This document shows positions 1 through 58,156 of a DNA stretch of 58,156 bases, in pieces. The stretch covers positions 1 to 58,156 of the forward strand of contig CALRHC010000004.1 in the NCBI GenBank assembly GCA_943359335.1, read 5' to 3'. Source of the DNA: Candidatus Yanofskybacteria bacterium. Its GTDB lineage: Bacteria; Patescibacteriota; Minisyncoccia; JACQLN01. The notes below the pieces were generated by a model that searched no databases, was not told the DNA's origin, and saw only the letters and a program-made list of their open reading frames with translations. The position numbers were made by a program, and so were the translations under genes. Within the stretch, counting starts at the first letter, position 1. Every line of letters starts with the position of its first letter.

Positions 1-1220
1 GAGAAGTTACCAGAGATGCCGAGGTCACTCATGGATGCACCTCCTGTTACACCGAGTGAATTTAAAACTGTGGCACCACCTACTGTTAAACCACCTTCTT
101 TTATTTGTGCGCGTTGGGCGGCGATAAAGCCTGTTGCATCTATGTCGCCTTTTAATGTTAGGCGGCCAATTATGGAAGAGTTACCAATAGCTTCAAAACC
201 ATTAGAGATTGTGGCTTTACCGTTTACGTAAAGATCCTTGGCGAGAGAGACGTAGTCTGCGAATACAGAAGGTGCAGAAACAAAAAGAGAAGAAAGAATT
301 TCTGCTCCACCGCCAAGAGTTATTTTATTGCTAGTTAGGGAACCATTTTTAGTTATAAGTTCTAAATTAAAATTTGACGATGTTAAACCATCAAGAAGAT
401 CTGCGGAAAGATTTGGAACAGTTGTTTTAGAATCAATTTCTAATGGCGGTACACCTTCTGGAGCATGACTTTTTAACTGCCCTTCGGTTTCTACACTGCC
501 TTTTATAGAAATATTTCCACCTTTGTCTAAAAGCAAAATTTCGTTAGCACCTGTGCCGGGGGCTTTGCCTTGCAAGGTCATAGCGTCCCCGACAAATTCT
601 TTTACAGCGCCGTACAAAGCATCGGCAAATTTAAAGTTGAAACCTCCCAATACAAACATTAATGTAAAAATGCTAATAAAAACTGCTTTTACTTGCTGAG
701 AAATTCCTTTTCCGTAATTTACTTTTTCCCCTTTATTTTTTACATCCCATTTTGCCCTTTCGTTTATTTGAGGGAATGAAAAACCGGACATAGCTACACC
801 ATCCAAAATTTCTTTTTTTTCTGAAACTTTTTTTAAAGGGGTTAAAGGGATTGAACGGGATAAATGCGATTCGGATTTTTTATTTTGATATGCTTCCTGT
901 AATTCATCTATCTCTCTTCGAACATCTGCAGCTAAACTATCGTTATGAATATTATTTAAATTTTTAAGTGCAAACTCATTAACTAAAACTGGTCTAAAAT
1001 TCTGCACTACAGGCTTAACAAAATTATTATTAAAATTTGATCCAATAACTACTTGATGCGTAGATAAATAACTTGCCAATGATTTTTTTGAAATATACCA
1101 ATTTCTTCCAAATTTTTTACCTTCCACTTTCCCCTTTCTAACAAGCAAGCTTAAATACTCCGATGTATACGGAGTATCTTTTGAAATCTTACTTATTAAA
1201 ATATATTCGCCTTTTTCCAT
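1..1220 (-). CDS. Partial (runs off the left edge) large membrane/surface protein: N-terminal HTH_17/excisionase-like domain, a TM helix, then tail-fibre-like Gly/beta repeats
   Basis: Not in the ORF track. Manual translation from ATG at 1220 gives MEKGEYILISKISKDTPYTSEYLSLLVRKGKVEGKKFGRNWYIS; a hydrophobic stretch lies near 650-690; later PPLEIDSKTTVPNLSADLLDG; the frame is still open at the edge (SLGVTGGASMSDLGISGNF). Confidence 0.8.
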   Translation of the reverse strand, partial: MEKGEYILISKISKDTPYTSEYLSLLVRKGKVEGKKFGRNWYISKKSLASYLSTHQVVIGSNFNNNFVKPVVQNFRPVLVNEFALKNLNNIHNDSLAADVRREIDELQEAYQNKKSESHLSRSIPLTPLKKVSEKKEILDGVAMSGFSFPQINERAKWDVKNKGEKVNYGKGISQQVKAVFISIFTLMFVLGGFNFKFADALYGAVKEFVGDAMTLQGKAPGTGANEILLLDKGGNISIKGSVETEGQLKSHAPEGVPPLEIDSKTTVPNLSADLLDGLTSSNFNLELITKNGSLTSNKITLGGGAEILSSLFVSAPSVFADYVSLAKDLYVNGKATISNGFEAIGNSSIIGRLTLKGDIDATGFIAAQRAQIKEGGLTVGGATVLNSLGVTGGASMSDLGISGNF

Positions 1221-1664
1221 TTGGTAATCTTGCACAATTACGTCGAGTAAAAACAAAAACCCTGCCCCCGCTTTCGCGGGAACAGGGTGCTTAGTTATAT
1301 ACATATCCGATAGGGTTATCGGATATATAAATTATAGCATTTTTACTACATAACAACAGGTTAAATGGGGATAACCAAAACCCTAATTTGAAGAGTGATT
1401 TTGGAATAAACAAAGCACAAGAAACAAACTACAAATAGCAAGACACTTTATAACCAATTTGAGACTTGGAAAAATTTTAAAGTTTAGACTTTTAACTATA
1501 ATTTTGGGCATTATTTTTTAATATTTTGTGTTTTGTTTGTAATTTGGAATTTGTGTTTTATAACCTATTACATGTGCACAACTTTGCCCTTGCTATATTT
1601 TTTTTATAAACATAAAATTAGAATACATTGATATAAAAAGTTTAGTAAACATTAATATACATAT

Positions 1665-1889
1665 ATGTCATTTGGACGAAAATATTTAAGTATTAAGCAA
1701 GCGGCAGCTGTTATAGGTGTTACGCCTTTAACACTTCGTAATTGGGATAGAGACGGCAAACTTAGCCCGTATCGTAACCCAATAAATAACTATCGCTATT
1801 ACAGGGTAGACCAAATAGAGGCCTTCTTGAGAGCCATGGAAGGCTCTAGAGATAAAGCAAACAGAAGAACTAGGTTTATGGATATCTAA
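1665..1889 (+). CDS. Small MerR-family HTH DNA-binding protein
   Basis: LSIKQAAAVIGVTPLTLRNWDRDGKL...RNPINNYRYY is a MerR/IS607-type HTH motif; 74 aa with no catalytic domain. Confidence 0.85.
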   Translation: MSFGRKYLSIKQAAAVIGVTPLTLRNWDRDGKLSPYRNPINNYRYYRVDQIEAFLRAMEGSRDKANRRTRFMDI

Positions 1890-1922
1890 CTTAAAAATCC
1901 CCGTAATGGGGATTTTTAAGTT
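1888..1922. terminator. Bidirectional intrinsic terminator
   Basis: aacttaaaaatcccc-gtaat-ggggatttttaagtt inverted repeat between convergent units. Confidence 0.8.
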
Positions 1923-2017
1923 TATGCTCTAAGAACTAAGCCCTAAATCCTAATTAAAAAAATTATTATAATTTGTTTTAGATTTAGTATTTAGAACTTA
2001 GAATTTTTATTACTATG

Positions 2018-2088
2018 TGGGCGATACAAGAATCGAACTTGTATCTCTGCAATGTGAATGCAATGTTTTACCACTAAACTAATCGCCC
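2018..2088 (-). tRNA. tRNA-Val(CAC)
   Basis: Reverse complement GGGCGATTAGTTTAGTGGTAAAA...TTGCA-TT-CAC-AT-TGCAG...GTTCGATTC...ATCGCCCA folds as a cloverleaf. Confidence 0.9.
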
Positions 2089-2103
2089 AATTAAAAATAA
2101 AAA

Positions 2104-2818
2104 CTAATTTTTTATTTTTAATTTATCTATAACTTTTCTGTGAGGATATTCTAAAATATCGTGAACAAACCTATCGAACATTCCGTAACGATATTTAAAT
2201 TCATCCGTACCTAAAATTACATATCGTAATTCTATACCAATTTCTTCTTCTACTAATTTTATAAAGCTAATAAACTTTTTAAAATCTATATCGTCCCCTA
2301 CCACCATAATATCTGCTCGTGCATTTGGTATATTTAAAAACACACCGGTTATTACACCCAACCTTATCTTCCCTATTTTGGTTAAACCTTTTTCAATTCT
2401 AGGAAAGGACGGTGGCGATATTTTTAAAACCAAATTCTTAAGTTCATCTAAATAACTCCACTCCTGATTGAGTTGATAATACCTTTCATGTACAAGAACC
2501 TTAGGTTTAATCTTTCTAACTTTTTTAGTTAAAACCCTTGGTTTATTTTTTTTTACTTTCTTATTCTTATTTTTCCCTGCAGTAAAATTTCTAATTATTT
2601 TTTTTGATTTTCCTGTTACCATTGCCGTTTATTTTTTTAAGAATGCCGGATCTAATAAAAAAAATAATAATTTTCTCTAACTCTTTGTTTTTTATATTAA
2701 CCCTTTTAGCTATATCGCTGGTAGATAATATAAGTTGTGGGTGCTGCAAAAACAACTTCAAAACTTTGGCTTTTACACCAAATAACTGCTCCAACACATT
2801 GTTATTATTTAATCCCAT
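2104..2818 (-). pseudogene. Frameshifted or split gene: wHTH N-terminus (2591-2818) plus nucleotidyltransferase-like C-terminus (2104-2622)
   Basis: Two overlapping ORFs (LEQLFGVKAKVLKLFL...; GKIRLGVITGVF...ADIMVVGD) that join if one A is removed from the A8 run at 2598-2605. Confidence 0.6.
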
Positions 2819-2902
2819 TTTAACCTTTGAATTTGCATACAGTATAGCAACATAGGTGGCATTGTAAAGTTAAGTAAATTACGCCTATAATACTTTATAC
2901 AT

Positions 2903-4792
2903 ATGAAAGACTCTCTCTTCCATCCAGAAGAACTAACCATACAAGATAAATCCCCTATTGGTTCTAGCTATGCCGAAACTTTTGTTTTTGTGCCTTCGAA
3001 TAAAAACGAGGCAACTTTGGGCAGTTTATTTATAGTAACAGAAGCTTCGTCTAATAAAACAAAAAAAGAAAATGCCGAACTTACGAGCGAAGTAGCCTCT
3101 GTAATTAAGAATGAATTTTACCAAAACACACTGGTGACCCCAATGTCTGCTCTAAAATTTTCTTTAAAAAGAGTTAATAGTCTTTTAAACAGCAAGAAAA
3201 ATTGGCTAACACCGTCATCGGCTTTAAAGCTCAAAATTTTAATAGCTTCCTTAAAAGAAAACAAACTCCACATAGCCAGAATGGGAGATTCTACGGCTTT
3301 TTTGTTAAGAGATAGTTCACTTCAAACAATAGCGATGCTTCCTAGTTCTCAAAACCAAAACCCTTTATCTTTCGAAAATATAATTAGTGGCGAACTTTTA
3401 CCCGACGATCATATTCTTTTGGCTACTAACCAAATTTATAAAATAGACGAAAAAGAAATTTTAAAAAACCTTCAAGAAAAAAAGATGGTGAGCCATTTAT
3501 CGAAAACCGATAATGGCATTAAAAGCCTTGCGCTTATATGCATCTATCCCGTTAAAAACAACTCACCTCAAAAGACCTTCGGGCGCCCTAGCGCGAGCGT
3601 TGTTTCTAACGTAATTAAGCCCTCTCTTGTATCTATACACAACGAGGCCAATATTCCTGATTACACCACACCAGCAAAAAATAGGAGTAAATTTTTTAAG
3701 ATTGGAATTATTGTTACCATTTTATTAATTGCTATTTCTGTAATAACTTTTACTTCTCTTAAAATAAGAAACGAAACATCCCAAAACAAAAAAGAATCTG
3801 AACAATTGTTACAAGAAGTTTCCGACATAAAAAATAAGATAAACGATTTAATAGCTACTAATAACGAAACCGAAGCTAACGAACTTTTGTTTTCGGCACA
3901 AGAAAAATTAAAACGCCTAGAAGAACTTGGTTACTTTAAAACAACCCGCTCTACACTTAGTGACGACTTAGAAAAAATATACAAAGAAATTAGCAAAGCC
4001 GAAACAATAAATAAAATAAATAAAATTTTTGATCTGGAAAATAATTCTGTTGGTTTTGAACCAGAAAAAATAACGCTGGGTAAAAATAAAATATTTGTTT
4101 TAGGTGGTAAAAACTTTTATAAATTTGATTTTAACAAGGCCGATGGCGTGTTCGATTCTGTAGAAGAAGGCAGTAAACTTGTGTCTTCCCTATTAAAACC
4201 AGGAAACCCTAATTCTCAAATATTAATAACCGAAGATAAAATAATAGAAGAACTTGGCGATTCCCAAGATAAAATTTATTGGGTACGCCCAGAAAATATT
4301 CCTGCCATAAAAGATGCCTCTTTTTATGCTAATGCTATTTACTTATTAAACGAGGATGGCTTTATTTATAAAATGCCGTTTACATTATCGTCTTCCACTC
4401 CAACGGTAAATGCTGGAGCCGAAAACCTAGTTTTTGACGAAGCCAAGGTATGGACCAAAAAAGAAGAAGGTAAATTAGAATCTTTTTCTATAGAAGGTTC
4501 CGTTTTTGGTTTAACAGATTCAAACACCTTAGCCGAACTTACTAATGGCGAAGTTAAAAACAAAAAGAATTTTTCCGAAAATATAAACCAAGTATTTACT
4601 TCCGTTTCTTATAAAAATATATATTTATTTAGCCCAGATAACGGACTTGTTATTATTCTAGATAAAAATTTAAATATTAAAAAAAGACTTAGCCATAATG
4701 AACTTATTGGAGCTAAGTCTTTTTTTGTTAATTCTCAAGAAAGAATAATCTATTTCCTTAAAAATAAAACTGTATTTTCCTTCGAAATATAA
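2903..4792 (+). CDS. Membrane protein: degenerate PP2C-like N-terminal domain, TM helix, coiled coil and beta-rich (propeller-like) C-terminus
   Basis: LHIARMGDSTAFLLR and DDHILLAT motifs; TM IGIIVTILLIAISVITF; 629 aa. Confidence 0.6.
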   Translation: MKDSLFHPEELTIQDKSPIGSSYAETFVFVPSNKNEATLGSLFIVTEASSNKTKKENAELTSEVASVIKNEFYQNTLVTPMSALKFSLKRVNSLLNSKKNWLTPSSALKLKILIASLKENKLHIARMGDSTAFLLRDSSLQTIAMLPSSQNQNPLSFENIISGELLPDDHILLATNQIYKIDEKEILKNLQEKKMVSHLSKTDNGIKSLALICIYPVKNNSPQKTFGRPSASVVSNVIKPSLVSIHNEANIPDYTTPAKNRSKFFKIGIIVTILLIAISVITFTSLKIRNETSQNKKESEQLLQEVSDIKNKINDLIATNNETEANELLFSAQEKLKRLEELGYFKTTRSTLSDDLEKIYKEISKAETINKINKIFDLENNSVGFEPEKITLGKNKIFVLGGKNFYKFDFNKADGVFDSVEEGSKLVSSLLKPGNPNSQILITEDKIIEELGDSQDKIYWVRPENIPAIKDASFYANAIYLLNEDGFIYKMPFTLSSSTPTVNAGAENLVFDEAKVWTKKEEGKLESFSIEGSVFGLTDSNTLAELTNGEVKNKKNFSENINQVFTSVSYKNIYLFSPDNGLVIILDKNLNIKKRLSHNELIGAKSFFVNSQERIIYFLKNKTVFSFEI

Positions 4793-4898
4793 ATTACAAA
4801 ACACAATAAACAAATTACAAACAATATACAAAATATAATAAACAAATTTTATATCTTGCGTATTGTGCTTTGTTTGTAATTTAAGATTTGGTTATTGT

Positions 4899-5309
4899 TT
4901 ATTTTACTTCTGCCTTAGCACCAGCCTCTTCTAACTTCTTCTTCATTTCTTCGGCCTCGGCTTTAGCAACACCTGTCTTTATAACCTTAGGAGCGCCATC
5001 AACTAAGTCTTTGGCTTCCTTAAGACCAAGGCTTGTAAGTTCACGCACTACCTTAATGACTGCAATTTTTTGAGCACCAGCTTCTTTTAATTCAACATCG
5101 AAAGTTGATTTTTCTTCTGCTTGTGCGGCACCACCTTGAGCACCTGCACCCGACATCATAACTGGAGCTGCAGCGGAAACACCGAATTTAACTTCTAAAA
5201 CTTTAACTAATTCGGCTAATTCCATTACATTCATTTTTTCTACAGTTTCTACTAAGCTTTTAAACTTTGCAGGAACTTCTATATTGTTGTTGTTGTTTGT
5301 TTCTTCCAT
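4899..5309 (-). CDS. rplL: 50S ribosomal protein L7/L12
   Basis: [10 protein letters not shown]...[27 protein letters not shown]. Confidence 0.98.
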
Positions 5310-5324
5310 ATTTTTTATTTATTT

Positions 5325-5822
5325 TTATATGACCTTTTCTTTTTTACTAATTCCATCTAATACTCTCGCAAAACCACTTACCGGCGACATAAATAACTGT
5401 ACAACTTGTGCCAATAAAACTTCTCTGGATGGTAACTGTGCTAAAGCCACAACAGCATTCTTTAACATCTTTTCTCCCATAAGGAACCCACCCAATATTG
5501 CCAATTTCTTTGTCTGTACAGAAAACTTATGAACGATTTTTGCCATAACTGCATCCGATTCATTAGAGGAGTAAACTATTGCAACTGAATTTTTATGATC
5601 CGATAAATCCATTTCTTCTCTACCTGATTTCTTAAAAGCAAAACCTAAAAGAGATTTTTTAAGTGCCTTAAACTTTATACTTTCTTTTTTAAGTTCTTTT
5701 TTTAAACCTATAATTTCTCCCATATTTAAACCCGAGAAATCAACAAAAAGAATACTAGGATTATTTTTTAATATATCGGACAACTCTTCTACTAACTTTA
5801 TTTTTTGGTCTTTTGTTAACAT
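5325..5822 (-). CDS. rplJ: 50S ribosomal protein L10
   Basis: VDFSGL...KKSLL...LAQLPSREVLLAQ; directly upstream of rplL. Confidence 0.95.
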   Translation of the reverse strand: MLTKDQKIKLVEELSDILKNNPSILFVDFSGLNMGEIIGLKKELKKESIKFKALKKSLLGFAFKKSGREEMDLSDHKNSVAIVYSSNESDAVMAKIVHKFSVQTKKLAILGGFLMGEKMLKNAVVALAQLPSREVLLAQVVQLFMSPVSGFARVLDGISKKEKVI

Positions 5823-5920
5823 AAAATGTCTGTGGTATTTCCACAGACATTTTACACATCACATAGGATGTTGAGGTTTTCCTCGGTAGGACTTATATGA
5901 ACGCCTACTGTCTGTGGATC
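5823..5920 (-). promoter_or_regulatory. L10 leader (ribosomal protein autoregulatory RNA)
   Basis: Reverse complement CCACAGACAGTAGGCG...TCCTACCGAGG matches the L10-leader pattern, followed by the hairpin AAAATGTCTGTGG/CCACAGACATTTT just before the rplJ start. Confidence 0.75.
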
Positions 5921-6071
5921 TCACTATTTAATTGTGATAATACACTAACATAAGGGGCTAAAGGGTGTAAAGGGTCAACTTGACCAGCTTTTAGCTTCCC
6001 TAGCTTATTTAGCTTTTAGGAATTCCTCCTTAACTAGCTAACGAAGCTGAAAACTAATGAAGCTGATCCAG

Positions 6072-9000
6072 CTATTCTCTAAACCCTGTTCCTGCTGGTA
6101 TCAATCGGCCTACTATAACATTCTCTTTCAATCCTCTTAAACCATCTTCTTTAGCTTCGATAGCGGCATTAATTAAACTACGAGCTGTTTCTTGGAACGA
6201 AGCGGCGGAAAGGAAGCTTTCAGTGGTTAACGATACCTTGGTTATACCTAATAACAACTGTTCATAGGTAGCTTTTTTGCCCTTTTTGTCCAACTTAGCG
6301 TTTTCCGACCAAACCTGCCATTTTTCGGAAACTTCACCTGGTAATAGTTTTGTATCCCCTGGATCAGAGATTCTTACACGCGATAACATCTGGCGAGCAA
6401 TAACTTCTAAATATTTTTCGTTAATTGAAGCGCCTTGTGTAACATAAATAGTTTCAACTTCTTTTACAATATAACGTTCTACTGCTTCTTGCCCAGCAAA
6501 AGCAAATAAATCTTGTAAGTTTAAATTACCTTCCGAAATTTGTGAGCCTTTAGCAATTAGATCTCCCTTCTCAACAAACACGCTTACATTTACAGGTAAA
6601 CTATATTCTTTAATATCGTCTTTACCAGATTTTGTTTCAACTCTAATTTTAATTATTTTTTGATTACCTTGAGAAATAACTTCTTCCACCTTGCCGTCGA
6701 ATTCAGAAATTATGGCTTGTCCTTTTGGTGGGCGTACTTCGAAAACTTCTTCTACACGAGGTAAACCTTGTGTAATGTCGGAAACTCCAGCCACACCTCC
6801 AATATGGAAAGTTCTCATTGTAAGCTGTGTACCTGGTTCACCAATAGCTTGAGCAGTAACAATACCAACAGCTTCACCCATTTTAACCAAAGAGTTAGAA
6901 CCTAAATCATAACCAAAACATCTGGCGCAGATTCCTTTTATACTCTTACATCTCATTACTGAACGTAACTTCATTTTCTTAATTTCAGAATCATCGATAG
7001 CTTTAGCTTGATCACGGTTAACAAGTTCACCTTTTTTAACCATTACTTTACCGTTAGTATCCTTAATATCTTCGGCTACAGCACGACCCAAAGCTCTCTC
7101 ACCCAAAGTCATCTTAATTTCATCACCATCTTCTTTATATTTAATTACGCCTTCGGTATCACCACAATCATCTTCACGAACAACAACATCTTGAGCTACG
7201 TCTACCAAACGTCGAGTTAAGTAACCAGCAGCGGCTGTTTTTAAAGCTGTGTCGGTTGTACCTTTTCTAGCACCGTGCGTAGAAATAAAGTATTCCAAAA
7301 CATTAAAACCTTCTTTAAAAGATGGAATAATAGGAAGTTCGATCGTGGCACCAGCAGGGTTAATAACGACACCTTTCATACCAGCCATCTGAGTTAACTG
7401 GCTAATATTACCGCGGGATCCAGAATCAAAAATCATAAATACTGGGTTAGCTTTATGCATTGTTGGTGGAACCAACTTTGCAATTTGTTCTTTGGTTTTG
7501 TGCCAAACAGAAATAGATTTTGATTTTCTTTCTTCCAAAGTTAAAAGACCATGCATATAGTGTTCACGAATCTTTTCTACTTCTTTCATGGCAAAAGCAA
7601 TAATTTTAGGTTTTTCTTCTGGAACTATAATATCGTTCATGCCCCAAGAAATTCCACTGCGTGTTGAATAATCAAAACCAAGATCTTTAATATCATCTAA
7701 CATCTTAACAACTTCTGGTTGAGGAAAATTCTGAATAACCTCGCTGGTTAGTTTAACCAACTTTTTACGGTTCATTGTTTCGTTAATATAAGGAACTTCT
7801 TTTGGTAAAATTTTATTAAACAAAATTCTACCAATAGAGGTTTCTATAAATTCCCCACCAGATTTTTCAAACCTAACTTTAATTTTTGCTCTTAGGTCTA
7901 CTTCATCAAAATCATAGGCTAAAATTGCTTCGTTAACCGAACCAAACATTTTACCCGCGCCTTTCAAACTCTTTTCTTCGTCTTTTTCTACCTCCGAAGT
8001 CATCCAGTAAATTCCAAGAACCATATCTTTTTGAGGATCCACAATGGCTTCGCCTGTAGAAGGTTTTAATAAATTTTTGGAAGATAACATTATTTCCTTA
8101 GCTTCTTTTTGAGCTATATCGGAAAGTGGCAAGTGTACGGCCATTTGGTCGCCGTCAAAGTCGGCGTTAAAAGCCTGACAAACCAAAGGATGAACTTGAA
8201 TAGCCGAACCTTCTATTAGTATTGGTTGAAAAGCCTGAATACCCAAGCGATGCAATGTTGGAGCACGGTTAAGCAAAATAACTTTATCGGCAATAGCTTC
8301 TTCTAAAGCTTCCCAAACAATATCCACTTCTTCTTCTATTAAACGCGAAGCGTTTCTAATATTAGAAGCAACTTCCTTTTGGTAAATAAGTTTATGAATA
8401 ACGAAAGGTTTAAAAATCTCTAAAGCCATTCTTTTTGGTAATCCAGCTTGATGCAATTTCAAACCAGGACCCACCACAATAACCGAACGTCCAGAATAAT
8501 CCACGCGCTTACCCAAAAGGTTTTGGCGGAATCGGCCTTGTTTGCCTTTCAACATATCGGCCAAAGATTTTAGAGCACGTTTACCACCACCAGCTGTTGT
8601 AGCCGTAGGTTCACTACCTCGATGCGCAGAATTATCGATTAAAGCATCAACCGCTTCCTGCAACATTCTTTTTTCGTTCCTAACAATAACTTCTGGAGAT
8701 TTAAGATCTATAAGTTTCTTTAAACGATTGTTTCTGTTAATAACACGTCGGTAAAGATCGTTAACATCGCTCGTTGCATATCTGCCTCCATCTAACGGAA
8801 CCATCGGACGTAAATCTGGTGGAATAACAGGCAGAACTGTAATAAACATCCATTCTGGTCGAAGTTTATTTCTAACCAAAGATTCAACCAATCTTAATCG
8901 GCGCAACATTTTTTTCTTGTCGCCAGTTTCTTCTATATTACCTAATTTTTTTACAACCTCATCTCTTAACGCTTCTAAATCCATCTGGGTAAAGATCCTT

Positions 9001-9668
9001 CTAACAGCTTCTGCGCCAATATCAGCTTTAAAAACTTCGCCATATTTTAACGAAAGATCATAATATTGAGCTTCCGAAATAACTTGGAATTTTTTAATTT
9101 TATTTAGTTCGTCTACAGCTGTATCACGCAAAGATTTAAGTTCGCGTTGGCCACCTTTTGTGGTTTGAAGTTTTAATTTAGTTTTATATTCTTTTTCTAT
9201 TTCAGACAAAACACTTAGTCGTGCTTCTTCGTCTACTTCTATTATTATATATGCCGCAAAGTAAATTACTTTTTCTAGTTCCTGAACACCAAGATTTAAT
9301 AAAAGCCCCATTTTAGATGGCAAGCCACGCAAAAACCAAATATGGCTAACCGGAGCTGCCAAAGTTATATGCCCCATTCTTTCACGTCTAACAATAGCGC
9401 GAGTTACTTCTACTCCGCACTTATCGCAAACAATCCCTTTATATCTTATACGACGATATTTACCACAATAACATTCCCAATCTTTGGTAGGTCCAAAAAT
9501 TGCCTCGGAAAACAAACCTTCTTTTTCTGGTTTTTGAGTTCGGTAATTTATGGTTTCTGGTTTTATTACTTCACCATAAGACCAGTCTAAAATATCGTCG
9601 GGCGAAGCCAAACGTATTCTTATAGCTTTAAAATCTTTTAAATTTGGGGGAATACTTGTTTTAGGCAT
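6072..9668 (-). CDS. rpoC: RNA polymerase beta' subunit
   Basis: NADFDGDQMAVH catalytic motif, Zn-finger cysteines. Confidence 0.99.
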   Translation of the reverse strand: MPKTSIPPNLKDFKAIRIRLASPDDILDWSYGEVIKPETINYRTQKPEKEGLFSEAIFGPTKDWECYCGKYRRIRYKGIVCDKCGVEVTRAIVRRERMGHITLAAPVSHIWFLRGLPSKMGLLLNLGVQELEKVIYFAAYIIIEVDEEARLSVLSEIEKEYKTKLKLQTTKGGQRELKSLRDTAVDELNKIKKFQVISEAQYYDLSLKYGEVFKADIGAEAVRRIFTQMDLEALRDEVVKKLGNIEETGDKKKMLRRLRLVESLVRNKLRPEWMFITVLPVIPPDLRPMVPLDGGRYATSDVNDLYRRVINRNNRLKKLIDLKSPEVIVRNEKRMLQEAVDALIDNSAHRGSEPTATTAGGGKRALKSLADMLKGKQGRFRQNLLGKRVDYSGRSVIVVGPGLKLHQAGLPKRMALEIFKPFVIHKLIYQKEVASNIRNASRLIEEEVDIVWEALEEAIADKVILLNRAPTLHRLGIQAFQPILIEGSAIQVHPLVCQAFNADFDGDQMAVHLPLSDIAQKEAKEIMLSSKNLLKPSTGEAIVDPQKDMVLGIYWMTSEVEKDEEKSLKGAGKMFGSVNEAILAYDFDEVDLRAKIKVRFEKSGGEFIETSIGRILFNKILPKEVPYINETMNRKKLVKLTSEVIQNFPQPEVVKMLDDIKDLGFDYSTRSGISWGMNDIIVPEEKPKIIAFAMKEVEKIREHYMHGLLTLEERKSKSISVWHKTKEQIAKLVPPTMHKANPVFMIFDSGSRGNISQLTQMAGMKGVVINPAGATIELPIIPSFKEGFNVLEYFISTHGARKGTTDTALKTAAAGYLTRRLVDVAQDVVVREDDCGDTEGVIKYKEDGDEIKMTLGERALGRAVAEDIKDTNGKVMVKKGELVNRDQAKAIDDSEIKKMKLRSVMRCKSIKGICARCFGYDLGSNSLVKMGEAVGIVTAQAIGEPGTQLTMRTFHIGGVAGVSDITQGLPRVEEVFEVRPPKGQAIISEFDGKVEEVISQGNQKIIKIRVETKSGKDDIKEYSLPVNVSVFVEKGDLIAKGSQISEGNLNLQDLFAFAGQEAVERYIVKEVETIYVTQGASINEKYLEVIARQMLSRVRISDPGDTKLLPGEVSEKWQVWSENAKLDKKGKKATYEQLLLGITKVSLTTESFLSAASFQETARSLINAAIEAKEDGLRGLKENVIVGRLIPAGTGFRE

Positions 9669-9686
9669 TTGTTAGCTTTTAGCTTT

Positions 9687-9724
9687 TAGCCCAGTAACGT
9701 ACATTCGTATGCGTTACTGGGCTA
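9687..9724. repeat. Palindromic repeat, copy 1 (copy 2 at 48898-48932)
   Basis: tagcccagtaacgtac-attc-gtatgcgttactgggcta. Confidence 0.8.
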
Positions 9725-9736
9725 GTGAAGCTAATT

Positions 9737-13054
<3,318 letters not shown>

Positions 13055-13295
13055 AAATAATTTTTTGTCCGCTAGGACCTATTTATAAAACCAAAAAACA
13101 GACACAAAAACCCCTTCACCCATTGGGTTTATCAAGGTGTGTCTATTAACACTCTCTGCTTTTTGACGCGAGAGCTGAATATTTCATTTATATTTCTCCC
13201 CTACAGTTTTTATACTGCAGGTACTTTGATGCCTTGCGATTAATTCGCAAAACTCCCAAGATTCATTGTCAATTACAGTATAATCTGTAAGCTAC

Positions 13296-14423
13296 TCAGG
13301 AGTCAAGGACAGCCACACCATCACCCTCGTTTCTATGATAAGCCCTAGCCCTCATTGCCTGGATTATGCCTACTCCTACACACAAACTCACCAAATTAGA
13401 CCCTCCATTAGACACAAAGGACAAAGGAATGCCTGTAATCGGTAAAAAACCCAGATTTGCCCCTATGTTTACAATAAAATGAGTACACAAAACAACAGCC
13501 ATGCCGCTTATAAACAGCTTAGAAAAGTTATCTGAAGCTAAAATTGCCCCCTTATAAAGCCTAAAAAAGATAATAAACCAGCCAATAAGCAAGATGCTTA
13601 TCCCTATTAAACCCAATTCCTCTCCGATAGCTGCAAATATAAAGTCGGTCTCGTATTCTGGTAAAAAGCCAAGCCTTGTTTCAGTTCCTCTGCCTATACC
13701 CTTACCAAACAATCCTCCCGAACCTATAGCTATCATCGCTTGCCTACTTTGATACGATCCACCCAAAGGGTCTCTGTCCGGATAAACAAAACTCGTTATT
13801 CTGTTTTTTTGATAATCTGCTAAACCATAATTCCACATCAAAACCGCCGCAGTTAAAACCAAAAAAACTATAGCTAAAACTTGCCGTGTTTTAATTCCAG
13901 CAAGGAGTATCATTCCAAACCATAAGACCATAAGAACAACTGCGGAACCCAAATCTGGATGCAAAAGAACAAGCGCCGACGGAAAACCGGCATACAAAGA
14001 AGAAATTAATATGTTCTTCCACTTATGAAGCTCTATAAACCGTGAAGAAAAATATTTTGCTAAAACCGCAACCAATATTATTTTTATTAACTCCACCGGC
14101 TCAAAATTAAAAGCTCCAAACCTAAACCAGCTGGTTACACCCCTTACTTTTGCTCCAACCGCAAAAAGAATAAAAAGCAAAACTAAACCAAAAACATAAA
14201 TAGCTATAGAAAAAAAAGAACTTTCTTTTATTATTCTCCAATCAAAAAAACTTAGAGCTAAAATAAGCAAAAAACCAACCGAACCAAAAACTAACTGTCG
14301 CCAAAAAATTTGCCTACTTTCGGCGCTACCATAAAAAATTAAAAGCCCCATTACAAAAACAAGCGCAATGGCACCCATTAAAACCCAGTCCAGACGTTTA
14401 AGATGAGAAAAGAGACGCGACAT
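13296..14423 (-). CDS. rodA: SEDS-family peptidoglycan polymerase (RodA/FtsW), probably RodA
   Basis: HPDLGSA, AIGSGG, FLPEYETDFIFAAIGEELG, PITGIPLSFVSNGGS. Confidence 0.88.
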   Translation of the reverse strand: MSRLFSHLKRLDWVLMGAIALVFVMGLLIFYGSAESRQIFWRQLVFGSVGFLLILALSFFDWRIIKESSFFSIAIYVFGLVLLFILFAVGAKVRGVTSWFRFGAFNFEPVELIKIILVAVLAKYFSSRFIELHKWKNILISSLYAGFPSALVLLHPDLGSAVVLMVLWFGMILLAGIKTRQVLAIVFLVLTAAVLMWNYGLADYQKNRITSFVYPDRDPLGGSYQSRQAMIAIGSGGLFGKGIGRGTETRLGFLPEYETDFIFAAIGEELGLIGISILLIGWFIIFFRLYKGAILASDNFSKLFISGMAVVLCTHFIVNIGANLGFLPITGIPLSFVSNGGSNLVSLCVGVGIIQAMRARAYHRNEGDGVAVLDS

Positions 14424-14481
14424 AAATTCTAAACCTAAACTCTAAATCTCTTCGAGCCTGAGGCTCTCAGAGCCGAACGGC

Positions 14482-15270
14482 CTAAAAAAGTTTAGAGTTT
14501 AGGATTTGAGGTTTAGAGCTTTCAACATCATACGCCGCTTCTCTGTATTTGCAAAAGTCACAATCTTCTCCTGTTTCTGGTATCGTTGAGGAGGCTAAAC
14601 ATTTATGTAAATCTAAAATAACATTTTCTATCCAACTATCGTTACCCTCGTAAGCTAAAACCGAAATATCAAATTCCAGTTTAGAATCAAAAGCTGCAGC
14701 ATCGGTATTGCCATTACAATAAACAAAATATGCAGTGTTAGAAACTTTAAAGTTGTTTTGCCTAAAAAGCCATTGGTAAATTTCTACTTGCCTCTTATAA
14801 CCTATTTGCCAATCTGCATCCAAATTAACATCACCATCTTTAGAGGTGGCTTTGTAATCTACAATAATAAATTCACCTTTTGTGTTTACCCAAACATCGT
14901 CCACCCCACCAGTTATAAATAAATTTGTTTTTGAATGTAAATATGTGATTCCTCCACTTAAAGCATCTCGCCAATCATCCATTAGTTTGTGATCTAGTGG
15001 AACAGCGTCTATATTGTAACTTTTCATTAAAGGATGAGCCGTGCCTTCTTTGCGATGTGCATCGAATTCTTTTTTTAAAAGCTTATCTACTGCACTATTT
15101 AAACTAAACGGGTAACCTGGCGGCTGGCCTACACCTAAACGTCTATCTAAATAAAAACAACGAGGACAATTTAAAAATAAATCTATTTTAGAACGACTTA
15201 AACGAAAAGGTGTTTTAGAATTAGGATCAAAAAGATTCCTAGCTCTTTTAGGGTTATAGTATTTAGACAT
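14482..15270 (-). CDS. PD-(D/E)XK nuclease (RecB/Cas4-like) with Cys motifs
   Basis: LSRSKI..CPRCFY, GGVDD, IVDYKAT, QVEIY, CDFCKY. Confidence 0.85.
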   Translation of the reverse strand: MSKYYNPKRARNLFDPNSKTPFRLSRSKIDLFLNCPRCFYLDRRLGVGQPPGYPFSLNSAVDKLLKKEFDAHRKEGTAHPLMKSYNIDAVPLDHKLMDDWRDALSGGITYLHSKTNLFITGGVDDVWVNTKGEFIIVDYKATSKDGDVNLDADWQIGYKRQVEIYQWLFRQNNFKVSNTAYFVYCNGNTDAAAFDSKLEFDISVLAYEGNDSWIENVILDLHKCLASSTIPETGEDCDFCKYREAAYDVESSKPQILNSKLF

Positions 15271-15326
15271 CACCTTATATTAGCACTTCGGTTAAACTTC
15301 TCAACTAAGTGTGTTTAAATATAGTA

Positions 15327-16325
15327 ATGAGATTTTTACTGTATATTGTAACGATTCTTTTATCTGTAACTTTTTTTGTTTATAAGCAAGAAATATCTGC
15401 ACCCACACAAAACGAACCTCTAGCCACACAACAAGAAGAACAAACTGGAACAACCACTCCAGAAACTTCAACTATCGCAACAACAACTAAACCAATTACA
15501 AAACCAAAACCTCAACCTGTTCTAGACCAAGCCTCTATCGATCTTATTCAACAAAAAATAGACGAAGCTAACCAAGCCATAAAAGAAATCGAGGTTAAAA
15601 ACACCCCTCCACCACCTAGGCTAAGCCAACAAGAACTTTACGATAAAGCATCTTCACGTGTGGTCAATTTCTTTTGCGAATATTCAAACGGCGTAGAAAC
15701 AGCTTCGGGCGTAATAATTAGCCCTAATGGATATATTTTAAGCAATGCTCACGTAGCTGAAGCTTTTGTTAACCAAAACTATGAATGTAAAATCCGCCAA
15801 GGCTCTCCTGCAAAAAACATTGGGTACGCCAAAATAGTTATGTTTCCCAGTGCATACACTAATAGCAATAAAAATAACTGGGAAGGGCATGCTAACGATG
15901 TTTCTATTTGGAAAATTACACGCTCCGCCAGTGGAGAACCCATAACAAGCGCCTTCCCATACTATTCTATAGATACAAATTACTTACCCAAAAAAGACCA
16001 ACCTCTTGCCACATTTAGTTACCCTGGGGAACTTTTGGGCTACGAAGTTTTATTAAAAAATCTAAATATGCTTTTTGGCGAAACAATAGTTAGTGAATTT
16101 AATGCCGACTTTATTGTTTCTGGAATGAGCTTGTCTTCACAATCTGGTTCTTCGGGTGGAATATTGGCCGATGTTTATACAAATAAATTTGCAGGCTTAA
16201 TTTTTGGAGTTACCACAACCATAAATATAAACGAGAGGAAACTTTTTTCCCTATCTCCTTACGCTATAGATAGAGTGGTTAGAAACGAAACAGGTTTAAG
16301 CTTGGCGGAATTCTTAAACCAGTGA
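15327..16325 (+). CDS. Membrane-anchored trypsin-like serine protease
   Basis: N-terminal TM; ASGVIISPNGYILSNAHVA (His), NDVSI (Asp), SGSSGG (Ser). Confidence 0.8.
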   Translation: MRFLLYIVTILLSVTFFVYKQEISAPTQNEPLATQQEEQTGTTTPETSTIATTTKPITKPKPQPVLDQASIDLIQQKIDEANQAIKEIEVKNTPPPPRLSQQELYDKASSRVVNFFCEYSNGVETASGVIISPNGYILSNAHVAEAFVNQNYECKIRQGSPAKNIGYAKIVMFPSAYTNSNKNNWEGHANDVSIWKITRSASGEPITSAFPYYSIDTNYLPKKDQPLATFSYPGELLGYEVLLKNLNMLFGETIVSEFNADFIVSGMSLSSQSGSSGGILADVYTNKFAGLIFGVTTTININERKLFSLSPYAIDRVVRNETGLSLAEFLNQ

Positions 16326-16363
16326 TACAATTAAATTACTTATAATTAGACTCATAAATAACT

Positions 16364-19300
16364 ATGCCGAGCCATAAAGAAAGTGGTGGAATATCCATTG
16401 GCGAAATACTGGAGCAGGATTCGGAAATTACAAAAAAACTACAGGAAATAGAAGAATCCCCAGAAGCTAGACAAAATGCTTTGGAAGTAGCTAGAAAACA
16501 AGCTATAGAAAAAATAAATGCTTCTAAAATAGAAGAAGCAAGAGTTGCTGTTAACGAAATTATACTCTCAGACGATGAAGATGATAACAAACTAAAAAAT
16601 AGTTCTATTTTTAAAGAACTAGTTTCGAAAATAGGCGAATTGAGTCTTACAAGAAAAGCTATTTCTGAAGCTACAGATATAGATTTAGTTAACGCTCTTT
16701 CTGAAAAAGAAATAAGCTCAATAGATTCCTTAAACACTCTCTACGAAAAATTGGGTGAAGAGTATTCACAAAAATATGAGGAGGAGCAAAAAACAACCGA
16801 AACCGAACCCCCTGCTCAAACCCAAGAACCTATTAAAGACAGAAAACCTATTTTTGTTAAAGGCACAAGAAACGAAGAGTTGGCTCAAAAAATAGAATCA
16901 GAATCCAACGAAGCGTTAAAAGAAAAACAACAAGAACAAATCTCTTTGGCAGCAGAAAGATTAGCCGATCAAAAATCTAAACTACAAGATATACTGGCTA
17001 AACCAGATTTATCTCCAGATAAAAAAGGATTGATTGGAAGGGCCATAAAAGAATCCGAGCAACTATTTGAAAAAGCAAGCGAACTAAAAGAAAAAGGTGG
17101 GGTTGTAAATCAAAATGAAGTCGAAAGACTTTGGGCTAGAATCGAAAAAAACTTCGATATAATTTCGGCTGGAATAAACGAAATAACCATACCCCCAGAA
17201 GATTTGCCGGTGGTTCCAACCGAGTTAGAACCAGCAAAAAAAATGGATAATGATCTTGGAGAAAAAGAGCCTAAGATTATTTCTCCAGAAAAAGGTGAAA
17301 TTATAGAGGAAAGTATGAGAGTCTATTTGAATACACTTGCAACAGGTGGAAGTGAGAAAGAAGCGAAAAATGAATCTCAAAACAGGTTCCTTGAATTAAA
17401 TCCAGAAGGAACTCCGGAACGCTCTCAAGTATTCCGAGAACTAACAGGTAAATGGGAGGAAGACCATAAAGAAAGATTAGAAAAAATGTATCAAGAAGCC
17501 CTAGATACATTTGATAAAGTACTAGAAGAAACAAACTCTATTGGATCAGCCGATAATACCTCATACGAAAAACTACAAGAACTTCAAGCAAAGTTTAAAG
17601 ACCCTGATGAAAGGGATTCTATGGATTTACGCGCCATCACCCATCGAGTCGCTAAAGAAATTAAAGCAAGAAAAGAAAACTATAAGGCTACCGGAGAGAA
17701 AAAACCTCAAACTTCTTCAGCTGAATTAAACCCAGACGAAATAGATGCGCTTTCAGGTTTAGGTGAAGACGAAAAAAGTAAACACATAATAGAAGAAGAC
17801 GAAATGGCTATTTTTGGTTTAGACAAAGATGGTTTAGTCAAAGACAAAAAACCCGATTCCCCTGCTTCGGCTGAAAAAGGAAAAAGTGAACTTGACTCCT
17901 TCAAAGTTGAAACAATAGAAGACACTGAAGCAGAAAAAATCTTGAGCAAAGCAGAAATACACGGAGACGAATTTAGAGGAAAAACCTTAACTCCCGAAAT
18001 CTTAAAAAATGAAGGACTACTTCCTAGACACAAAATCACTATAGGAGATTCTGTAGTATGGTTTTCATCATCCGGTTACGAATTAGGTGGTGGCCGGATT
18101 GCAGTTGTTGCTTATGTAGAAAAAGATGAAAAAATAACAGCACGTTCATACTATCGTAGCAACTCACAAGGCGTCTGGCGTTACTTACCGGATTATGAAA
18201 TGGGTGAAGGTGGAATGATAGAATGGTACGGCAAAGGACACAGTGAAGAAAGTATCACTTTACCAATCGTAACGCAAAGAGCACTTTCCGAAATTACACA
18301 TGAGGGTATGCCTATTTTGCAATTAAAAGAAAATCCAGACTTTATTTTTGCAGGAACAGCCCAGAAAGTCGATAAAAAAGATGGCGCATACTATCGGGAA
18401 ATTGAAGCTACGCCAAAAAAAATGTCTGGAGACTTTTATACCGACAAAGGCAAAACTTCACCAGAACAAATTGAACTTGAAGAAGAACAATCGCCTGATT
18501 TTTCAAAACTGCTAGCAAGCTGGGAACAAAAAACAAACATCTATGGTCAATTCTCTGTCGAAGTATTTCCATCAAAAAATGGCAAACTTAAATTTATGTT
18601 CTGCAAAGATTCCGCCGACCGAGCCTGGATTGGCGGTATTGAAGACGACAGCGAAGTGCAGTCAACAGGTCTTAAACAAACATGGGTGGAAGGAGGAGAT
18701 TTAACTACGCCAGCTTATGAATACAGAACACAAACAGGAGGATATGGAAACGATAGTATGAGTGCTGGTTCTTATGTAGATATGTATGAGAACTATCTAA
18801 AAAAGATTCCTGTTATTCAAGAATATGTTAATACTGACAAAGAAAGAAGAACTGACTCCCTCGCTTCTCTCGAAAAAGAAAAGACTTCAGAAGACGCTAT
18901 TGCCAGAGCAAAAGCAGTACTTAAAGAAACTAAAGATTCTTTACCTAATGAACTATCCCCTAAAGATAAGGAAGACATAGAAAGAATATCGGGCAAAGTA
19001 CGTTCGGCACTTGGAGAAACTGAACCCGCCTCAACTCCAGAAACAGAAAACATTCCAGCCGAAACCTTAGAAGCACTTGGAAATGCTCAGACAATCGAAG
19101 ATGTAGAAAAATTAGATGAAGCCATCAAAGAAAAACTTGGTTTAAAATTTAATAATCTAGGTTTTTTTGTAGAAGAAAATAAGAATAAATTTTTTGCCAA
19201 TGTTTTAGGAAAGATAGCTAGTGGATCCAAACCCGAAGGAACTTTTGGCAGGTTTGTTGGTTCTATGGCCGAAAACTACAGACGCGACCAAGAAAAAGCA

Positions 19301-21163
19301 AAAGAAAAATTTGAAGCTGTAAAACAGGGCAATAAAAGTCATCTTTCCAACTTGGGTTATTTGGCAGGAAATATTTTGCGCTATGGCAGAACAATTTTAG
19401 ATTTTACAAGTTATACAGTCGCCTCGCCTTTTCGTTATGTAACCATGAGTGCAATGCTTGCTTCTCGTAGTGGTGAAGCAGCAAAAGAAGCTAGATTAAA
19501 AAACGAAAAAGTTATAGAAAAAAACAGAGTAAATTCTTTAGATATAGCAGAAACCGAAGCTTGGAAAATATATGAAGAAGCTCAAAAAAAATCGGTAAAA
19601 GATGAAGATCCCACCAAAGAAGAGTTAAGCAAAGCTTTTTTGGAACAATTACCTAAAGACATATTGAATCGTTTTGCCACAATGGATCCTAAAGAAAAAC
19701 CAACTTGGGCAAGGTTTTTAGTTGAAGGAATTACTAAAAGAAACATAGAATCCGATTTAGAAAAAATACAAGAAAAACTTGATAACGCCGCAACTGAAAC
19801 CGAAAAAGAACAAATAATAAAAAAATACGAAGATAAATTAAAAGATTATAACAGAATTATTAGCCAATATGGGGAAATAGATGCACTGGCTGCATCAGCT
19901 GGGTTTGCACATGAATTAGGTAAACAAGCTGCTATTGCTTTATCCATAGAAACTCTTGTAACTGTACCTTTAGAAAAAATATTCGATATAAAAATATGGG
20001 ATAGCATAGCAGAAATATTAGGTAAAAAATCGGAAATTGTTGAAAAATTAACTCCAGAACAAATAGAAAAAACAAACGAATTTTTTGACAATCTTGCAGG
20101 TGTTAATTCTCAAGATGGAATAGATAACGGAGAAGCTCTTAAGATAGCTAAATTATCCGAAACCTTAAAATCTTCCGGCCACGAAGCCGGAGCTGATTCT
20201 TTAAATTCTCATTTTAGTCAATTTTTAGAATCTTCTCCTGAAGCAAGCGCAGAAACTCCTGCTTTAGAAAACCCAGCAGAAGCACCGGCTACTGCCCCTA
20301 CTTCCGCTACTACAGAAACCATAAAACCTTTTCGTTTTGAAAACCCAATTGCAGGCGATCAAGATTCTATTTGGTTCTCTACCGAACAAAGTTTTAGAAT
20401 GAACCCAGATCGTTTTGGCTACGACGCCACCAAGGATGGCTCAATTAGCGAATGGGCTAAAAATAAAACTGCCGAAACATTAAAAGAATTAGCGGATAAA
20501 AAATTTAACGGCAAACTCCCCGACCTTGTTCACGATGGCGACAAAGTTGTTATAGAAATTGGTGCCGATGGTAAACCTCATGTAAATTTTGAAAATGCTT
20601 CGGGGATACCTGCTGGAAATTTACCAGAAAAACCAAGCGGTCTAGAAATTGGAAAATCTGGAAATATGTCTCCTGAGCAAGCATGGAAAAACGCCCCCGA
20701 AGATTCTCGCGATGCAATTGTTCGTCAATTTATAGTTAAAGAAATGGCGACTCCGGAATATCAAGCTGGAGATTTTCCAAAGCCAAACCCAGAAAGAATA
20801 GAAGTCTATGCAAAAATGTTTAGTGGCGAATGGAATAAAATAGATACTCCAGAAAAACTGGCTCAATCTTTGTTTGAATTTAATAACAGAGTTAAAGAAT
20901 ATACGGCTTTAATTTTGGAAGGTAAATTCGATAAAAATGTTGACCCTGTTTCTTTCCAGCAATTAAAAGAAAATATATTCCCTGTAGAAGGTAAAAGTGG
21001 AAAACTATATTTTACTCAATTTGTAGACGAAGGCAAATGGAAACTTTTTGAAGAAGATGCTCAAGGAACCACGCATCAATTAGATAGAAAGAAAGGATTC
21101 TTAGGTGGCAAAACTCAGGTGTTCGACACAATGCATGTTAGAAAATTTTTGAGAAGTAACTAA
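16364..21163 (+). CDS. Large (1599 aa) acidic, coiled-coil-rich hypothetical protein with an inserted globular domain and a LysM-like segment
   Basis: Long ORF; aromatic-rich central block about aa 510-830; GDQDSIW...PDLVHDGDKVVI near the C-terminus. Confidence 0.75.
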   Translation: MPSHKESGGISIGEILEQDSEITKKLQEIEESPEARQNALEVARKQAIEKINASKIEEARVAVNEIILSDDEDDNKLKNSSIFKELVSKIGELSLTRKAISEATDIDLVNALSEKEISSIDSLNTLYEKLGEEYSQKYEEEQKTTETEPPAQTQEPIKDRKPIFVKGTRNEELAQKIESESNEALKEKQQEQISLAAERLADQKSKLQDILAKPDLSPDKKGLIGRAIKESEQLFEKASELKEKGGVVNQNEVERLWARIEKNFDIISAGINEITIPPEDLPVVPTELEPAKKMDNDLGEKEPKIISPEKGEIIEESMRVYLNTLATGGSEKEAKNESQNRFLELNPEGTPERSQVFRELTGKWEEDHKERLEKMYQEALDTFDKVLEETNSIGSADNTSYEKLQELQAKFKDPDERDSMDLRAITHRVAKEIKARKENYKATGEKKPQTSSAELNPDEIDALSGLGEDEKSKHIIEEDEMAIFGLDKDGLVKDKKPDSPASAEKGKSELDSFKVETIEDTEAEKILSKAEIHGDEFRGKTLTPEILKNEGLLPRHKITIGDSVVWFSSSGYELGGGRIAVVAYVEKDEKITARSYYRSNSQGVWRYLPDYEMGEGGMIEWYGKGHSEESITLPIVTQRALSEITHEGMPILQLKENPDFIFAGTAQKVDKKDGAYYREIEATPKKMSGDFYTDKGKTSPEQIELEEEQSPDFSKLLASWEQKTNIYGQFSVEVFPSKNGKLKFMFCKDSADRAWIGGIEDDSEVQSTGLKQTWVEGGDLTTPAYEYRTQTGGYGNDSMSAGSYVDMYENYLKKIPVIQEYVNTDKERRTDSLASLEKEKTSEDAIARAKAVLKETKDSLPNELSPKDKEDIERISGKVRSALGETEPASTPETENIPAETLEALGNAQTIEDVEKLDEAIKEKLGLKFNNLGFFVEENKNKFFANVLGKIASGSKPEGTFGRFVGSMAENYRRDQEKAKEKFEAVKQGNKSHLSNLGYLAGNILRYGRTILDFTSYTVASPFRYVTMSAMLASRSGEAAKEARLKNEKVIEKNRVNSLDIAETEAWKIYEEAQKKSVKDEDPTKEELSKAFLEQLPKDILNRFATMDPKEKPTWARFLVEGITKRNIESDLEKIQEKLDNAATETEKEQIIKKYEDKLKDYNRIISQYGEIDALAASAGFAHELGKQAAIALSIETLVTVPLEKIFDIKIWDSIAEILGKKSEIVEKLTPEQIEKTNEFFDNLAGVNSQDGIDNGEALKIAKLSETLKSSGHEAGADSLNSHFSQFLESSPEASAETPALENPAEAPATAPTSATTETIKPFRFENPIAGDQDSIWFSTEQSFRMNPDRFGYDATKDGSISEWAKNKTAETLKELADKKFNGKLPDLVHDGDKVVIEIGADGKPHVNFENASGIPAGNLPEKPSGLEIGKSGNMSPEQAWKNAPEDSRDAIVRQFIVKEMATPEYQAGDFPKPNPERIEVYAKMFSGEWNKIDTPEKLAQSLFEFNNRVKEYTALILEGKFDKNVDPVSFQQLKENIFPVEGKSGKLYFTQFVDEGKWKLFEEDAQGTTHQLDRKKGFLGGKTQVFDTMHVRKFLRSN

Positions 21164-21185
21164 ATTTTATTTAATAAATTGTATA

Positions 21186-21222
21186 AAATATCCCCCACGC
21201 GCGTTAGCACGTGGGGGATGTC
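21186..21222. terminator. Bidirectional terminator
   Basis: atcccccacg-cgcgttagca-cgtgggggat hairpin between convergent genes. Confidence 0.75.
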
Positions 21223-21231
21223 GTTTTCATT

Positions 21232-21840
21232 TCACCTTGAACCTCCTCCTTGGGAGACAAACTCCCAATCGTCGCCGTTGGATTGCGACGAGGTTTTGTT
21301 GGAGGCGATCTTGCGATCGCCATGAGCATCTCTTGAACGCAGGGCGGCGTGGTCGCCGAATGTCCTCTTGAGGAGCTCCAGCTCCTCGCGGGTCATCCTG
21401 GAAAGATCAAGACTTTGCCGCGCCTCGCTCTCCAATTTTTTGACCTTACTAGCCACCTTCTGGAGACTGCCGATGTCGCTCTTCACAACACCAAGAGCGC
21501 TGTCCACCTTGGCGGCAACCGCCATGGTGTTTTCGATACCGTCCATCCGCGTCCAGTGATTATCGAGCCTGTTCTCGTGGACAGCGACGGTATCGGCAAC
21601 AGCCTTGAGGCTGTCGCCTTGTGCACTGGCATGTGCCAACAGCCAGTCGACGTCCTGCTTCAAATCTTCGGGCTGGGTGATGAAAAGAATCACCACACCG
21701 ACGACCGAGATCATGGAAAGGACCAGTGACCAGTTAACTCGAGAGAAGAAGGACGACCCCTCTTCGGTGGTCTGAGTCTCCTCATCTTCGTCTTCGCCTT
21801 CACGCTCGAGATCGATATCCTCTTCGCGGGTAGTAGCCAT
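21232..21840 (-). CDS. Hypothetical single-TM coiled-coil protein (GC-rich)
   Basis: Start reassigned to MATTREE (SD AGGAGG at 21847-21852); acidic N-terminus, TM WSLVLSMISVVGVVILFI, heptad region. Confidence 0.75.
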   Translation of the reverse strand: MATTREEDIDLEREGEDEDEETQTTEEGSSFFSRVNWSLVLSMISVVGVVILFITQPEDLKQDVDWLLAHASAQGDSLKAVADTVAVHENRLDNHWTRMDGIENTMAVAAKVDSALGVVKSDIGSLQKVASKVKKLESEARQSLDLSRMTREELELLKRTFGDHAALRSRDAHGDRKIASNKTSSQSNGDDWEFVSQGGGSR

Positions 21841-22071
21841 GACAAACCTCCTAAGGATTAAGGGAAATTCAGTTATTTTGGAACTGTCTGTATAGTAGCA
21901 TACATACATGCCTATTGTCAATACCAAGGCTCTGCACCGCAAACACGCTCAATTTTAGAGGTAATCCCTCGTCGCAAAACTCACTCGGGATATTTTTGCT
22001 TTCTATTTATAAATTTAAAAAAGCAAAAATAAATCCCCGCTCTGGTATTGGCCAAAACGGGGTTTGTGAAA

Positions 22072-22548
22072 TTAGGGCTCTACCTTGTTTCTTTTACTCC
22101 AAACATATTCGATAAAGGACATGGGCTTCACAGGTTCTTTTGTGTTGTCAGTATCCAAAGAATCCGAAACTGTAACAGTGATCGAAGTATCCGCACGAGA
22201 AACTTCTGTATTTTCTTTTTTTGCAGAAACAACACCTACAGAAACACTAGCTTTAGGTTTTTCTTTTTTATTGGAAAAAATTATTTTACGAAGTGATTCG
22301 TTCTCCTTTGTAAGAGAAATATTCTCATCAATCGTCAAACGCCCTGCGTCTTGCCATACTTTTAACGCCTTATTTGTGCGTTCAAGTTCATTGCTTAAAA
22401 AATCAACTTTATCCTGCAAAGAATCCCGAGACGCCGCAGCTTCTAATGCCAGCTTTTCAGCTTCGTCAAAATCTTTCTTTAACCCACTATCGCTACATGA
22501 AAAAAATAAAAGCGAAAGAAAAAGTAATTGAGACACTCTTAATAGCAT
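22072..22548 (-). CDS. Hypothetical lipoprotein-like coiled-coil protein
   Basis: Signal peptide ending LLFFSC; SD AAGGAG at 22558-22563; downstream hairpin. Confidence 0.7.
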   Translation of the reverse strand: MLLRVSQLLFLSLLFFSCSDSGLKKDFDEAEKLALEAAASRDSLQDKVDFLSNELERTNKALKVWQDAGRLTIDENISLTKENESLRKIIFSNKKEKPKASVSVGVVSAKKENTEVSRADTSITVTVSDSLDTDNTKEPVKPMSFIEYVWSKRNKVEP

Positions 22549-22653
22549 GGAGTTTTTCTCCTTGTTTGAGTTAGAATGAACTGTCTATCTTTTAACATAA
22601 AAATAACTCTGCGTCAAATATAAAACAGGCACGCGTTTGCGTGCCTGTTGCGG

Positions 22654-23043
22654 TTATTGTTTCCTTATCAACTTACGGAGTCTTTCGACTCTTTCAGACT
22701 CTGGAGATTTAATAGGAGCTGTTTCCTTTATAGGACTCGGACTTACAGATTCGATCCTTGCTGTTTCGTTTTTGCTATCCCCAGCCGTAAAACGGCCAAA
22801 GTAAAACGATACTGTGCCAATAGCAACAACAGTTACCAGCAAGATGACACAACCAAGAAAAAGAGTTCTCCTTTTTATTATCCTACCCTCAATAATAAGT
22901 TGGGTAGGATCAGTTTCTTCAACCTCTCTAAGGAGTCGATCCGTTTCCTGTCGTGCTGGATCTAATCCGAGCAAGTCCATCGACCGCCCAGTCTGAGACC
23001 CGCTTTTTGAGTTTCTTTCCATTTGGAGATGAGGAGACTTCAT
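22654..23043 (-). CDS. Hypothetical single-TM protein
   Basis: TM LFLGCVILLVTVVAIGTVSFYF; ATG directly follows the upstream stop (TGAATG). Confidence 0.7.
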   Translation of the reverse strand: MKSPHLQMERNSKSGSQTGRSMDLLGLDPARQETDRLLREVEETDPTQLIIEGRIIKRRTLFLGCVILLVTVVAIGTVSFYFGRFTAGDSKNETARIESVSPSPIKETAPIKSPESERVERLRKLIRKQ

Positions 23044-23589
23044 TCATCTCCCCACCTCCGCCTCGGGTAAAGGGCGGCCGGATTTAGTCTCCGCACCCCC
23101 TTCTCCTTCCCCAGGCAAATCATCATCGCCAGGCTGAAGCTCAACCTCTTCCCCTTGCGCTTGCTGGACTGGACGCTCTTCTTGGTGCACCTGCAACTGC
23201 TTTGCGCCATCAACGCCCATGAGCTTCTCGTATTTTCCGGTGATACGCGCCTGAATACGCGCAGCCATGGAAACTTTGTTGAGCTTGGTCTGAGCAACCA
23301 AAATCTTGTTGATGGCAACCCTCTGGCTGACGATCTCCTCGCCAAAAGCAGCGAGAATCTCGATCAGCTCTTCTCTGTTGAGATTTATTGCTTCGAGGGC
23401 GCTCGCAAGTTCTTCCTGCGTAATACCCTCCATCGTCCCAAGCCTAGCCAACAGCTGACCAACAGCTTCGACTTGCTCGGGAACTTTGGAATGTGCGTGT
23501 TCCATCGGCGCCTTAGGAGGGGCCGGATGAGGTGGTGTCCCAGCCCCTGTCAATTTCGACGAGGTGGCACCGTTTCTTTCTGGGGGCAT
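23044..23589 (-). CDS. Hypothetical helical protein (GC-rich)
   Basis: SD AGGAG at 23597-23601; promoter TTGACC-17-TAATAT at 23643-23671. Confidence 0.7.
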   Translation of the reverse strand: MPPERNGATSSKLTGAGTPPHPAPPKAPMEHAHSKVPEQVEAVGQLLARLGTMEGITQEELASALEAINLNREELIEILAAFGEEIVSQRVAINKILVAQTKLNKVSMAARIQARITGKYEKLMGVDGAKQLQVHQEERPVQQAQGEEVELQPGDDDLPGEGEGGAETKSGRPLPEAEVGR

Positions 23590-23671
23590 TTTTCTTCTCC
23601 TGTATAAGGGTTAACAATTTAGTTAAGGTACACGCGCCTGCAATATTAAAACATAAACAAAAAAAGGTCAA

Positions 23672-23739
23672 TCCCGTTAGAAACAGCCCGCCCTAAGGCC
23701 CTTTGGGCGCGCAAAGCGCGGGCGTGGTTTCTAACGGGA
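23672..23739. mobile_element. 68-bp MITE-like element, copy 1
   Basis: 13-bp TIR TCCCGTTAGAAAC/GTTTCTAACGGGA with TCAA on both sides; near-identical copy at 28163. Confidence 0.75.
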
Positions 23740-23751
23740 TCAAATCCAAAC

Positions 23752-23788
23752 TAAAAAATGTTCAACACTCAATGTTGAACATTTTTTA
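23752..23788 (-). terminator. Terminator of the 23S-5S unit
   Basis: taaaaaatgttcaaca-ctcaa-tgttgaacatttttta. Confidence 0.75.
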
Positions 23789-23808
23789 TATCGCTCCGTT
23801 TCAAAAAT

Positions 23809-23924
23809 ATGGGCACCGACCTACTCTTCCAGACCATCAAGGATCTAGTACCATCGGCGCTAATGCGTTTCACTTCTCTGTTCGGAATGGGAAGAGGTGG
23901 GACCACATCGCTCAAGGCACCCAA
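23809..23924 (-). rRNA. rrf: 5S rRNA
   Basis: Reverse complement TGGGTGCC...CCCATTCCGAACAGAGAAGTGAAACGC...GCCGATGGTACT...GAGTAGGTCGGTGCCCA; flanking processing stem. Confidence 0.92.
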
Positions 23925-24311
23925 ATTTTTGAAACGGAACTTATAAACACTAAAAACTGAATAAGAATGTAAATGGCACCACAAATAGAACCTTAATCAC
24001 AAAAAAGTATTGCGATCTTAGTGCTTTCGTGAACATGCTCGATTAGTACTCCTCGACTCAACACCTTGCGGTGCTTACATCTAGAGCCTATCAACCTAGT
24101 AATCTTCTAGGGAGCTACGAGATCTAATCTTGAGGGAGGCTTCGTGCTTATATGCTTTCAGCACTTATCCCGTCCGAACGCCGCTACTCAGCACTGCCAC
24201 TGACGTGACAACTGATACACGGGAGGTTCGTTCCTTCCGGTCCTCTCGTACTAGGAAGAACTCCTCTCAAATCTCTACGCCTGCAGCAGATAAGGACCAA
24301 CCTGTCTCACG

Positions 24312-24997
24312 CATGTTAATCACCTATTACTAGGTGCATGGACTATACCACCCTCTCTATTTTAGAGAGGACCGACGTGTTAGCCCTCCAATTTTACTTG
24401 GAGAACTCCGTTCTTGGCTAAAACCAAGAACAAGTCTCTACGGGGTCAATGTACGTACTTTGCGTTTCTTAGAATAATTTAATTCTCTGTAAGAATCTAC
24501 TAATTTTAGTAATAGTCTAAAATCTTTTTCTGTTTCTATCTTTGATTTTAAATCAATTATTTTAAGCATTAATTCAACTTGTTTCTTTTTAAGAATTACA
24601 AATGGCTTAATGTAGATTAAAAATTCTTTTACATCATCAATGCGATTGATAACATACTCAAGAATTCCATCTTTTCTAATACGCAATTTACCACAACCAA
24701 TCAGAGAACAAACTTCTTCGAACTTAGTTTTTCCTTTAGCTGATTGAAAGAAAACTATATACAAAGCTATTTGATAACCAAAACGATAACTCGTATTTGG
24801 TTTAGCTCTAACATAGATACTTCCATCGCCATCTAAAAAACCAGCGATATAAGCTTTTTTGATTGGTGAAAGTAATTTAAACATACACGACTTCCCTCGG
24901 TATTATCCTAACACACGACAGGTTAAATGTGTATTAGGACTTCACCGATATGAGTCGATTTATGCATCTCAACATCGCTGTTGAGAGCCGCCTTCTG
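24312..24997 (-). ncRNA. Group I intron in 23S at site L2593
   Basis: Exons rejoin as GGGTTCAAACCGT|CGTGAGACAGG; the 5' exon ends in U, the intron ends in G, and an IGS-like GGCGG lies near the intron 5' end. Confidence 0.9.
24438..24884 (-). CDS. Intron-encoded single-motif LAGLIDADG homing endonuclease (I-CreI-like)
   Basis: AYIAGFLDGDGSIYV motif, 148 aa, inside the L2593 intron. Confidence 0.93.
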   Translation of the reverse strand: MFKLLSPIKKAYIAGFLDGDGSIYVRAKPNTSYRFGYQIALYIVFFQSAKGKTKFEEVCSLIGCGKLRIRKDGILEYVINRIDDVKEFLIYIKPFVILKKKQVELMLKIIDLKSKIETEKDFRLLLKLVDSYRELNYSKKRKVRTLTP

Positions 24998-27197
24998 ACG
25001 GTTTGAACCCAGCTCGCGTACCTTTTTAATGGGCGAACAGCCCAACCCTTGGAAGCTTCTCCACCTCCAGGATAAGGTGAGCCGACATCGAGGTGCCGAA
25101 CAGTGTCGTCGATATGGACTCTTGGACACTACCAGCCTGTTATCCCCGGGGTAACTTTTATCAGTTGATCTCTGCGTTGTTCTAATACAGCGCATCGGTT
25201 CACTAACTTCCACTTTCGTGCTTGCGCGGCTCTTTGGCCTTGCAATCAAGCTGGCTTGTGCGTTTACACTATCGCGCCGATTTCCATCCGGCGCTAGCCA
25301 ACCTTAATAAACTCCTCCGTTACTTTTTAGGAGGAAAGCGCCCCACTTAAACTGCCCACCAGGCACTGTCTTTCACTGGTTTAGAGTGAAGTTAGTTTTA
25401 GTAATCTCTAAGGATGGTATCTCACTGACGACTCCATGTAATCCAAAAACTACACTTCAAAGTCTCCCATCTATGCTGCGCAAAAAGATCGCTAAAACAA
25501 TACCAAGCTGCAGTAAAGCTCCCGGGGTCTTTCCGTCTTGCTGCAGGTACCCGGCATCTTTACCGGAATTGCCCGTTCATCGGGCTTTTCGTTGAGACAG
25601 TCCCCCAGTCATTACGCCTTTCGTGCGCGTGGGAACTTACCCCACAAGGTATTTCGCTACCTTAGGACAATTATAGTTATTGCCGTCGTTCATCGGTGCT
25701 TCGGGACTTTGCATATCAGGCGAACCCAATACACATCATCCGTTAACATCCCGACACTGGACAGGCGTCAGCCCCTATACATCCTCTTACGAGTTAGCAG
25801 GGACCTGTGTTTTAGATAAACAGTTGCCAGGGGGTCGTTTGCTGCGGCCTCGCTTGCGCGAGGCAGGCCTTTTTGCGAACTTACGGCCGTTGTTTTGCCG
25901 AGTTCCTTAACGAAAATTCACCCGTTCGCCTTCGTCTACTCGACGTGTCTACCTGTTTCGGTTTTAGTACGGACGTTTGCGACTTAATCTTAGAAGCTTT
26001 TCTAGAAAGGTGGCTTTGTGAAATTGACTCTCCCGAGGGAAAATCTTTTTTAGTATCTGCAGTTTGTCATTAAAGACAGGGCTCCGGTTTTACCAAGAAC
26101 CAACCTTTGATACTGAAGCGTTAAATTCAATAATACGCTCCACATACTCACCTCCGTCACTCCATCGAAATCGCAAACGGCAAATGAATATTAACATTTC
26201 ATCCATCCCCACGATCCGTACAACGAATCATGAGTTAGGACCGGCTAACCCTTGGTTGATTTACATTGCCAAGGAAACCTTAGACTTTCGGCGATCCGAT
26301 TTCTCATCGGATTTGCGATTACTCGGGCCAACATTCTCTCTTCCTAACGCTCCAGAGGCCCTCACGGGTCCTCCTTCACTGCGGTTAGGAATGCTCTTCT
26401 ACCACGCCTTCCAACCGAAGTTGGAAGACATTCGCACGTTCGGTATTAGGCTTAGCCCCGTTAAATCTTCGGCGCATTCTCCCGTAGTAGAGTGGTGAGT
26501 TGTTACACACTCTTTAAAGGATGGCTACCTCTAAGCCAACCTTCCACCTGTTTAAGGAAGAACACAACCTTTTCCACTTAGCCTAAATTTGGGGACCTTA
26601 CATGGCGATCAGGATTCTTCTCCTCTCGACTATGGAGCTTAGCCCCCACAGTCTAACTGCCTTGATAGTCACCGCGGTATTCGGAGTTTGTTTGGAACAG
26701 ATAACTTTCGTCACCCAATCCCATTCAGTGCTCTACCCCCGCGGCTAATTACAAAGCGCTAGTCCTAAAACTATTTCGAAGAGAACCAGCTATTACCAGG
26801 CTCGATAAGCTTTTCACTTCTACCCACAGTTCATCCCCCAGTGTTGCGCGACTGGTGAGTACGGACCTCCACTCTCCTTTCGGAGAGCTTCATCCTGACC
26901 ATGGGTAGCTCGCTCTGGCTTCGGGTCTTATGCACACCACCTTTGGAAAGTAGAATGTAGTCAGTAGAAAAAATTCTACCTTCCACATTCTGCTTTCCAT
27001 ACGCCCTATTAAGACTCGGTTTCCCTATGCTTGCGTCTAACTAAAGACTTAAGCAAGCGATGTACATAAAGTCGTTGGCTCATTCTCCAAGAGGCACACC
27101 ATCACCCACTCCAACATAAATGTTGCAGTAAGGGCTTTGATTCTTTGTAGGCAATTGATTTCAGGTACTATTTCACCGCCCTTCCGGGCTACTTTTA

Positions 27198-27228
<31 letters not shown>

Positions 27229-28133
27229 ATCTCAAAAGGTATTTAGCTTTGGGAGTTTAGTCCTCCCGGTTTCACCCGAAGTTGTCGTTCCTCGGGCTAC
27301 TCAGGAATGGATAAGAACTAAGAGTTAATTTTCGCTTACAGGACTATCACCTTCTATAGTTGCTCTTTCCAGAGACATTCAGCTAACTAAAACTTGTGTC
27401 CTTGCTTACGCATAATCCATCCTACAACCCCGACCGGTCAATATGGAAATACTGCCCAATCGGTTTGAGCTGCTCCCTGTTCGCTCGCCGCTACTAAGGG
27501 AATAAACTAAACAGTTAGAGCTTTAGCCTACTAACTCCCTAGACTACGTGTGCCTAGGAAGTTAGTTTGCTAAAGATAAGTTGTAAAGTCTGACATATCT
27601 TTTCCTCTGCTTACTGAAATGTTTTACTTCAGCAGGTTCCCTTCTTGAAGTTACCAACCTCCAAGACAATTTCGGTTTACGAAATTAGATTTCTCCATTC
27701 GGAAATCCCCGGATCAAAGCCTGCTACACGGCTCCCCGAGGCTTATCGCAGCTACGCCACGTCCTTCATCGGCCTTTTGAGTCAAGGCATCCACCAATTG
27801 CCCTTAAGTTCACGAAAGCACTAAGACCACAAAATGATCCGTGCTTTCCCTCTTCCTACAATAATCGCATTTTCAAGTGATTTTAAATTCTATTCCGAGC
27901 TTCTAGAAATTTACTGTCTAGTTTCTTAGGAATTTCCTAATAAACTAAAAGCTAATAACTAAAAGCTATTTGTATGATGCCGTTTACATCTTATTCAGTT
28001 TTTAATGTTCAAGTTTATGAAAAAGAAAAAATCCCGTGAAGCGGGATCGTTTACAAACCGACTAAAACAGGACACGATCTCATTCGCTTCTATGTTTTAA
28101 ATGGTATTTTTTTAACGTCATAAACGTAAAGCC

Positions 28134-28162
28134 ATTATATTCTTTATAATACCTAGCGTCAA
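28134..28162 (-). promoter_or_regulatory. Sigma70 promoter for 23S-5S; boxA at 27999-28010
   Basis: TTGACG-17-TATAAT; downstream GAACATTAAAAA. Confidence 0.8.
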
Positions 28163-28230
28163 CCCCGTTAGAAACAGCCCGCCACTAGGCCCCTTGGGCG
28201 CGCAAAGCGCGGGCGTGGTTTCTAACGGGG
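28163..28230. mobile_element. 68-bp MITE-like element, copy 2
   Basis: TIR CCCCGTTAGAAAC/GTTTCTAACGGGG with TCAA on both sides. Confidence 0.75.
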
Positions 28231-28303
28231 TCAAGCTAAATTAGGTGATAATACAGTTCAAAAATAGGATTGACGAATCAAGGTTTTTAGAGTATTTTTG
28301 TAT

Positions 28304-28375
28304 AGCGGGGTGGAGCAATGGTAGCTTGCCAGGCTCATAACCTGGAGGTTCCCGGTTCGAGTCCGGGTCCCGCAA
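28304..28375 (+). tRNA. tRNA-Met(CAT), probably initiator
   Basis: AGCGGGG...CCAGG-CT-CAT-AA-CCTGG...TCCCGCAA; 1:72 mismatch and A11-U24. Confidence 0.88.
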
Positions 28376-28616
28376 CTTATAAAAAAATGACATCCTTTTT
28401 TGGGTGTCATTTTTTTATTAAATTACGGACTCGAACCAGAAAGGGGTCGGGAAAACAAGTGTTTTCCCGTGGCGGAAACCTGCCTGCCGGCAGGCAGGTG
28501 TTAAAACCGAGGGGTTTTAAAGAGCGATCCGCCGACTGGCGGAAAGCGACGTGAGATTCCGGGTCCCGCAACTTATAAAATAAAACATCGAAGAATATTC
28601 TTCGATGTTTTATTTT

Positions 28617-28691
28617 TGGTGGGCGTTATAGGGATCGAACCTATGGCCTTTTCGATGTCAACGAAACGCTCTACCACTGAGCTAAACGCCC
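28617..28691 (-). tRNA. tRNA-Val(GAC)
   Basis: TTTCG-TT-GAC-AT-CGAAA anticodon arm; CCA encoded. Confidence 0.93.
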
Positions 28692-28855
28692 TAATACAGT
28701 CCGCCCTGTAGGAATTCGGTCACAACTCTCGCTCTGCTCGGTCGCGACCCCGCCTCGTCGTGCGCTTCGCGCACATACTCCGGCTTTCGAATCCTAACAA
28801 AAGAAAATAAATTTTATTTTTCAGGTCAGTTATTTTAAATATCGTAACTGTATAG

Positions 28856-28928
28856 TCCGCCCTGTAGGATTCGAACCTACGACCGTTTGCTTAAGAGGCA
28901 ACTGCTCTACCAACTGAGCTAAGGGCGG
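28856..28928 (-). tRNA. tRNA-Lys(CTT)
   Basis: TTGC-CT-CTT-AA-GCAA anticodon arm. Confidence 0.92.
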
Positions 28929-28967
28929 TTTTTTAAAAAAACTTTTTACTGCGGACTTGTCCGCCTC

Positions 28968-29045
28968 TGGCGGACCCGACCGGATTCGAACCGGCGATCT
29001 CCTCCGTGACAGGGAGGCGCTTTAAACCAGCTAAGCTACGAGTCC
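28968..29045 (-). tRNA. tRNA-Asp(GTC)
   Basis: CCTCC-CT-GTC-AC-GGAGG anticodon arm. Confidence 0.93.
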
Positions 29046-29072
29046 ATTTTATTTTTTAATCTTTCACTACTG

Positions 29073-29144
29073 TGCCTCTGGATGGAATCGAACCATCTTC
29101 TGAGCGTTATGAGTGCTCCGTTCTAACCATTGAACTACAGAGGC
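29073..29144 (-). tRNA. tRNA with CAT anticodon (elongator Met or Ile2)
   Basis: GAGCA-CT-CAT-AA-CGCTC; paired 1:72; identity cannot be resolved by eye. Confidence 0.8.
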
Positions 29145-29153
29145 CTTAAACTG

Positions 29154-29224
29154 AGCGGGATACCAGAATCGAACTGGCGCCTCCACCTTGGCAAGGTGAT
29201 GTACTACCACTATACGAATCCCGC
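29154..29224 (-). tRNA. tRNA-Gly(GCC)
   Basis: TCACC-TT-GCC-AA-GGTGG; U discriminator. Confidence 0.92.
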
Positions 29225-29266
29225 CTTCGCTAAAGCTTCGGCGGGCAAGCCCGCTTAAACTTTATG

Positions 29267-29338
29267 TGCCGCGAGTCAGAATCGAACTGACGACGCCATC
29301 CTCTTCAGGGATGCGCTCTACCACTGAGCTATCGCGGC
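29267..29338 (-). tRNA. tRNA-Phe(GAA)
   Basis: CATCC-CT-GAA-GA-GGATG. Confidence 0.93.
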
Positions 29339-29351
29339 AAAACAAACACAG

Positions 29352-29423
29352 TGGGTGTGGGAGGGATCGAACCTCCGACCTTTTCATTATCAGTGAAATG
29401 CTCTACCACTGAGCTACACACCC
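29352..29423 (-). tRNA. tRNA-Ile(GAT)
   Basis: TTTCA-CT-GAT-AA-TGAAA. Confidence 0.93.
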
Positions 29424-29644
29424 GAGATTGTATAACAAGAATAATAGTAAACAAAAACACCCTTATTATCAAGGATGTTTTTATTTTTCAGCACCATCTC
29501 TATACATTTTTTTGCAGCTTATTTTGGAGTTCCAGTTATAACCTTTCTGAAACCAGGTAGTCGTTCTTTTAAGTACTACGACCAACACTTTACGTTCCGA
29601 TATAAATATCGGAACTATCAACCTTTCTAAAGAAAATTCTCTAG

Positions 29645-31130
<1,486 letters not shown>

Positions 31131-31394
31131 AACTAAGATCGATTAACCCAATCAACTTAAAGATTAAATCTTTAAGTTATCGAATGAGTTTAAAAACCAA
31201 TCAAAAGAGTTTGTCCAAAATAAACTGCAAAAAAATAAATAGATTTGTGCTGACTCTATTCAATTATTAAGGTTCTTGGTGTATTTAAAAAACAAAATAC
31301 ACCTTCGGAAATTCCTTGGTCTTGAGTCAAGAAACTTTCGAAGATGTATCCGCTAAGTGTTTTTAATTTGTGCAGACCTGTATGTGTGTTCCCC

Positions 31395-31423
31395 ATTCTA
31401 TACGATAAGAAAAGCAGTGTCAA
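31395..31423 (-). promoter_or_regulatory. Sigma70 promoter for 16S; boxA at 31264-31275
   Basis: TTGACA-17-TAGAAT; downstream GAACCTTAATAA. Confidence 0.8.
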
Positions 31424-31501
31424 ATAAGCATTATTGACATATTTCATATGTAATTGTAATGTTTAGAATCAAATGTACCTTAACCTGCAAGGAGGCGCGG
31501 A

Positions 31502-31900
31502 ATGGCTATTAAATTTGAAATGGATTTTACGTTTCTGAAAGATGAAGCTGGAAAAATAAATGGCCTCTCTTTGGTAGCTCAGGGACATACGGAATCCGAG
31601 GTTTTCTGCAGAACTTTTCCGAAGGCTTTAGTTGAAGGTAGTGCTGAATTGCACTTTAAAGAAAGTGAAATAATATTCAAGCATCTTACCTGCCGATTCC
31701 CTGGTGAATATAGATGTGAAGTTGACCCAACAGAGATGCTTTCATTCAGAAAATTTCAAGACGAAATAGAAGCATCGGAAGGAAAAAGAAGAATGAAATT
31801 TATTCGTACAGCTACTCTTACTGCTGGATTCGCAATAAAAGAAGCAACACCCGAAGAAATTGCAAATGTTCTGTCTCCACCTACAGTCGAAAAAAAGTAA
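31502..31900 (+). CDS. Hypothetical protein
   Basis: 132-aa ORF with AAGGAGG SD, TTGACA promoter and a terminator at 31905-31931. Confidence 0.75.
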   Translation: MAIKFEMDFTFLKDEAGKINGLSLVAQGHTESEVFCRTFPKALVEGSAELHFKESEIIFKHLTCRFPGEYRCEVDPTEMLSFRKFQDEIEASEGKRRMKFIRTATLTAGFAIKEATPEEIANVLSPPTVEKK

Positions 31901-31930
31901 ACTCAAAAGGCCGCCCACAGGCGGCCTTTT

Positions 31931-32641
31931 TTATTTTACTCGCTCCTTCCTCCACTCCTCTATTTTTTTATGATCCCCCGAAAGCAAAACTTTTGGCACT
32001 CGGTATTTTTTACCTTTATATTCTAAAACCTCCGGCCGAGTATAATGCGGATATTCTAGCTGACCTCCCTTTTCTTCCCCTTTCCCCCCTTTTTCCCTTT
32101 TTAATAACCCGCTCCAGTGAGATTCTTCGGCAAGTGAATTTAGCTTAATAACCCCAGGGATTAGACGGCTCACCGCCGACACTACTGCCATTGCAGGAAT
32201 TTCGCCGTCGGTTAAAACATAAGGGCCTACCGAAATTTCTTCCGCCGAGGCGGACAAGTCTGCTTTTAAAACTTTTACAACGCGTTCGTCTATCCCTTCG
32301 TATCTTCCAGCAATAAGGATTATTTGATCAAATTTTTTAGACCAGTCGTAAGCTATTTTTTGGTTAAATTGTTTACCCTTAGCCGAAAACAAAACTATCT
32401 TGGTTTTCTTGCTTTTAGCAATACCGTCTACGGCTTTAATAATAGGATCCGCCATAAGTACCATTCCAGCTCCTCCACCATAAGGTGTATCGTCCACCTT
32501 TTTATGTTTATCTTCTGTATAATCTCGTAAGTTGTGAGTCTTTATTTCTATAAGCTTATTTTTTTGTGCACGGCCCAAAATAGATTCATTAAAATATGAA
32601 TCGAATATCTTTGGAAATATAGTAATTATTTCAAACTTCAT
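31931..32641 (-). CDS. trmD: tRNA (m1G37) methyltransferase
   Basis: VDDTPYGGGAGMVL, GRYEGIDERV, GPYVLTDGE, EYPHYTRP. Confidence 0.97.
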   Translation of the reverse strand: MKFEIITIFPKIFDSYFNESILGRAQKNKLIEIKTHNLRDYTEDKHKKVDDTPYGGGAGMVLMADPIIKAVDGIAKSKKTKIVLFSAKGKQFNQKIAYDWSKKFDQIILIAGRYEGIDERVVKVLKADLSASAEEISVGPYVLTDGEIPAMAVVSAVSRLIPGVIKLNSLAEESHWSGLLKREKGGKGEEKGGQLEYPHYTRPEVLEYKGKKYRVPKVLLSGDHKKIEEWRKERVK

Positions 32642-32687
32642 TTTATTTTTAGGATTTAGGGTTTAGAACTTAGGGTTTTAATTTGAC

Positions 32688-33941
32688 TTAGGACTTTCTC
32701 ACTATATCTGCCCCTATCTCCCTCAACCTCTCTTCCAAGTTCTCATACCCTCTATCTATATGTTCAACTCCGGAAATTGTTGTTTTGCCACTGGCTACTA
32801 GCGCCGCAATAACCATAGTCATTCCAGAACGAATATCAAAACTAGTAACCTCCTTACCAAAAAGTGAAGTCGGACCAATAATTAATGCTCTGTGTGGATC
32901 CATTATTACAGCATTCGCACCCATCTTCATAAGTTCGCGCAAATAGCTCTGGCGAGCCTCGTACATCCATTCATGCACCAAACTAGCGCCTTCCGCCTGC
33001 GTAGCTAAAACCGCAAATGGGGGCAAATGATCGCATATTAATTTTGGGTATAAACCCGATTGTATTCTAAAAGCTTTGTAATGCGAAGCTGGTGGAGAAA
33101 TAACCAAAGAATCTCCTTCCTTTTTAAAATTAACATTCATTCTTTCTAGTTGCATTAAAACAGAATCTAAATACTCAAACTGAACCGGAGTTAATTTAAT
33201 AGAACTTTTTGTAGCTGCCGCTAAAACTGCGAAAGCGCTAATTTCTAGATCATCGGAAATCACAGAAACACTAGCCGACTCCATTGGGACATTCTTCCCT
33301 GAAATCTTTAAAGTTGTAGAACCAATTCCAGAAATTTTTATGCCTGCCGAAACCAAAAAATTACATAAATTTTGAACATGCGGTTCGGCAGCTGCTAACC
33401 TAATTTCCACTTCTTCCTCCATGCCTGCCGCTAAACATAAAATATTTTCTGTAGCTGTTACAGATGGTTCTTGTAAAACTAGTTCGCCACCTTTAAGTTT
33501 ATTAACTTTTAAATGTAAATTTTCTTTTTCGTTAACATCTACGCCTAATTCTTTAAAAGCATTTAAATGTGTATCTAGTGGCCGAGCACCTATAACATCG
33601 CCCCCTGGGTAAGGCAAAACAGCTTCACCAAAACGAGCCAGCATCGGCCCTGCAAATAAAATAGAAGCTCTTAATTTTCTAGCCGAATCCGGCAACGGTT
33701 TAGATTTTAAATTATCTGTTTTTATTAAAAGCTCGTTCTCGCCTAACCATTTATATTCCCCACCTAAATAAGCAATGATTTCTAACATCATTTCTACGTC
33801 ATTTATTTTAGGCACATTGGTTAGCTTAGTTTCTTTAACCAAAACTGACGCTGCAATCAAAGGCAAAGCGGCGTTTTTAGAGCCACTTATTTTCACACTG
33901 CCTTCTAGGGTTTTCCCGCCATTTATAACAAATTTGGACAT
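32688..33941 (-). CDS. murA: UDP-GlcNAc 1-carboxyvinyltransferase
   Basis: SGSKNAALP, LRASIL, PGGDVIGARP, HIDRGYE. Confidence 0.95.
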   Translation of the reverse strand: MSKFVINGGKTLEGSVKISGSKNAALPLIAASVLVKETKLTNVPKINDVEMMLEIIAYLGGEYKWLGENELLIKTDNLKSKPLPDSARKLRASILFAGPMLARFGEAVLPYPGGDVIGARPLDTHLNAFKELGVDVNEKENLHLKVNKLKGGELVLQEPSVTATENILCLAAGMEEEVEIRLAAAEPHVQNLCNFLVSAGIKISGIGSTTLKISGKNVPMESASVSVISDDLEISAFAVLAAATKSSIKLTPVQFEYLDSVLMQLERMNVNFKKEGDSLVISPPASHYKAFRIQSGLYPKLICDHLPPFAVLATQAEGASLVHEWMYEARQSYLRELMKMGANAVIMDPHRALIIGPTSLFGKEVTSFDIRSGMTMVIAALVASGKTTISGVEHIDRGYENLEERLREIGADIVRKS

Positions 33942-34030
33942 ACAATTTTTGTAACCTTAATATACCAGTTTTACTCTATAAAACACAAAACCCCCGATTT
34001 TCATCGAGGGCTCTGTTTCCAACTCAAAAA

Positions 34031-34351
34031 TTAGAGTTTTAGGTCGTCTACAACATCATCTACCGATTGAGATCGTTCTGGTCTTGGAGGTCTTGTGCTA
34101 CCAGCTGGCTCTTCGATCTTTAAATTTACTCTGGCATTGTTTTTTGCACCCACAACACGAAGTAATGTCCTTAAAGCGCGAGCAGTGGCACCTTGTTTTC
34201 CAATAACCACACCCATATCGGCGGGACTCACTTTCAAAGTAAGTAGAACTCCCATTTCATCGACGGTACGTGTGGTAGAAACTTCATCCGGCACATTTAC
34301 CAAAGATTTAACCACAAATTCTACGAAATCTTGATCTGCGAATTTAGCCAT
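34031..34351 (-). CDS. khpA: KH-domain RNA-binding protein
   Basis: DMGVVIGKQGATARALRTLL; follows rpsP. Confidence 0.92.
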   Translation of the reverse strand: MAKFADQDFVEFVVKSLVNVPDEVSTTRTVDEMGVLLTLKVSPADMGVVIGKQGATARALRTLLRVVGAKNNARVNLKIEEPAGSTRPPRPERSQSVDDVVDDLKL

Positions 34352-34428
34352 TGCTTGTTATTCTATATTTCTGATTCTGAAAATCTGCGACCTTTATTTT
34401 GTACAAATAAAAGATACCAAAATAATTA

Positions 34429-34803
34429 TTAAGCCGCAACCTCGGCTTCAGCTACCTCCTCTTTTGATTCTTCAACTGGTTCTGTGGCTGGAGTAGATTC
34501 AGCTTTAGCTTCTGGTTTTGCTTCGCTAGCTGAACCTTTTTTGGCTTTCCAAACTTTGGTTTTTTCGCCAGCAACAACACCTAAATCTACAAACATATTA
34601 TGCAATGTTCCAGAAGGTTGAGCACCTTTTTCTATCCAATATTTAACCCTTTCTGTTTGGATCTTTTTTTCTTTGCTGTGAGGATTATAGAAACCCAAAA
34701 GTTCCAAGGTTTTACCTTGTGGTTTCCACTGGCTTTCTTGCAAAACTATTCTGAAAGAAGCCTGATGTTTTTTACCAACTCTTTGTAAGCGTATTACTAA
34801 CAT
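34429..34803 (-). CDS. rpsP: 30S ribosomal protein S16
   Basis: MLVIRLQRVGKKHQASFRIV...LGFYNP...GAQPS. Confidence 0.97.
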   Translation of the reverse strand: MLVIRLQRVGKKHQASFRIVLQESQWKPQGKTLELLGFYNPHSKEKKIQTERVKYWIEKGAQPSGTLHNMFVDLGVVAGEKTKVWKAKKGSASEAKPEAKAESTPATEPVEESKEEVAEAEVAA

Positions 34804-34870
34804 GTAGTTTATATTAAAAAATCACCCAACGGTGATAGTTTTAGGATAGTATCAGATTTTACCCAACTGG

Positions 34871-35143
34871 TCAACGACTGGTTTTCTCTAAACGCAAGAC
34901 TCTCTGCTCTAATAGCTTAAACTCATCCCGACCAACTTTTTCTTTAAGTTCGTGGCGTATTAAAGATAATTCTGCTTTAACTTCGAGCATGTCTTCTTTT
35001 AACCCTCCTACATCTTTTTTAAGCACAGATACATCCTCTTTAAGAGAATCTAAACCTTCCCCAAAAACACCAAAATCATGTCCTAGTTTTTCTAAAAGGA
35101 TTGTATTATAGTCTTTTTTTATTTTAGTTTTCTTAACCGCCAT
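34871..35143 (-). CDS. Small coiled-coil hypothetical protein
   Basis: Heptads LKEDVSVLKKDVGGLKED. Confidence 0.7.
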   Translation of the reverse strand: MAVKKTKIKKDYNTILLEKLGHDFGVFGEGLDSLKEDVSVLKKDVGGLKEDMLEVKAELSLIRHELKEKVGRDEFKLLEQRVLRLEKTSR

Positions 35144-35180
35144 ATAAACATATTCTACTCCTTAACTTGGGCTGGTCAAA

Positions 35181-37367
35181 TTAAGCACTTTGCAATTTCA
35201 AAGAAAGCAAATGCGAAATGCCATCTTTCATGGAAATACCATATAAAGCATCGGCGCCGCGCATAGTTTCGCGGTTATGAGTAATAATTATAAACTGTGT
35301 ATCTTTAGATAATTCTTTAACCAAACGCACAAATTTTTGTGTATTGGTTTCGTCGAGTGCTGCATCAATTTCGTCTAAAACCATAACTGGCGGTTTGCGA
35401 ATACTGGCCAAGGCAAATAACAAAGCGATGGATGTTAATGTTCTTTCTCCGCCCGAAAGTGTGCCTAAATTTTTTACTTTTTTATTTGGCAAATCTAGTT
35501 TAATCTCCACGCCACTTACTTCCTCTTCATCTAAAATATCTTCCGAATCTTTTTGAGATTTGATATTTGATATTTGATATTTCATCGCGGCTTCCGCGAG
35601 ACTAGCCTTTCCCCCGCCAAAAATCAATCTAAAATATCCACCGAAAATATTACTCATTTCGGAAAGCGTAGTTTTATATTTTATACTTATTTCTTTTTCC
35701 AAATTTTTAACCAAATCTTCCAAAGAAGTTAAAGTTTTAGAAAGATCTTCCGATTCCTTACTTAAAAATTCAAAACGCTGGTTTGCGCCTTCATATTCTT
35801 GAATTATTTTCTCGTCTATTGAACCCACTTCTTCTAATTTTCTTTTTAATTTAAAGACTTTGTCTTCGAGTAAAGAAGAATCCGAAACAGACGAAGCCAA
35901 AACCACATTACTATTCTGTGGCTCCACGCTCAAAACTTCCGCCAATGTAACAACACCAACTACGCCCAAATCTTGGTTAAATTTATCTTTGTGCAATTTT
36001 AACTTTTCACTTTCTATTTCTGTTTCCCTTAAAGAACTTTCTAACCTGTAAAGTTCCGATTCCTTTTCCCTATAAATTCTTTCGGCAGCCAAAGAAACTT
36101 TGCGTTCGTCTATAAGCATTTTTTCTTTTTCGGAACGAAGCAAATTAGCTTTGTCCAACTTTTCTTTAATTTCACTTTGCGAAGTTAATAATTTTTCCAG
36201 ACCATGTTTAAGCAAGGGCAAAGTGTTGGAACTTACCGCAGGGTCAATACCTTTTTCTATGGCTTTTAATAAATCCTGAAGCGATAAAGCCACACCGGCC
36301 ATAACCCGCCTTAAAGAATCCACGTCCATACCTTTAAAATCTACACTCAAGTTTGTAACAAGTTCGCCTATTTTGCCTTTTAAATATTCCATACTTACTG
36401 GCAGACGCTGGCGTTCTCTTTCTTCTTCTAAATTTATTTTACCTTCGGTAGAAATAATTTCCCGCGCTATTTTATTTTCTTCGGCTTCAAAGTTTCTAAC
36501 TTCCGATATACTAGCCGCTAATTCGGCATTAAAATTTGTTTTTTTATCAAAAGAAAATAACTCTTCGCGAAATTTTTTAACTTCTTCGGTTAACGGCCTT
36601 AAACTTTGTTTAAACCGTCTTTCTTTTTCGGAAATTTTATTTTCCCAAGCCAAAATTTCTCTGTATCTATTACCAAATAAATCTACAGATGCGATTTTAA
36701 GCTCAGCTAAATACTCTGCCTTTTTTTCTAGTTTTTCTTTTTCTCTTTTTAAAACCCTAAGCTGAGGTTTTAATTCGGTTAAAATTGCGCCAACTTTTTC
36801 TAAATTTTCGCGTGTACGTTTTAATTTAGCTTCCGCTTGGTAACGCTTGTCTTGGTATTCTTTTACACCAGCTGCTTCTTCTATAAAACCTTTAAACTCT
36901 TTTGGGGCTAAATTTAAAAGCTTATCCGACATACCTTGCGAGATTACTCTAAACGAACTATCACCCACGCGAGATTTCGCCAAAAATTCTTCCATATCGG
37001 AAAGGCGAATTTTCCTACCGTTTAAAATATATGAATTTTCTCCACTTTTATCTACTTCCCGTTCTACCAAAGCTTCGCTTAGGCCTAAGTGGCTATTTAC
37101 CTCATCGCTCATATCAAAATGCATACCCACGTTGGCGCGCGCTAAAGAATTTCTGGTACCCGAACCATAGAAAATTAAATCCTCGCCTTTTTTACCACGC
37201 AAGTTTTTAAAGCTTTGCTCGGCCATAGCCCATCGGATAGCATCCACAACATTAGATTTACCCGAACCATTCGGCCCAGCCACCACAGTTATGCCTCTAG
37301 GAAAATCCAGCGTGGTGGACTTAGCGAATGATTTGAATCCACTAATTTTTAGCGATTTGAGATACAT
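35181..37367 (-). CDS. smc: Short SMC-family ATPase (728 aa)
   Basis: GFKSF, Walker A GPNGSGKSN, signature LSGGE, Walker B LDEIDAALD, IIITH. Confidence 0.88.
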   Translation of the reverse strand: MYLKSLKISGFKSFAKSTTLDFPRGITVVAGPNGSGKSNVVDAIRWAMAEQSFKNLRGKKGEDLIFYGSGTRNSLARANVGMHFDMSDEVNSHLGLSEALVEREVDKSGENSYILNGRKIRLSDMEEFLAKSRVGDSSFRVISQGMSDKLLNLAPKEFKGFIEEAAGVKEYQDKRYQAEAKLKRTRENLEKVGAILTELKPQLRVLKREKEKLEKKAEYLAELKIASVDLFGNRYREILAWENKISEKERRFKQSLRPLTEEVKKFREELFSFDKKTNFNAELAASISEVRNFEAEENKIAREIISTEGKINLEEERERQRLPVSMEYLKGKIGELVTNLSVDFKGMDVDSLRRVMAGVALSLQDLLKAIEKGIDPAVSSNTLPLLKHGLEKLLTSQSEIKEKLDKANLLRSEKEKMLIDERKVSLAAERIYREKESELYRLESSLRETEIESEKLKLHKDKFNQDLGVVGVVTLAEVLSVEPQNSNVVLASSVSDSSLLEDKVFKLKRKLEEVGSIDEKIIQEYEGANQRFEFLSKESEDLSKTLTSLEDLVKNLEKEISIKYKTTLSEMSNIFGGYFRLIFGGGKASLAEAAMKYQISNIKSQKDSEDILDEEEVSGVEIKLDLPNKKVKNLGTLSGGERTLTSIALLFALASIRKPPVMVLDEIDAALDETNTQKFVRLVKELSKDTQFIIITHNRETMRGADALYGISMKDGISHLLSLKLQSA

Positions 37368-37424
37368 AATACAAATATTATTTTAACATAAAAAATACCG
37401 AGCACATTTCGTGCTCGGCTAAGC

Positions 37425-37625
37425 TCACTGCCTAGGTTTGGTTTCTCTAGGGTTTAAACCCCTCAAAACTTCGACGATTGTTTTCCAATTTGTTCTTAAA
37501 AATCTTTTTAATCCTCTGATACTATCTTCAGCACTCACTGTTTCACTAGAACCAGAAAGCCTTCTTTCGCAAATTTCCTTCAAAGATTCTTCACTAACTG
37601 GATTCACAATTCTTGCCACCACCAT
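37425..37625 (-). CDS. Small hypothetical protein
   Basis: SD AAAGGAG before the start; terminator at 37397-37420. Confidence 0.55.
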   Translation of the reverse strand: MVVARIVNPVSEESLKEICERRLSGSSETVSAEDSIRGLKRFLRTNWKTIVEVLRGLNPRETKPRQ

Positions 37626-37634
37626 TTCTCCTTT

Positions 37635-37859
37635 TTAGTCTAAGTGAACTGGAAACTTACATTCAGCTACTTCTTGAGGAGTTCTCCCTGGCCCAATTTC
37701 AATATAAGCGTTCGCGCTTTTTCTCTCAAGATCAGCAACCCTTTGTAGGTCTGATAACTGTTGGAGAGTTAATTTGAAATTTCTTAAACCTCCACCTATT
37801 ATTTTTAGGCTTGAATCGTAATACTTTGAAACATCAACTGGCTTTCCCTGCTTGACCAT
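37635..37859 (-). CDS. Small hypothetical protein
   Basis: 74-aa ORF in tandem after rnc, with a purine-rich leader. Confidence 0.55.
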   Translation of the reverse strand: MVKQGKPVDVSKYYDSSLKIIGGGLRNFKLTLQQLSDLQRVADLERKSANAYIEIGPGRTPQEVAECKFPVHLD

Positions 37860-37885
37860 TTTTACTCTCTCTTTTTTTAAAAGGA

Positions 37886-38563
37886 CTATTTCTCAAGGGC
37901 AGCTTCTGCTGCTTTTTGTTCAGCTTCTTGTTTAGAAGGTCCTGAACCTTTTCCAGCAAGTTCTTCGTTTAAATATACGCCAACTTCAAAAATTTTGTCG
38001 TGATCTGGCCCAGTTTCTTTTAAAACTTTATAATTAGGCGTAATTCCAAATTTTTCTTGAGATTGCTCTTGAAACAAACTTTTAGAATCTTTATAAGATT
38101 TACTTTTTATTATTTTTTCTAAATCACAAATAATATTTTGTTTAACAAATTTAGAAACAGTTTCATAACCATGGTCTAAATATATAGCGCCAATTATTGC
38201 CTCCATGGTGTTCGCCAAAATAACTTGGCGCGCCCTACCCATATCCTTAGATTCGCCCTTTGAAAGCAAAAGAAAATCGTTAAATTCTAAATTTCCTGCT
38301 ACTTCGCTTAAATTAACATAGTTAACCAAAGCTGCGCGCCAGTTTGTTAGTTCGCCTTCGGAGTTTTTATAGTTTTTATAAAGATATTCGGTTACAACAA
38401 GTTCTAAAACTGCGTCACCCAAAAATTCTAGGCGTTCGTTGTTTTCTAAACCACTTTCTGGGTTTTCGTTTAACCAAGAGCGATGAATTAAGGCTTGCTT
38501 TAAAAGATTTTTATCCTTAAAAACAACCCCCAACTTTTCTTCTAGCTTTTTTAAGTCGTGCAT
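37886..38563 (-). CDS. rnc: Ribonuclease III
   Basis: NNERLEFLGDAVL plus a dsRBD. Confidence 0.98.
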   Translation of the reverse strand: MHDLKKLEEKLGVVFKDKNLLKQALIHRSWLNENPESGLENNERLEFLGDAVLELVVTEYLYKNYKNSEGELTNWRAALVNYVNLSEVAGNLEFNDFLLLSKGESKDMGRARQVILANTMEAIIGAIYLDHGYETVSKFVKQNIICDLEKIIKSKSYKDSKSLFQEQSQEKFGITPNYKVLKETGPDHDKIFEVGVYLNEELAGKGSGPSKQEAEQKAAEAALEK

Positions 38564-38630
38564 TTATTTACAAAAACCCTAAACTCTAATTCCTAAATCC
38601 TAAAAAATTTTAGAACTTAGGGTTTAGTAT

Positions 38631-39149
38631 TTAGGATTTGATATTTTCATCTGTCACATTATTTTCTGTATCACCAGAAACATTTTCTTCTGAAACCTTC
38701 TTTGCTTTGGATGTATCGTCCTTTAAAGGTTCACCAATTTCGCGATAAATTGTTCCTAAAACTCCATTAACAAATTTTCCAGAAGACTCACCTCCAAAAG
38801 ATTTAGCTAGTTCTATGGCTTCGTTTATTGCAACTTTTGGCGGAACTTCTTTATAATCGCCAAATAAAAGTTCATAAATACCAAGGCGTAAAACATTTCT
38901 ATCTACCATTGCAATTTGTTCGATTGGCCATTCAGGAGCGGCTTTCGCAATAATTTGATCTATCTTTGCTAAATAAGAAACAACGCCATTTACTAATTGG
39001 CGGATAAAAGAATCATCCTCTAATCCAGGACCAAATTCTTTAGAATTTTGAGCTATATAATTTTCTAAATTAGCAGTGTCTGCACCACGAAAATCCCACT
39101 CGTAAAGACTCTGCATAGCGATAGAACGAGATAAATGACGATTGGCCAT
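38631..39149 (-). CDS. nusB: Transcription antitermination factor NusB
   Basis: RSIAMQSLYE, VDRNVLRLG, VAINEAIELAK, FVNGVL. Confidence 0.97.
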   Translation of the reverse strand: MANRHLSRSIAMQSLYEWDFRGADTANLENYIAQNSKEFGPGLEDDSFIRQLVNGVVSYLAKIDQIIAKAAPEWPIEQIAMVDRNVLRLGIYELLFGDYKEVPPKVAINEAIELAKSFGGESSGKFVNGVLGTIYREIGEPLKDDTSKAKKVSEENVSGDTENNVTDENIKS

Positions 39150-39230
39150 TTTAGTTAATTTTCAATTTACAATCAAACTCCAATTTTATAATTTTCAAAC
39201 ATTGAGAATTGCAAAATTGAGAATTGATAA

Positions 39231-39446
39231 TTATTTTCTAGAAGATTTAGCTTTTCTCTTGGCAGCCTTAGCTACCATATCTATTACTTGCCTGCCCTTG
39301 TAAGATCCGCAACTAACGCAAACAACGTGCTGCAAAACCCTAGCTCCACATTTAGAGCAAGAAGATAGAGCTTTTTTCTTTAAAGCCAAATGACTGCGTC
39401 TTTTACCTTGTTTAGATTTAGTACGTCTGTGTCTTGGAACACCCAT
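39231..39446 (-). CDS. rpmF: 50S ribosomal protein L32
   Basis: MGVPRHRRTKSKQGKRRSH...CSKC...CVSCGSY; start reassigned. Confidence 0.95.
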   Translation of the reverse strand: MGVPRHRRTKSKQGKRRSHLALKKKALSSCSKCGARVLQHVVCVSCGSYKGRQVIDMVAKAAKRKAKSSRK

Positions 39447-39591
39447 ATATTTTTCTATTAACTTTAACCCTAATACTCTATCAAAAATCAAAAATATTGG
39501 CAATATAGTAAACCGACTAGACTATAATACAAATATGTTTTATATTACAAAGTAAATCAGATCTTTAAAAATAAAAAACTGGGGGGTGTCT

Positions 39592-40254
39592 ATGGCACGT
39601 CACACCGAAAGATTAGCAAGGCAAATGGTGAACCATCTTATTAAGCCTCATATAGATAGAGAAACTCCAAATAACCACGAAAGAACGCTGGGCAATAATT
39701 GGCTTTACTTAACATCTCTTTTAGCAGAATGTTTAGAAAAGAAACCAATAGAAATCACTACCGATACATATGAATGCATAGTTAAAGAATTATCTACATA
39801 TTCAACAACAGAAATTATCTTGTTAGCTTTTGTGGCTAATCGGCTAACAAAACACAAACGATACAACCACGATTTCACCACTAAAGAAAGATTTTATGCT
39901 TTTAAATGTGCGCTATTAAACTTAGCAATTATGCACTTCTACTGGGCAAATAGAATTTATTATGTAGAAGATGAAAAGCCGTGGTTACACAAAGACGAAA
40001 GACCCTTTTTGTTGATACGCCAAGACCCACAAAACAGAGGTAACTTACTTTTAAAGTTTTCGATAGAAGGTTCTTACAAAATAGACGAAGAAACTTCGAA
40101 AATTAGGCGCCACTATATGCCCCATAGTTTTATTAGCTTGCATTTGCCTAAAAACAATCTGCACCCAGAAATAGCAGAAATAATAAAGACATATGAATCT
40201 GGCAAAATAACAACAGAAAGACCTGCCCTACCCATCGAACTAGTTGTTTCCTAA
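39592..40254 (+). CDS. Hypothetical protein
   Basis: About 220-aa ORF; GGGGG SD; terminator at 40261-40291. Confidence 0.7.
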   Translation: MARHTERLARQMVNHLIKPHIDRETPNNHERTLGNNWLYLTSLLAECLEKKPIEITTDTYECIVKELSTYSTTEIILLAFVANRLTKHKRYNHDFTTKERFYAFKCALLNLAIMHFYWANRIYYVEDEKPWLHKDERPFLLIRQDPQNRGNLLLKFSIEGSYKIDEETSKIRRHYMPHSFISLHLPKNNLHPEIAEIIKTYESGKITTERPALPIELVVS

Positions 40255-40296
40255 AAAACAAAACCGCCCGAAAAAATCGAGGCGGTTTTTTATTTT

Positions 40297-40566
40297 TTAA
40301 GTATCAAGAAAATCACCTCTCCATGCACTGTCAACCAACCAGAATAAATTAGAAACTTCATCTATAAAAAAAGTTATGGTTTTCCATCCACCTTTAAAAA
40401 CACTTAATACGACAACAGCACAAAATAAAATAACAGTTACAATAGACTTGATCAGACCAGCAAAGAAAATGTATATCCATTTTCTTTTTTCTTTGTAAGC
40501 CCTTCTCATCCAAAAAATAGATAGTGCCAACCAAACAACTAGAGTCGGAATCATAAAATGATCCAT
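40297..40566 (-). CDS. Small two-TM hypothetical protein
   Basis: Start reassigned to MDHF (SD AAGGAGG at 40572-40578). Confidence 0.65.
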   Translation of the reverse strand: MDHFMIPTLVVWLALSIFWMRRAYKEKRKWIYIFFAGLIKSIVTVILFCAVVVLSVFKGGWKTITFFIDEVSNLFWLVDSAWRGDFLDT

Positions 40567-40701
40567 TCTGACCTCCTTGCGGTTGTTGAGAGTTAACTTA
40601 AATAATGAACTTTCAATAAGATACAACAATAATTAAATTATATCAAGTTATATTGCTCAACTTGTTCTGCTATACTTTGATTGGTTAATTTGAACTCGCT
40701 T

Positions 40702-43700
40702 ATGAAATTTTCTCACTTACATACCCATTCTCATTATTCCCTGCTCGATGGCTTAGCCAAAATCGACGATCTTGTTAAACGCGCTGGCGAACTTGGTATG
40801 GATTCACTGGCCCTAACCGATCACGGTGCAATGTACGGCGCCATAGATTTTTACAAAACCGCAAAAAAAGCTGGCATAAAACCAATCGTGGGTTGCGAAC
40901 TTTATGTTTCACGCGAAAGCAGGCTTTTAAAACGTGCGGGCATAGACGACAAGCGCTATCACTTAACGGTGCTCGCCGAAAATATAGACGGCTATAAAAA
41001 TTTAATAAAACTTGTAACCAAAGCCTATTTGGAAGGTTTTTATTATAAACCGCGTGTAGATAAAGAACTTTTACGCGAACATTCTAAAGGCTTAATTGTT
41101 CTTTCAGGTTGTTTTCAAAGCGAGATTTCAACAGCAATAAGAAACAAAAAAGTTGATGATGCCGAAAAATTAATTTACGAATATCAAGAAATTTTTGGGC
41201 GCGAAAATTTTTATTTAGAAATTATGCCTCACGGCGCCGAAGATGAATTAAAATATATTTTAGAAACCTATAAACATCTTTCCCAAAAAACTGGTGCGCA
41301 ACTGGTAGCCACCAACGACGTCCATTATGTAAACCACGAAGATGCCGAAGCCCAAGATATTTTAATTTCGGTAGGCACAGGTACAAATACAAAAGACAAA
41401 GATCGTTTAAGTTTGCTTGAATATAATCTTTCTATGCGTTCGGCCGAAGAAATGTTAAACCTTTTGCCAGATTACCAACACGCCATAGAAAGAACTCACG
41501 AAATTGCACAAAGAACCAACCTAGAATTAGAACTTGGCAAATGGACATTCCCCGATTTTAAATTGCCCAGTGGTACTACAGCCGATAGTGAACTTCGCCG
41601 TTTGGCCGAAGCTGGTTTTGCACACAGAAATTTGGAACGCTCACCTTTATATTTAGACAGAATGAATTATGAGCTGGGGATAATTGAAGCCAAAGGCTAC
41701 GCTCCATATTTTTTAGTGGTAGCCGATCTTTTAAGGTTTGCTCACGAAAATGGAATCTTAACAAATATTAGAGGTTCGGTGGCAGGTTCGCTTTCAACCT
41801 ATTTAACAGGAATTACAAAAGTTAACCCCATAGATTATAAAATTCCTTTTGAAAGATTTTTAAACCCAGAACGCCCTTCTGCGCCCGATATCGATATGGA
41901 CTTTGCCGATAACCGAAGAGACGAAGTTATTGAATACGCTCGCAAAAAATATGGTGAAGATAAAGTAGCTCAAATTGGTACATTCGGAACAATGATGGCG
42001 CGTGCCGCTGTGCGCGATGTGGCTCGTGCACTTGGCCACCCTTATTCTGTTGGCGATGGTATAGCAAAGTTAATTCCCATGGGTTCACAGGGCTTCCCGA
42101 TGACAATCGACCAAGCCTTAAAAATTACACCAGAACTTTCTCAACTATACGAAACCGACACCACTATCGCCGAAGTAATAAACCAAGCTAAAAAAATGGA
42201 GGGTTGTGCCCGCCACATTTCTGTTCATGCTGCTGGTGTTGTTATTAGTCCTCGTCCACTTACAGAATTTGTGCCATTACAGTTAGACCCTAAAGGTGGC
42301 CGAATAATTACCCAATACGATATGCACGCCGTAGAAGATGCCGGGCTTTTAAAATTTGATTTTCTTGGAATAAGAAACTTATCTATTTTAGAAGACACAG
42401 TTAAATTAGCCAAAGAACACCGCAATATAGATTTAGACATAGAAAATATTCCGCTCGACGATAAAAAATCTTTCGAACTTTTGGCTAAAGGCGAAACCAT
42501 TGGCTTATTCCAATTAAACGGTGCAGGTATGACAAAATATTTAAAAGACCTGCGGCCAACAACCATTCACGACATTAACGCTATGGTGGCTTTGTACCGC
42601 CCTGGCCCATTGGAATCTATTCCTAGGTATATAGAAAGAAAACACAATCCACGTTTAATTGAATATTTCGATCCACGTATGAAAGATATTTTGGATCAAT
42701 CTTACGGAATTTTAACTTATCAAGATGATGTTTTAATGGTAGCCATAAAATTGGCAGGCTACAGTTGGTTGGAAGCCGATAAACTTAGAAAAGCTATGGG
42801 TAAAAAAATTCCAGCCGAAATGGAAGCCCAAAAAGCAAAATTTACCGAAGGCGCTGTAAAAAACGGTATGACCGATTTTAAAGCTTACGAACTTTGGAAA
42901 CTTATAGAACCTTTTGCCGCTTACGGTTTTAACAAAGCACATGCGGCGAGCTACGGCCGTGTTGCCTACCAAACCGCCTATGCCAAGGCCAATTTCCCCG
43001 CCGAATTTATGACAGCGGTTTTAACTGCAGAATCCGGCGATATAGAAAAAATCGCCGAAATTATAAACGAATGCACGCGTATGAATATTCCCGTTTTAGC
43101 ACCGAATGTTAACGAAAGTGTGGGCAAGTTTACTGTAATAAAAGGCTCTAAAGACAATAGCGACTTGTCCTCCATAGCTTTAGCGAAGGAGGATAAAATT
43201 CGTTTCGGTTTAGAATCAATTAAAAATGTGGGTGTAAATGTTGTTGCGGCCATTATCGAAGCCCGCGTCAAAGACGGAAGGTTTAAAACCTTATCCGATT
43301 TTATAGAAAGAATTATACATAAAGATTTAAATAAAAAATCTTTAGAAGCCTTAGCCAAAGCTGGTGCGTTAGATAGTTTGGGCGAACGAAACCAAATTTT
43401 AGAAAATATGGATTACCTTTTAACTTTTTCTAAAGAAATGAAGCAGGCTGGTTCTCTTAACCAATCCAGTATTTTTGATAACATTGCCGATTCTGCTCCT
43501 ATTTTAAAATTAAAGAACTCTATTCCTGCTACCGAATCCGTTAAACTGGCTTGGGAAAAAGAACTTTTAGGTTTGTATGTAAGTTCTCACCCATTAGAAC
43601 AACATAAAATTGTTTTAGAAAAAAAAGCAAAACCCATAAAAGATCTGCTAGCTTCTAGCTTAACTGTTACCGTGGGTGGGATAATAAATAAATATAGAAA

Positions 43701-43911
43701 AATAATAACTAAAACTGGAAAAGCTATGGCATTCGCACAACTCGCCGATTTTTCCGGCGAAATAGAAGTTGTGATTTTCCCCGATACTTATGCCAAAAAA
43801 CCCGAAATATGGGAAATGGATAAAATAATGTTAATAAAGGGTAATGTGCAAATACGCGACAATGCTCTTAAATTTATCTGCAAAGATGCTACCGAATTAA
43901 AAATAAAATAG
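40702..43911 (+). CDS. dnaE: DNA polymerase III alpha subunit
   Basis: HLHTHSHYSLLDG PHP domain, PDIDMDF, FNKAHAASY, C-terminal OB fold. Confidence 0.98.
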   Translation: MKFSHLHTHSHYSLLDGLAKIDDLVKRAGELGMDSLALTDHGAMYGAIDFYKTAKKAGIKPIVGCELYVSRESRLLKRAGIDDKRYHLTVLAENIDGYKNLIKLVTKAYLEGFYYKPRVDKELLREHSKGLIVLSGCFQSEISTAIRNKKVDDAEKLIYEYQEIFGRENFYLEIMPHGAEDELKYILETYKHLSQKTGAQLVATNDVHYVNHEDAEAQDILISVGTGTNTKDKDRLSLLEYNLSMRSAEEMLNLLPDYQHAIERTHEIAQRTNLELELGKWTFPDFKLPSGTTADSELRRLAEAGFAHRNLERSPLYLDRMNYELGIIEAKGYAPYFLVVADLLRFAHENGILTNIRGSVAGSLSTYLTGITKVNPIDYKIPFERFLNPERPSAPDIDMDFADNRRDEVIEYARKKYGEDKVAQIGTFGTMMARAAVRDVARALGHPYSVGDGIAKLIPMGSQGFPMTIDQALKITPELSQLYETDTTIAEVINQAKKMEGCARHISVHAAGVVISPRPLTEFVPLQLDPKGGRIITQYDMHAVEDAGLLKFDFLGIRNLSILEDTVKLAKEHRNIDLDIENIPLDDKKSFELLAKGETIGLFQLNGAGMTKYLKDLRPTTIHDINAMVALYRPGPLESIPRYIERKHNPRLIEYFDPRMKDILDQSYGILTYQDDVLMVAIKLAGYSWLEADKLRKAMGKKIPAEMEAQKAKFTEGAVKNGMTDFKAYELWKLIEPFAAYGFNKAHAASYGRVAYQTAYAKANFPAEFMTAVLTAESGDIEKIAEIINECTRMNIPVLAPNVNESVGKFTVIKGSKDNSDLSSIALAKEDKIRFGLESIKNVGVNVVAAIIEARVKDGRFKTLSDFIERIIHKDLNKKSLEALAKAGALDSLGERNQILENMDYLLTFSKEMKQAGSLNQSSIFDNIADSAPILKLKNSIPATESVKLAWEKELLGLYVSSHPLEQHKIVLEKKAKPIKDLLASSLTVTVGGIINKYRKIITKTGKAMAFAQLADFSGEIEVVIFPDTYAKKPEIWEMDKIMLIKGNVQIRDNALKFICKDATELKIK

Positions 43912-43913
43912 GG

Positions 43914-45512
43914 GTGTTTAAACTTCTTAACATATTTAACAACAATAAAAAGACAATTATTTTTGGGCTTTTTTTTGTTTTAGTTTTTTTAATTTATGGC
44001 AAAACCATAGGTGGAGATTTTGTTTTTGATGATCGTTATGTAGCTAATAGTAACCAAACATTCCAACTAGAAAATTTTGGCGAAATAATAACTTCACCTT
44101 ATTGGAGCACAGAGTCTGGGTTATACCGGCCAATAACTCTAGTAAGCTATGCGGCAAACTATTCTATTTTTGGAACAAGACCCTGGAGTTTTCATTTAGT
44201 TAATTTACTTCTTTATGTTTGGAGTTGTTGTTTAATTTTTGTTTTTGTAAAAAAGCTAGCTAAAAAAGAATTGCTAGCCTTTTTAAGTGCGCTTATCTTT
44301 TTAGTTTTACCCATACATTCCGAGGCTATCGCTAATATTATTGGGCGCGCCGAAATATTAGCATTGTTTTTTTCTCTGCTTTTTTTACTGGAAATATTAA
44401 AAGAAAAACCAAAAGCTGTATTAGCTGGCTTATGGCTTTTATTAGCTTTGGGTAGCAAAGAAAATTCAGCCATAATTATTCCACTAGGGCTAATTCTTTT
44501 TTTGCAAAAGAATACAGGCTTAAAATATAAAGATTGGCTTTCGATTTCTTGGGGTGCATTTATTTATTTTGGTTCTAGACTCCAAGTGCTGGGCTGGAAT
44601 TATTTTTCTAACTTGGAAACCAGTATTGTAGAAAACCCTCTAAAGTTTGAATCATTTATTCCACGAACCGCTACCTCTTTTAAAATTCTAGCTATATATT
44701 TACAAAAAACTTTTTGGCCTTTTAACTTATGCTCCGATTATTCTTATAATCAAATCCCTATCCTAAAAAATTTCGCTAATATCTGGGCATTAGCTGGGCT
44801 AATAATTTTCACAATATTTATTGCATCTATTTTTATTTTCTGGCGTCGTGCACCAATAATTTCTTTTTCTGCCGCAATTTTTGTATTTGGTTTTTTAATA
44901 ACTAGCAACATACTTTTTACAACGGGCACTATCGCCGGTGAAAGATTAATATATTATCCATCACTAGGACTCGCCATTATTACAGCCTATGTTTTAACTT
45001 TACTAATAAAAAAATTACCTAGTTTATGGCCAAAAATAATAGTTGGCATTTTAACTACATTGTTAATAATCTTTTATGCTTGGCAAAGCCATGCAAGATC
45101 CTTAAATTGGTTAACAGAAAAAAATTTGTTTAGTTCGGCCGCTAAATGCGCGTCCAATAGTGTTCTTTCTCGTTCCAATTATGGAGCTATGCTTTACCAA
45201 GCTGGCGATCTTGAAAATGCCGAAAAAGAATTACTAGCTGCTGAAAAAATATATAACGGCTATCCTAAAGGCTTAAACAATTTGGGTTTAGTGTACTGGA
45301 AAAAAGGCGAAAAAGATAAAGCCCGAGAATATTTTTTAAAAGCGCTTGATTTCGCCTTCCCCTACACCGGCGCTTACGAAAACTTGGCAATGATGGCTTT
45401 GGAATCTGGTGATATTAAAGAAGCTAAAAAATGGTTAACTCTGTTTTATAGTGGAAATAAAATTGCTGCCGAAGATCATATTAAAAATTTAATAGCTCCA
45501 AAGGCTTATTGA
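43914..45512 (+). CDS. GT-C glycosyltransferase with C-terminal TPRs (TMTC/protein O-mannosyltransferase-like)
   Basis: FVFDD, YRP, FHLVNLLL, SKE, DYS, ERLIYYPS motifs; many TMs; TPR tail. Confidence 0.8.
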   Translation: MFKLLNIFNNNKKTIIFGLFFVLVFLIYGKTIGGDFVFDDRYVANSNQTFQLENFGEIITSPYWSTESGLYRPITLVSYAANYSIFGTRPWSFHLVNLLLYVWSCCLIFVFVKKLAKKELLAFLSALIFLVLPIHSEAIANIIGRAEILALFFSLLFLLEILKEKPKAVLAGLWLLLALGSKENSAIIIPLGLILFLQKNTGLKYKDWLSISWGAFIYFGSRLQVLGWNYFSNLETSIVENPLKFESFIPRTATSFKILAIYLQKTFWPFNLCSDYSYNQIPILKNFANIWALAGLIIFTIFIASIFIFWRRAPIISFSAAIFVFGFLITSNILFTTGTIAGERLIYYPSLGLAIITAYVLTLLIKKLPSLWPKIIVGILTTLLIIFYAWQSHARSLNWLTEKNLFSSAAKCASNSVLSRSNYGAMLYQAGDLENAEKELLAAEKIYNGYPKGLNNLGLVYWKKGEKDKAREYFLKALDFAFPYTGAYENLAMMALESGDIKEAKKWLTLFYSGNKIAAEDHIKNLIAPKAY

Positions 45513-45560
45513 AGCTAAATTGCAAAAATGTTAATGTTTTAGAATAAATATTTAACTTAT

Positions 45561-46775
45561 ATGGACAAGCCAGATCACAAAAAACTCGGGCAAGAACTAG
45601 ATCTCTTTTGTTTTTCAGAACTTGTAGGCAGTGGCCTACCTTTATGGACGCCCAAAGGCACGGTAATTAGAAACCTGCTTGATACTTTTGTTTGGGAACT
45701 TCGCCAAAAACAAGGCTACCAGTTAGTAGATATTCCTCATATAACCAAAAAAGATTTATACATAAAAAGCGGCCATTGGGATAAATTTAAAGATGAACTT
45801 TTTCACATTAAAACTCGCGAAGACCACGAGTTTGCTTTAAAACCGATGAACTGCCCACATCATATTCAAATTTTTGATCGTAAGCCTCATAGCTGGCGTG
45901 AAATGCCTCAACGCTATGCTTCTACCACCAAAATGTATCGCGACGAACAAACCGGCGAACTAAATGGCCTTGCTCGTGTGCGCGCTATAACAATAGACGA
46001 CGCTCATGTTTTCTGCCGCCAAAATCAAATTAAAAAAGAATTTAGTAGTGTTTGGGATACTATAGATACTTTTTATAAGACCATCGGCTTTCAACTTACT
46101 GTTAGGCTTTCTTTCCATGACCCTAAACAAAAAGAAAAATATTTGGGTACGCCCGAAATGTGGAAGTTTGCCGAAGATCAATTACGAGAAATTGCAAAAG
46201 ATAAAGGTGTTACTGCCGAAGAAGCCTTGGGTGAAGCCGCTTTCTACGGGCCAAAAATAGATTTTACAGCCAAGGATTCTTTGGGCCGAGAATGGCAAGT
46301 GGCTACAATTCAATTAGATATTAATATGCCGGAAAGGTTTGATTTAAATTGTATTAACGAAAAAGGAGAAAAAGAAAGATTGGTTATGGTTCATAGCGCT
46401 ATATTGGGCTCTATAGAAAGATCGCTCGCTGTATTAATAGAGCATTTTAATGGTGCTTTCCCTTTGTGGCTTGCACCTGTTCAAGTTGCAGTCTTGCCTA
46501 TAAGCGACAAAGTTACTGACTACGCCAATAAAATTGCCGGCAAGCTAACCGAAGCCGGCATACGGTTTGAGGTTTACGAAAAAAATGAAACTATTGGCAA
46601 AAAAATCCGCGAAGCCGAAACTCAAAAGATTCCTTACTTGGTAATTGTTGGCGCTAAAGAAGAAGAAAATAAAACTGTAACTATTAGAAAAAGAGGTGGT
46701 GAAGATTTAGGCGCAATGAATGTTGAAGATTTTGTGTCTAAGTTAAAGAAAGAAATTGAATCCAAGTCTCTCTAA
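45561..46775 (+). CDS. thrS: Threonyl-tRNA synthetase (short form)
   Basis: DHKKLG, KPMNCPHH, AAFYGPKID, GSIER, anticodon-binding domain. Confidence 0.96.
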   Translation: MDKPDHKKLGQELDLFCFSELVGSGLPLWTPKGTVIRNLLDTFVWELRQKQGYQLVDIPHITKKDLYIKSGHWDKFKDELFHIKTREDHEFALKPMNCPHHIQIFDRKPHSWREMPQRYASTTKMYRDEQTGELNGLARVRAITIDDAHVFCRQNQIKKEFSSVWDTIDTFYKTIGFQLTVRLSFHDPKQKEKYLGTPEMWKFAEDQLREIAKDKGVTAEEALGEAAFYGPKIDFTAKDSLGREWQVATIQLDINMPERFDLNCINEKGEKERLVMVHSAILGSIERSLAVLIEHFNGAFPLWLAPVQVAVLPISDKVTDYANKIAGKLTEAGIRFEVYEKNETIGKKIREAETQKIPYLVIVGAKEEENKTVTIRKRGGEDLGAMNVEDFVSKLKKEIESKSL

Positions 46776-46816
46776 ATAAAATACCGCCCCGATCTTGTAT
46801 CGGGGCGGATTGTTTT

Positions 46817-47278
46817 TCAGATAGGAACAACTATGGCCGCGCGAATCGCGCATGCCGGAATATCTGCGTTCCATTTGTCGCGAGCATCTTCTGCTTCTTC
46901 TTTATCGGTGTAAAGTTTAGGATAAACCAACTCTTGTGGATTATCCTCAAAAACCAAAATGAAAGTCTCTTCTGTCCAAGTTTCTTGTAAAATAGTCTCA
47001 GCAAGTCTGGAAATTTCGTCAGACAACACTTTATTCTTGCATTCAATAGCAATGCTTTTTAAGCTTTCAGAAATTTTCTGCCTTTCCTTATCTAGAATCT
47101 GCATTCCACCCATAATTTGCAAAATAAGCGTTGTGCATACCGATGAAACAGCTTGACCCAAACTTGCGGGATCTCCACTCCTAGCATCCGCTATCATTCT
47201 TTGAGCATGATATTTCAAATGCGTAAGAAGGATTTTATAAGCTGGTCTTTTCTCTGGTCTTTCCTGCTGATCAGTCAT
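46817..47278 (-). CDS. Hypothetical protein
   Basis: SD AAGGAG; terminator at 46784-46816. Confidence 0.7.
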   Translation of the reverse strand: MTDQQERPEKRPAYKILLTHLKYHAQRMIADARSGDPASLGQAVSSVCTTLILQIMGGMQILDKERQKISESLKSIAIECKNKVLSDEISRLAETILQETWTEETFILVFEDNPQELVYPKLYTDKEEAEDARDKWNADIPACAIRAAIVVPI

Positions 47279-47345
47279 GCCTATTCTCTCCTTTGAAAGA
47301 ACTGTGTTTGGTTGAACTTCTTAAGTAGTAATGTATAATCAAGCT

Positions 47346-48257
47346 ATGAATTTGTCAAATACCAATTTACCCAAGGTTATTACAATTCTCGGTATTACCT
47401 CTTCTGGTAAAACAAGCCTTGCAATAGAACTCGCCAAAAAATTTAATGGCGAGGTAGTTTCGGCTGATTCTAGGCAAATATATAAAGAATTTAATATTGG
47501 CACAGCCAAGCCCGAGGGTGTTTGGGAAAATGAAAAGTTTGTATACAAAGGAATAACTCATTATTTGATTGATGAAGTTGACCCAACAGAAGATTTTACG
47601 CTTTCTCAATACCAAAAGTTAGCTACCGAAAAACTAAAAGAAATTGCTTCGCGCAACAAAGTTCCATTTTTAATTGGTGGTACTCCGCTATATTTAAAAG
47701 CTGTTTTAGAAAACTGGAACATACCCGAAGTTAAACCTAATTTACGCCTTCGCCAAGAACTAGAACAAAAAGATGTTTTAGAGCTTTTTAATATATTAAA
47801 AGAAAAAGACCCCGAAGCTGCTTTAATTACTGGTAACACTAATAAAAGAAGAATAATAAGAGCCTTAGAAGTTATAGCCGAAACCGGCGAAAAATTTTCT
47901 AACCAGCGGAAAATTGGTAAGCTAGTTTTTGATTCTTTAAAAATTGGTATAAAAATAGAAAAAGAAGAATTGGTTAAAAAAATAACCCAAAGAACTAAAG
48001 AAATGTTTAAAAAAGGTTTAGCCGAAGAAGTAAAACAATTAAGCGAAAAATATGGTTGGAATATTACCCCAATGCAAAGTATTGGCTACCAAGAATTTAA
48101 AGATGAAACTAATTTAGATAAAATAGAAAATTTAATAATACAAAACACACTCGCCTACACCAAACGGCAAACAACGTGGTTTAAAAAAGATAAAGATATA
48201 GTTTGGGTAACTTCGCCAAAAGAAACCGAAGAAAAAATAAAAAGTTTTTTGAAATAA
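47346..48257 (+). CDS. miaA: tRNA dimethylallyltransferase
   Basis: GITSSGKT, SADSRQIY, IGTAKP, GGTPLY, IGYQE, KRQTTWF. Confidence 0.96.
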   Translation: MNLSNTNLPKVITILGITSSGKTSLAIELAKKFNGEVVSADSRQIYKEFNIGTAKPEGVWENEKFVYKGITHYLIDEVDPTEDFTLSQYQKLATEKLKEIASRNKVPFLIGGTPLYLKAVLENWNIPEVKPNLRLRQELEQKDVLELFNILKEKDPEAALITGNTNKRRIIRALEVIAETGEKFSNQRKIGKLVFDSLKIGIKIEKEELVKKITQRTKEMFKKGLAEEVKQLSEKYGWNITPMQSIGYQEFKDETNLDKIENLIIQNTLAYTKRQTTWFKKDKDIVWVTSPKETEEKIKSFLK

Positions 48258-48312
48258 AAAAAGAGAGCACATTTCTGTGCTCTCAAGACTCTGGCTATTT
48301 GGAACTGACCGA

Positions 48313-48774
48313 CTAGCGATTCAGAATCGCCATAATCTCATCCAGTTTAGCTGTTTGTTCAGCAATACTGGCAACGTGCTTCTCGTGTTTTTCCTTCGCT
48401 TCGTGGAGTATAGTCTGAAGAGAAGAAAAGATGTCGAGAATTGGGAGACAGCCTAGCATGACAATAGAGTCATTCTCACTGGTGGGACAAATCTCTTTAT
48501 CCCTTGCTGTGAAAATATTACCCTTATCGTCTAGGTAAACACTCAATTCCCCATCAATAAGACCGATCCCCACAGCCCTTTTTGAAACAGTGCCACCTCT
48601 TTCGTTTTGGAACAACAACGGAGAGACCACGTACCTCACCAGTGGTCTCAGTGTGTTCATCAACGCTTTTAGAACTTCCCAGTACTTTTTTGCCAACTCC
48701 AGGTCCTCTGGGTGGCCAGTAACATTGAGACTGTGAAGCGTCTGGCCTTTGGGGGCGCTGTTGGACGTATCCAT
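48313..48774 (-). CDS. Hypothetical protein
   Basis: SD GAGGAG; promoter TTGACA...TATACT; own terminator. Confidence 0.7.
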   Translation of the reverse strand: MDTSNSAPKGQTLHSLNVTGHPEDLELAKKYWEVLKALMNTLRPLVRYVVSPLLFQNERGGTVSKRAVGIGLIDGELSVYLDDKGNIFTARDKEICPTSENDSIVMLGCLPILDIFSSLQTILHEAKEKHEKHVASIAEQTAKLDEIMAILNR

Positions 48775-48897
48775 TGTCAGCTCCTCTTATGGTTTTGCCC
48801 TATAAAGGGCAGGTTTTTATGAGAAAGAACATAGCCGATTTGACTATGTTCTAAGTATAAACTATTTAACGCTTAATGTCAATATAAACGCTATTTA

Positions 48898-48932
48898 AGC
48901 CCAGTAACGTACATTTGTATGCGTTACTGGGT
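48898..48932. repeat. Palindromic repeat, copy 2, overlapping the gatB stop codon
   Basis: agcccagtaacgtacatttgtatgcgttactgggt. Confidence 0.8.
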
Positions 48933-50417
48933 AAGCAATTCTTTTAATATTTCCTCTCCAACTTGTGGGTTAGCTTTGCCTTTAGTAGCTTTCATTAACT
49001 GGCCGACTAAAAATTTAATAGATTCTACTTTGCCTTTTTTATAATCCTCTACTGGTTTTGGATTTGCCGCAATAACCTCTTGAGCCGATTTTTTAATTTC
49101 TTCTATATCACTAACCTGCCCTAAGTTTTTGTCTAGTAAAATTTGGTGAGGATCTTCGCCTGTGTTAAACATTTCTGCCAAAATTGTTTGTGCCGCCGAA
49201 GAAGATATTTTGCCTTGGTGGATTAAAATAATAAGTTCGGCAAAATCTTCGGGATTAATAAGTAAACCAGAAACTTTTCCTTTAGATTCCGAAAGTAGTT
49301 TCTGTAATTCAGTAATTAAGTAATTAGATGAAAGTTTAATTAACTTTTGCTTTATGGAAGCATCTTCAATTTTTTCATCTATAAACCAACTTTCCAGTTC
49401 TGTAATAGTTTTTTCGAAGTAATCCCCTAGTTCTTTTTCTACAGTAAGAACTTGGCTATCTTTTTGTGTAATATTATATTCACCAACAAATCTTTCGCGG
49501 CGCGAAGCTGGTAGTTCGGGCAATTCTTGTTTTATAAATTCAATTTGAGCTTTGTCTAACCTAACTGGTGGTAAATCGGGTTCAGGGAAATAACGGTAAT
49601 CGTGCGATTCTTCTTTGCTTCGTTGTGAAAAAGTTTCCGATTTATTTTCATCCCAACCCCTTGTTTCCTGTGTAACTTTTTCGCCAGCATCTAAAACTTC
49701 TGCTTGGCGTTTTATTTCGTAATCAATGGCACGTTCGCAAGCACGAAAAGAATTTAAGTTTTTAATTTCAACTTTAGTGCCAAATTTATCGGCGCCTTCT
49801 GGCATTATAGAAATATTGGCTTCTATTCTTAGCTGGCCCTTTTCCATATCGGCTTCGGAAACATTTAAATAGCGGAGTAACAACTGAAATTCTTCGCCAA
49901 ATTCTTTGGCTTCTATACCAGTTTCAATACTGGGTTCGGTTACTAATTCCATTAAGGGAACACCGGCACGATTAAAATCAACATAACTTTTTAGAGTTTT
50001 GGATTTAGGGTTTAGAATTTGCGACTCATGTATGAGTCGTCCAGTATCTTCCTCTAAATGAATTCTCTTTATTTTAATTTCTTTGCCACTAGATAATTTT
50101 AAGATACCATCTTCGCAAAAAGGTTTTTCGAATTGAGAAATTTGGTAACCTTTGGGTATATCTGGGTAAAAATAGTTTTTACGTTCGAACCAAGAGTATT
50201 CATTTATTTTAGAACCCAAAGCCAAGCCGGTTTTTATAACCTTGTGAACAGCTTCGATATTTATAACAGGCAAAGTTCCTGGGTGCGCCATACACACAGG
50301 GCAAACATTTGTATTGGGACTCGTTTCGTTAGGGTTATTAGCCGAATCACAAAACATTTTAGTTTTGGTATTCAACTCCACATGTATTTCTAACCCAATA
50401 ACCGGCTTGTATTTCAT
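48924..50417 (-). CDS. gatB: Asp/Glu-tRNA amidotransferase subunit B
   Basis: IGLEIHVEL, KNYFYPD, NRAGVPLMEL, YRYFPEPDL; start reassigned to MKYKP. Confidence 0.97.
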   Translation of the reverse strand: MKYKPVIGLEIHVELNTKTKMFCDSANNPNETSPNTNVCPVCMAHPGTLPVINIEAVHKVIKTGLALGSKINEYSWFERKNYFYPDIPKGYQISQFEKPFCEDGILKLSSGKEIKIKRIHLEEDTGRLIHESQILNPKSKTLKSYVDFNRAGVPLMELVTEPSIETGIEAKEFGEEFQLLLRYLNVSEADMEKGQLRIEANISIMPEGADKFGTKVEIKNLNSFRACERAIDYEIKRQAEVLDAGEKVTQETRGWDENKSETFSQRSKEESHDYRYFPEPDLPPVRLDKAQIEFIKQELPELPASRRERFVGEYNITQKDSQVLTVEKELGDYFEKTITELESWFIDEKIEDASIKQKLIKLSSNYLITELQKLLSESKGKVSGLLINPEDFAELIILIHQGKISSSAAQTILAEMFNTGEDPHQILLDKNLGQVSDIEEIKKSAQEVIAANPKPVEDYKKGKVESIKFLVGQLMKATKGKANPQVGEEILKELLTQ

Positions 50418-50487
50418 TATCTGATAATAGCATTTTGTTTTCGTATTAAAAAAGCCCTCCAACGTTTTTGTCGGAGGGCCAAACCTT

Positions 50488-52104
50488 TTACTTCTTTTGC
50501 AGCAAATCTAGTTTCTTTTGCGTGGCCAATTCTGCAGCCATGCGAGTAAGTTCCGGATCTTCGCCTGTGTTCACAAACCTCATTGCACCACCAATTATGG
50601 GATGAACCCCGCACAACTGCCGATGCATCTCTTTAACAATCTTCCGATAACCCGGATGACCTTGAGGAGTTGTCCGCAATTCATGTATATGAAAAGATTC
50701 ACGAGCATTCACCATAAAACGATAACGCATAAGGTTTCCCAAAAGCGTTGCATACTGTGCTTCCTCTTCGTAACTATGCTGGTTCATTGTTCTAAAAAGA
50801 CTGCTGGATATTTGGAAACATCTCTGGAACGTATCGGTAAAACCAGCTTCCTGAACAAGTTCTGTTACTTCATAACCATACGAAGGAGTAAGTCTCTGCC
50901 ACTCCCACATATCTACCATTCTATGACGCTGCAAATCCCTAAATGTTCCGTAATCGCCGATAATTTCCCATTCGTAGTGGGCTCTCTCAAGCGCTCGCCC
51001 TGGTTTGTGCCTACGATTCAACCGTCCAGCTAAAAATTCTTGCAGCACTTCTTGTTTCCGTTCTTCCGACCAATTGTCGACGATCCTGTATATTTCGGAC
51101 ATAGACATATCGCACTCGGAAAAAAGAAATTCAGAAACAAGCTCCAGCTCGTCCTTTGGTTCATAACCTACCATCGTAACCTTGGGACCAACTATTGATT
51201 CATCGGGCTTAAAATTTATTTTATCTGCCTCGTTCCATAACCGTTTTGCGATAACAGAAATCTTTTCCCTATGCGCCATACGATAAGCAACCATAGCACC
51301 ACCACGTTCGGGTAAATCCGTACGTTCAAAAAATACTCCGGCTACTTTTCTAGCTTCTTTTAGAATTTGAAGGCCAACCCTACTACACTCTTCGAGTGGT
51401 TCGGATTCCAAATGAAGAATCAAGCTTTCTATAGCCTGTGCCGAAGCCACAATTCCAACTGTAGAAGTAGTAGCTACAGGCAACACAGCCCTAACCGCAT
51501 CGCAAGCTTGGGCCCGAGTAGCCCCTAACCATGCAATGCGTGCAACTTTTTCTTTTGGTTCTTCAACTTTCTTACGCACAAATTCTGTAACGCCATGAAC
51601 CATCGCAGAATACAAAGAAAAAATATCGTCCATAACATCTACATACGTACGCCTGATACTTGGACGGAGATTTTCAGGAACGTAGTAACGGTATCTATCC
51701 CCAACCTTTTGATCGAAGAAAATATAACGAGTAGATTGTTCCAAATATGAAGCCAACCTACCCCATTCCAATTTCTTGGTTAATAAATTGGAAGCATTTT
51801 CTACCACCAAAGAAATCGGCATCAGTTGTTGAACCGAATCATCTCCAAAAGCAGTTATAACCCTGCTTAAAAGCGCGTCGGCTTTTTCTTCTGATGCCGC
51901 GAATTCATCTAGGTAAATCTGCCTCAAATCGTCGGCCCTGCGAGAAAGACGTGCCATCGCCGCCGCCACTAAAAGTGGCGAGGCTTCGCTGGTAAAAGCA
52001 TAAACGGAACCAGATGGATCTGTGACAATTCTAGAAAGATACTCCTGACCAACAGGTGTGATTACTAAGCCTGCCTCGGTTTTTTCTACATATGGATTAG
52101 CCAT
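50488..52104 (-). CDS. thyX: Flavin-dependent thymidylate synthase, tandem-domain form
   Basis: FGDDSV, LEQSTRY, FRDLQRHR, ELRTTPQGHPGYR; start MANPY after an SD. Confidence 0.88.
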   Translation of the reverse strand: MANPYVEKTEAGLVITPVGQEYLSRIVTDPSGSVYAFTSEASPLLVAAAMARLSRRADDLRQIYLDEFAASEEKADALLSRVITAFGDDSVQQLMPISLVVENASNLLTKKLEWGRLASYLEQSTRYIFFDQKVGDRYRYYVPENLRPSIRRTYVDVMDDIFSLYSAMVHGVTEFVRKKVEEPKEKVARIAWLGATRAQACDAVRAVLPVATTSTVGIVASAQAIESLILHLESEPLEECSRVGLQILKEARKVAGVFFERTDLPERGGAMVAYRMAHREKISVIAKRLWNEADKINFKPDESIVGPKVTMVGYEPKDELELVSEFLFSECDMSMSEIYRIVDNWSEERKQEVLQEFLAGRLNRRHKPGRALERAHYEWEIIGDYGTFRDLQRHRMVDMWEWQRLTPSYGYEVTELVQEAGFTDTFQRCFQISSSLFRTMNQHSYEEEAQYATLLGNLMRYRFMVNARESFHIHELRTTPQGHPGYRKIVKEMHRQLCGVHPIIGGAMRFVNTGEDPELTRMAAELATQKKLDLLQKK

Positions 52105-52118
52105 CTCTGTTTTCTCCT

Positions 52119-52802
52119 TTATATGAGAGGTTGGATTTTTGCCCAAATTAAATCAGCAACTACTTCTTGTGAAAAAATATCTTTGCCATCGTCACAGACG
52201 ATGACTTCGAAATCATTTGGATAAACACGGGCTAATTCCATATAAGAAAGCCAGCTTAATTCTAAATACTCGCTGTCAACTTCGTGTATATCTTTTGCTT
52301 TTCCGCCAAGATAATCTCTTCTGGCTTTTTGTTCTATCAACCTAACTGCGATTTCGGGATTTACAGAAAGAATGAAATTTTTTGTTGGGCGTGGAATTCC
52401 TAAAAAATTGTGCTCAAAATCTAAATTCCATTCCCAAAACCTCAATCTTTCGTAGCTATCTCTAATCTTTGCTCCTTGATGTCCTAGATTAGCAGCAGTA
52501 TATCTATTAGATAAAATCACAGAACCAGATTCTAACCAATTACGAATTTCAACAGACGCACAAAACCTATCTACAGCATATAAAACAGCACCCTTCTTTG
52601 GACCAATTTCTTCTTTGGTACCCAAAAGTCCATTAAGATAAAGCTCTACTGGACCCGCAGATTTATGTCCGTATCTTGGAAAATCTACAACTTTAAAATC
52701 TATACCCTCCGCTAACAATCTCTGAGATAAAATCTGAACCTGCGTACCTTTACCCGAACCATCTATGCCATCAATCACAATCAACTTACCTTTCGAAGAC
52801 AT
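52119..52802 (-). CDS. tmk: Thymidylate kinase
   Basis: IDGIDGSGKGTQ, FPRY, LYAVDR, NRY. Confidence 0.92.
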   Translation of the reverse strand: MSSKGKLIVIDGIDGSGKGTQVQILSQRLLAEGIDFKVVDFPRYGHKSAGPVELYLNGLLGTKEEIGPKKGAVLYAVDRFCASVEIRNWLESGSVILSNRYTAANLGHQGAKIRDSYERLRFWEWNLDFEHNFLGIPRPTKNFILSVNPEIAVRLIEQKARRDYLGGKAKDIHEVDSEYLELSWLSYMELARVYPNDFEVIVCDDGKDIFSQEVVADLIWAKIQPLI

Positions 52803-52904
52803 GAGGAACTCCTTTCTTTAGGGTTTTTAAGGAACAAAATTAACTGGAGGTTAACATGGCTTTATAAAATTAAAAAGAGGCGCACTGGTGGCGCCTCAAT
52901 GAAC

Positions 52905-54008
52905 TTATATAAACTGCTTTGCTAAACGAGGAACAGAAAACTCCATCGCATAACTAGAATCAGAAGAAGAATCGTAAGACATCTCGGGAATTTCCGCCAT
53001 ACATTCAAACCTTATTTTCGCTATTGGTTGTTCATCGCGCAAAACAAGGTCTTCCAGCGGACGGACTTCCAAAACTAAACTTCTGCCACAACCGTTACCA
53101 TTTAATCCCCAACCCCAACCTGGGTCAATGTATCCTGCAAAATGAGAACGAAATTCTCCACAACGTTCATCCATCGCTACCATTTCGCAAGCATAACTAG
53201 GTGGAACGCGAACCCGCTCTTTTGTTTTGAAAATATAGAAACAACCTTCTTTAAGTTGAATTTTTCCCTTATGTACTTTGAGTGGTCTAAAAAAATCTAG
53301 TGGCTGATAACCGCGAGTCTTATCCCAATCTAAAACATTGTTTACACCCAAACATTCCCAACCCACAATGTCTCCATCTAAATCTATAGTTAGGATAACG
53401 GAACCATCGCCATCTTTGATTCTTATTTCTGAATATTGAAAAGGCCTCTTGCCATCTCCATACCACATCAACTGGTTTTTCGAGAAAGATTCTACAAGTT
53501 GTTCTTCGTTAAAACGTGTATCCATATTAAAGAAACGCATTTGAGACAAAGTTGTACCCTTACTTATTTTAATTGGAAAATATTTTGGTGTAACTATCAA
53601 CCAAAGATCTCCGGAAAAGCCGGCTGGATAAATTGCATCGTACCTAGAAATTCTATCTGCCAAAACTCGCGCATGGACACCGTTACGTCCAGTGGAAGAT
53701 TTTGGATTTGCAAAAGCATACACATCTTCTGGCAAACGAAGAGATTCTTCAAGTTTTATAAGATACGCTACATTTTTTTCTAAAGGCAGATCCAAGTAGT
53801 GCCTTGAAACCTCTATTTGGCTTAAAACTTCTTCGACTGTTTCGTGGGGCCTTGGTAAAAAAATACCATCTACACGAAAAATTTCTTCGGAAATAGACAG
53901 ATCCATAGAAGCTGGACGCACATTATGTTGCGACGCACCCAATATTCTACGAGAACTTATCATTTCTTTTATTACCTGAACAGGCAAGGCTCCTTTTCCA
54001 CTTACCAT
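52905..54008 (-). CDS. dcd: dCTP deaminase, long DCD family
   Basis: PASMDL, ANPKSSTGR, HFAGYIDPGWG, VLEVR; ATG at 54008 fits the SD spacing. Confidence 0.85.
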   Translation of the reverse strand: MVSGKGALPVQVIKEMISSRRILGASQHNVRPASMDLSISEEIFRVDGIFLPRPHETVEEVLSQIEVSRHYLDLPLEKNVAYLIKLEESLRLPEDVYAFANPKSSTGRNGVHARVLADRISRYDAIYPAGFSGDLWLIVTPKYFPIKISKGTTLSQMRFFNMDTRFNEEQLVESFSKNQLMWYGDGKRPFQYSEIRIKDGDGSVILTIDLDGDIVGWECLGVNNVLDWDKTRGYQPLDFFRPLKVHKGKIQLKEGCFYIFKTKERVRVPPSYACEMVAMDERCGEFRSHFAGYIDPGWGWGLNGNGCGRSLVLEVRPLEDLVLRDEQPIAKIRFECMAEIPEMSYDSSSDSSYAMEFSVPRLAKQFI

Positions 54009-54100
54009 AAACAATCTCCTTTTTGATTTTTAGAAAGAACTAAAAACACGAACCAGATTGGTTCGTGTTTTAGGTTAGCAATTTATTTAATCTAATTCAA

Positions 54101-54526
54101 TTACTTGGAAACCTCAATACCCATACTTCTTGCAGTTCCTTCTATAATCTTCATGGCTTGCTCTACTGTATCAGCACTTAAGTCTGGCATTTTAATTTCG
54201 GCGATTTGGCGAACTTGTTCGCGTGTAACTTTGCCTATTTTTGCCTTTAAAGGATCCTTGGCACCTTTTTCTACTTTAGCTGCTTTTTTTAATAAATCGG
54301 AAGCTGGAGGTGTTTTATATTTCAAATCGAAAGTTCTATCTTCGTAGATAGTTATTTCAACAGGAATAACATTGTCGCCTTTATCAGCAGTAGCTGCGTT
54401 AAATTTGGAACAAAAATCCTGCAAGTTTAAACCATGAGGCCCTAATGCGGTACCTACTGGTGGAGCTGGATTTGCTTTACCAGCCTGCAACTGAAGTTTT
54501 ACAACTGTTTTTATTTTTTTTGCCAT
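54101..54526 (-). CDS. rplK: 50S ribosomal protein L11
   Basis: [22 protein letters not shown]. Confidence 0.98.
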
Positions 54527-54532
54527 ATTTTT

Positions 54533-55078
54533 CTATATCTTTTTTATCTGTAAAAAATCTAATTCAACTGGAGTCTCTCGTCCGAACATCGAAACCAATA
54601 CTTTGATTTTACCTTTCTCTTCGTCTACAGCAGAGACCTTACCATCAAAATCTTTAAATGGACCGTCCGTTATTTTTACCGCATCTCCTACCGCAACGTC
54701 AATCTTATACTTAGGTTCGTCTATACCCATTCTGCGTTGAATTTCGTGAATTTCTTCATCGGAAACCGGAATAGGTGTAGTGCCCGAACCCACAAAGCCT
54801 GTAACGCGCGGAGTGTTTCTGGCAACATACCAAGAATCGTCTGTTACGTTCATCTCTACCAAAACATAACCCGGATAAATTTTTTCCTCTATCACACGGC
54901 GCTTGCCGTTTCTTATTTTAATTTTTTTCTCGGTAGGTACGATTACATTAAAAATTCTATCTTGCATACCTAAAGATTCAATTCTTTGTTTTAAATTGCG
55001 AGCCACCGTATCTTCGTACCCAGAGTGAGTATGAAGCACATACCAGTTTCGCCCATATTTTGATGTTTGTTTTGCCAT
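54533..55078 (-). CDS. nusG: Transcription factor NusG
   Basis: WYVLHTHSGYE, PGYVLVEM, KOW motif, FGRETPVEL. Confidence 0.98.
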   Translation of the reverse strand: MAKQTSKYGRNWYVLHTHSGYEDTVARNLKQRIESLGMQDRIFNVIVPTEKKIKIRNGKRRVIEEKIYPGYVLVEMNVTDDSWYVARNTPRVTGFVGSGTTPIPVSDEEIHEIQRRMGIDEPKYKIDVAVGDAVKITDGPFKDFDGKVSAVDEEKGKIKVLVSMFGRETPVELDFLQIKKI

Positions 55079-55192
55079 GTTTTTCTATGAATGAAATGAA
55101 TAGTTAAAAACATGTGTCCGCCGTAGCCTTGCTTGATTCTTTATCGTTACTTGATAAATACGGGCGAAGGCGGGCCATGTTCTTTAATTTAT

Positions 55193-55375
55193 TTAAAATA
55201 TAAATGTATTCAATAAAAACGAAAACAAATAATCTAATCCACCCAAAAAAACAGCGACTCCCAAAGATACTCCTATAACAAGCAAAGTATATCTGGTTGT
55301 TTGTTCACGAGTAGGCCAGTTAACCTTGCCTAACTCAACCCGTACGTCTTTCAAATATGATGTTAATTTACCCAT
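55193..55375 (-). CDS. secE: Preprotein translocase SecE
   Basis: ELGKVNWPTR plus TM; upstream of nusG. Confidence 0.95.
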   Translation of the reverse strand: MGKLTSYLKDVRVELGKVNWPTREQTTRYTLLVIGVSLGVAVFLGGLDYLFSFLLNTFIF

Positions 55376-55495
55376 TTTCTTTATTATTTAAGGTTTAAAA
55401 AAAGGCCCGCAGGCCATACTTGACTTTAACTATACTCCTAGGGCATACTTTCTGTCAATACCATGCAGTCCAATCCTTAAAAAAGGAGGGTGGTC

Positions 55496-55714
55496 ATGCT
55501 TAACTGGCTCTTTAAACTTACACCAGGAAGAAACTATCTGCTACAGGAGATTGCTAGGCTTCGAGGAGAAAGACTTCACTTACAAGGAATGCTGCACCTA
55601 AAGGAGGTGTTCATTTGTAGACTTGCCGAAAAATACCCCGAAGTACAGAAAGAGCTCAATGAGCTCAAGCTTCCTCCTATTCGGAAAGAAGAATTCATAG
55701 ATTCTCCTGTATAA
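55496..55714 (+). CDS. Small hypothetical protein
   Basis: SD AAGGAGG; terminator at 55718-55748. Confidence 0.6.
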   Translation: MLNWLFKLTPGRNYLLQEIARLRGERLHLQGMLHLKEVFICRLAEKYPEVQKELNELKLPPIRKEEFIDSPV

Positions 55715-55768
55715 GGCATACGCCCCGATAAACATCGGGGCGTATTTTAATTTTATTTTTGATATTTT

Positions 55769-57832
<2,064 letters not shown>

Positions 57833-57936
57833 CTAGCATCCCGCGAAAGCGAGGTGCTTTGTTTATAAGACCTAATTATCAATGATTAATTCTATCATTT
57901 TTAGTCGTAAAAATCAATCAAAAAACGCTCTCGTTT

Positions 57937-58156
57937 TTATCGTAAATCTGCCTTAAATTGGGATGCTGTTTCTTGATAAATTTTAGTTTGAATTGGATCT
58001 ACTTCTTCCGTGGTGAGTGTTCTTTCGTTAGAACGGTAAACAATGCGGTATGTATAGCTAATTTTATCTGTACCGAATTTATCGGCGTTTTCGTATTTAT
58101 CTAAAAGCTCAACCTCTTCAACCAGATCGCCTCCAATATCGCGACTTAAATCGAAA
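57937..58156 (-). CDS. Partial phenylalanyl-tRNA synthetase: C-terminal ferredoxin-fold anticodon-binding domain
   Basis: Manual translation FDLSRDIGGDLVEEVELLDKYENADKFGTDKISYTYRIVYRSNERTLTTEEV...LR*. Confidence 0.82.
   Translation of the reverse strand, partial: FDLSRDIGGDLVEEVELLDKYENADKFGTDKISYTYRIVYRSNERTLTTEEVDPIQTKIYQETASQFKADLR

Follow-up and report, generated by a model that had tools for sequence, protein, structure and literature searches.

The window, meaning the whole 58,156-nucleotide stretch of DNA analysed here, carries separately led 16S and 23S rRNA genes, nusB and nusG (both reported in the first-pass annotation), the nucleotide genes dcd, tmk and thyX and a series of ORFans. 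It had been claimed that accessory genes of this region share an rrn-like boxA in front of a strong Shine-Dalgarno sequence (SD), which housekeeping genes lack, and ten sites had been listed. All ten are found in the sequence where they had been placed, each in sense orientation upstream of an ORF, two having been given on the plus strand (31475 and 39560) and the other eight as reverse complement of the plus-strand text (Table 1). The versions mentioned as weaker near 21875 and 55473 are weak indeed, that at 21860-21866 scoring 5.5 on the position weight matrix (PWM) of the motif and that upstream of 55496 scoring 3.0, with AATCCTTAAAAA at 55473 devoid of the 5′ G. The strings reported from the two rRNA leaders are likewise present; boxA of the 16S leader was assigned by homology to block GCACTTTAACAATTGAATAGAG of the relatives G006 and G007. 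Terminator-like hairpins lie 3′ of at least ten units of the window.

Table 1. Motif sites, rRNA elements and Nus-factor genes of the window (PWM, score on the mRNA motif matrix).
Feature	Position (strand)	Sequence	PWM	Location	SD	Other elements
Motif core	22575..22581 (-)	GTTCATT	10.0	leader of ORFan 22072-22548 (158 aa)	AGGAGA, 22557-22562	motif G 33 nt ahead of ATG; terminator-like hairpin 3′ of ORF, 22062-22035
Motif core	23625..23631 (-)	GTACCTT		leader of ORFan 23044-23589 (181 aa, GC 0.56)	23596-23601	promoter-like TTGACC-17-TAATAT, 23671-23643
Motif core	31475..31481 (+)	GTACCTT		leader of ORFan 31502-31900 (132 aa)	GGAGGC, 31491-31496	terminator 31905-31930
Motif core	37880..37886 (-)	GTCCTTT	10.4	upstream of small ORF 37635-37859 (74 aa)	weak, purine-rich only (GAGAGT)	
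Motif core	39560..39566 (+)	GATCTTT	9.1	upstream of ORF 39592-40254 (220 aa)	G-rich GGGGGT, 39582-39587	
Motif core	40604..40610 (-)	GTTCATT		leader of ORFan 40297-40566 (89 aa)	GGAGGT, 40571-40576	promoter-like site 40646-40618
Motif core	47296..47302 (-)	GTTCTTT		leader of ORFan 46817-47278 (153 aa)	AGGAG, motif core 3 nt ahead	promoter TTGACA-17-TACATT, 47358-47330; two-way terminator 46784-46808
Motif core	48824..48830 (-)	GTTCTTT		leader of ORFan 48313-48774 (153 aa)	48780-48785	promoter TTGACA-17-TATACT, 48882-48854; motif is 3′ arm of conserved 5′ hairpin; terminator 48284-48263
Motif core	52829..52835 (-)	GTTCCTT		leader of tmk (52119-52802)	AGGAGT, 52808-52813	thyX (50488-52104) next, with own AAGGAG
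Motif core	54034..54040 (-)	GTTCTTT		leader of two-domain dcd (52905-54008)	AGGAGA, 54015-54020	motif 2 nt past rplK terminator hairpin (54071-54043)
rRNA boxA	31264..31275 (-)	GAACCTTAATAA	4.9	16S leader		2 nt past a hairpin; promoter TTGACA-17-TAGAAT, 31423-31395
rRNA boxA-like	27999..28010 (-)	GAACATTAAAAA	4.8	separate 23S leader		promoter 28162-28134
16S rRNA 3′ end	29643..29658 (-)	GGATCACTTCTTATCT				anti-SD CUUCU instead of CCUCC
nusB	38631..39149 (-)				SD-less leader	candidate motif reader with S10
nusG	54533..55078 (-)					sole NusG-family gene found in genome

Leader motif and its link to strong SDs

Unbiased search for upstream motifs, proposed earlier as a check, was performed over the entire genome (591 kb, rated 100% complete). 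Strong-SD starts were defined by AGGAG or GGAGG at 3-11 nt from ATG, GTG or TTG of an ORF of at least 50 aa; 51 of 137 candidates, having at least 40 open codons upstream, were removed as probably internal and 86 were kept. The top 6-mer upstream of these starts is GTTCTT, with 18 occurrences versus 1.45 expected and 0 in antisense, and ZOOPS-EM run from different seeds returns the same motif, aGTTCTTTaaa, i.e., (A/T)GTTCTTT followed by A-rich bases. Its information resides in G1 (1.46 bits), C4 (1.44), T6 (1.24) and T7 (1.03), then in T2 (0.74), T3 (0.56) and T5 (0.32), with little beyond; position 5 is occupied by T, C or A, and A is rare at positions 2 (4%) and 3 (20%).

One may suspect here an artefact of base composition or gene calling, since degenerate words rich in T are easily met in AT-rich intergenic DNA. 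The regular expression of the first-pass annotation is loose indeed, matching 1.2 times per kb per strand genome-wide, and strong PWM matches number 58 in intergenic DNA versus 178 within ORFs, so that intergenic enrichment is modest overall. Yet within 45 nt upstream of the SD this expression matches 37 of the 86 leaders in sense and 6 of 86 in antisense orientation, the mean over 500 dinucleotide-preserving shuffles being 5.23 (sd 2.13, maximum 15), while the complete GTTCTTT occurs in 18/86 leaders, in 0/86 antisense and 0.74 times on average after shuffling. Gene classes, assigned together with gene calls by a simple home-made caller that favours starts preceded by an SD, differ accordingly: the expression is found in 60 nt upstream of 16 out of 49 tier-1 genes with SD≥5 (antisense 2), of none out of 56 SD4 genes (antisense 5) and of 5 out of 365 genes with SD≤3 (antisense 21), and at PWM≥9 the SD-less genes give 0/365 in sense versus 13/365 in antisense. 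Counts relying on the PWM are partly circular since these 86 leaders also served to train it; k-mer, regular expression and shuffle tests are free of this circularity. Along with replication in the relative G008 (see below), the k-mer, gene-class, PWM and shuffle tests reject the artefact reading, the chances of which we consider negligible. A leader element that is specific to one strand, accompanies strong SDs and has no counterpart at SD-less core genes is confirmed, and the boxA-like leader pattern is stronger than had been claimed.

The positional bias looked for is present as well. The motif G lies 21-56 nt ahead of the start codon, and in the 37 leaders defined by regular expression the distance from motif to SD is 2-38 nt. 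Among the 44 leaders called motif-bearing at PWM≥8, 26 possess a sigma-70-like promoter within 110 nt upstream, compared with 51 of 400 random positions, and 24 of these 26 have a gap of 7-27 nt between the end of the -10 element and the motif G, which, with the hairpins mentioned above, bears out the suggestion that the units have their own promoters and terminators. The motif is predicted to be unpaired in 34 of the 44 leaders and lies within or beside a stable hairpin in four.

Turnover of tagged genes and conservation of their leaders

Most genes of this genome start without an SD, and core-gene leaders are, as had been noticed, SD-less, A-rich and G-poor; approximately a tenth of genes, mostly fast-evolving and of unknown function, have a strong SD. 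Tagged genes lean strongly to accessory genes and ORFans: Pfam matches above the curated cut-off were obtained for 9 of 43 versus 9 of 20 length-matched SD-less controls, no homologues of the three tested were found in any family relative searched, and ORFan 31502-31900 is absent in 12 out of 12 relatives searched. This half of the earlier dichotomy holds, but the strict exclusion of housekeeping genes does not, given that tmk, a sigma-70 family gene and the nucleotide module dcd-tmk-thyX have the tag or an SD.

Mostly missing from or fast-diverging in congeners, the tagged genes nevertheless have leaders that stay conserved. All 10 family relatives show enrichment of the motif signal, and GTTCTTT N2-25 AGGAG summed over the family gives 197 instances versus 33 for the backwards and 20 for the reversed-motif control. 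In G008, belonging to another genus (47% GC), the motif was re-found de novo, with GTTCTT occurring 12 times versus 0.62 expected in 53 leaders and its 3′ part being T-rich. The leader of the 48313 locus is conserved in G003 and G004, where the protein is only 40% and 29% identical and flanking genes are 89-92% and 76-81% identical; the motif is kept base for base while the flanking leader and ORF diverge, and the leader hairpin shows one compensatory pair change among these relatives.

The common mobile source proposed earlier would make the motif a mere passenger, inherited with a standard promoter-leader from a single cassette or gene pool. Units of the two loci examined are indeed present in some congeners and missing in others. 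Base-by-base reading of the junction between the class II aaRS gene and miaA reveals unit 46817-47278 as an insertion; the junction is uninterrupted in G003, G004, G006 and G002, and G000 and G007 contain inserts that have homologous ends but enclose ORFs unrelated to each other (153 and 59 aa). The GC content of ORFans spreads from 0.28 to 0.58, and no other member of the family has dcd (homologues in 3/30 relatives and 0/10 within the family). However, the 44 leaders have just 14-35 nt in common, mostly the motif-SD segment, and their proteins are unrelated except for one weak pair, hence the leaders did not arise as repeat copies, and this test gave no support to a shared mobile repeat. Homologues of dcd from three other families are devoid of the motif, even though G029 keeps the rplK-dcd order, so the leader does not travel with the gene. 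Base-for-base preservation at diverging loci, re-discovery in a genus with GC 10 points higher and the lack of any phage match for 21200-23700 also speak against heritage, which we regard as improbable; what stood of this claim is unit presence/absence at two loci, with one insertion, and not the common descent of leaders.

Altered 16S rRNA tail

The anti-SD of the 16S rRNA, overlooked in the first-pass annotation, alters the picture. The CUUCU tail is also present in G003, G004, G006 and G008, i.e., in five of five recovered family tails, and the predicted energy of SD pairing is -6.9 kcal/mol with the own tail versus -10.7 kcal/mol with the canonical one. Neither uL1 nor bS21 was found in the genome. 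According to passages of PMC9297842, uL1 and CCTCCT at the 16S 3′ end are likewise missing in a subgroup of Parcubacteria, where SD helices are believed to be absent; here, in contrast, wobble pairing with AGGAGG survives the two C-to-U changes, and an SD-led class with a leader motif persists, which we did not see described in those passages. SD-blind Bacteroidia, as portrayed in parts of PMC9976891 and PMC13000453, similarly have the bulk of genes SD-less on A-rich leaders and a separately regulated strong-SD minority, including rpsU with its autoregulation, but their anti-SD is intact and hidden by bS21/bS18/bS6, and their SD class comprises one or few genes instead of about 86 with an upstream motif.

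Motif enrichment accompanies the altered tail: the family and, moderately, G011 show it, G012 and G014 with canonical tails do not, and in G022, also canonical, it amounts to 6 against 1 (G010, G023 and G028, whose 16S ends were not recovered, are outside the comparison). Based on one family plus one genome, this link is phylogenetically weak.

Resemblance of GUUCUUU to the own tail CUUCUU, with UUCUU common to both, allows supposing a cis-acting anti-SD mimic that would mask AAGGAG via G.U pairs as a fourU-like switch. Three or more motif:SD pairs are predicted in 12 of 44 leaders at 37°C and in 13 of 44 at 15°C, but the expected number of pairs is 1.84 versus 1.60 when the motif is permuted at constant composition, and pairing exceeds the control in just 21 of 44 leaders. 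Moreover, the common variants GTACCTT and GTTCATT disrupt the register, no partner exists for G1, the base conserved best, and positions 2, 3 and 5 show no preference for Cs, which are better partners of GGAGG. The mimic is not supported and appears very unlikely.

Candidate readers of the motif

The published BoxA consensus is GYTCTTTAANA, and mutations of C4 and T6 abolish its function (PMC5725501, in part). The crystal study of NusB-NusE-BoxA, as excerpted from PMC3177189, reports that 8 nt are read, nt 9 having no base-specific contact, and that G2U, C5A and U6G in lambda BoxA (G1, C4 and U5 in the numbering of the motif) lead to loss of binding; information of the mRNA motif therefore covers just that core. 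Because the informative positions (G1, C4, T6, T7, T/C at 5 and Y at 2) coincide with this 8-nt core, a Nus-type leader element with a BoxA core bound by NusB-S10 (NusE) is the best reading, albeit a tentative one. Sense-only, mostly unpaired and placed between promoter and SD, the motif has an anatomy that fits an RNA protein site, and besides nusB and nusG the genome encodes nusA and rpsJ (S10). With BoxA of rrn and lambda nut it shares the core word (N)GYUCUUU with invariant G, C and UU, the single-strandedness near the transcript 5′ end and the encoded candidate readers; it differs in residing on about 50-60 protein-coding leaders beside the SD rather than on rRNA, in the non-conserved A-rich 3′ half and in the lack of boxB/boxC context and rarity of hairpins.

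In 17 genomes of the class, whose rRNA leaders were read by eye with no automatic pick, boxA homologues located past a hairpin keep G1, C4, T6 and T7 and differ among themselves at positions 2, 3 and 5 (GCAC, GAAC, GCTC, GTTC, GTAC), the same positions being variable in the mRNA motif; automatic scanning finds a site with at most one mismatch to GYTCTTTAANA in 7 of 17. Both rRNA boxAs of this genome are of GAAC type, differ from the mRNA motif at positions 2-3 and match its PWM poorly, below the cut-off of 8. The designation "rrn-like" was therefore loose, even though the core identity holds, and since the rRNA boxA differs among relatives (GCAC, GAAC) and GTTCTTT is retained in their mRNA leaders, the two do not change in parallel. 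Other objections to NusB-S10 binding come from gene content and target range. Neither Rho nor SuhB, which had been suggested for checking, was found in this genome rated 100% complete, so both known outputs of BoxA control cannot apply as described: at E. coli suhB repression needs the full complex, uses SuhB and ends in Rho termination (passages of PMC5725501). The same source counts 0-7 targets per gamma-proteobacterial genome, mostly autoregulatory or translation genes, while here about 50-60 sites fall within 0.59 Mb, on ORFans, tagging about a tenth of genes, and no motif precedes nusB, nusG or the ribosomal protein genes examined. The placement does have precedents there: BoxA lies within the 5′ UTR, at a distance of a few nt ahead of the SD, in E. 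coli suhB (6 nt) and in the parE-like gene of Citrobacter koseri, the latter, a validated target, being an accessory (toxin) gene, in line with the accessory lean seen here. Finally, pairing at 48313, backed by the compensatory change, would hide the motif from a single-strand binder, and a U-rich word of 7-8 nt could serve another reader, such as S1 or Csp. The interpretation given earlier is thus partly supported.

Another single-strand reader, bS1, Csp, an RNase or other RNA-binding factor, or the 30S subunit itself, is the serious rival, possible but somewhat less probable; the motif would then enhance translation or stabilise the 5′ end, as SD-led messages would require given the weak pairing of the altered anti-SD. 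S1-type enhancers sit directly upstream of the SD, as this U-rich, unpaired motif does, and the genome has genes for bS1 (419 aa, four S1 domains) and for a single Csp. The poor match of the own rRNA boxAs and the association with the altered tail also favour such a reader, as far as the weak phylogenetic basis of the latter permits. S1, however, reads A/U-rich RNA loosely, which makes near-invariant G1 and C4 unexpected, and Csp binding is of low specificity; 16S rRNA, for its part, contains no complement of the motif. According to a portion of PMC1904285, Bacillus CspB prefers GTCTTTG/T, a similar pyrimidine-rich single-stranded heptamer with 5′ G, but GTTCTTT is one base longer, and GTCTTT itself is outside the 40 most enriched 6-mers.

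Returning to NusB-S10, we infer the following scheme from sequence comparison. (A/U)GUUCUUU with G-poor sequence would be a single-stranded RNA signal near the 5′ end of SD-dependent leaders. In this lineage, whose ribosomes have the weakened anti-SD CUUCU, core genes start without SD, and canonical AGGAGG, still able to pair with the altered tail via G.U pairs, is kept by about 50-60 units that are monocistronic and for the most part ORFans evolving fast under their own promoter and terminator. The NusB-S10 dimer may bind the motif as on rRNA leaders and, located 2-38 nt upstream of the SD and NusG-linked to RNA polymerase, set 30S loading as at E. coli suhB; the bound motif might also render polymerase resistant to many hairpin terminators around the units. 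If so, NusB with S10 would bind AGUUCUUUAAA RNA with affinity near that for rRNA boxA. The combination of a strong SD with a boxA-like signal suggests that these messages form a class of their own under joint control, and under NusB-S10 control expression of the accessory set would be coupled to the free NusB/S10 pool, that is, to ribosome synthesis.

The leader motif and the genes that carry it

The window corresponds to one complete contig of 58 kb (C4); the genome it belongs to (G000) comprises 591,612 bp in 17 contigs, with about 37% GC and a completeness of 100% by marker genes. Besides the split rRNA operon the window contains rpoB/rpoC-size genes, L7/L12, L10, L11, nusG, secE, nusB, rnc, trmD, dnaE, gatB, miaA, a class II aminoacyl-tRNA synthetase (aaRS) gene and the dcd-tmk-thyX module. 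The first-pass annotation had claimed, by means of a hand-made regex, that accessory genes here share an rrn-like boxA and a strong SD; the observation of a leader motif is confirmed, while its interpretation is supported in part. The ten sites it listed are all present, eight of them on the minus strand, and each precedes an ORF in sense orientation. For genome-wide evaluation AGGAG or GGAGG words 3-11 nt before ATG, GTG or TTG of an ORF with a minimum length of 50 aa were collected (137 sites), and 51 of them, preceded by 40 or more open codons and thus probably internal, were removed, leaving 86 strong-SD leaders. Over the 40 nt that precede these SDs, enrichment is strongest for the 6-mer GTTCTT (18/86 against 1.45 expected, antisense 0), followed by CCTTAA, AGTTCT and CAGTTC. 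Genome-wide motif discovery, which had been suggested as a check, returned one motif, aGTTCTTTaaa (ZOOPS EM, 250 seeds), in which G1, C4, T6 and T7 are the most informative positions, T2 and T3 are less so and position 5 (T, C or A) contributes little; 20% of sites have an A at position 3 (GTAC), and the tail is only A-rich and G-free. The original regex matches 37 of the 86 leaders and 6 in antisense; 500 dinucleotide-preserving shuffles gave a mean of 5.23 and a maximum of 15.

The motif is exclusive to the SD-led class. Comparison of classes was based on 470 well-supported "tier-1" genes from a simple caller of our own, in which start choice rewards an SD, and on regex matches within 60 nt upstream: sense and antisense matches numbered 16 and 2 for genes with an SD of 5 or more bases (n=49), 0 and 5 for those with a 4-base SD (n=56), and 5 and 21 for those with an SD of 3 bases or none (n=365). 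At a PWM score of at least 9 bits the first and last classes differ as 12/49 versus 0/365 (antisense 1 and 13), counts which are partly circular, as these leaders were also the training set of the PWM. Core-gene leaders are A-rich (G content 9-10% at positions -10 to -4) and lack an SD of any kind, as is the case in the window for L7/L12, L10, L11, rpoC, nusB, trmD, dnaE, gatB and miaA. The contrast drawn by the first-pass annotation is thereby upheld, though not as a strict split of accessory from housekeeping genes: SD-led leaders also stand before tmk, dcd, thyX and a sigma-70 family gene, three of which are motif-tagged as well. The motif also occurs on leaders with other purine-rich SDs (GGGGAG, AAGGA, GGGGGG), about 13 more as counted by eye, which brings the number of tagged units to some 50-60 genome-wide.

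The G of the motif stands 21-56 nt before the start codon and, in the 37 regex-defined leaders, the motif precedes the SD by 2-38 nt; this placement agrees with that of a suhB-type regulon, where BoxA lies within 50 nt of the start and near the SD (6 nt from it at suhB itself, according to the available text of PMC5725501). Sigma-70-like promoters (at least 9/12 matches) are found up to 110 nt upstream in 26 of the 44 motif-bearing leaders versus 51 of 400 random positions, and the best promoter-like sites of the window (11/12 matches) include those of 16S, of 23S and one upstream of the ORFan at 48774. The gap between the -10 box and the motif is 7-27 nt in 24 of the 26 promoter-bearing leaders, so that the motif would start within approximately the first 20 nt of the message; its variation over this range rules out a fixed promoter element. 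The claim that these units possess their own terminators is borne out by hairpin terminators after at least ten of them; terminators around the dcd unit lie at 54071-54043 and 52897-52877. Separately, the GC-rich and hairpin-rich stretch within the split operon contains, along with an exact GCTCTTTAAAA, a tRNA T-arm-like GGTTCGAGTCC; a permissive-threshold Rfam scan of 28370-28630 gave hairpin matches at chance level only and no family above chance.

Features discussed in the text (window positions unless another contig of the genome is named)
Feature	Position	Strand	Remarks
Split rRNA operon	23808-31423
16S rRNA	29645-31130	-	then eight tRNAs, one unit of the split operon
16S rRNA 3' end	29643-29658	-	...GGATCACTTCTTATCT
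23S rRNA	24909-27817	-	then 5S; promoter of its own
23S-5S promoter	28162-28134		TTGACG-17-TATAAT
tRNA-Met	28304-28376	opposite	between 16S-tRNA unit and 23S-5S unit
GC-rich, hairpin-rich stretch	28400-28580	-	between tRNA-cluster terminator and 23S promoter
Exact GCTCTTTAAAA in this stretch	28515-28525		PWM 10.6
ORFan cluster	21232-23589		adjoins 5S gene
Insert between aaRS gene and miaA	46776-47330
ORFan with diverged orthologues	48313-48774
Locus of this ORFan	48313-48935		stretches L087, L088
rplK-dcd stretch	52905-54526		place where rplA normally stands; dcd belongs to the thymidylate module dcd-tmk-thyX
Sigma-70 family gene	C1:57204-58079		291 aa, one of three sigma genes; motif+SD leader (stretch L034)
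UBact (ubiquitin-like) gene	C11:13159-13338		59 aa; motif+SD leader (stretch L036)

Conservation and spread of tagged units

Conservation was assessed by searching both strands for GTTCTTT N2-25 AGGAG against a backwards control. This gave 14 versus 3 matches in G000 and 8-40 versus 1-6 in each of the ten relatives of the same family (summed 197 versus 33; 20 with a reversed-motif control); outside the family the sums are 129 versus 117, and only G011, G022, G023 and G028 lean upward. The motif recurs even in another genus, represented by G008 (47% GC, 262 kb), where GTTCTT is again the top 6-mer (12 versus 0.62 expected, 53 strong SDs) and an SD-like word stands at only 8 of 111 long ORFs. 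The 3' flank of the motif is T-rich there, and therefore the core alone is conserved.

A Pfam scan covering 43 of the 44 motif genes (all except C7:23481-23669, 62 aa) placed 9 above the curated cut-off, namely tmk, dcd, sigma-70, UBact, ornithine cyclodeaminase, NUDIX, FMN reductase, FlgD-Ig and amino-acid permease, and eleven at E≤0.001. Among length-matched SD-less controls, which include 34871-35143 instead of C4:23044-23268 (a truncated call of a motif gene), 9 of 20 reach the cut-off, IF3, L10, L27 and FtsW being among them. Scarcity of Pfam matches is thus a tendency rather than a rule, and stronger evidence for the accessory nature of tagged genes comes from their distribution: homologues of the 153-aa ORFan at the aaRS/miaA junction and of a 132-aa ORFan were found in 0 of 12 relatives searched, the former matched only itself among 5.8 billion clustered proteins, and three of 30 relatives possess dcd, with none among the 10 from its own family. 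The ORFan cluster next to the 5S gene reaches a GC content of 0.56 versus 0.37 for the genome, and its ORFans score low or negative in a coding model that had long ORFs as its training set; a phage origin was rejected, the search of this cluster (21.2-23.7 kb) returning no match among phages.

Two loci demonstrate how tagged units differ between close relatives. The aaRS gene and miaA overlap in four congeners (G002, G003, G004 and G006), and in G000 and G007 (stretch L092) they are separated by an insert with homologous ends, which have in common a terminator, the leader CAGTTCTTTCAAAGGAGA and a new MiaA N-terminus (MNLSNTNLPK / MDLSNSKLPK), the ORFs inside (153 and 59 aa, respectively) being unrelated. 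The ORFan at 48313-48774 has orthologues at the same position with 40% identity in G003 and 29% in G004, its flanking genes being 89-92% and 76-81% identical, while the promoter, the 5' hairpin (one base pair of which shows a compensatory change, A-U to C-G), ATGTTCTTT, the SD-ATG segment and the first 8 codons are conserved. Since the leaders are conserved and the proteins diverged, the expression signals are under tighter constraint than the proteins. The same slot has no gene in G001, G002 and G008 and is occupied in G007 by a different ORFan with GTTCCTT...AAGGAG.

The first-pass annotation had offered a common mobile source as one explanation, in which case the motif leader would be the heritage of a mobile cassette. 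Tagged units do behave as indels, but comparison of leaders does not support such an origin: all-against-all BLAST of the 44 yielded matches of 14-35 nt only, mostly over the motif-SD stretch and with unrelated proteins behind, so that extended common flanks are missing and copies of one repeat are ruled out, and dcd homologues of G029, G012 and G017 lack the motif although the rplK-dcd order is kept in G029. The motif leader is not carried along with the gene.

Candidate readers of the motif

BoxA and Nus factors are textbook components of rRNA synthesis, and BoxA control of ordinary mRNAs is recent knowledge that concerns a handful of genes per genome. In the accessible part of PMC5725501 the consensus is given as GYTCTTTAANA with essential C4 and T6, and known targets number 0-7 per genome; the excerpted account of the NusB-NusE-BoxA structure (PMC3177189) describes only 8 nt as being read, nt 9 having no base-specific contact, and loss of binding by lambda BoxA changes G2U, C5A and U6G, equivalent to G1, C4 and U5 of the motif. 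The likeness to BoxA seen at first reading extends to this core, (N)GYUCUUU with essential G, C and UU: the mRNA motif has its information at G1, C4, T6 and T7, prefers T/C at 2 and 5, and is confined to the 8 nt. In rRNA leaders of the class, read by eye, G1, C4, T6 and T7 are likewise kept and positions 2, 3 and 5 vary; an automatic scan found a GYTCTTTAANA site with at most one mismatch in 7 of 17, its best match being indecisive in AT-rich DNA and falling on a loop word in G000. The attribute "rrn-like" holds only loosely, as the two rRNA boxAs of this genome, GAACCTTAATAA and GAACATTAAAAA, reach no more than 4.9 and 4.8 with the mRNA PWM (calling threshold 8) and have only G1, C4, T6, T7 and A8-9 in common with the mRNA motif; moreover, the rRNA boxA varies among relatives and the mRNA motif does not.

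G000 encodes a canonical NusB (38631-39149), S10 (NusE; C5:39445-39729), NusA and a single NusG, the only PF02357 match in the genome, which rules out an RfaH/LoaP-type NusG paralogue with an ops-like leader. The search for Rho and SuhB, proposed in the first-pass annotation, found neither (PF07497, PF00459) in the genome rated 100% complete, though absence from a 17-contig assembly is not proof. In this respect G000 differs from the suhB-type regulon as portrayed in the available text of Baniulyte 2017, with SuhB in the complex and Rho terminating untranslated message. A boxB-boxA-boxC or nut-like layout was rejected for mRNA leaders, as a significant hairpin (z≤-2) that precedes or includes the motif is predicted in only 4 of 44; the hairpin next to boxA known from rrn antitermination leaders is present in both rRNA leaders of G000, unlike most mRNA leaders.

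Given the BoxA-core sequence, the pattern of rRNA leaders and the presence of NusB, S10, NusA and NusG genes, the best reading of the motif is a putative NusB-S10 site on SD-led leaders, which we hold tentatively, at somewhat less than an even chance. This caution is due to the poor PWM fit of the genome's own rRNA boxAs and their variability next to a constant mRNA motif, to Rho and SuhB not being found, to the small number of known targets and to at least one leader that hides the motif in a conserved hairpin. Bound to the leader, NusB-S10 would influence the loading of 30S subunits in the manner of suhB and might also make polymerase terminator-resistant. The motif is predicted to be unpaired in 34 of the 44 leaders, and another single-strand reader (bS1, the single Csp or a different factor), aiding SD-led messages on a ribosome with a weak anti-SD, is a plausible rival, if somewhat less probable. 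A cis-acting anti-SD mimic is not supported as a general mechanism, since motif:SD pairing in partition-function folds of the 44 leaders is no higher than for permuted motifs, and pairing of the motif to rRNA was rejected, with no complement in 16S rRNA and three scattered words only in 23S.

Altered anti-SD and significance for the family

The 16S rRNA of G000 ends with the anti-SD CUUCU, not CCUCC, and the same tail is present in G003, G004, G006 and G008 (stretches L062, L063, L065 and L069 included), so that all five family genomes with a recovered 3' end have it. Outside the family a close variant occurs in G011, CCTCCTT in G012, G014 and G022, and other degenerate tails in G013, G020 and G021; a class-wide search with a 12-nt anti-SD pattern also matches coding DNA (two non-16S matches in G011, for example), and no count is drawn from it. 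That the altered tail goes with the motif is a lead, with the 16S 3' ends of G010, G023 and G028 outside the sample. Neither uL1 nor bS21 was found in G000, and dcd occupies the place after rplK where rplA normally stands, rplK being followed by a terminator and the thymidylate module. As far as the available portion of Tsurumaki et al. 2022 (PMC9297842) delineates a subgroup of Parcubacteria without uL1 and anti-SD, G000 fits it.

Predicted pairing of the 86 SD regions averages -6.9 kcal/mol with the own tail versus -10.7 with the canonical one, and -2.0 for SD-less genes; wobble pairing is kept despite two C-to-U changes. Adaptation of SDs to the altered tail was ruled out: neither AGAAG nor AAGAA shows enrichment close to starts, therefore SDs have not drifted to its perfect complement.

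Two further observations concern the 5' end of 16S. Its first 231 nt (window 30900-31130) are 100% identical in G007 (stretch L003, contig C14), on a contig with MiaA only 63% identical to that of G000 and a different rRNA leader (GCACTTTAACAA), for which conservation, recombination or a chimera from binning may be responsible. In G021 (stretch L015) the 16S 5' word AGAGTTTGATCCTAGCTC is present twice upstream of 16S, 137 nt apart, which points to an insertion or intron close to where the gene begins.

A broader picture, which we put forward as less likely than not, is that of a uL1-less Parcubacteria-like family that gave up strong SD reading and came to have two kinds of messages, those of SD-less core genes and those of a BoxA-core-tagged, SD-led class of fast-evolving, strain-specific genes comprising about a tenth of the genome. 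NusB-S10, the starter of rRNA antitermination, would here have been recruited to control accessory genes globally, without Rho and SuhB, and their output would be coupled to ribosome synthesis. No prior description of a BoxA-core SD-led class was found in the searched literature, subscription journals and supplements being outside its scope. Dozens of unrelated fast-evolving genes with a BoxA-core leader and a canonical SD would constitute by far the largest candidate Nus regulon, the more striking given the altered anti-SD and SD-less core genes, and were the reader a different factor, the motif would instead represent a novel type of marker for a translation class. Under either reading the combination of motif and SD may serve as a practical signal by which true small ORFans and their start sites can be recognised in genomes of this kind, several small tagged ORFans having received low or negative scores from a coding-potential model, and as a testable handle on the control of strain-specific genes, likely involved in host interaction, in ultra-small uncultured bacteria; the family would equally offer a natural system for the role of SD once the anti-SD has drifted.
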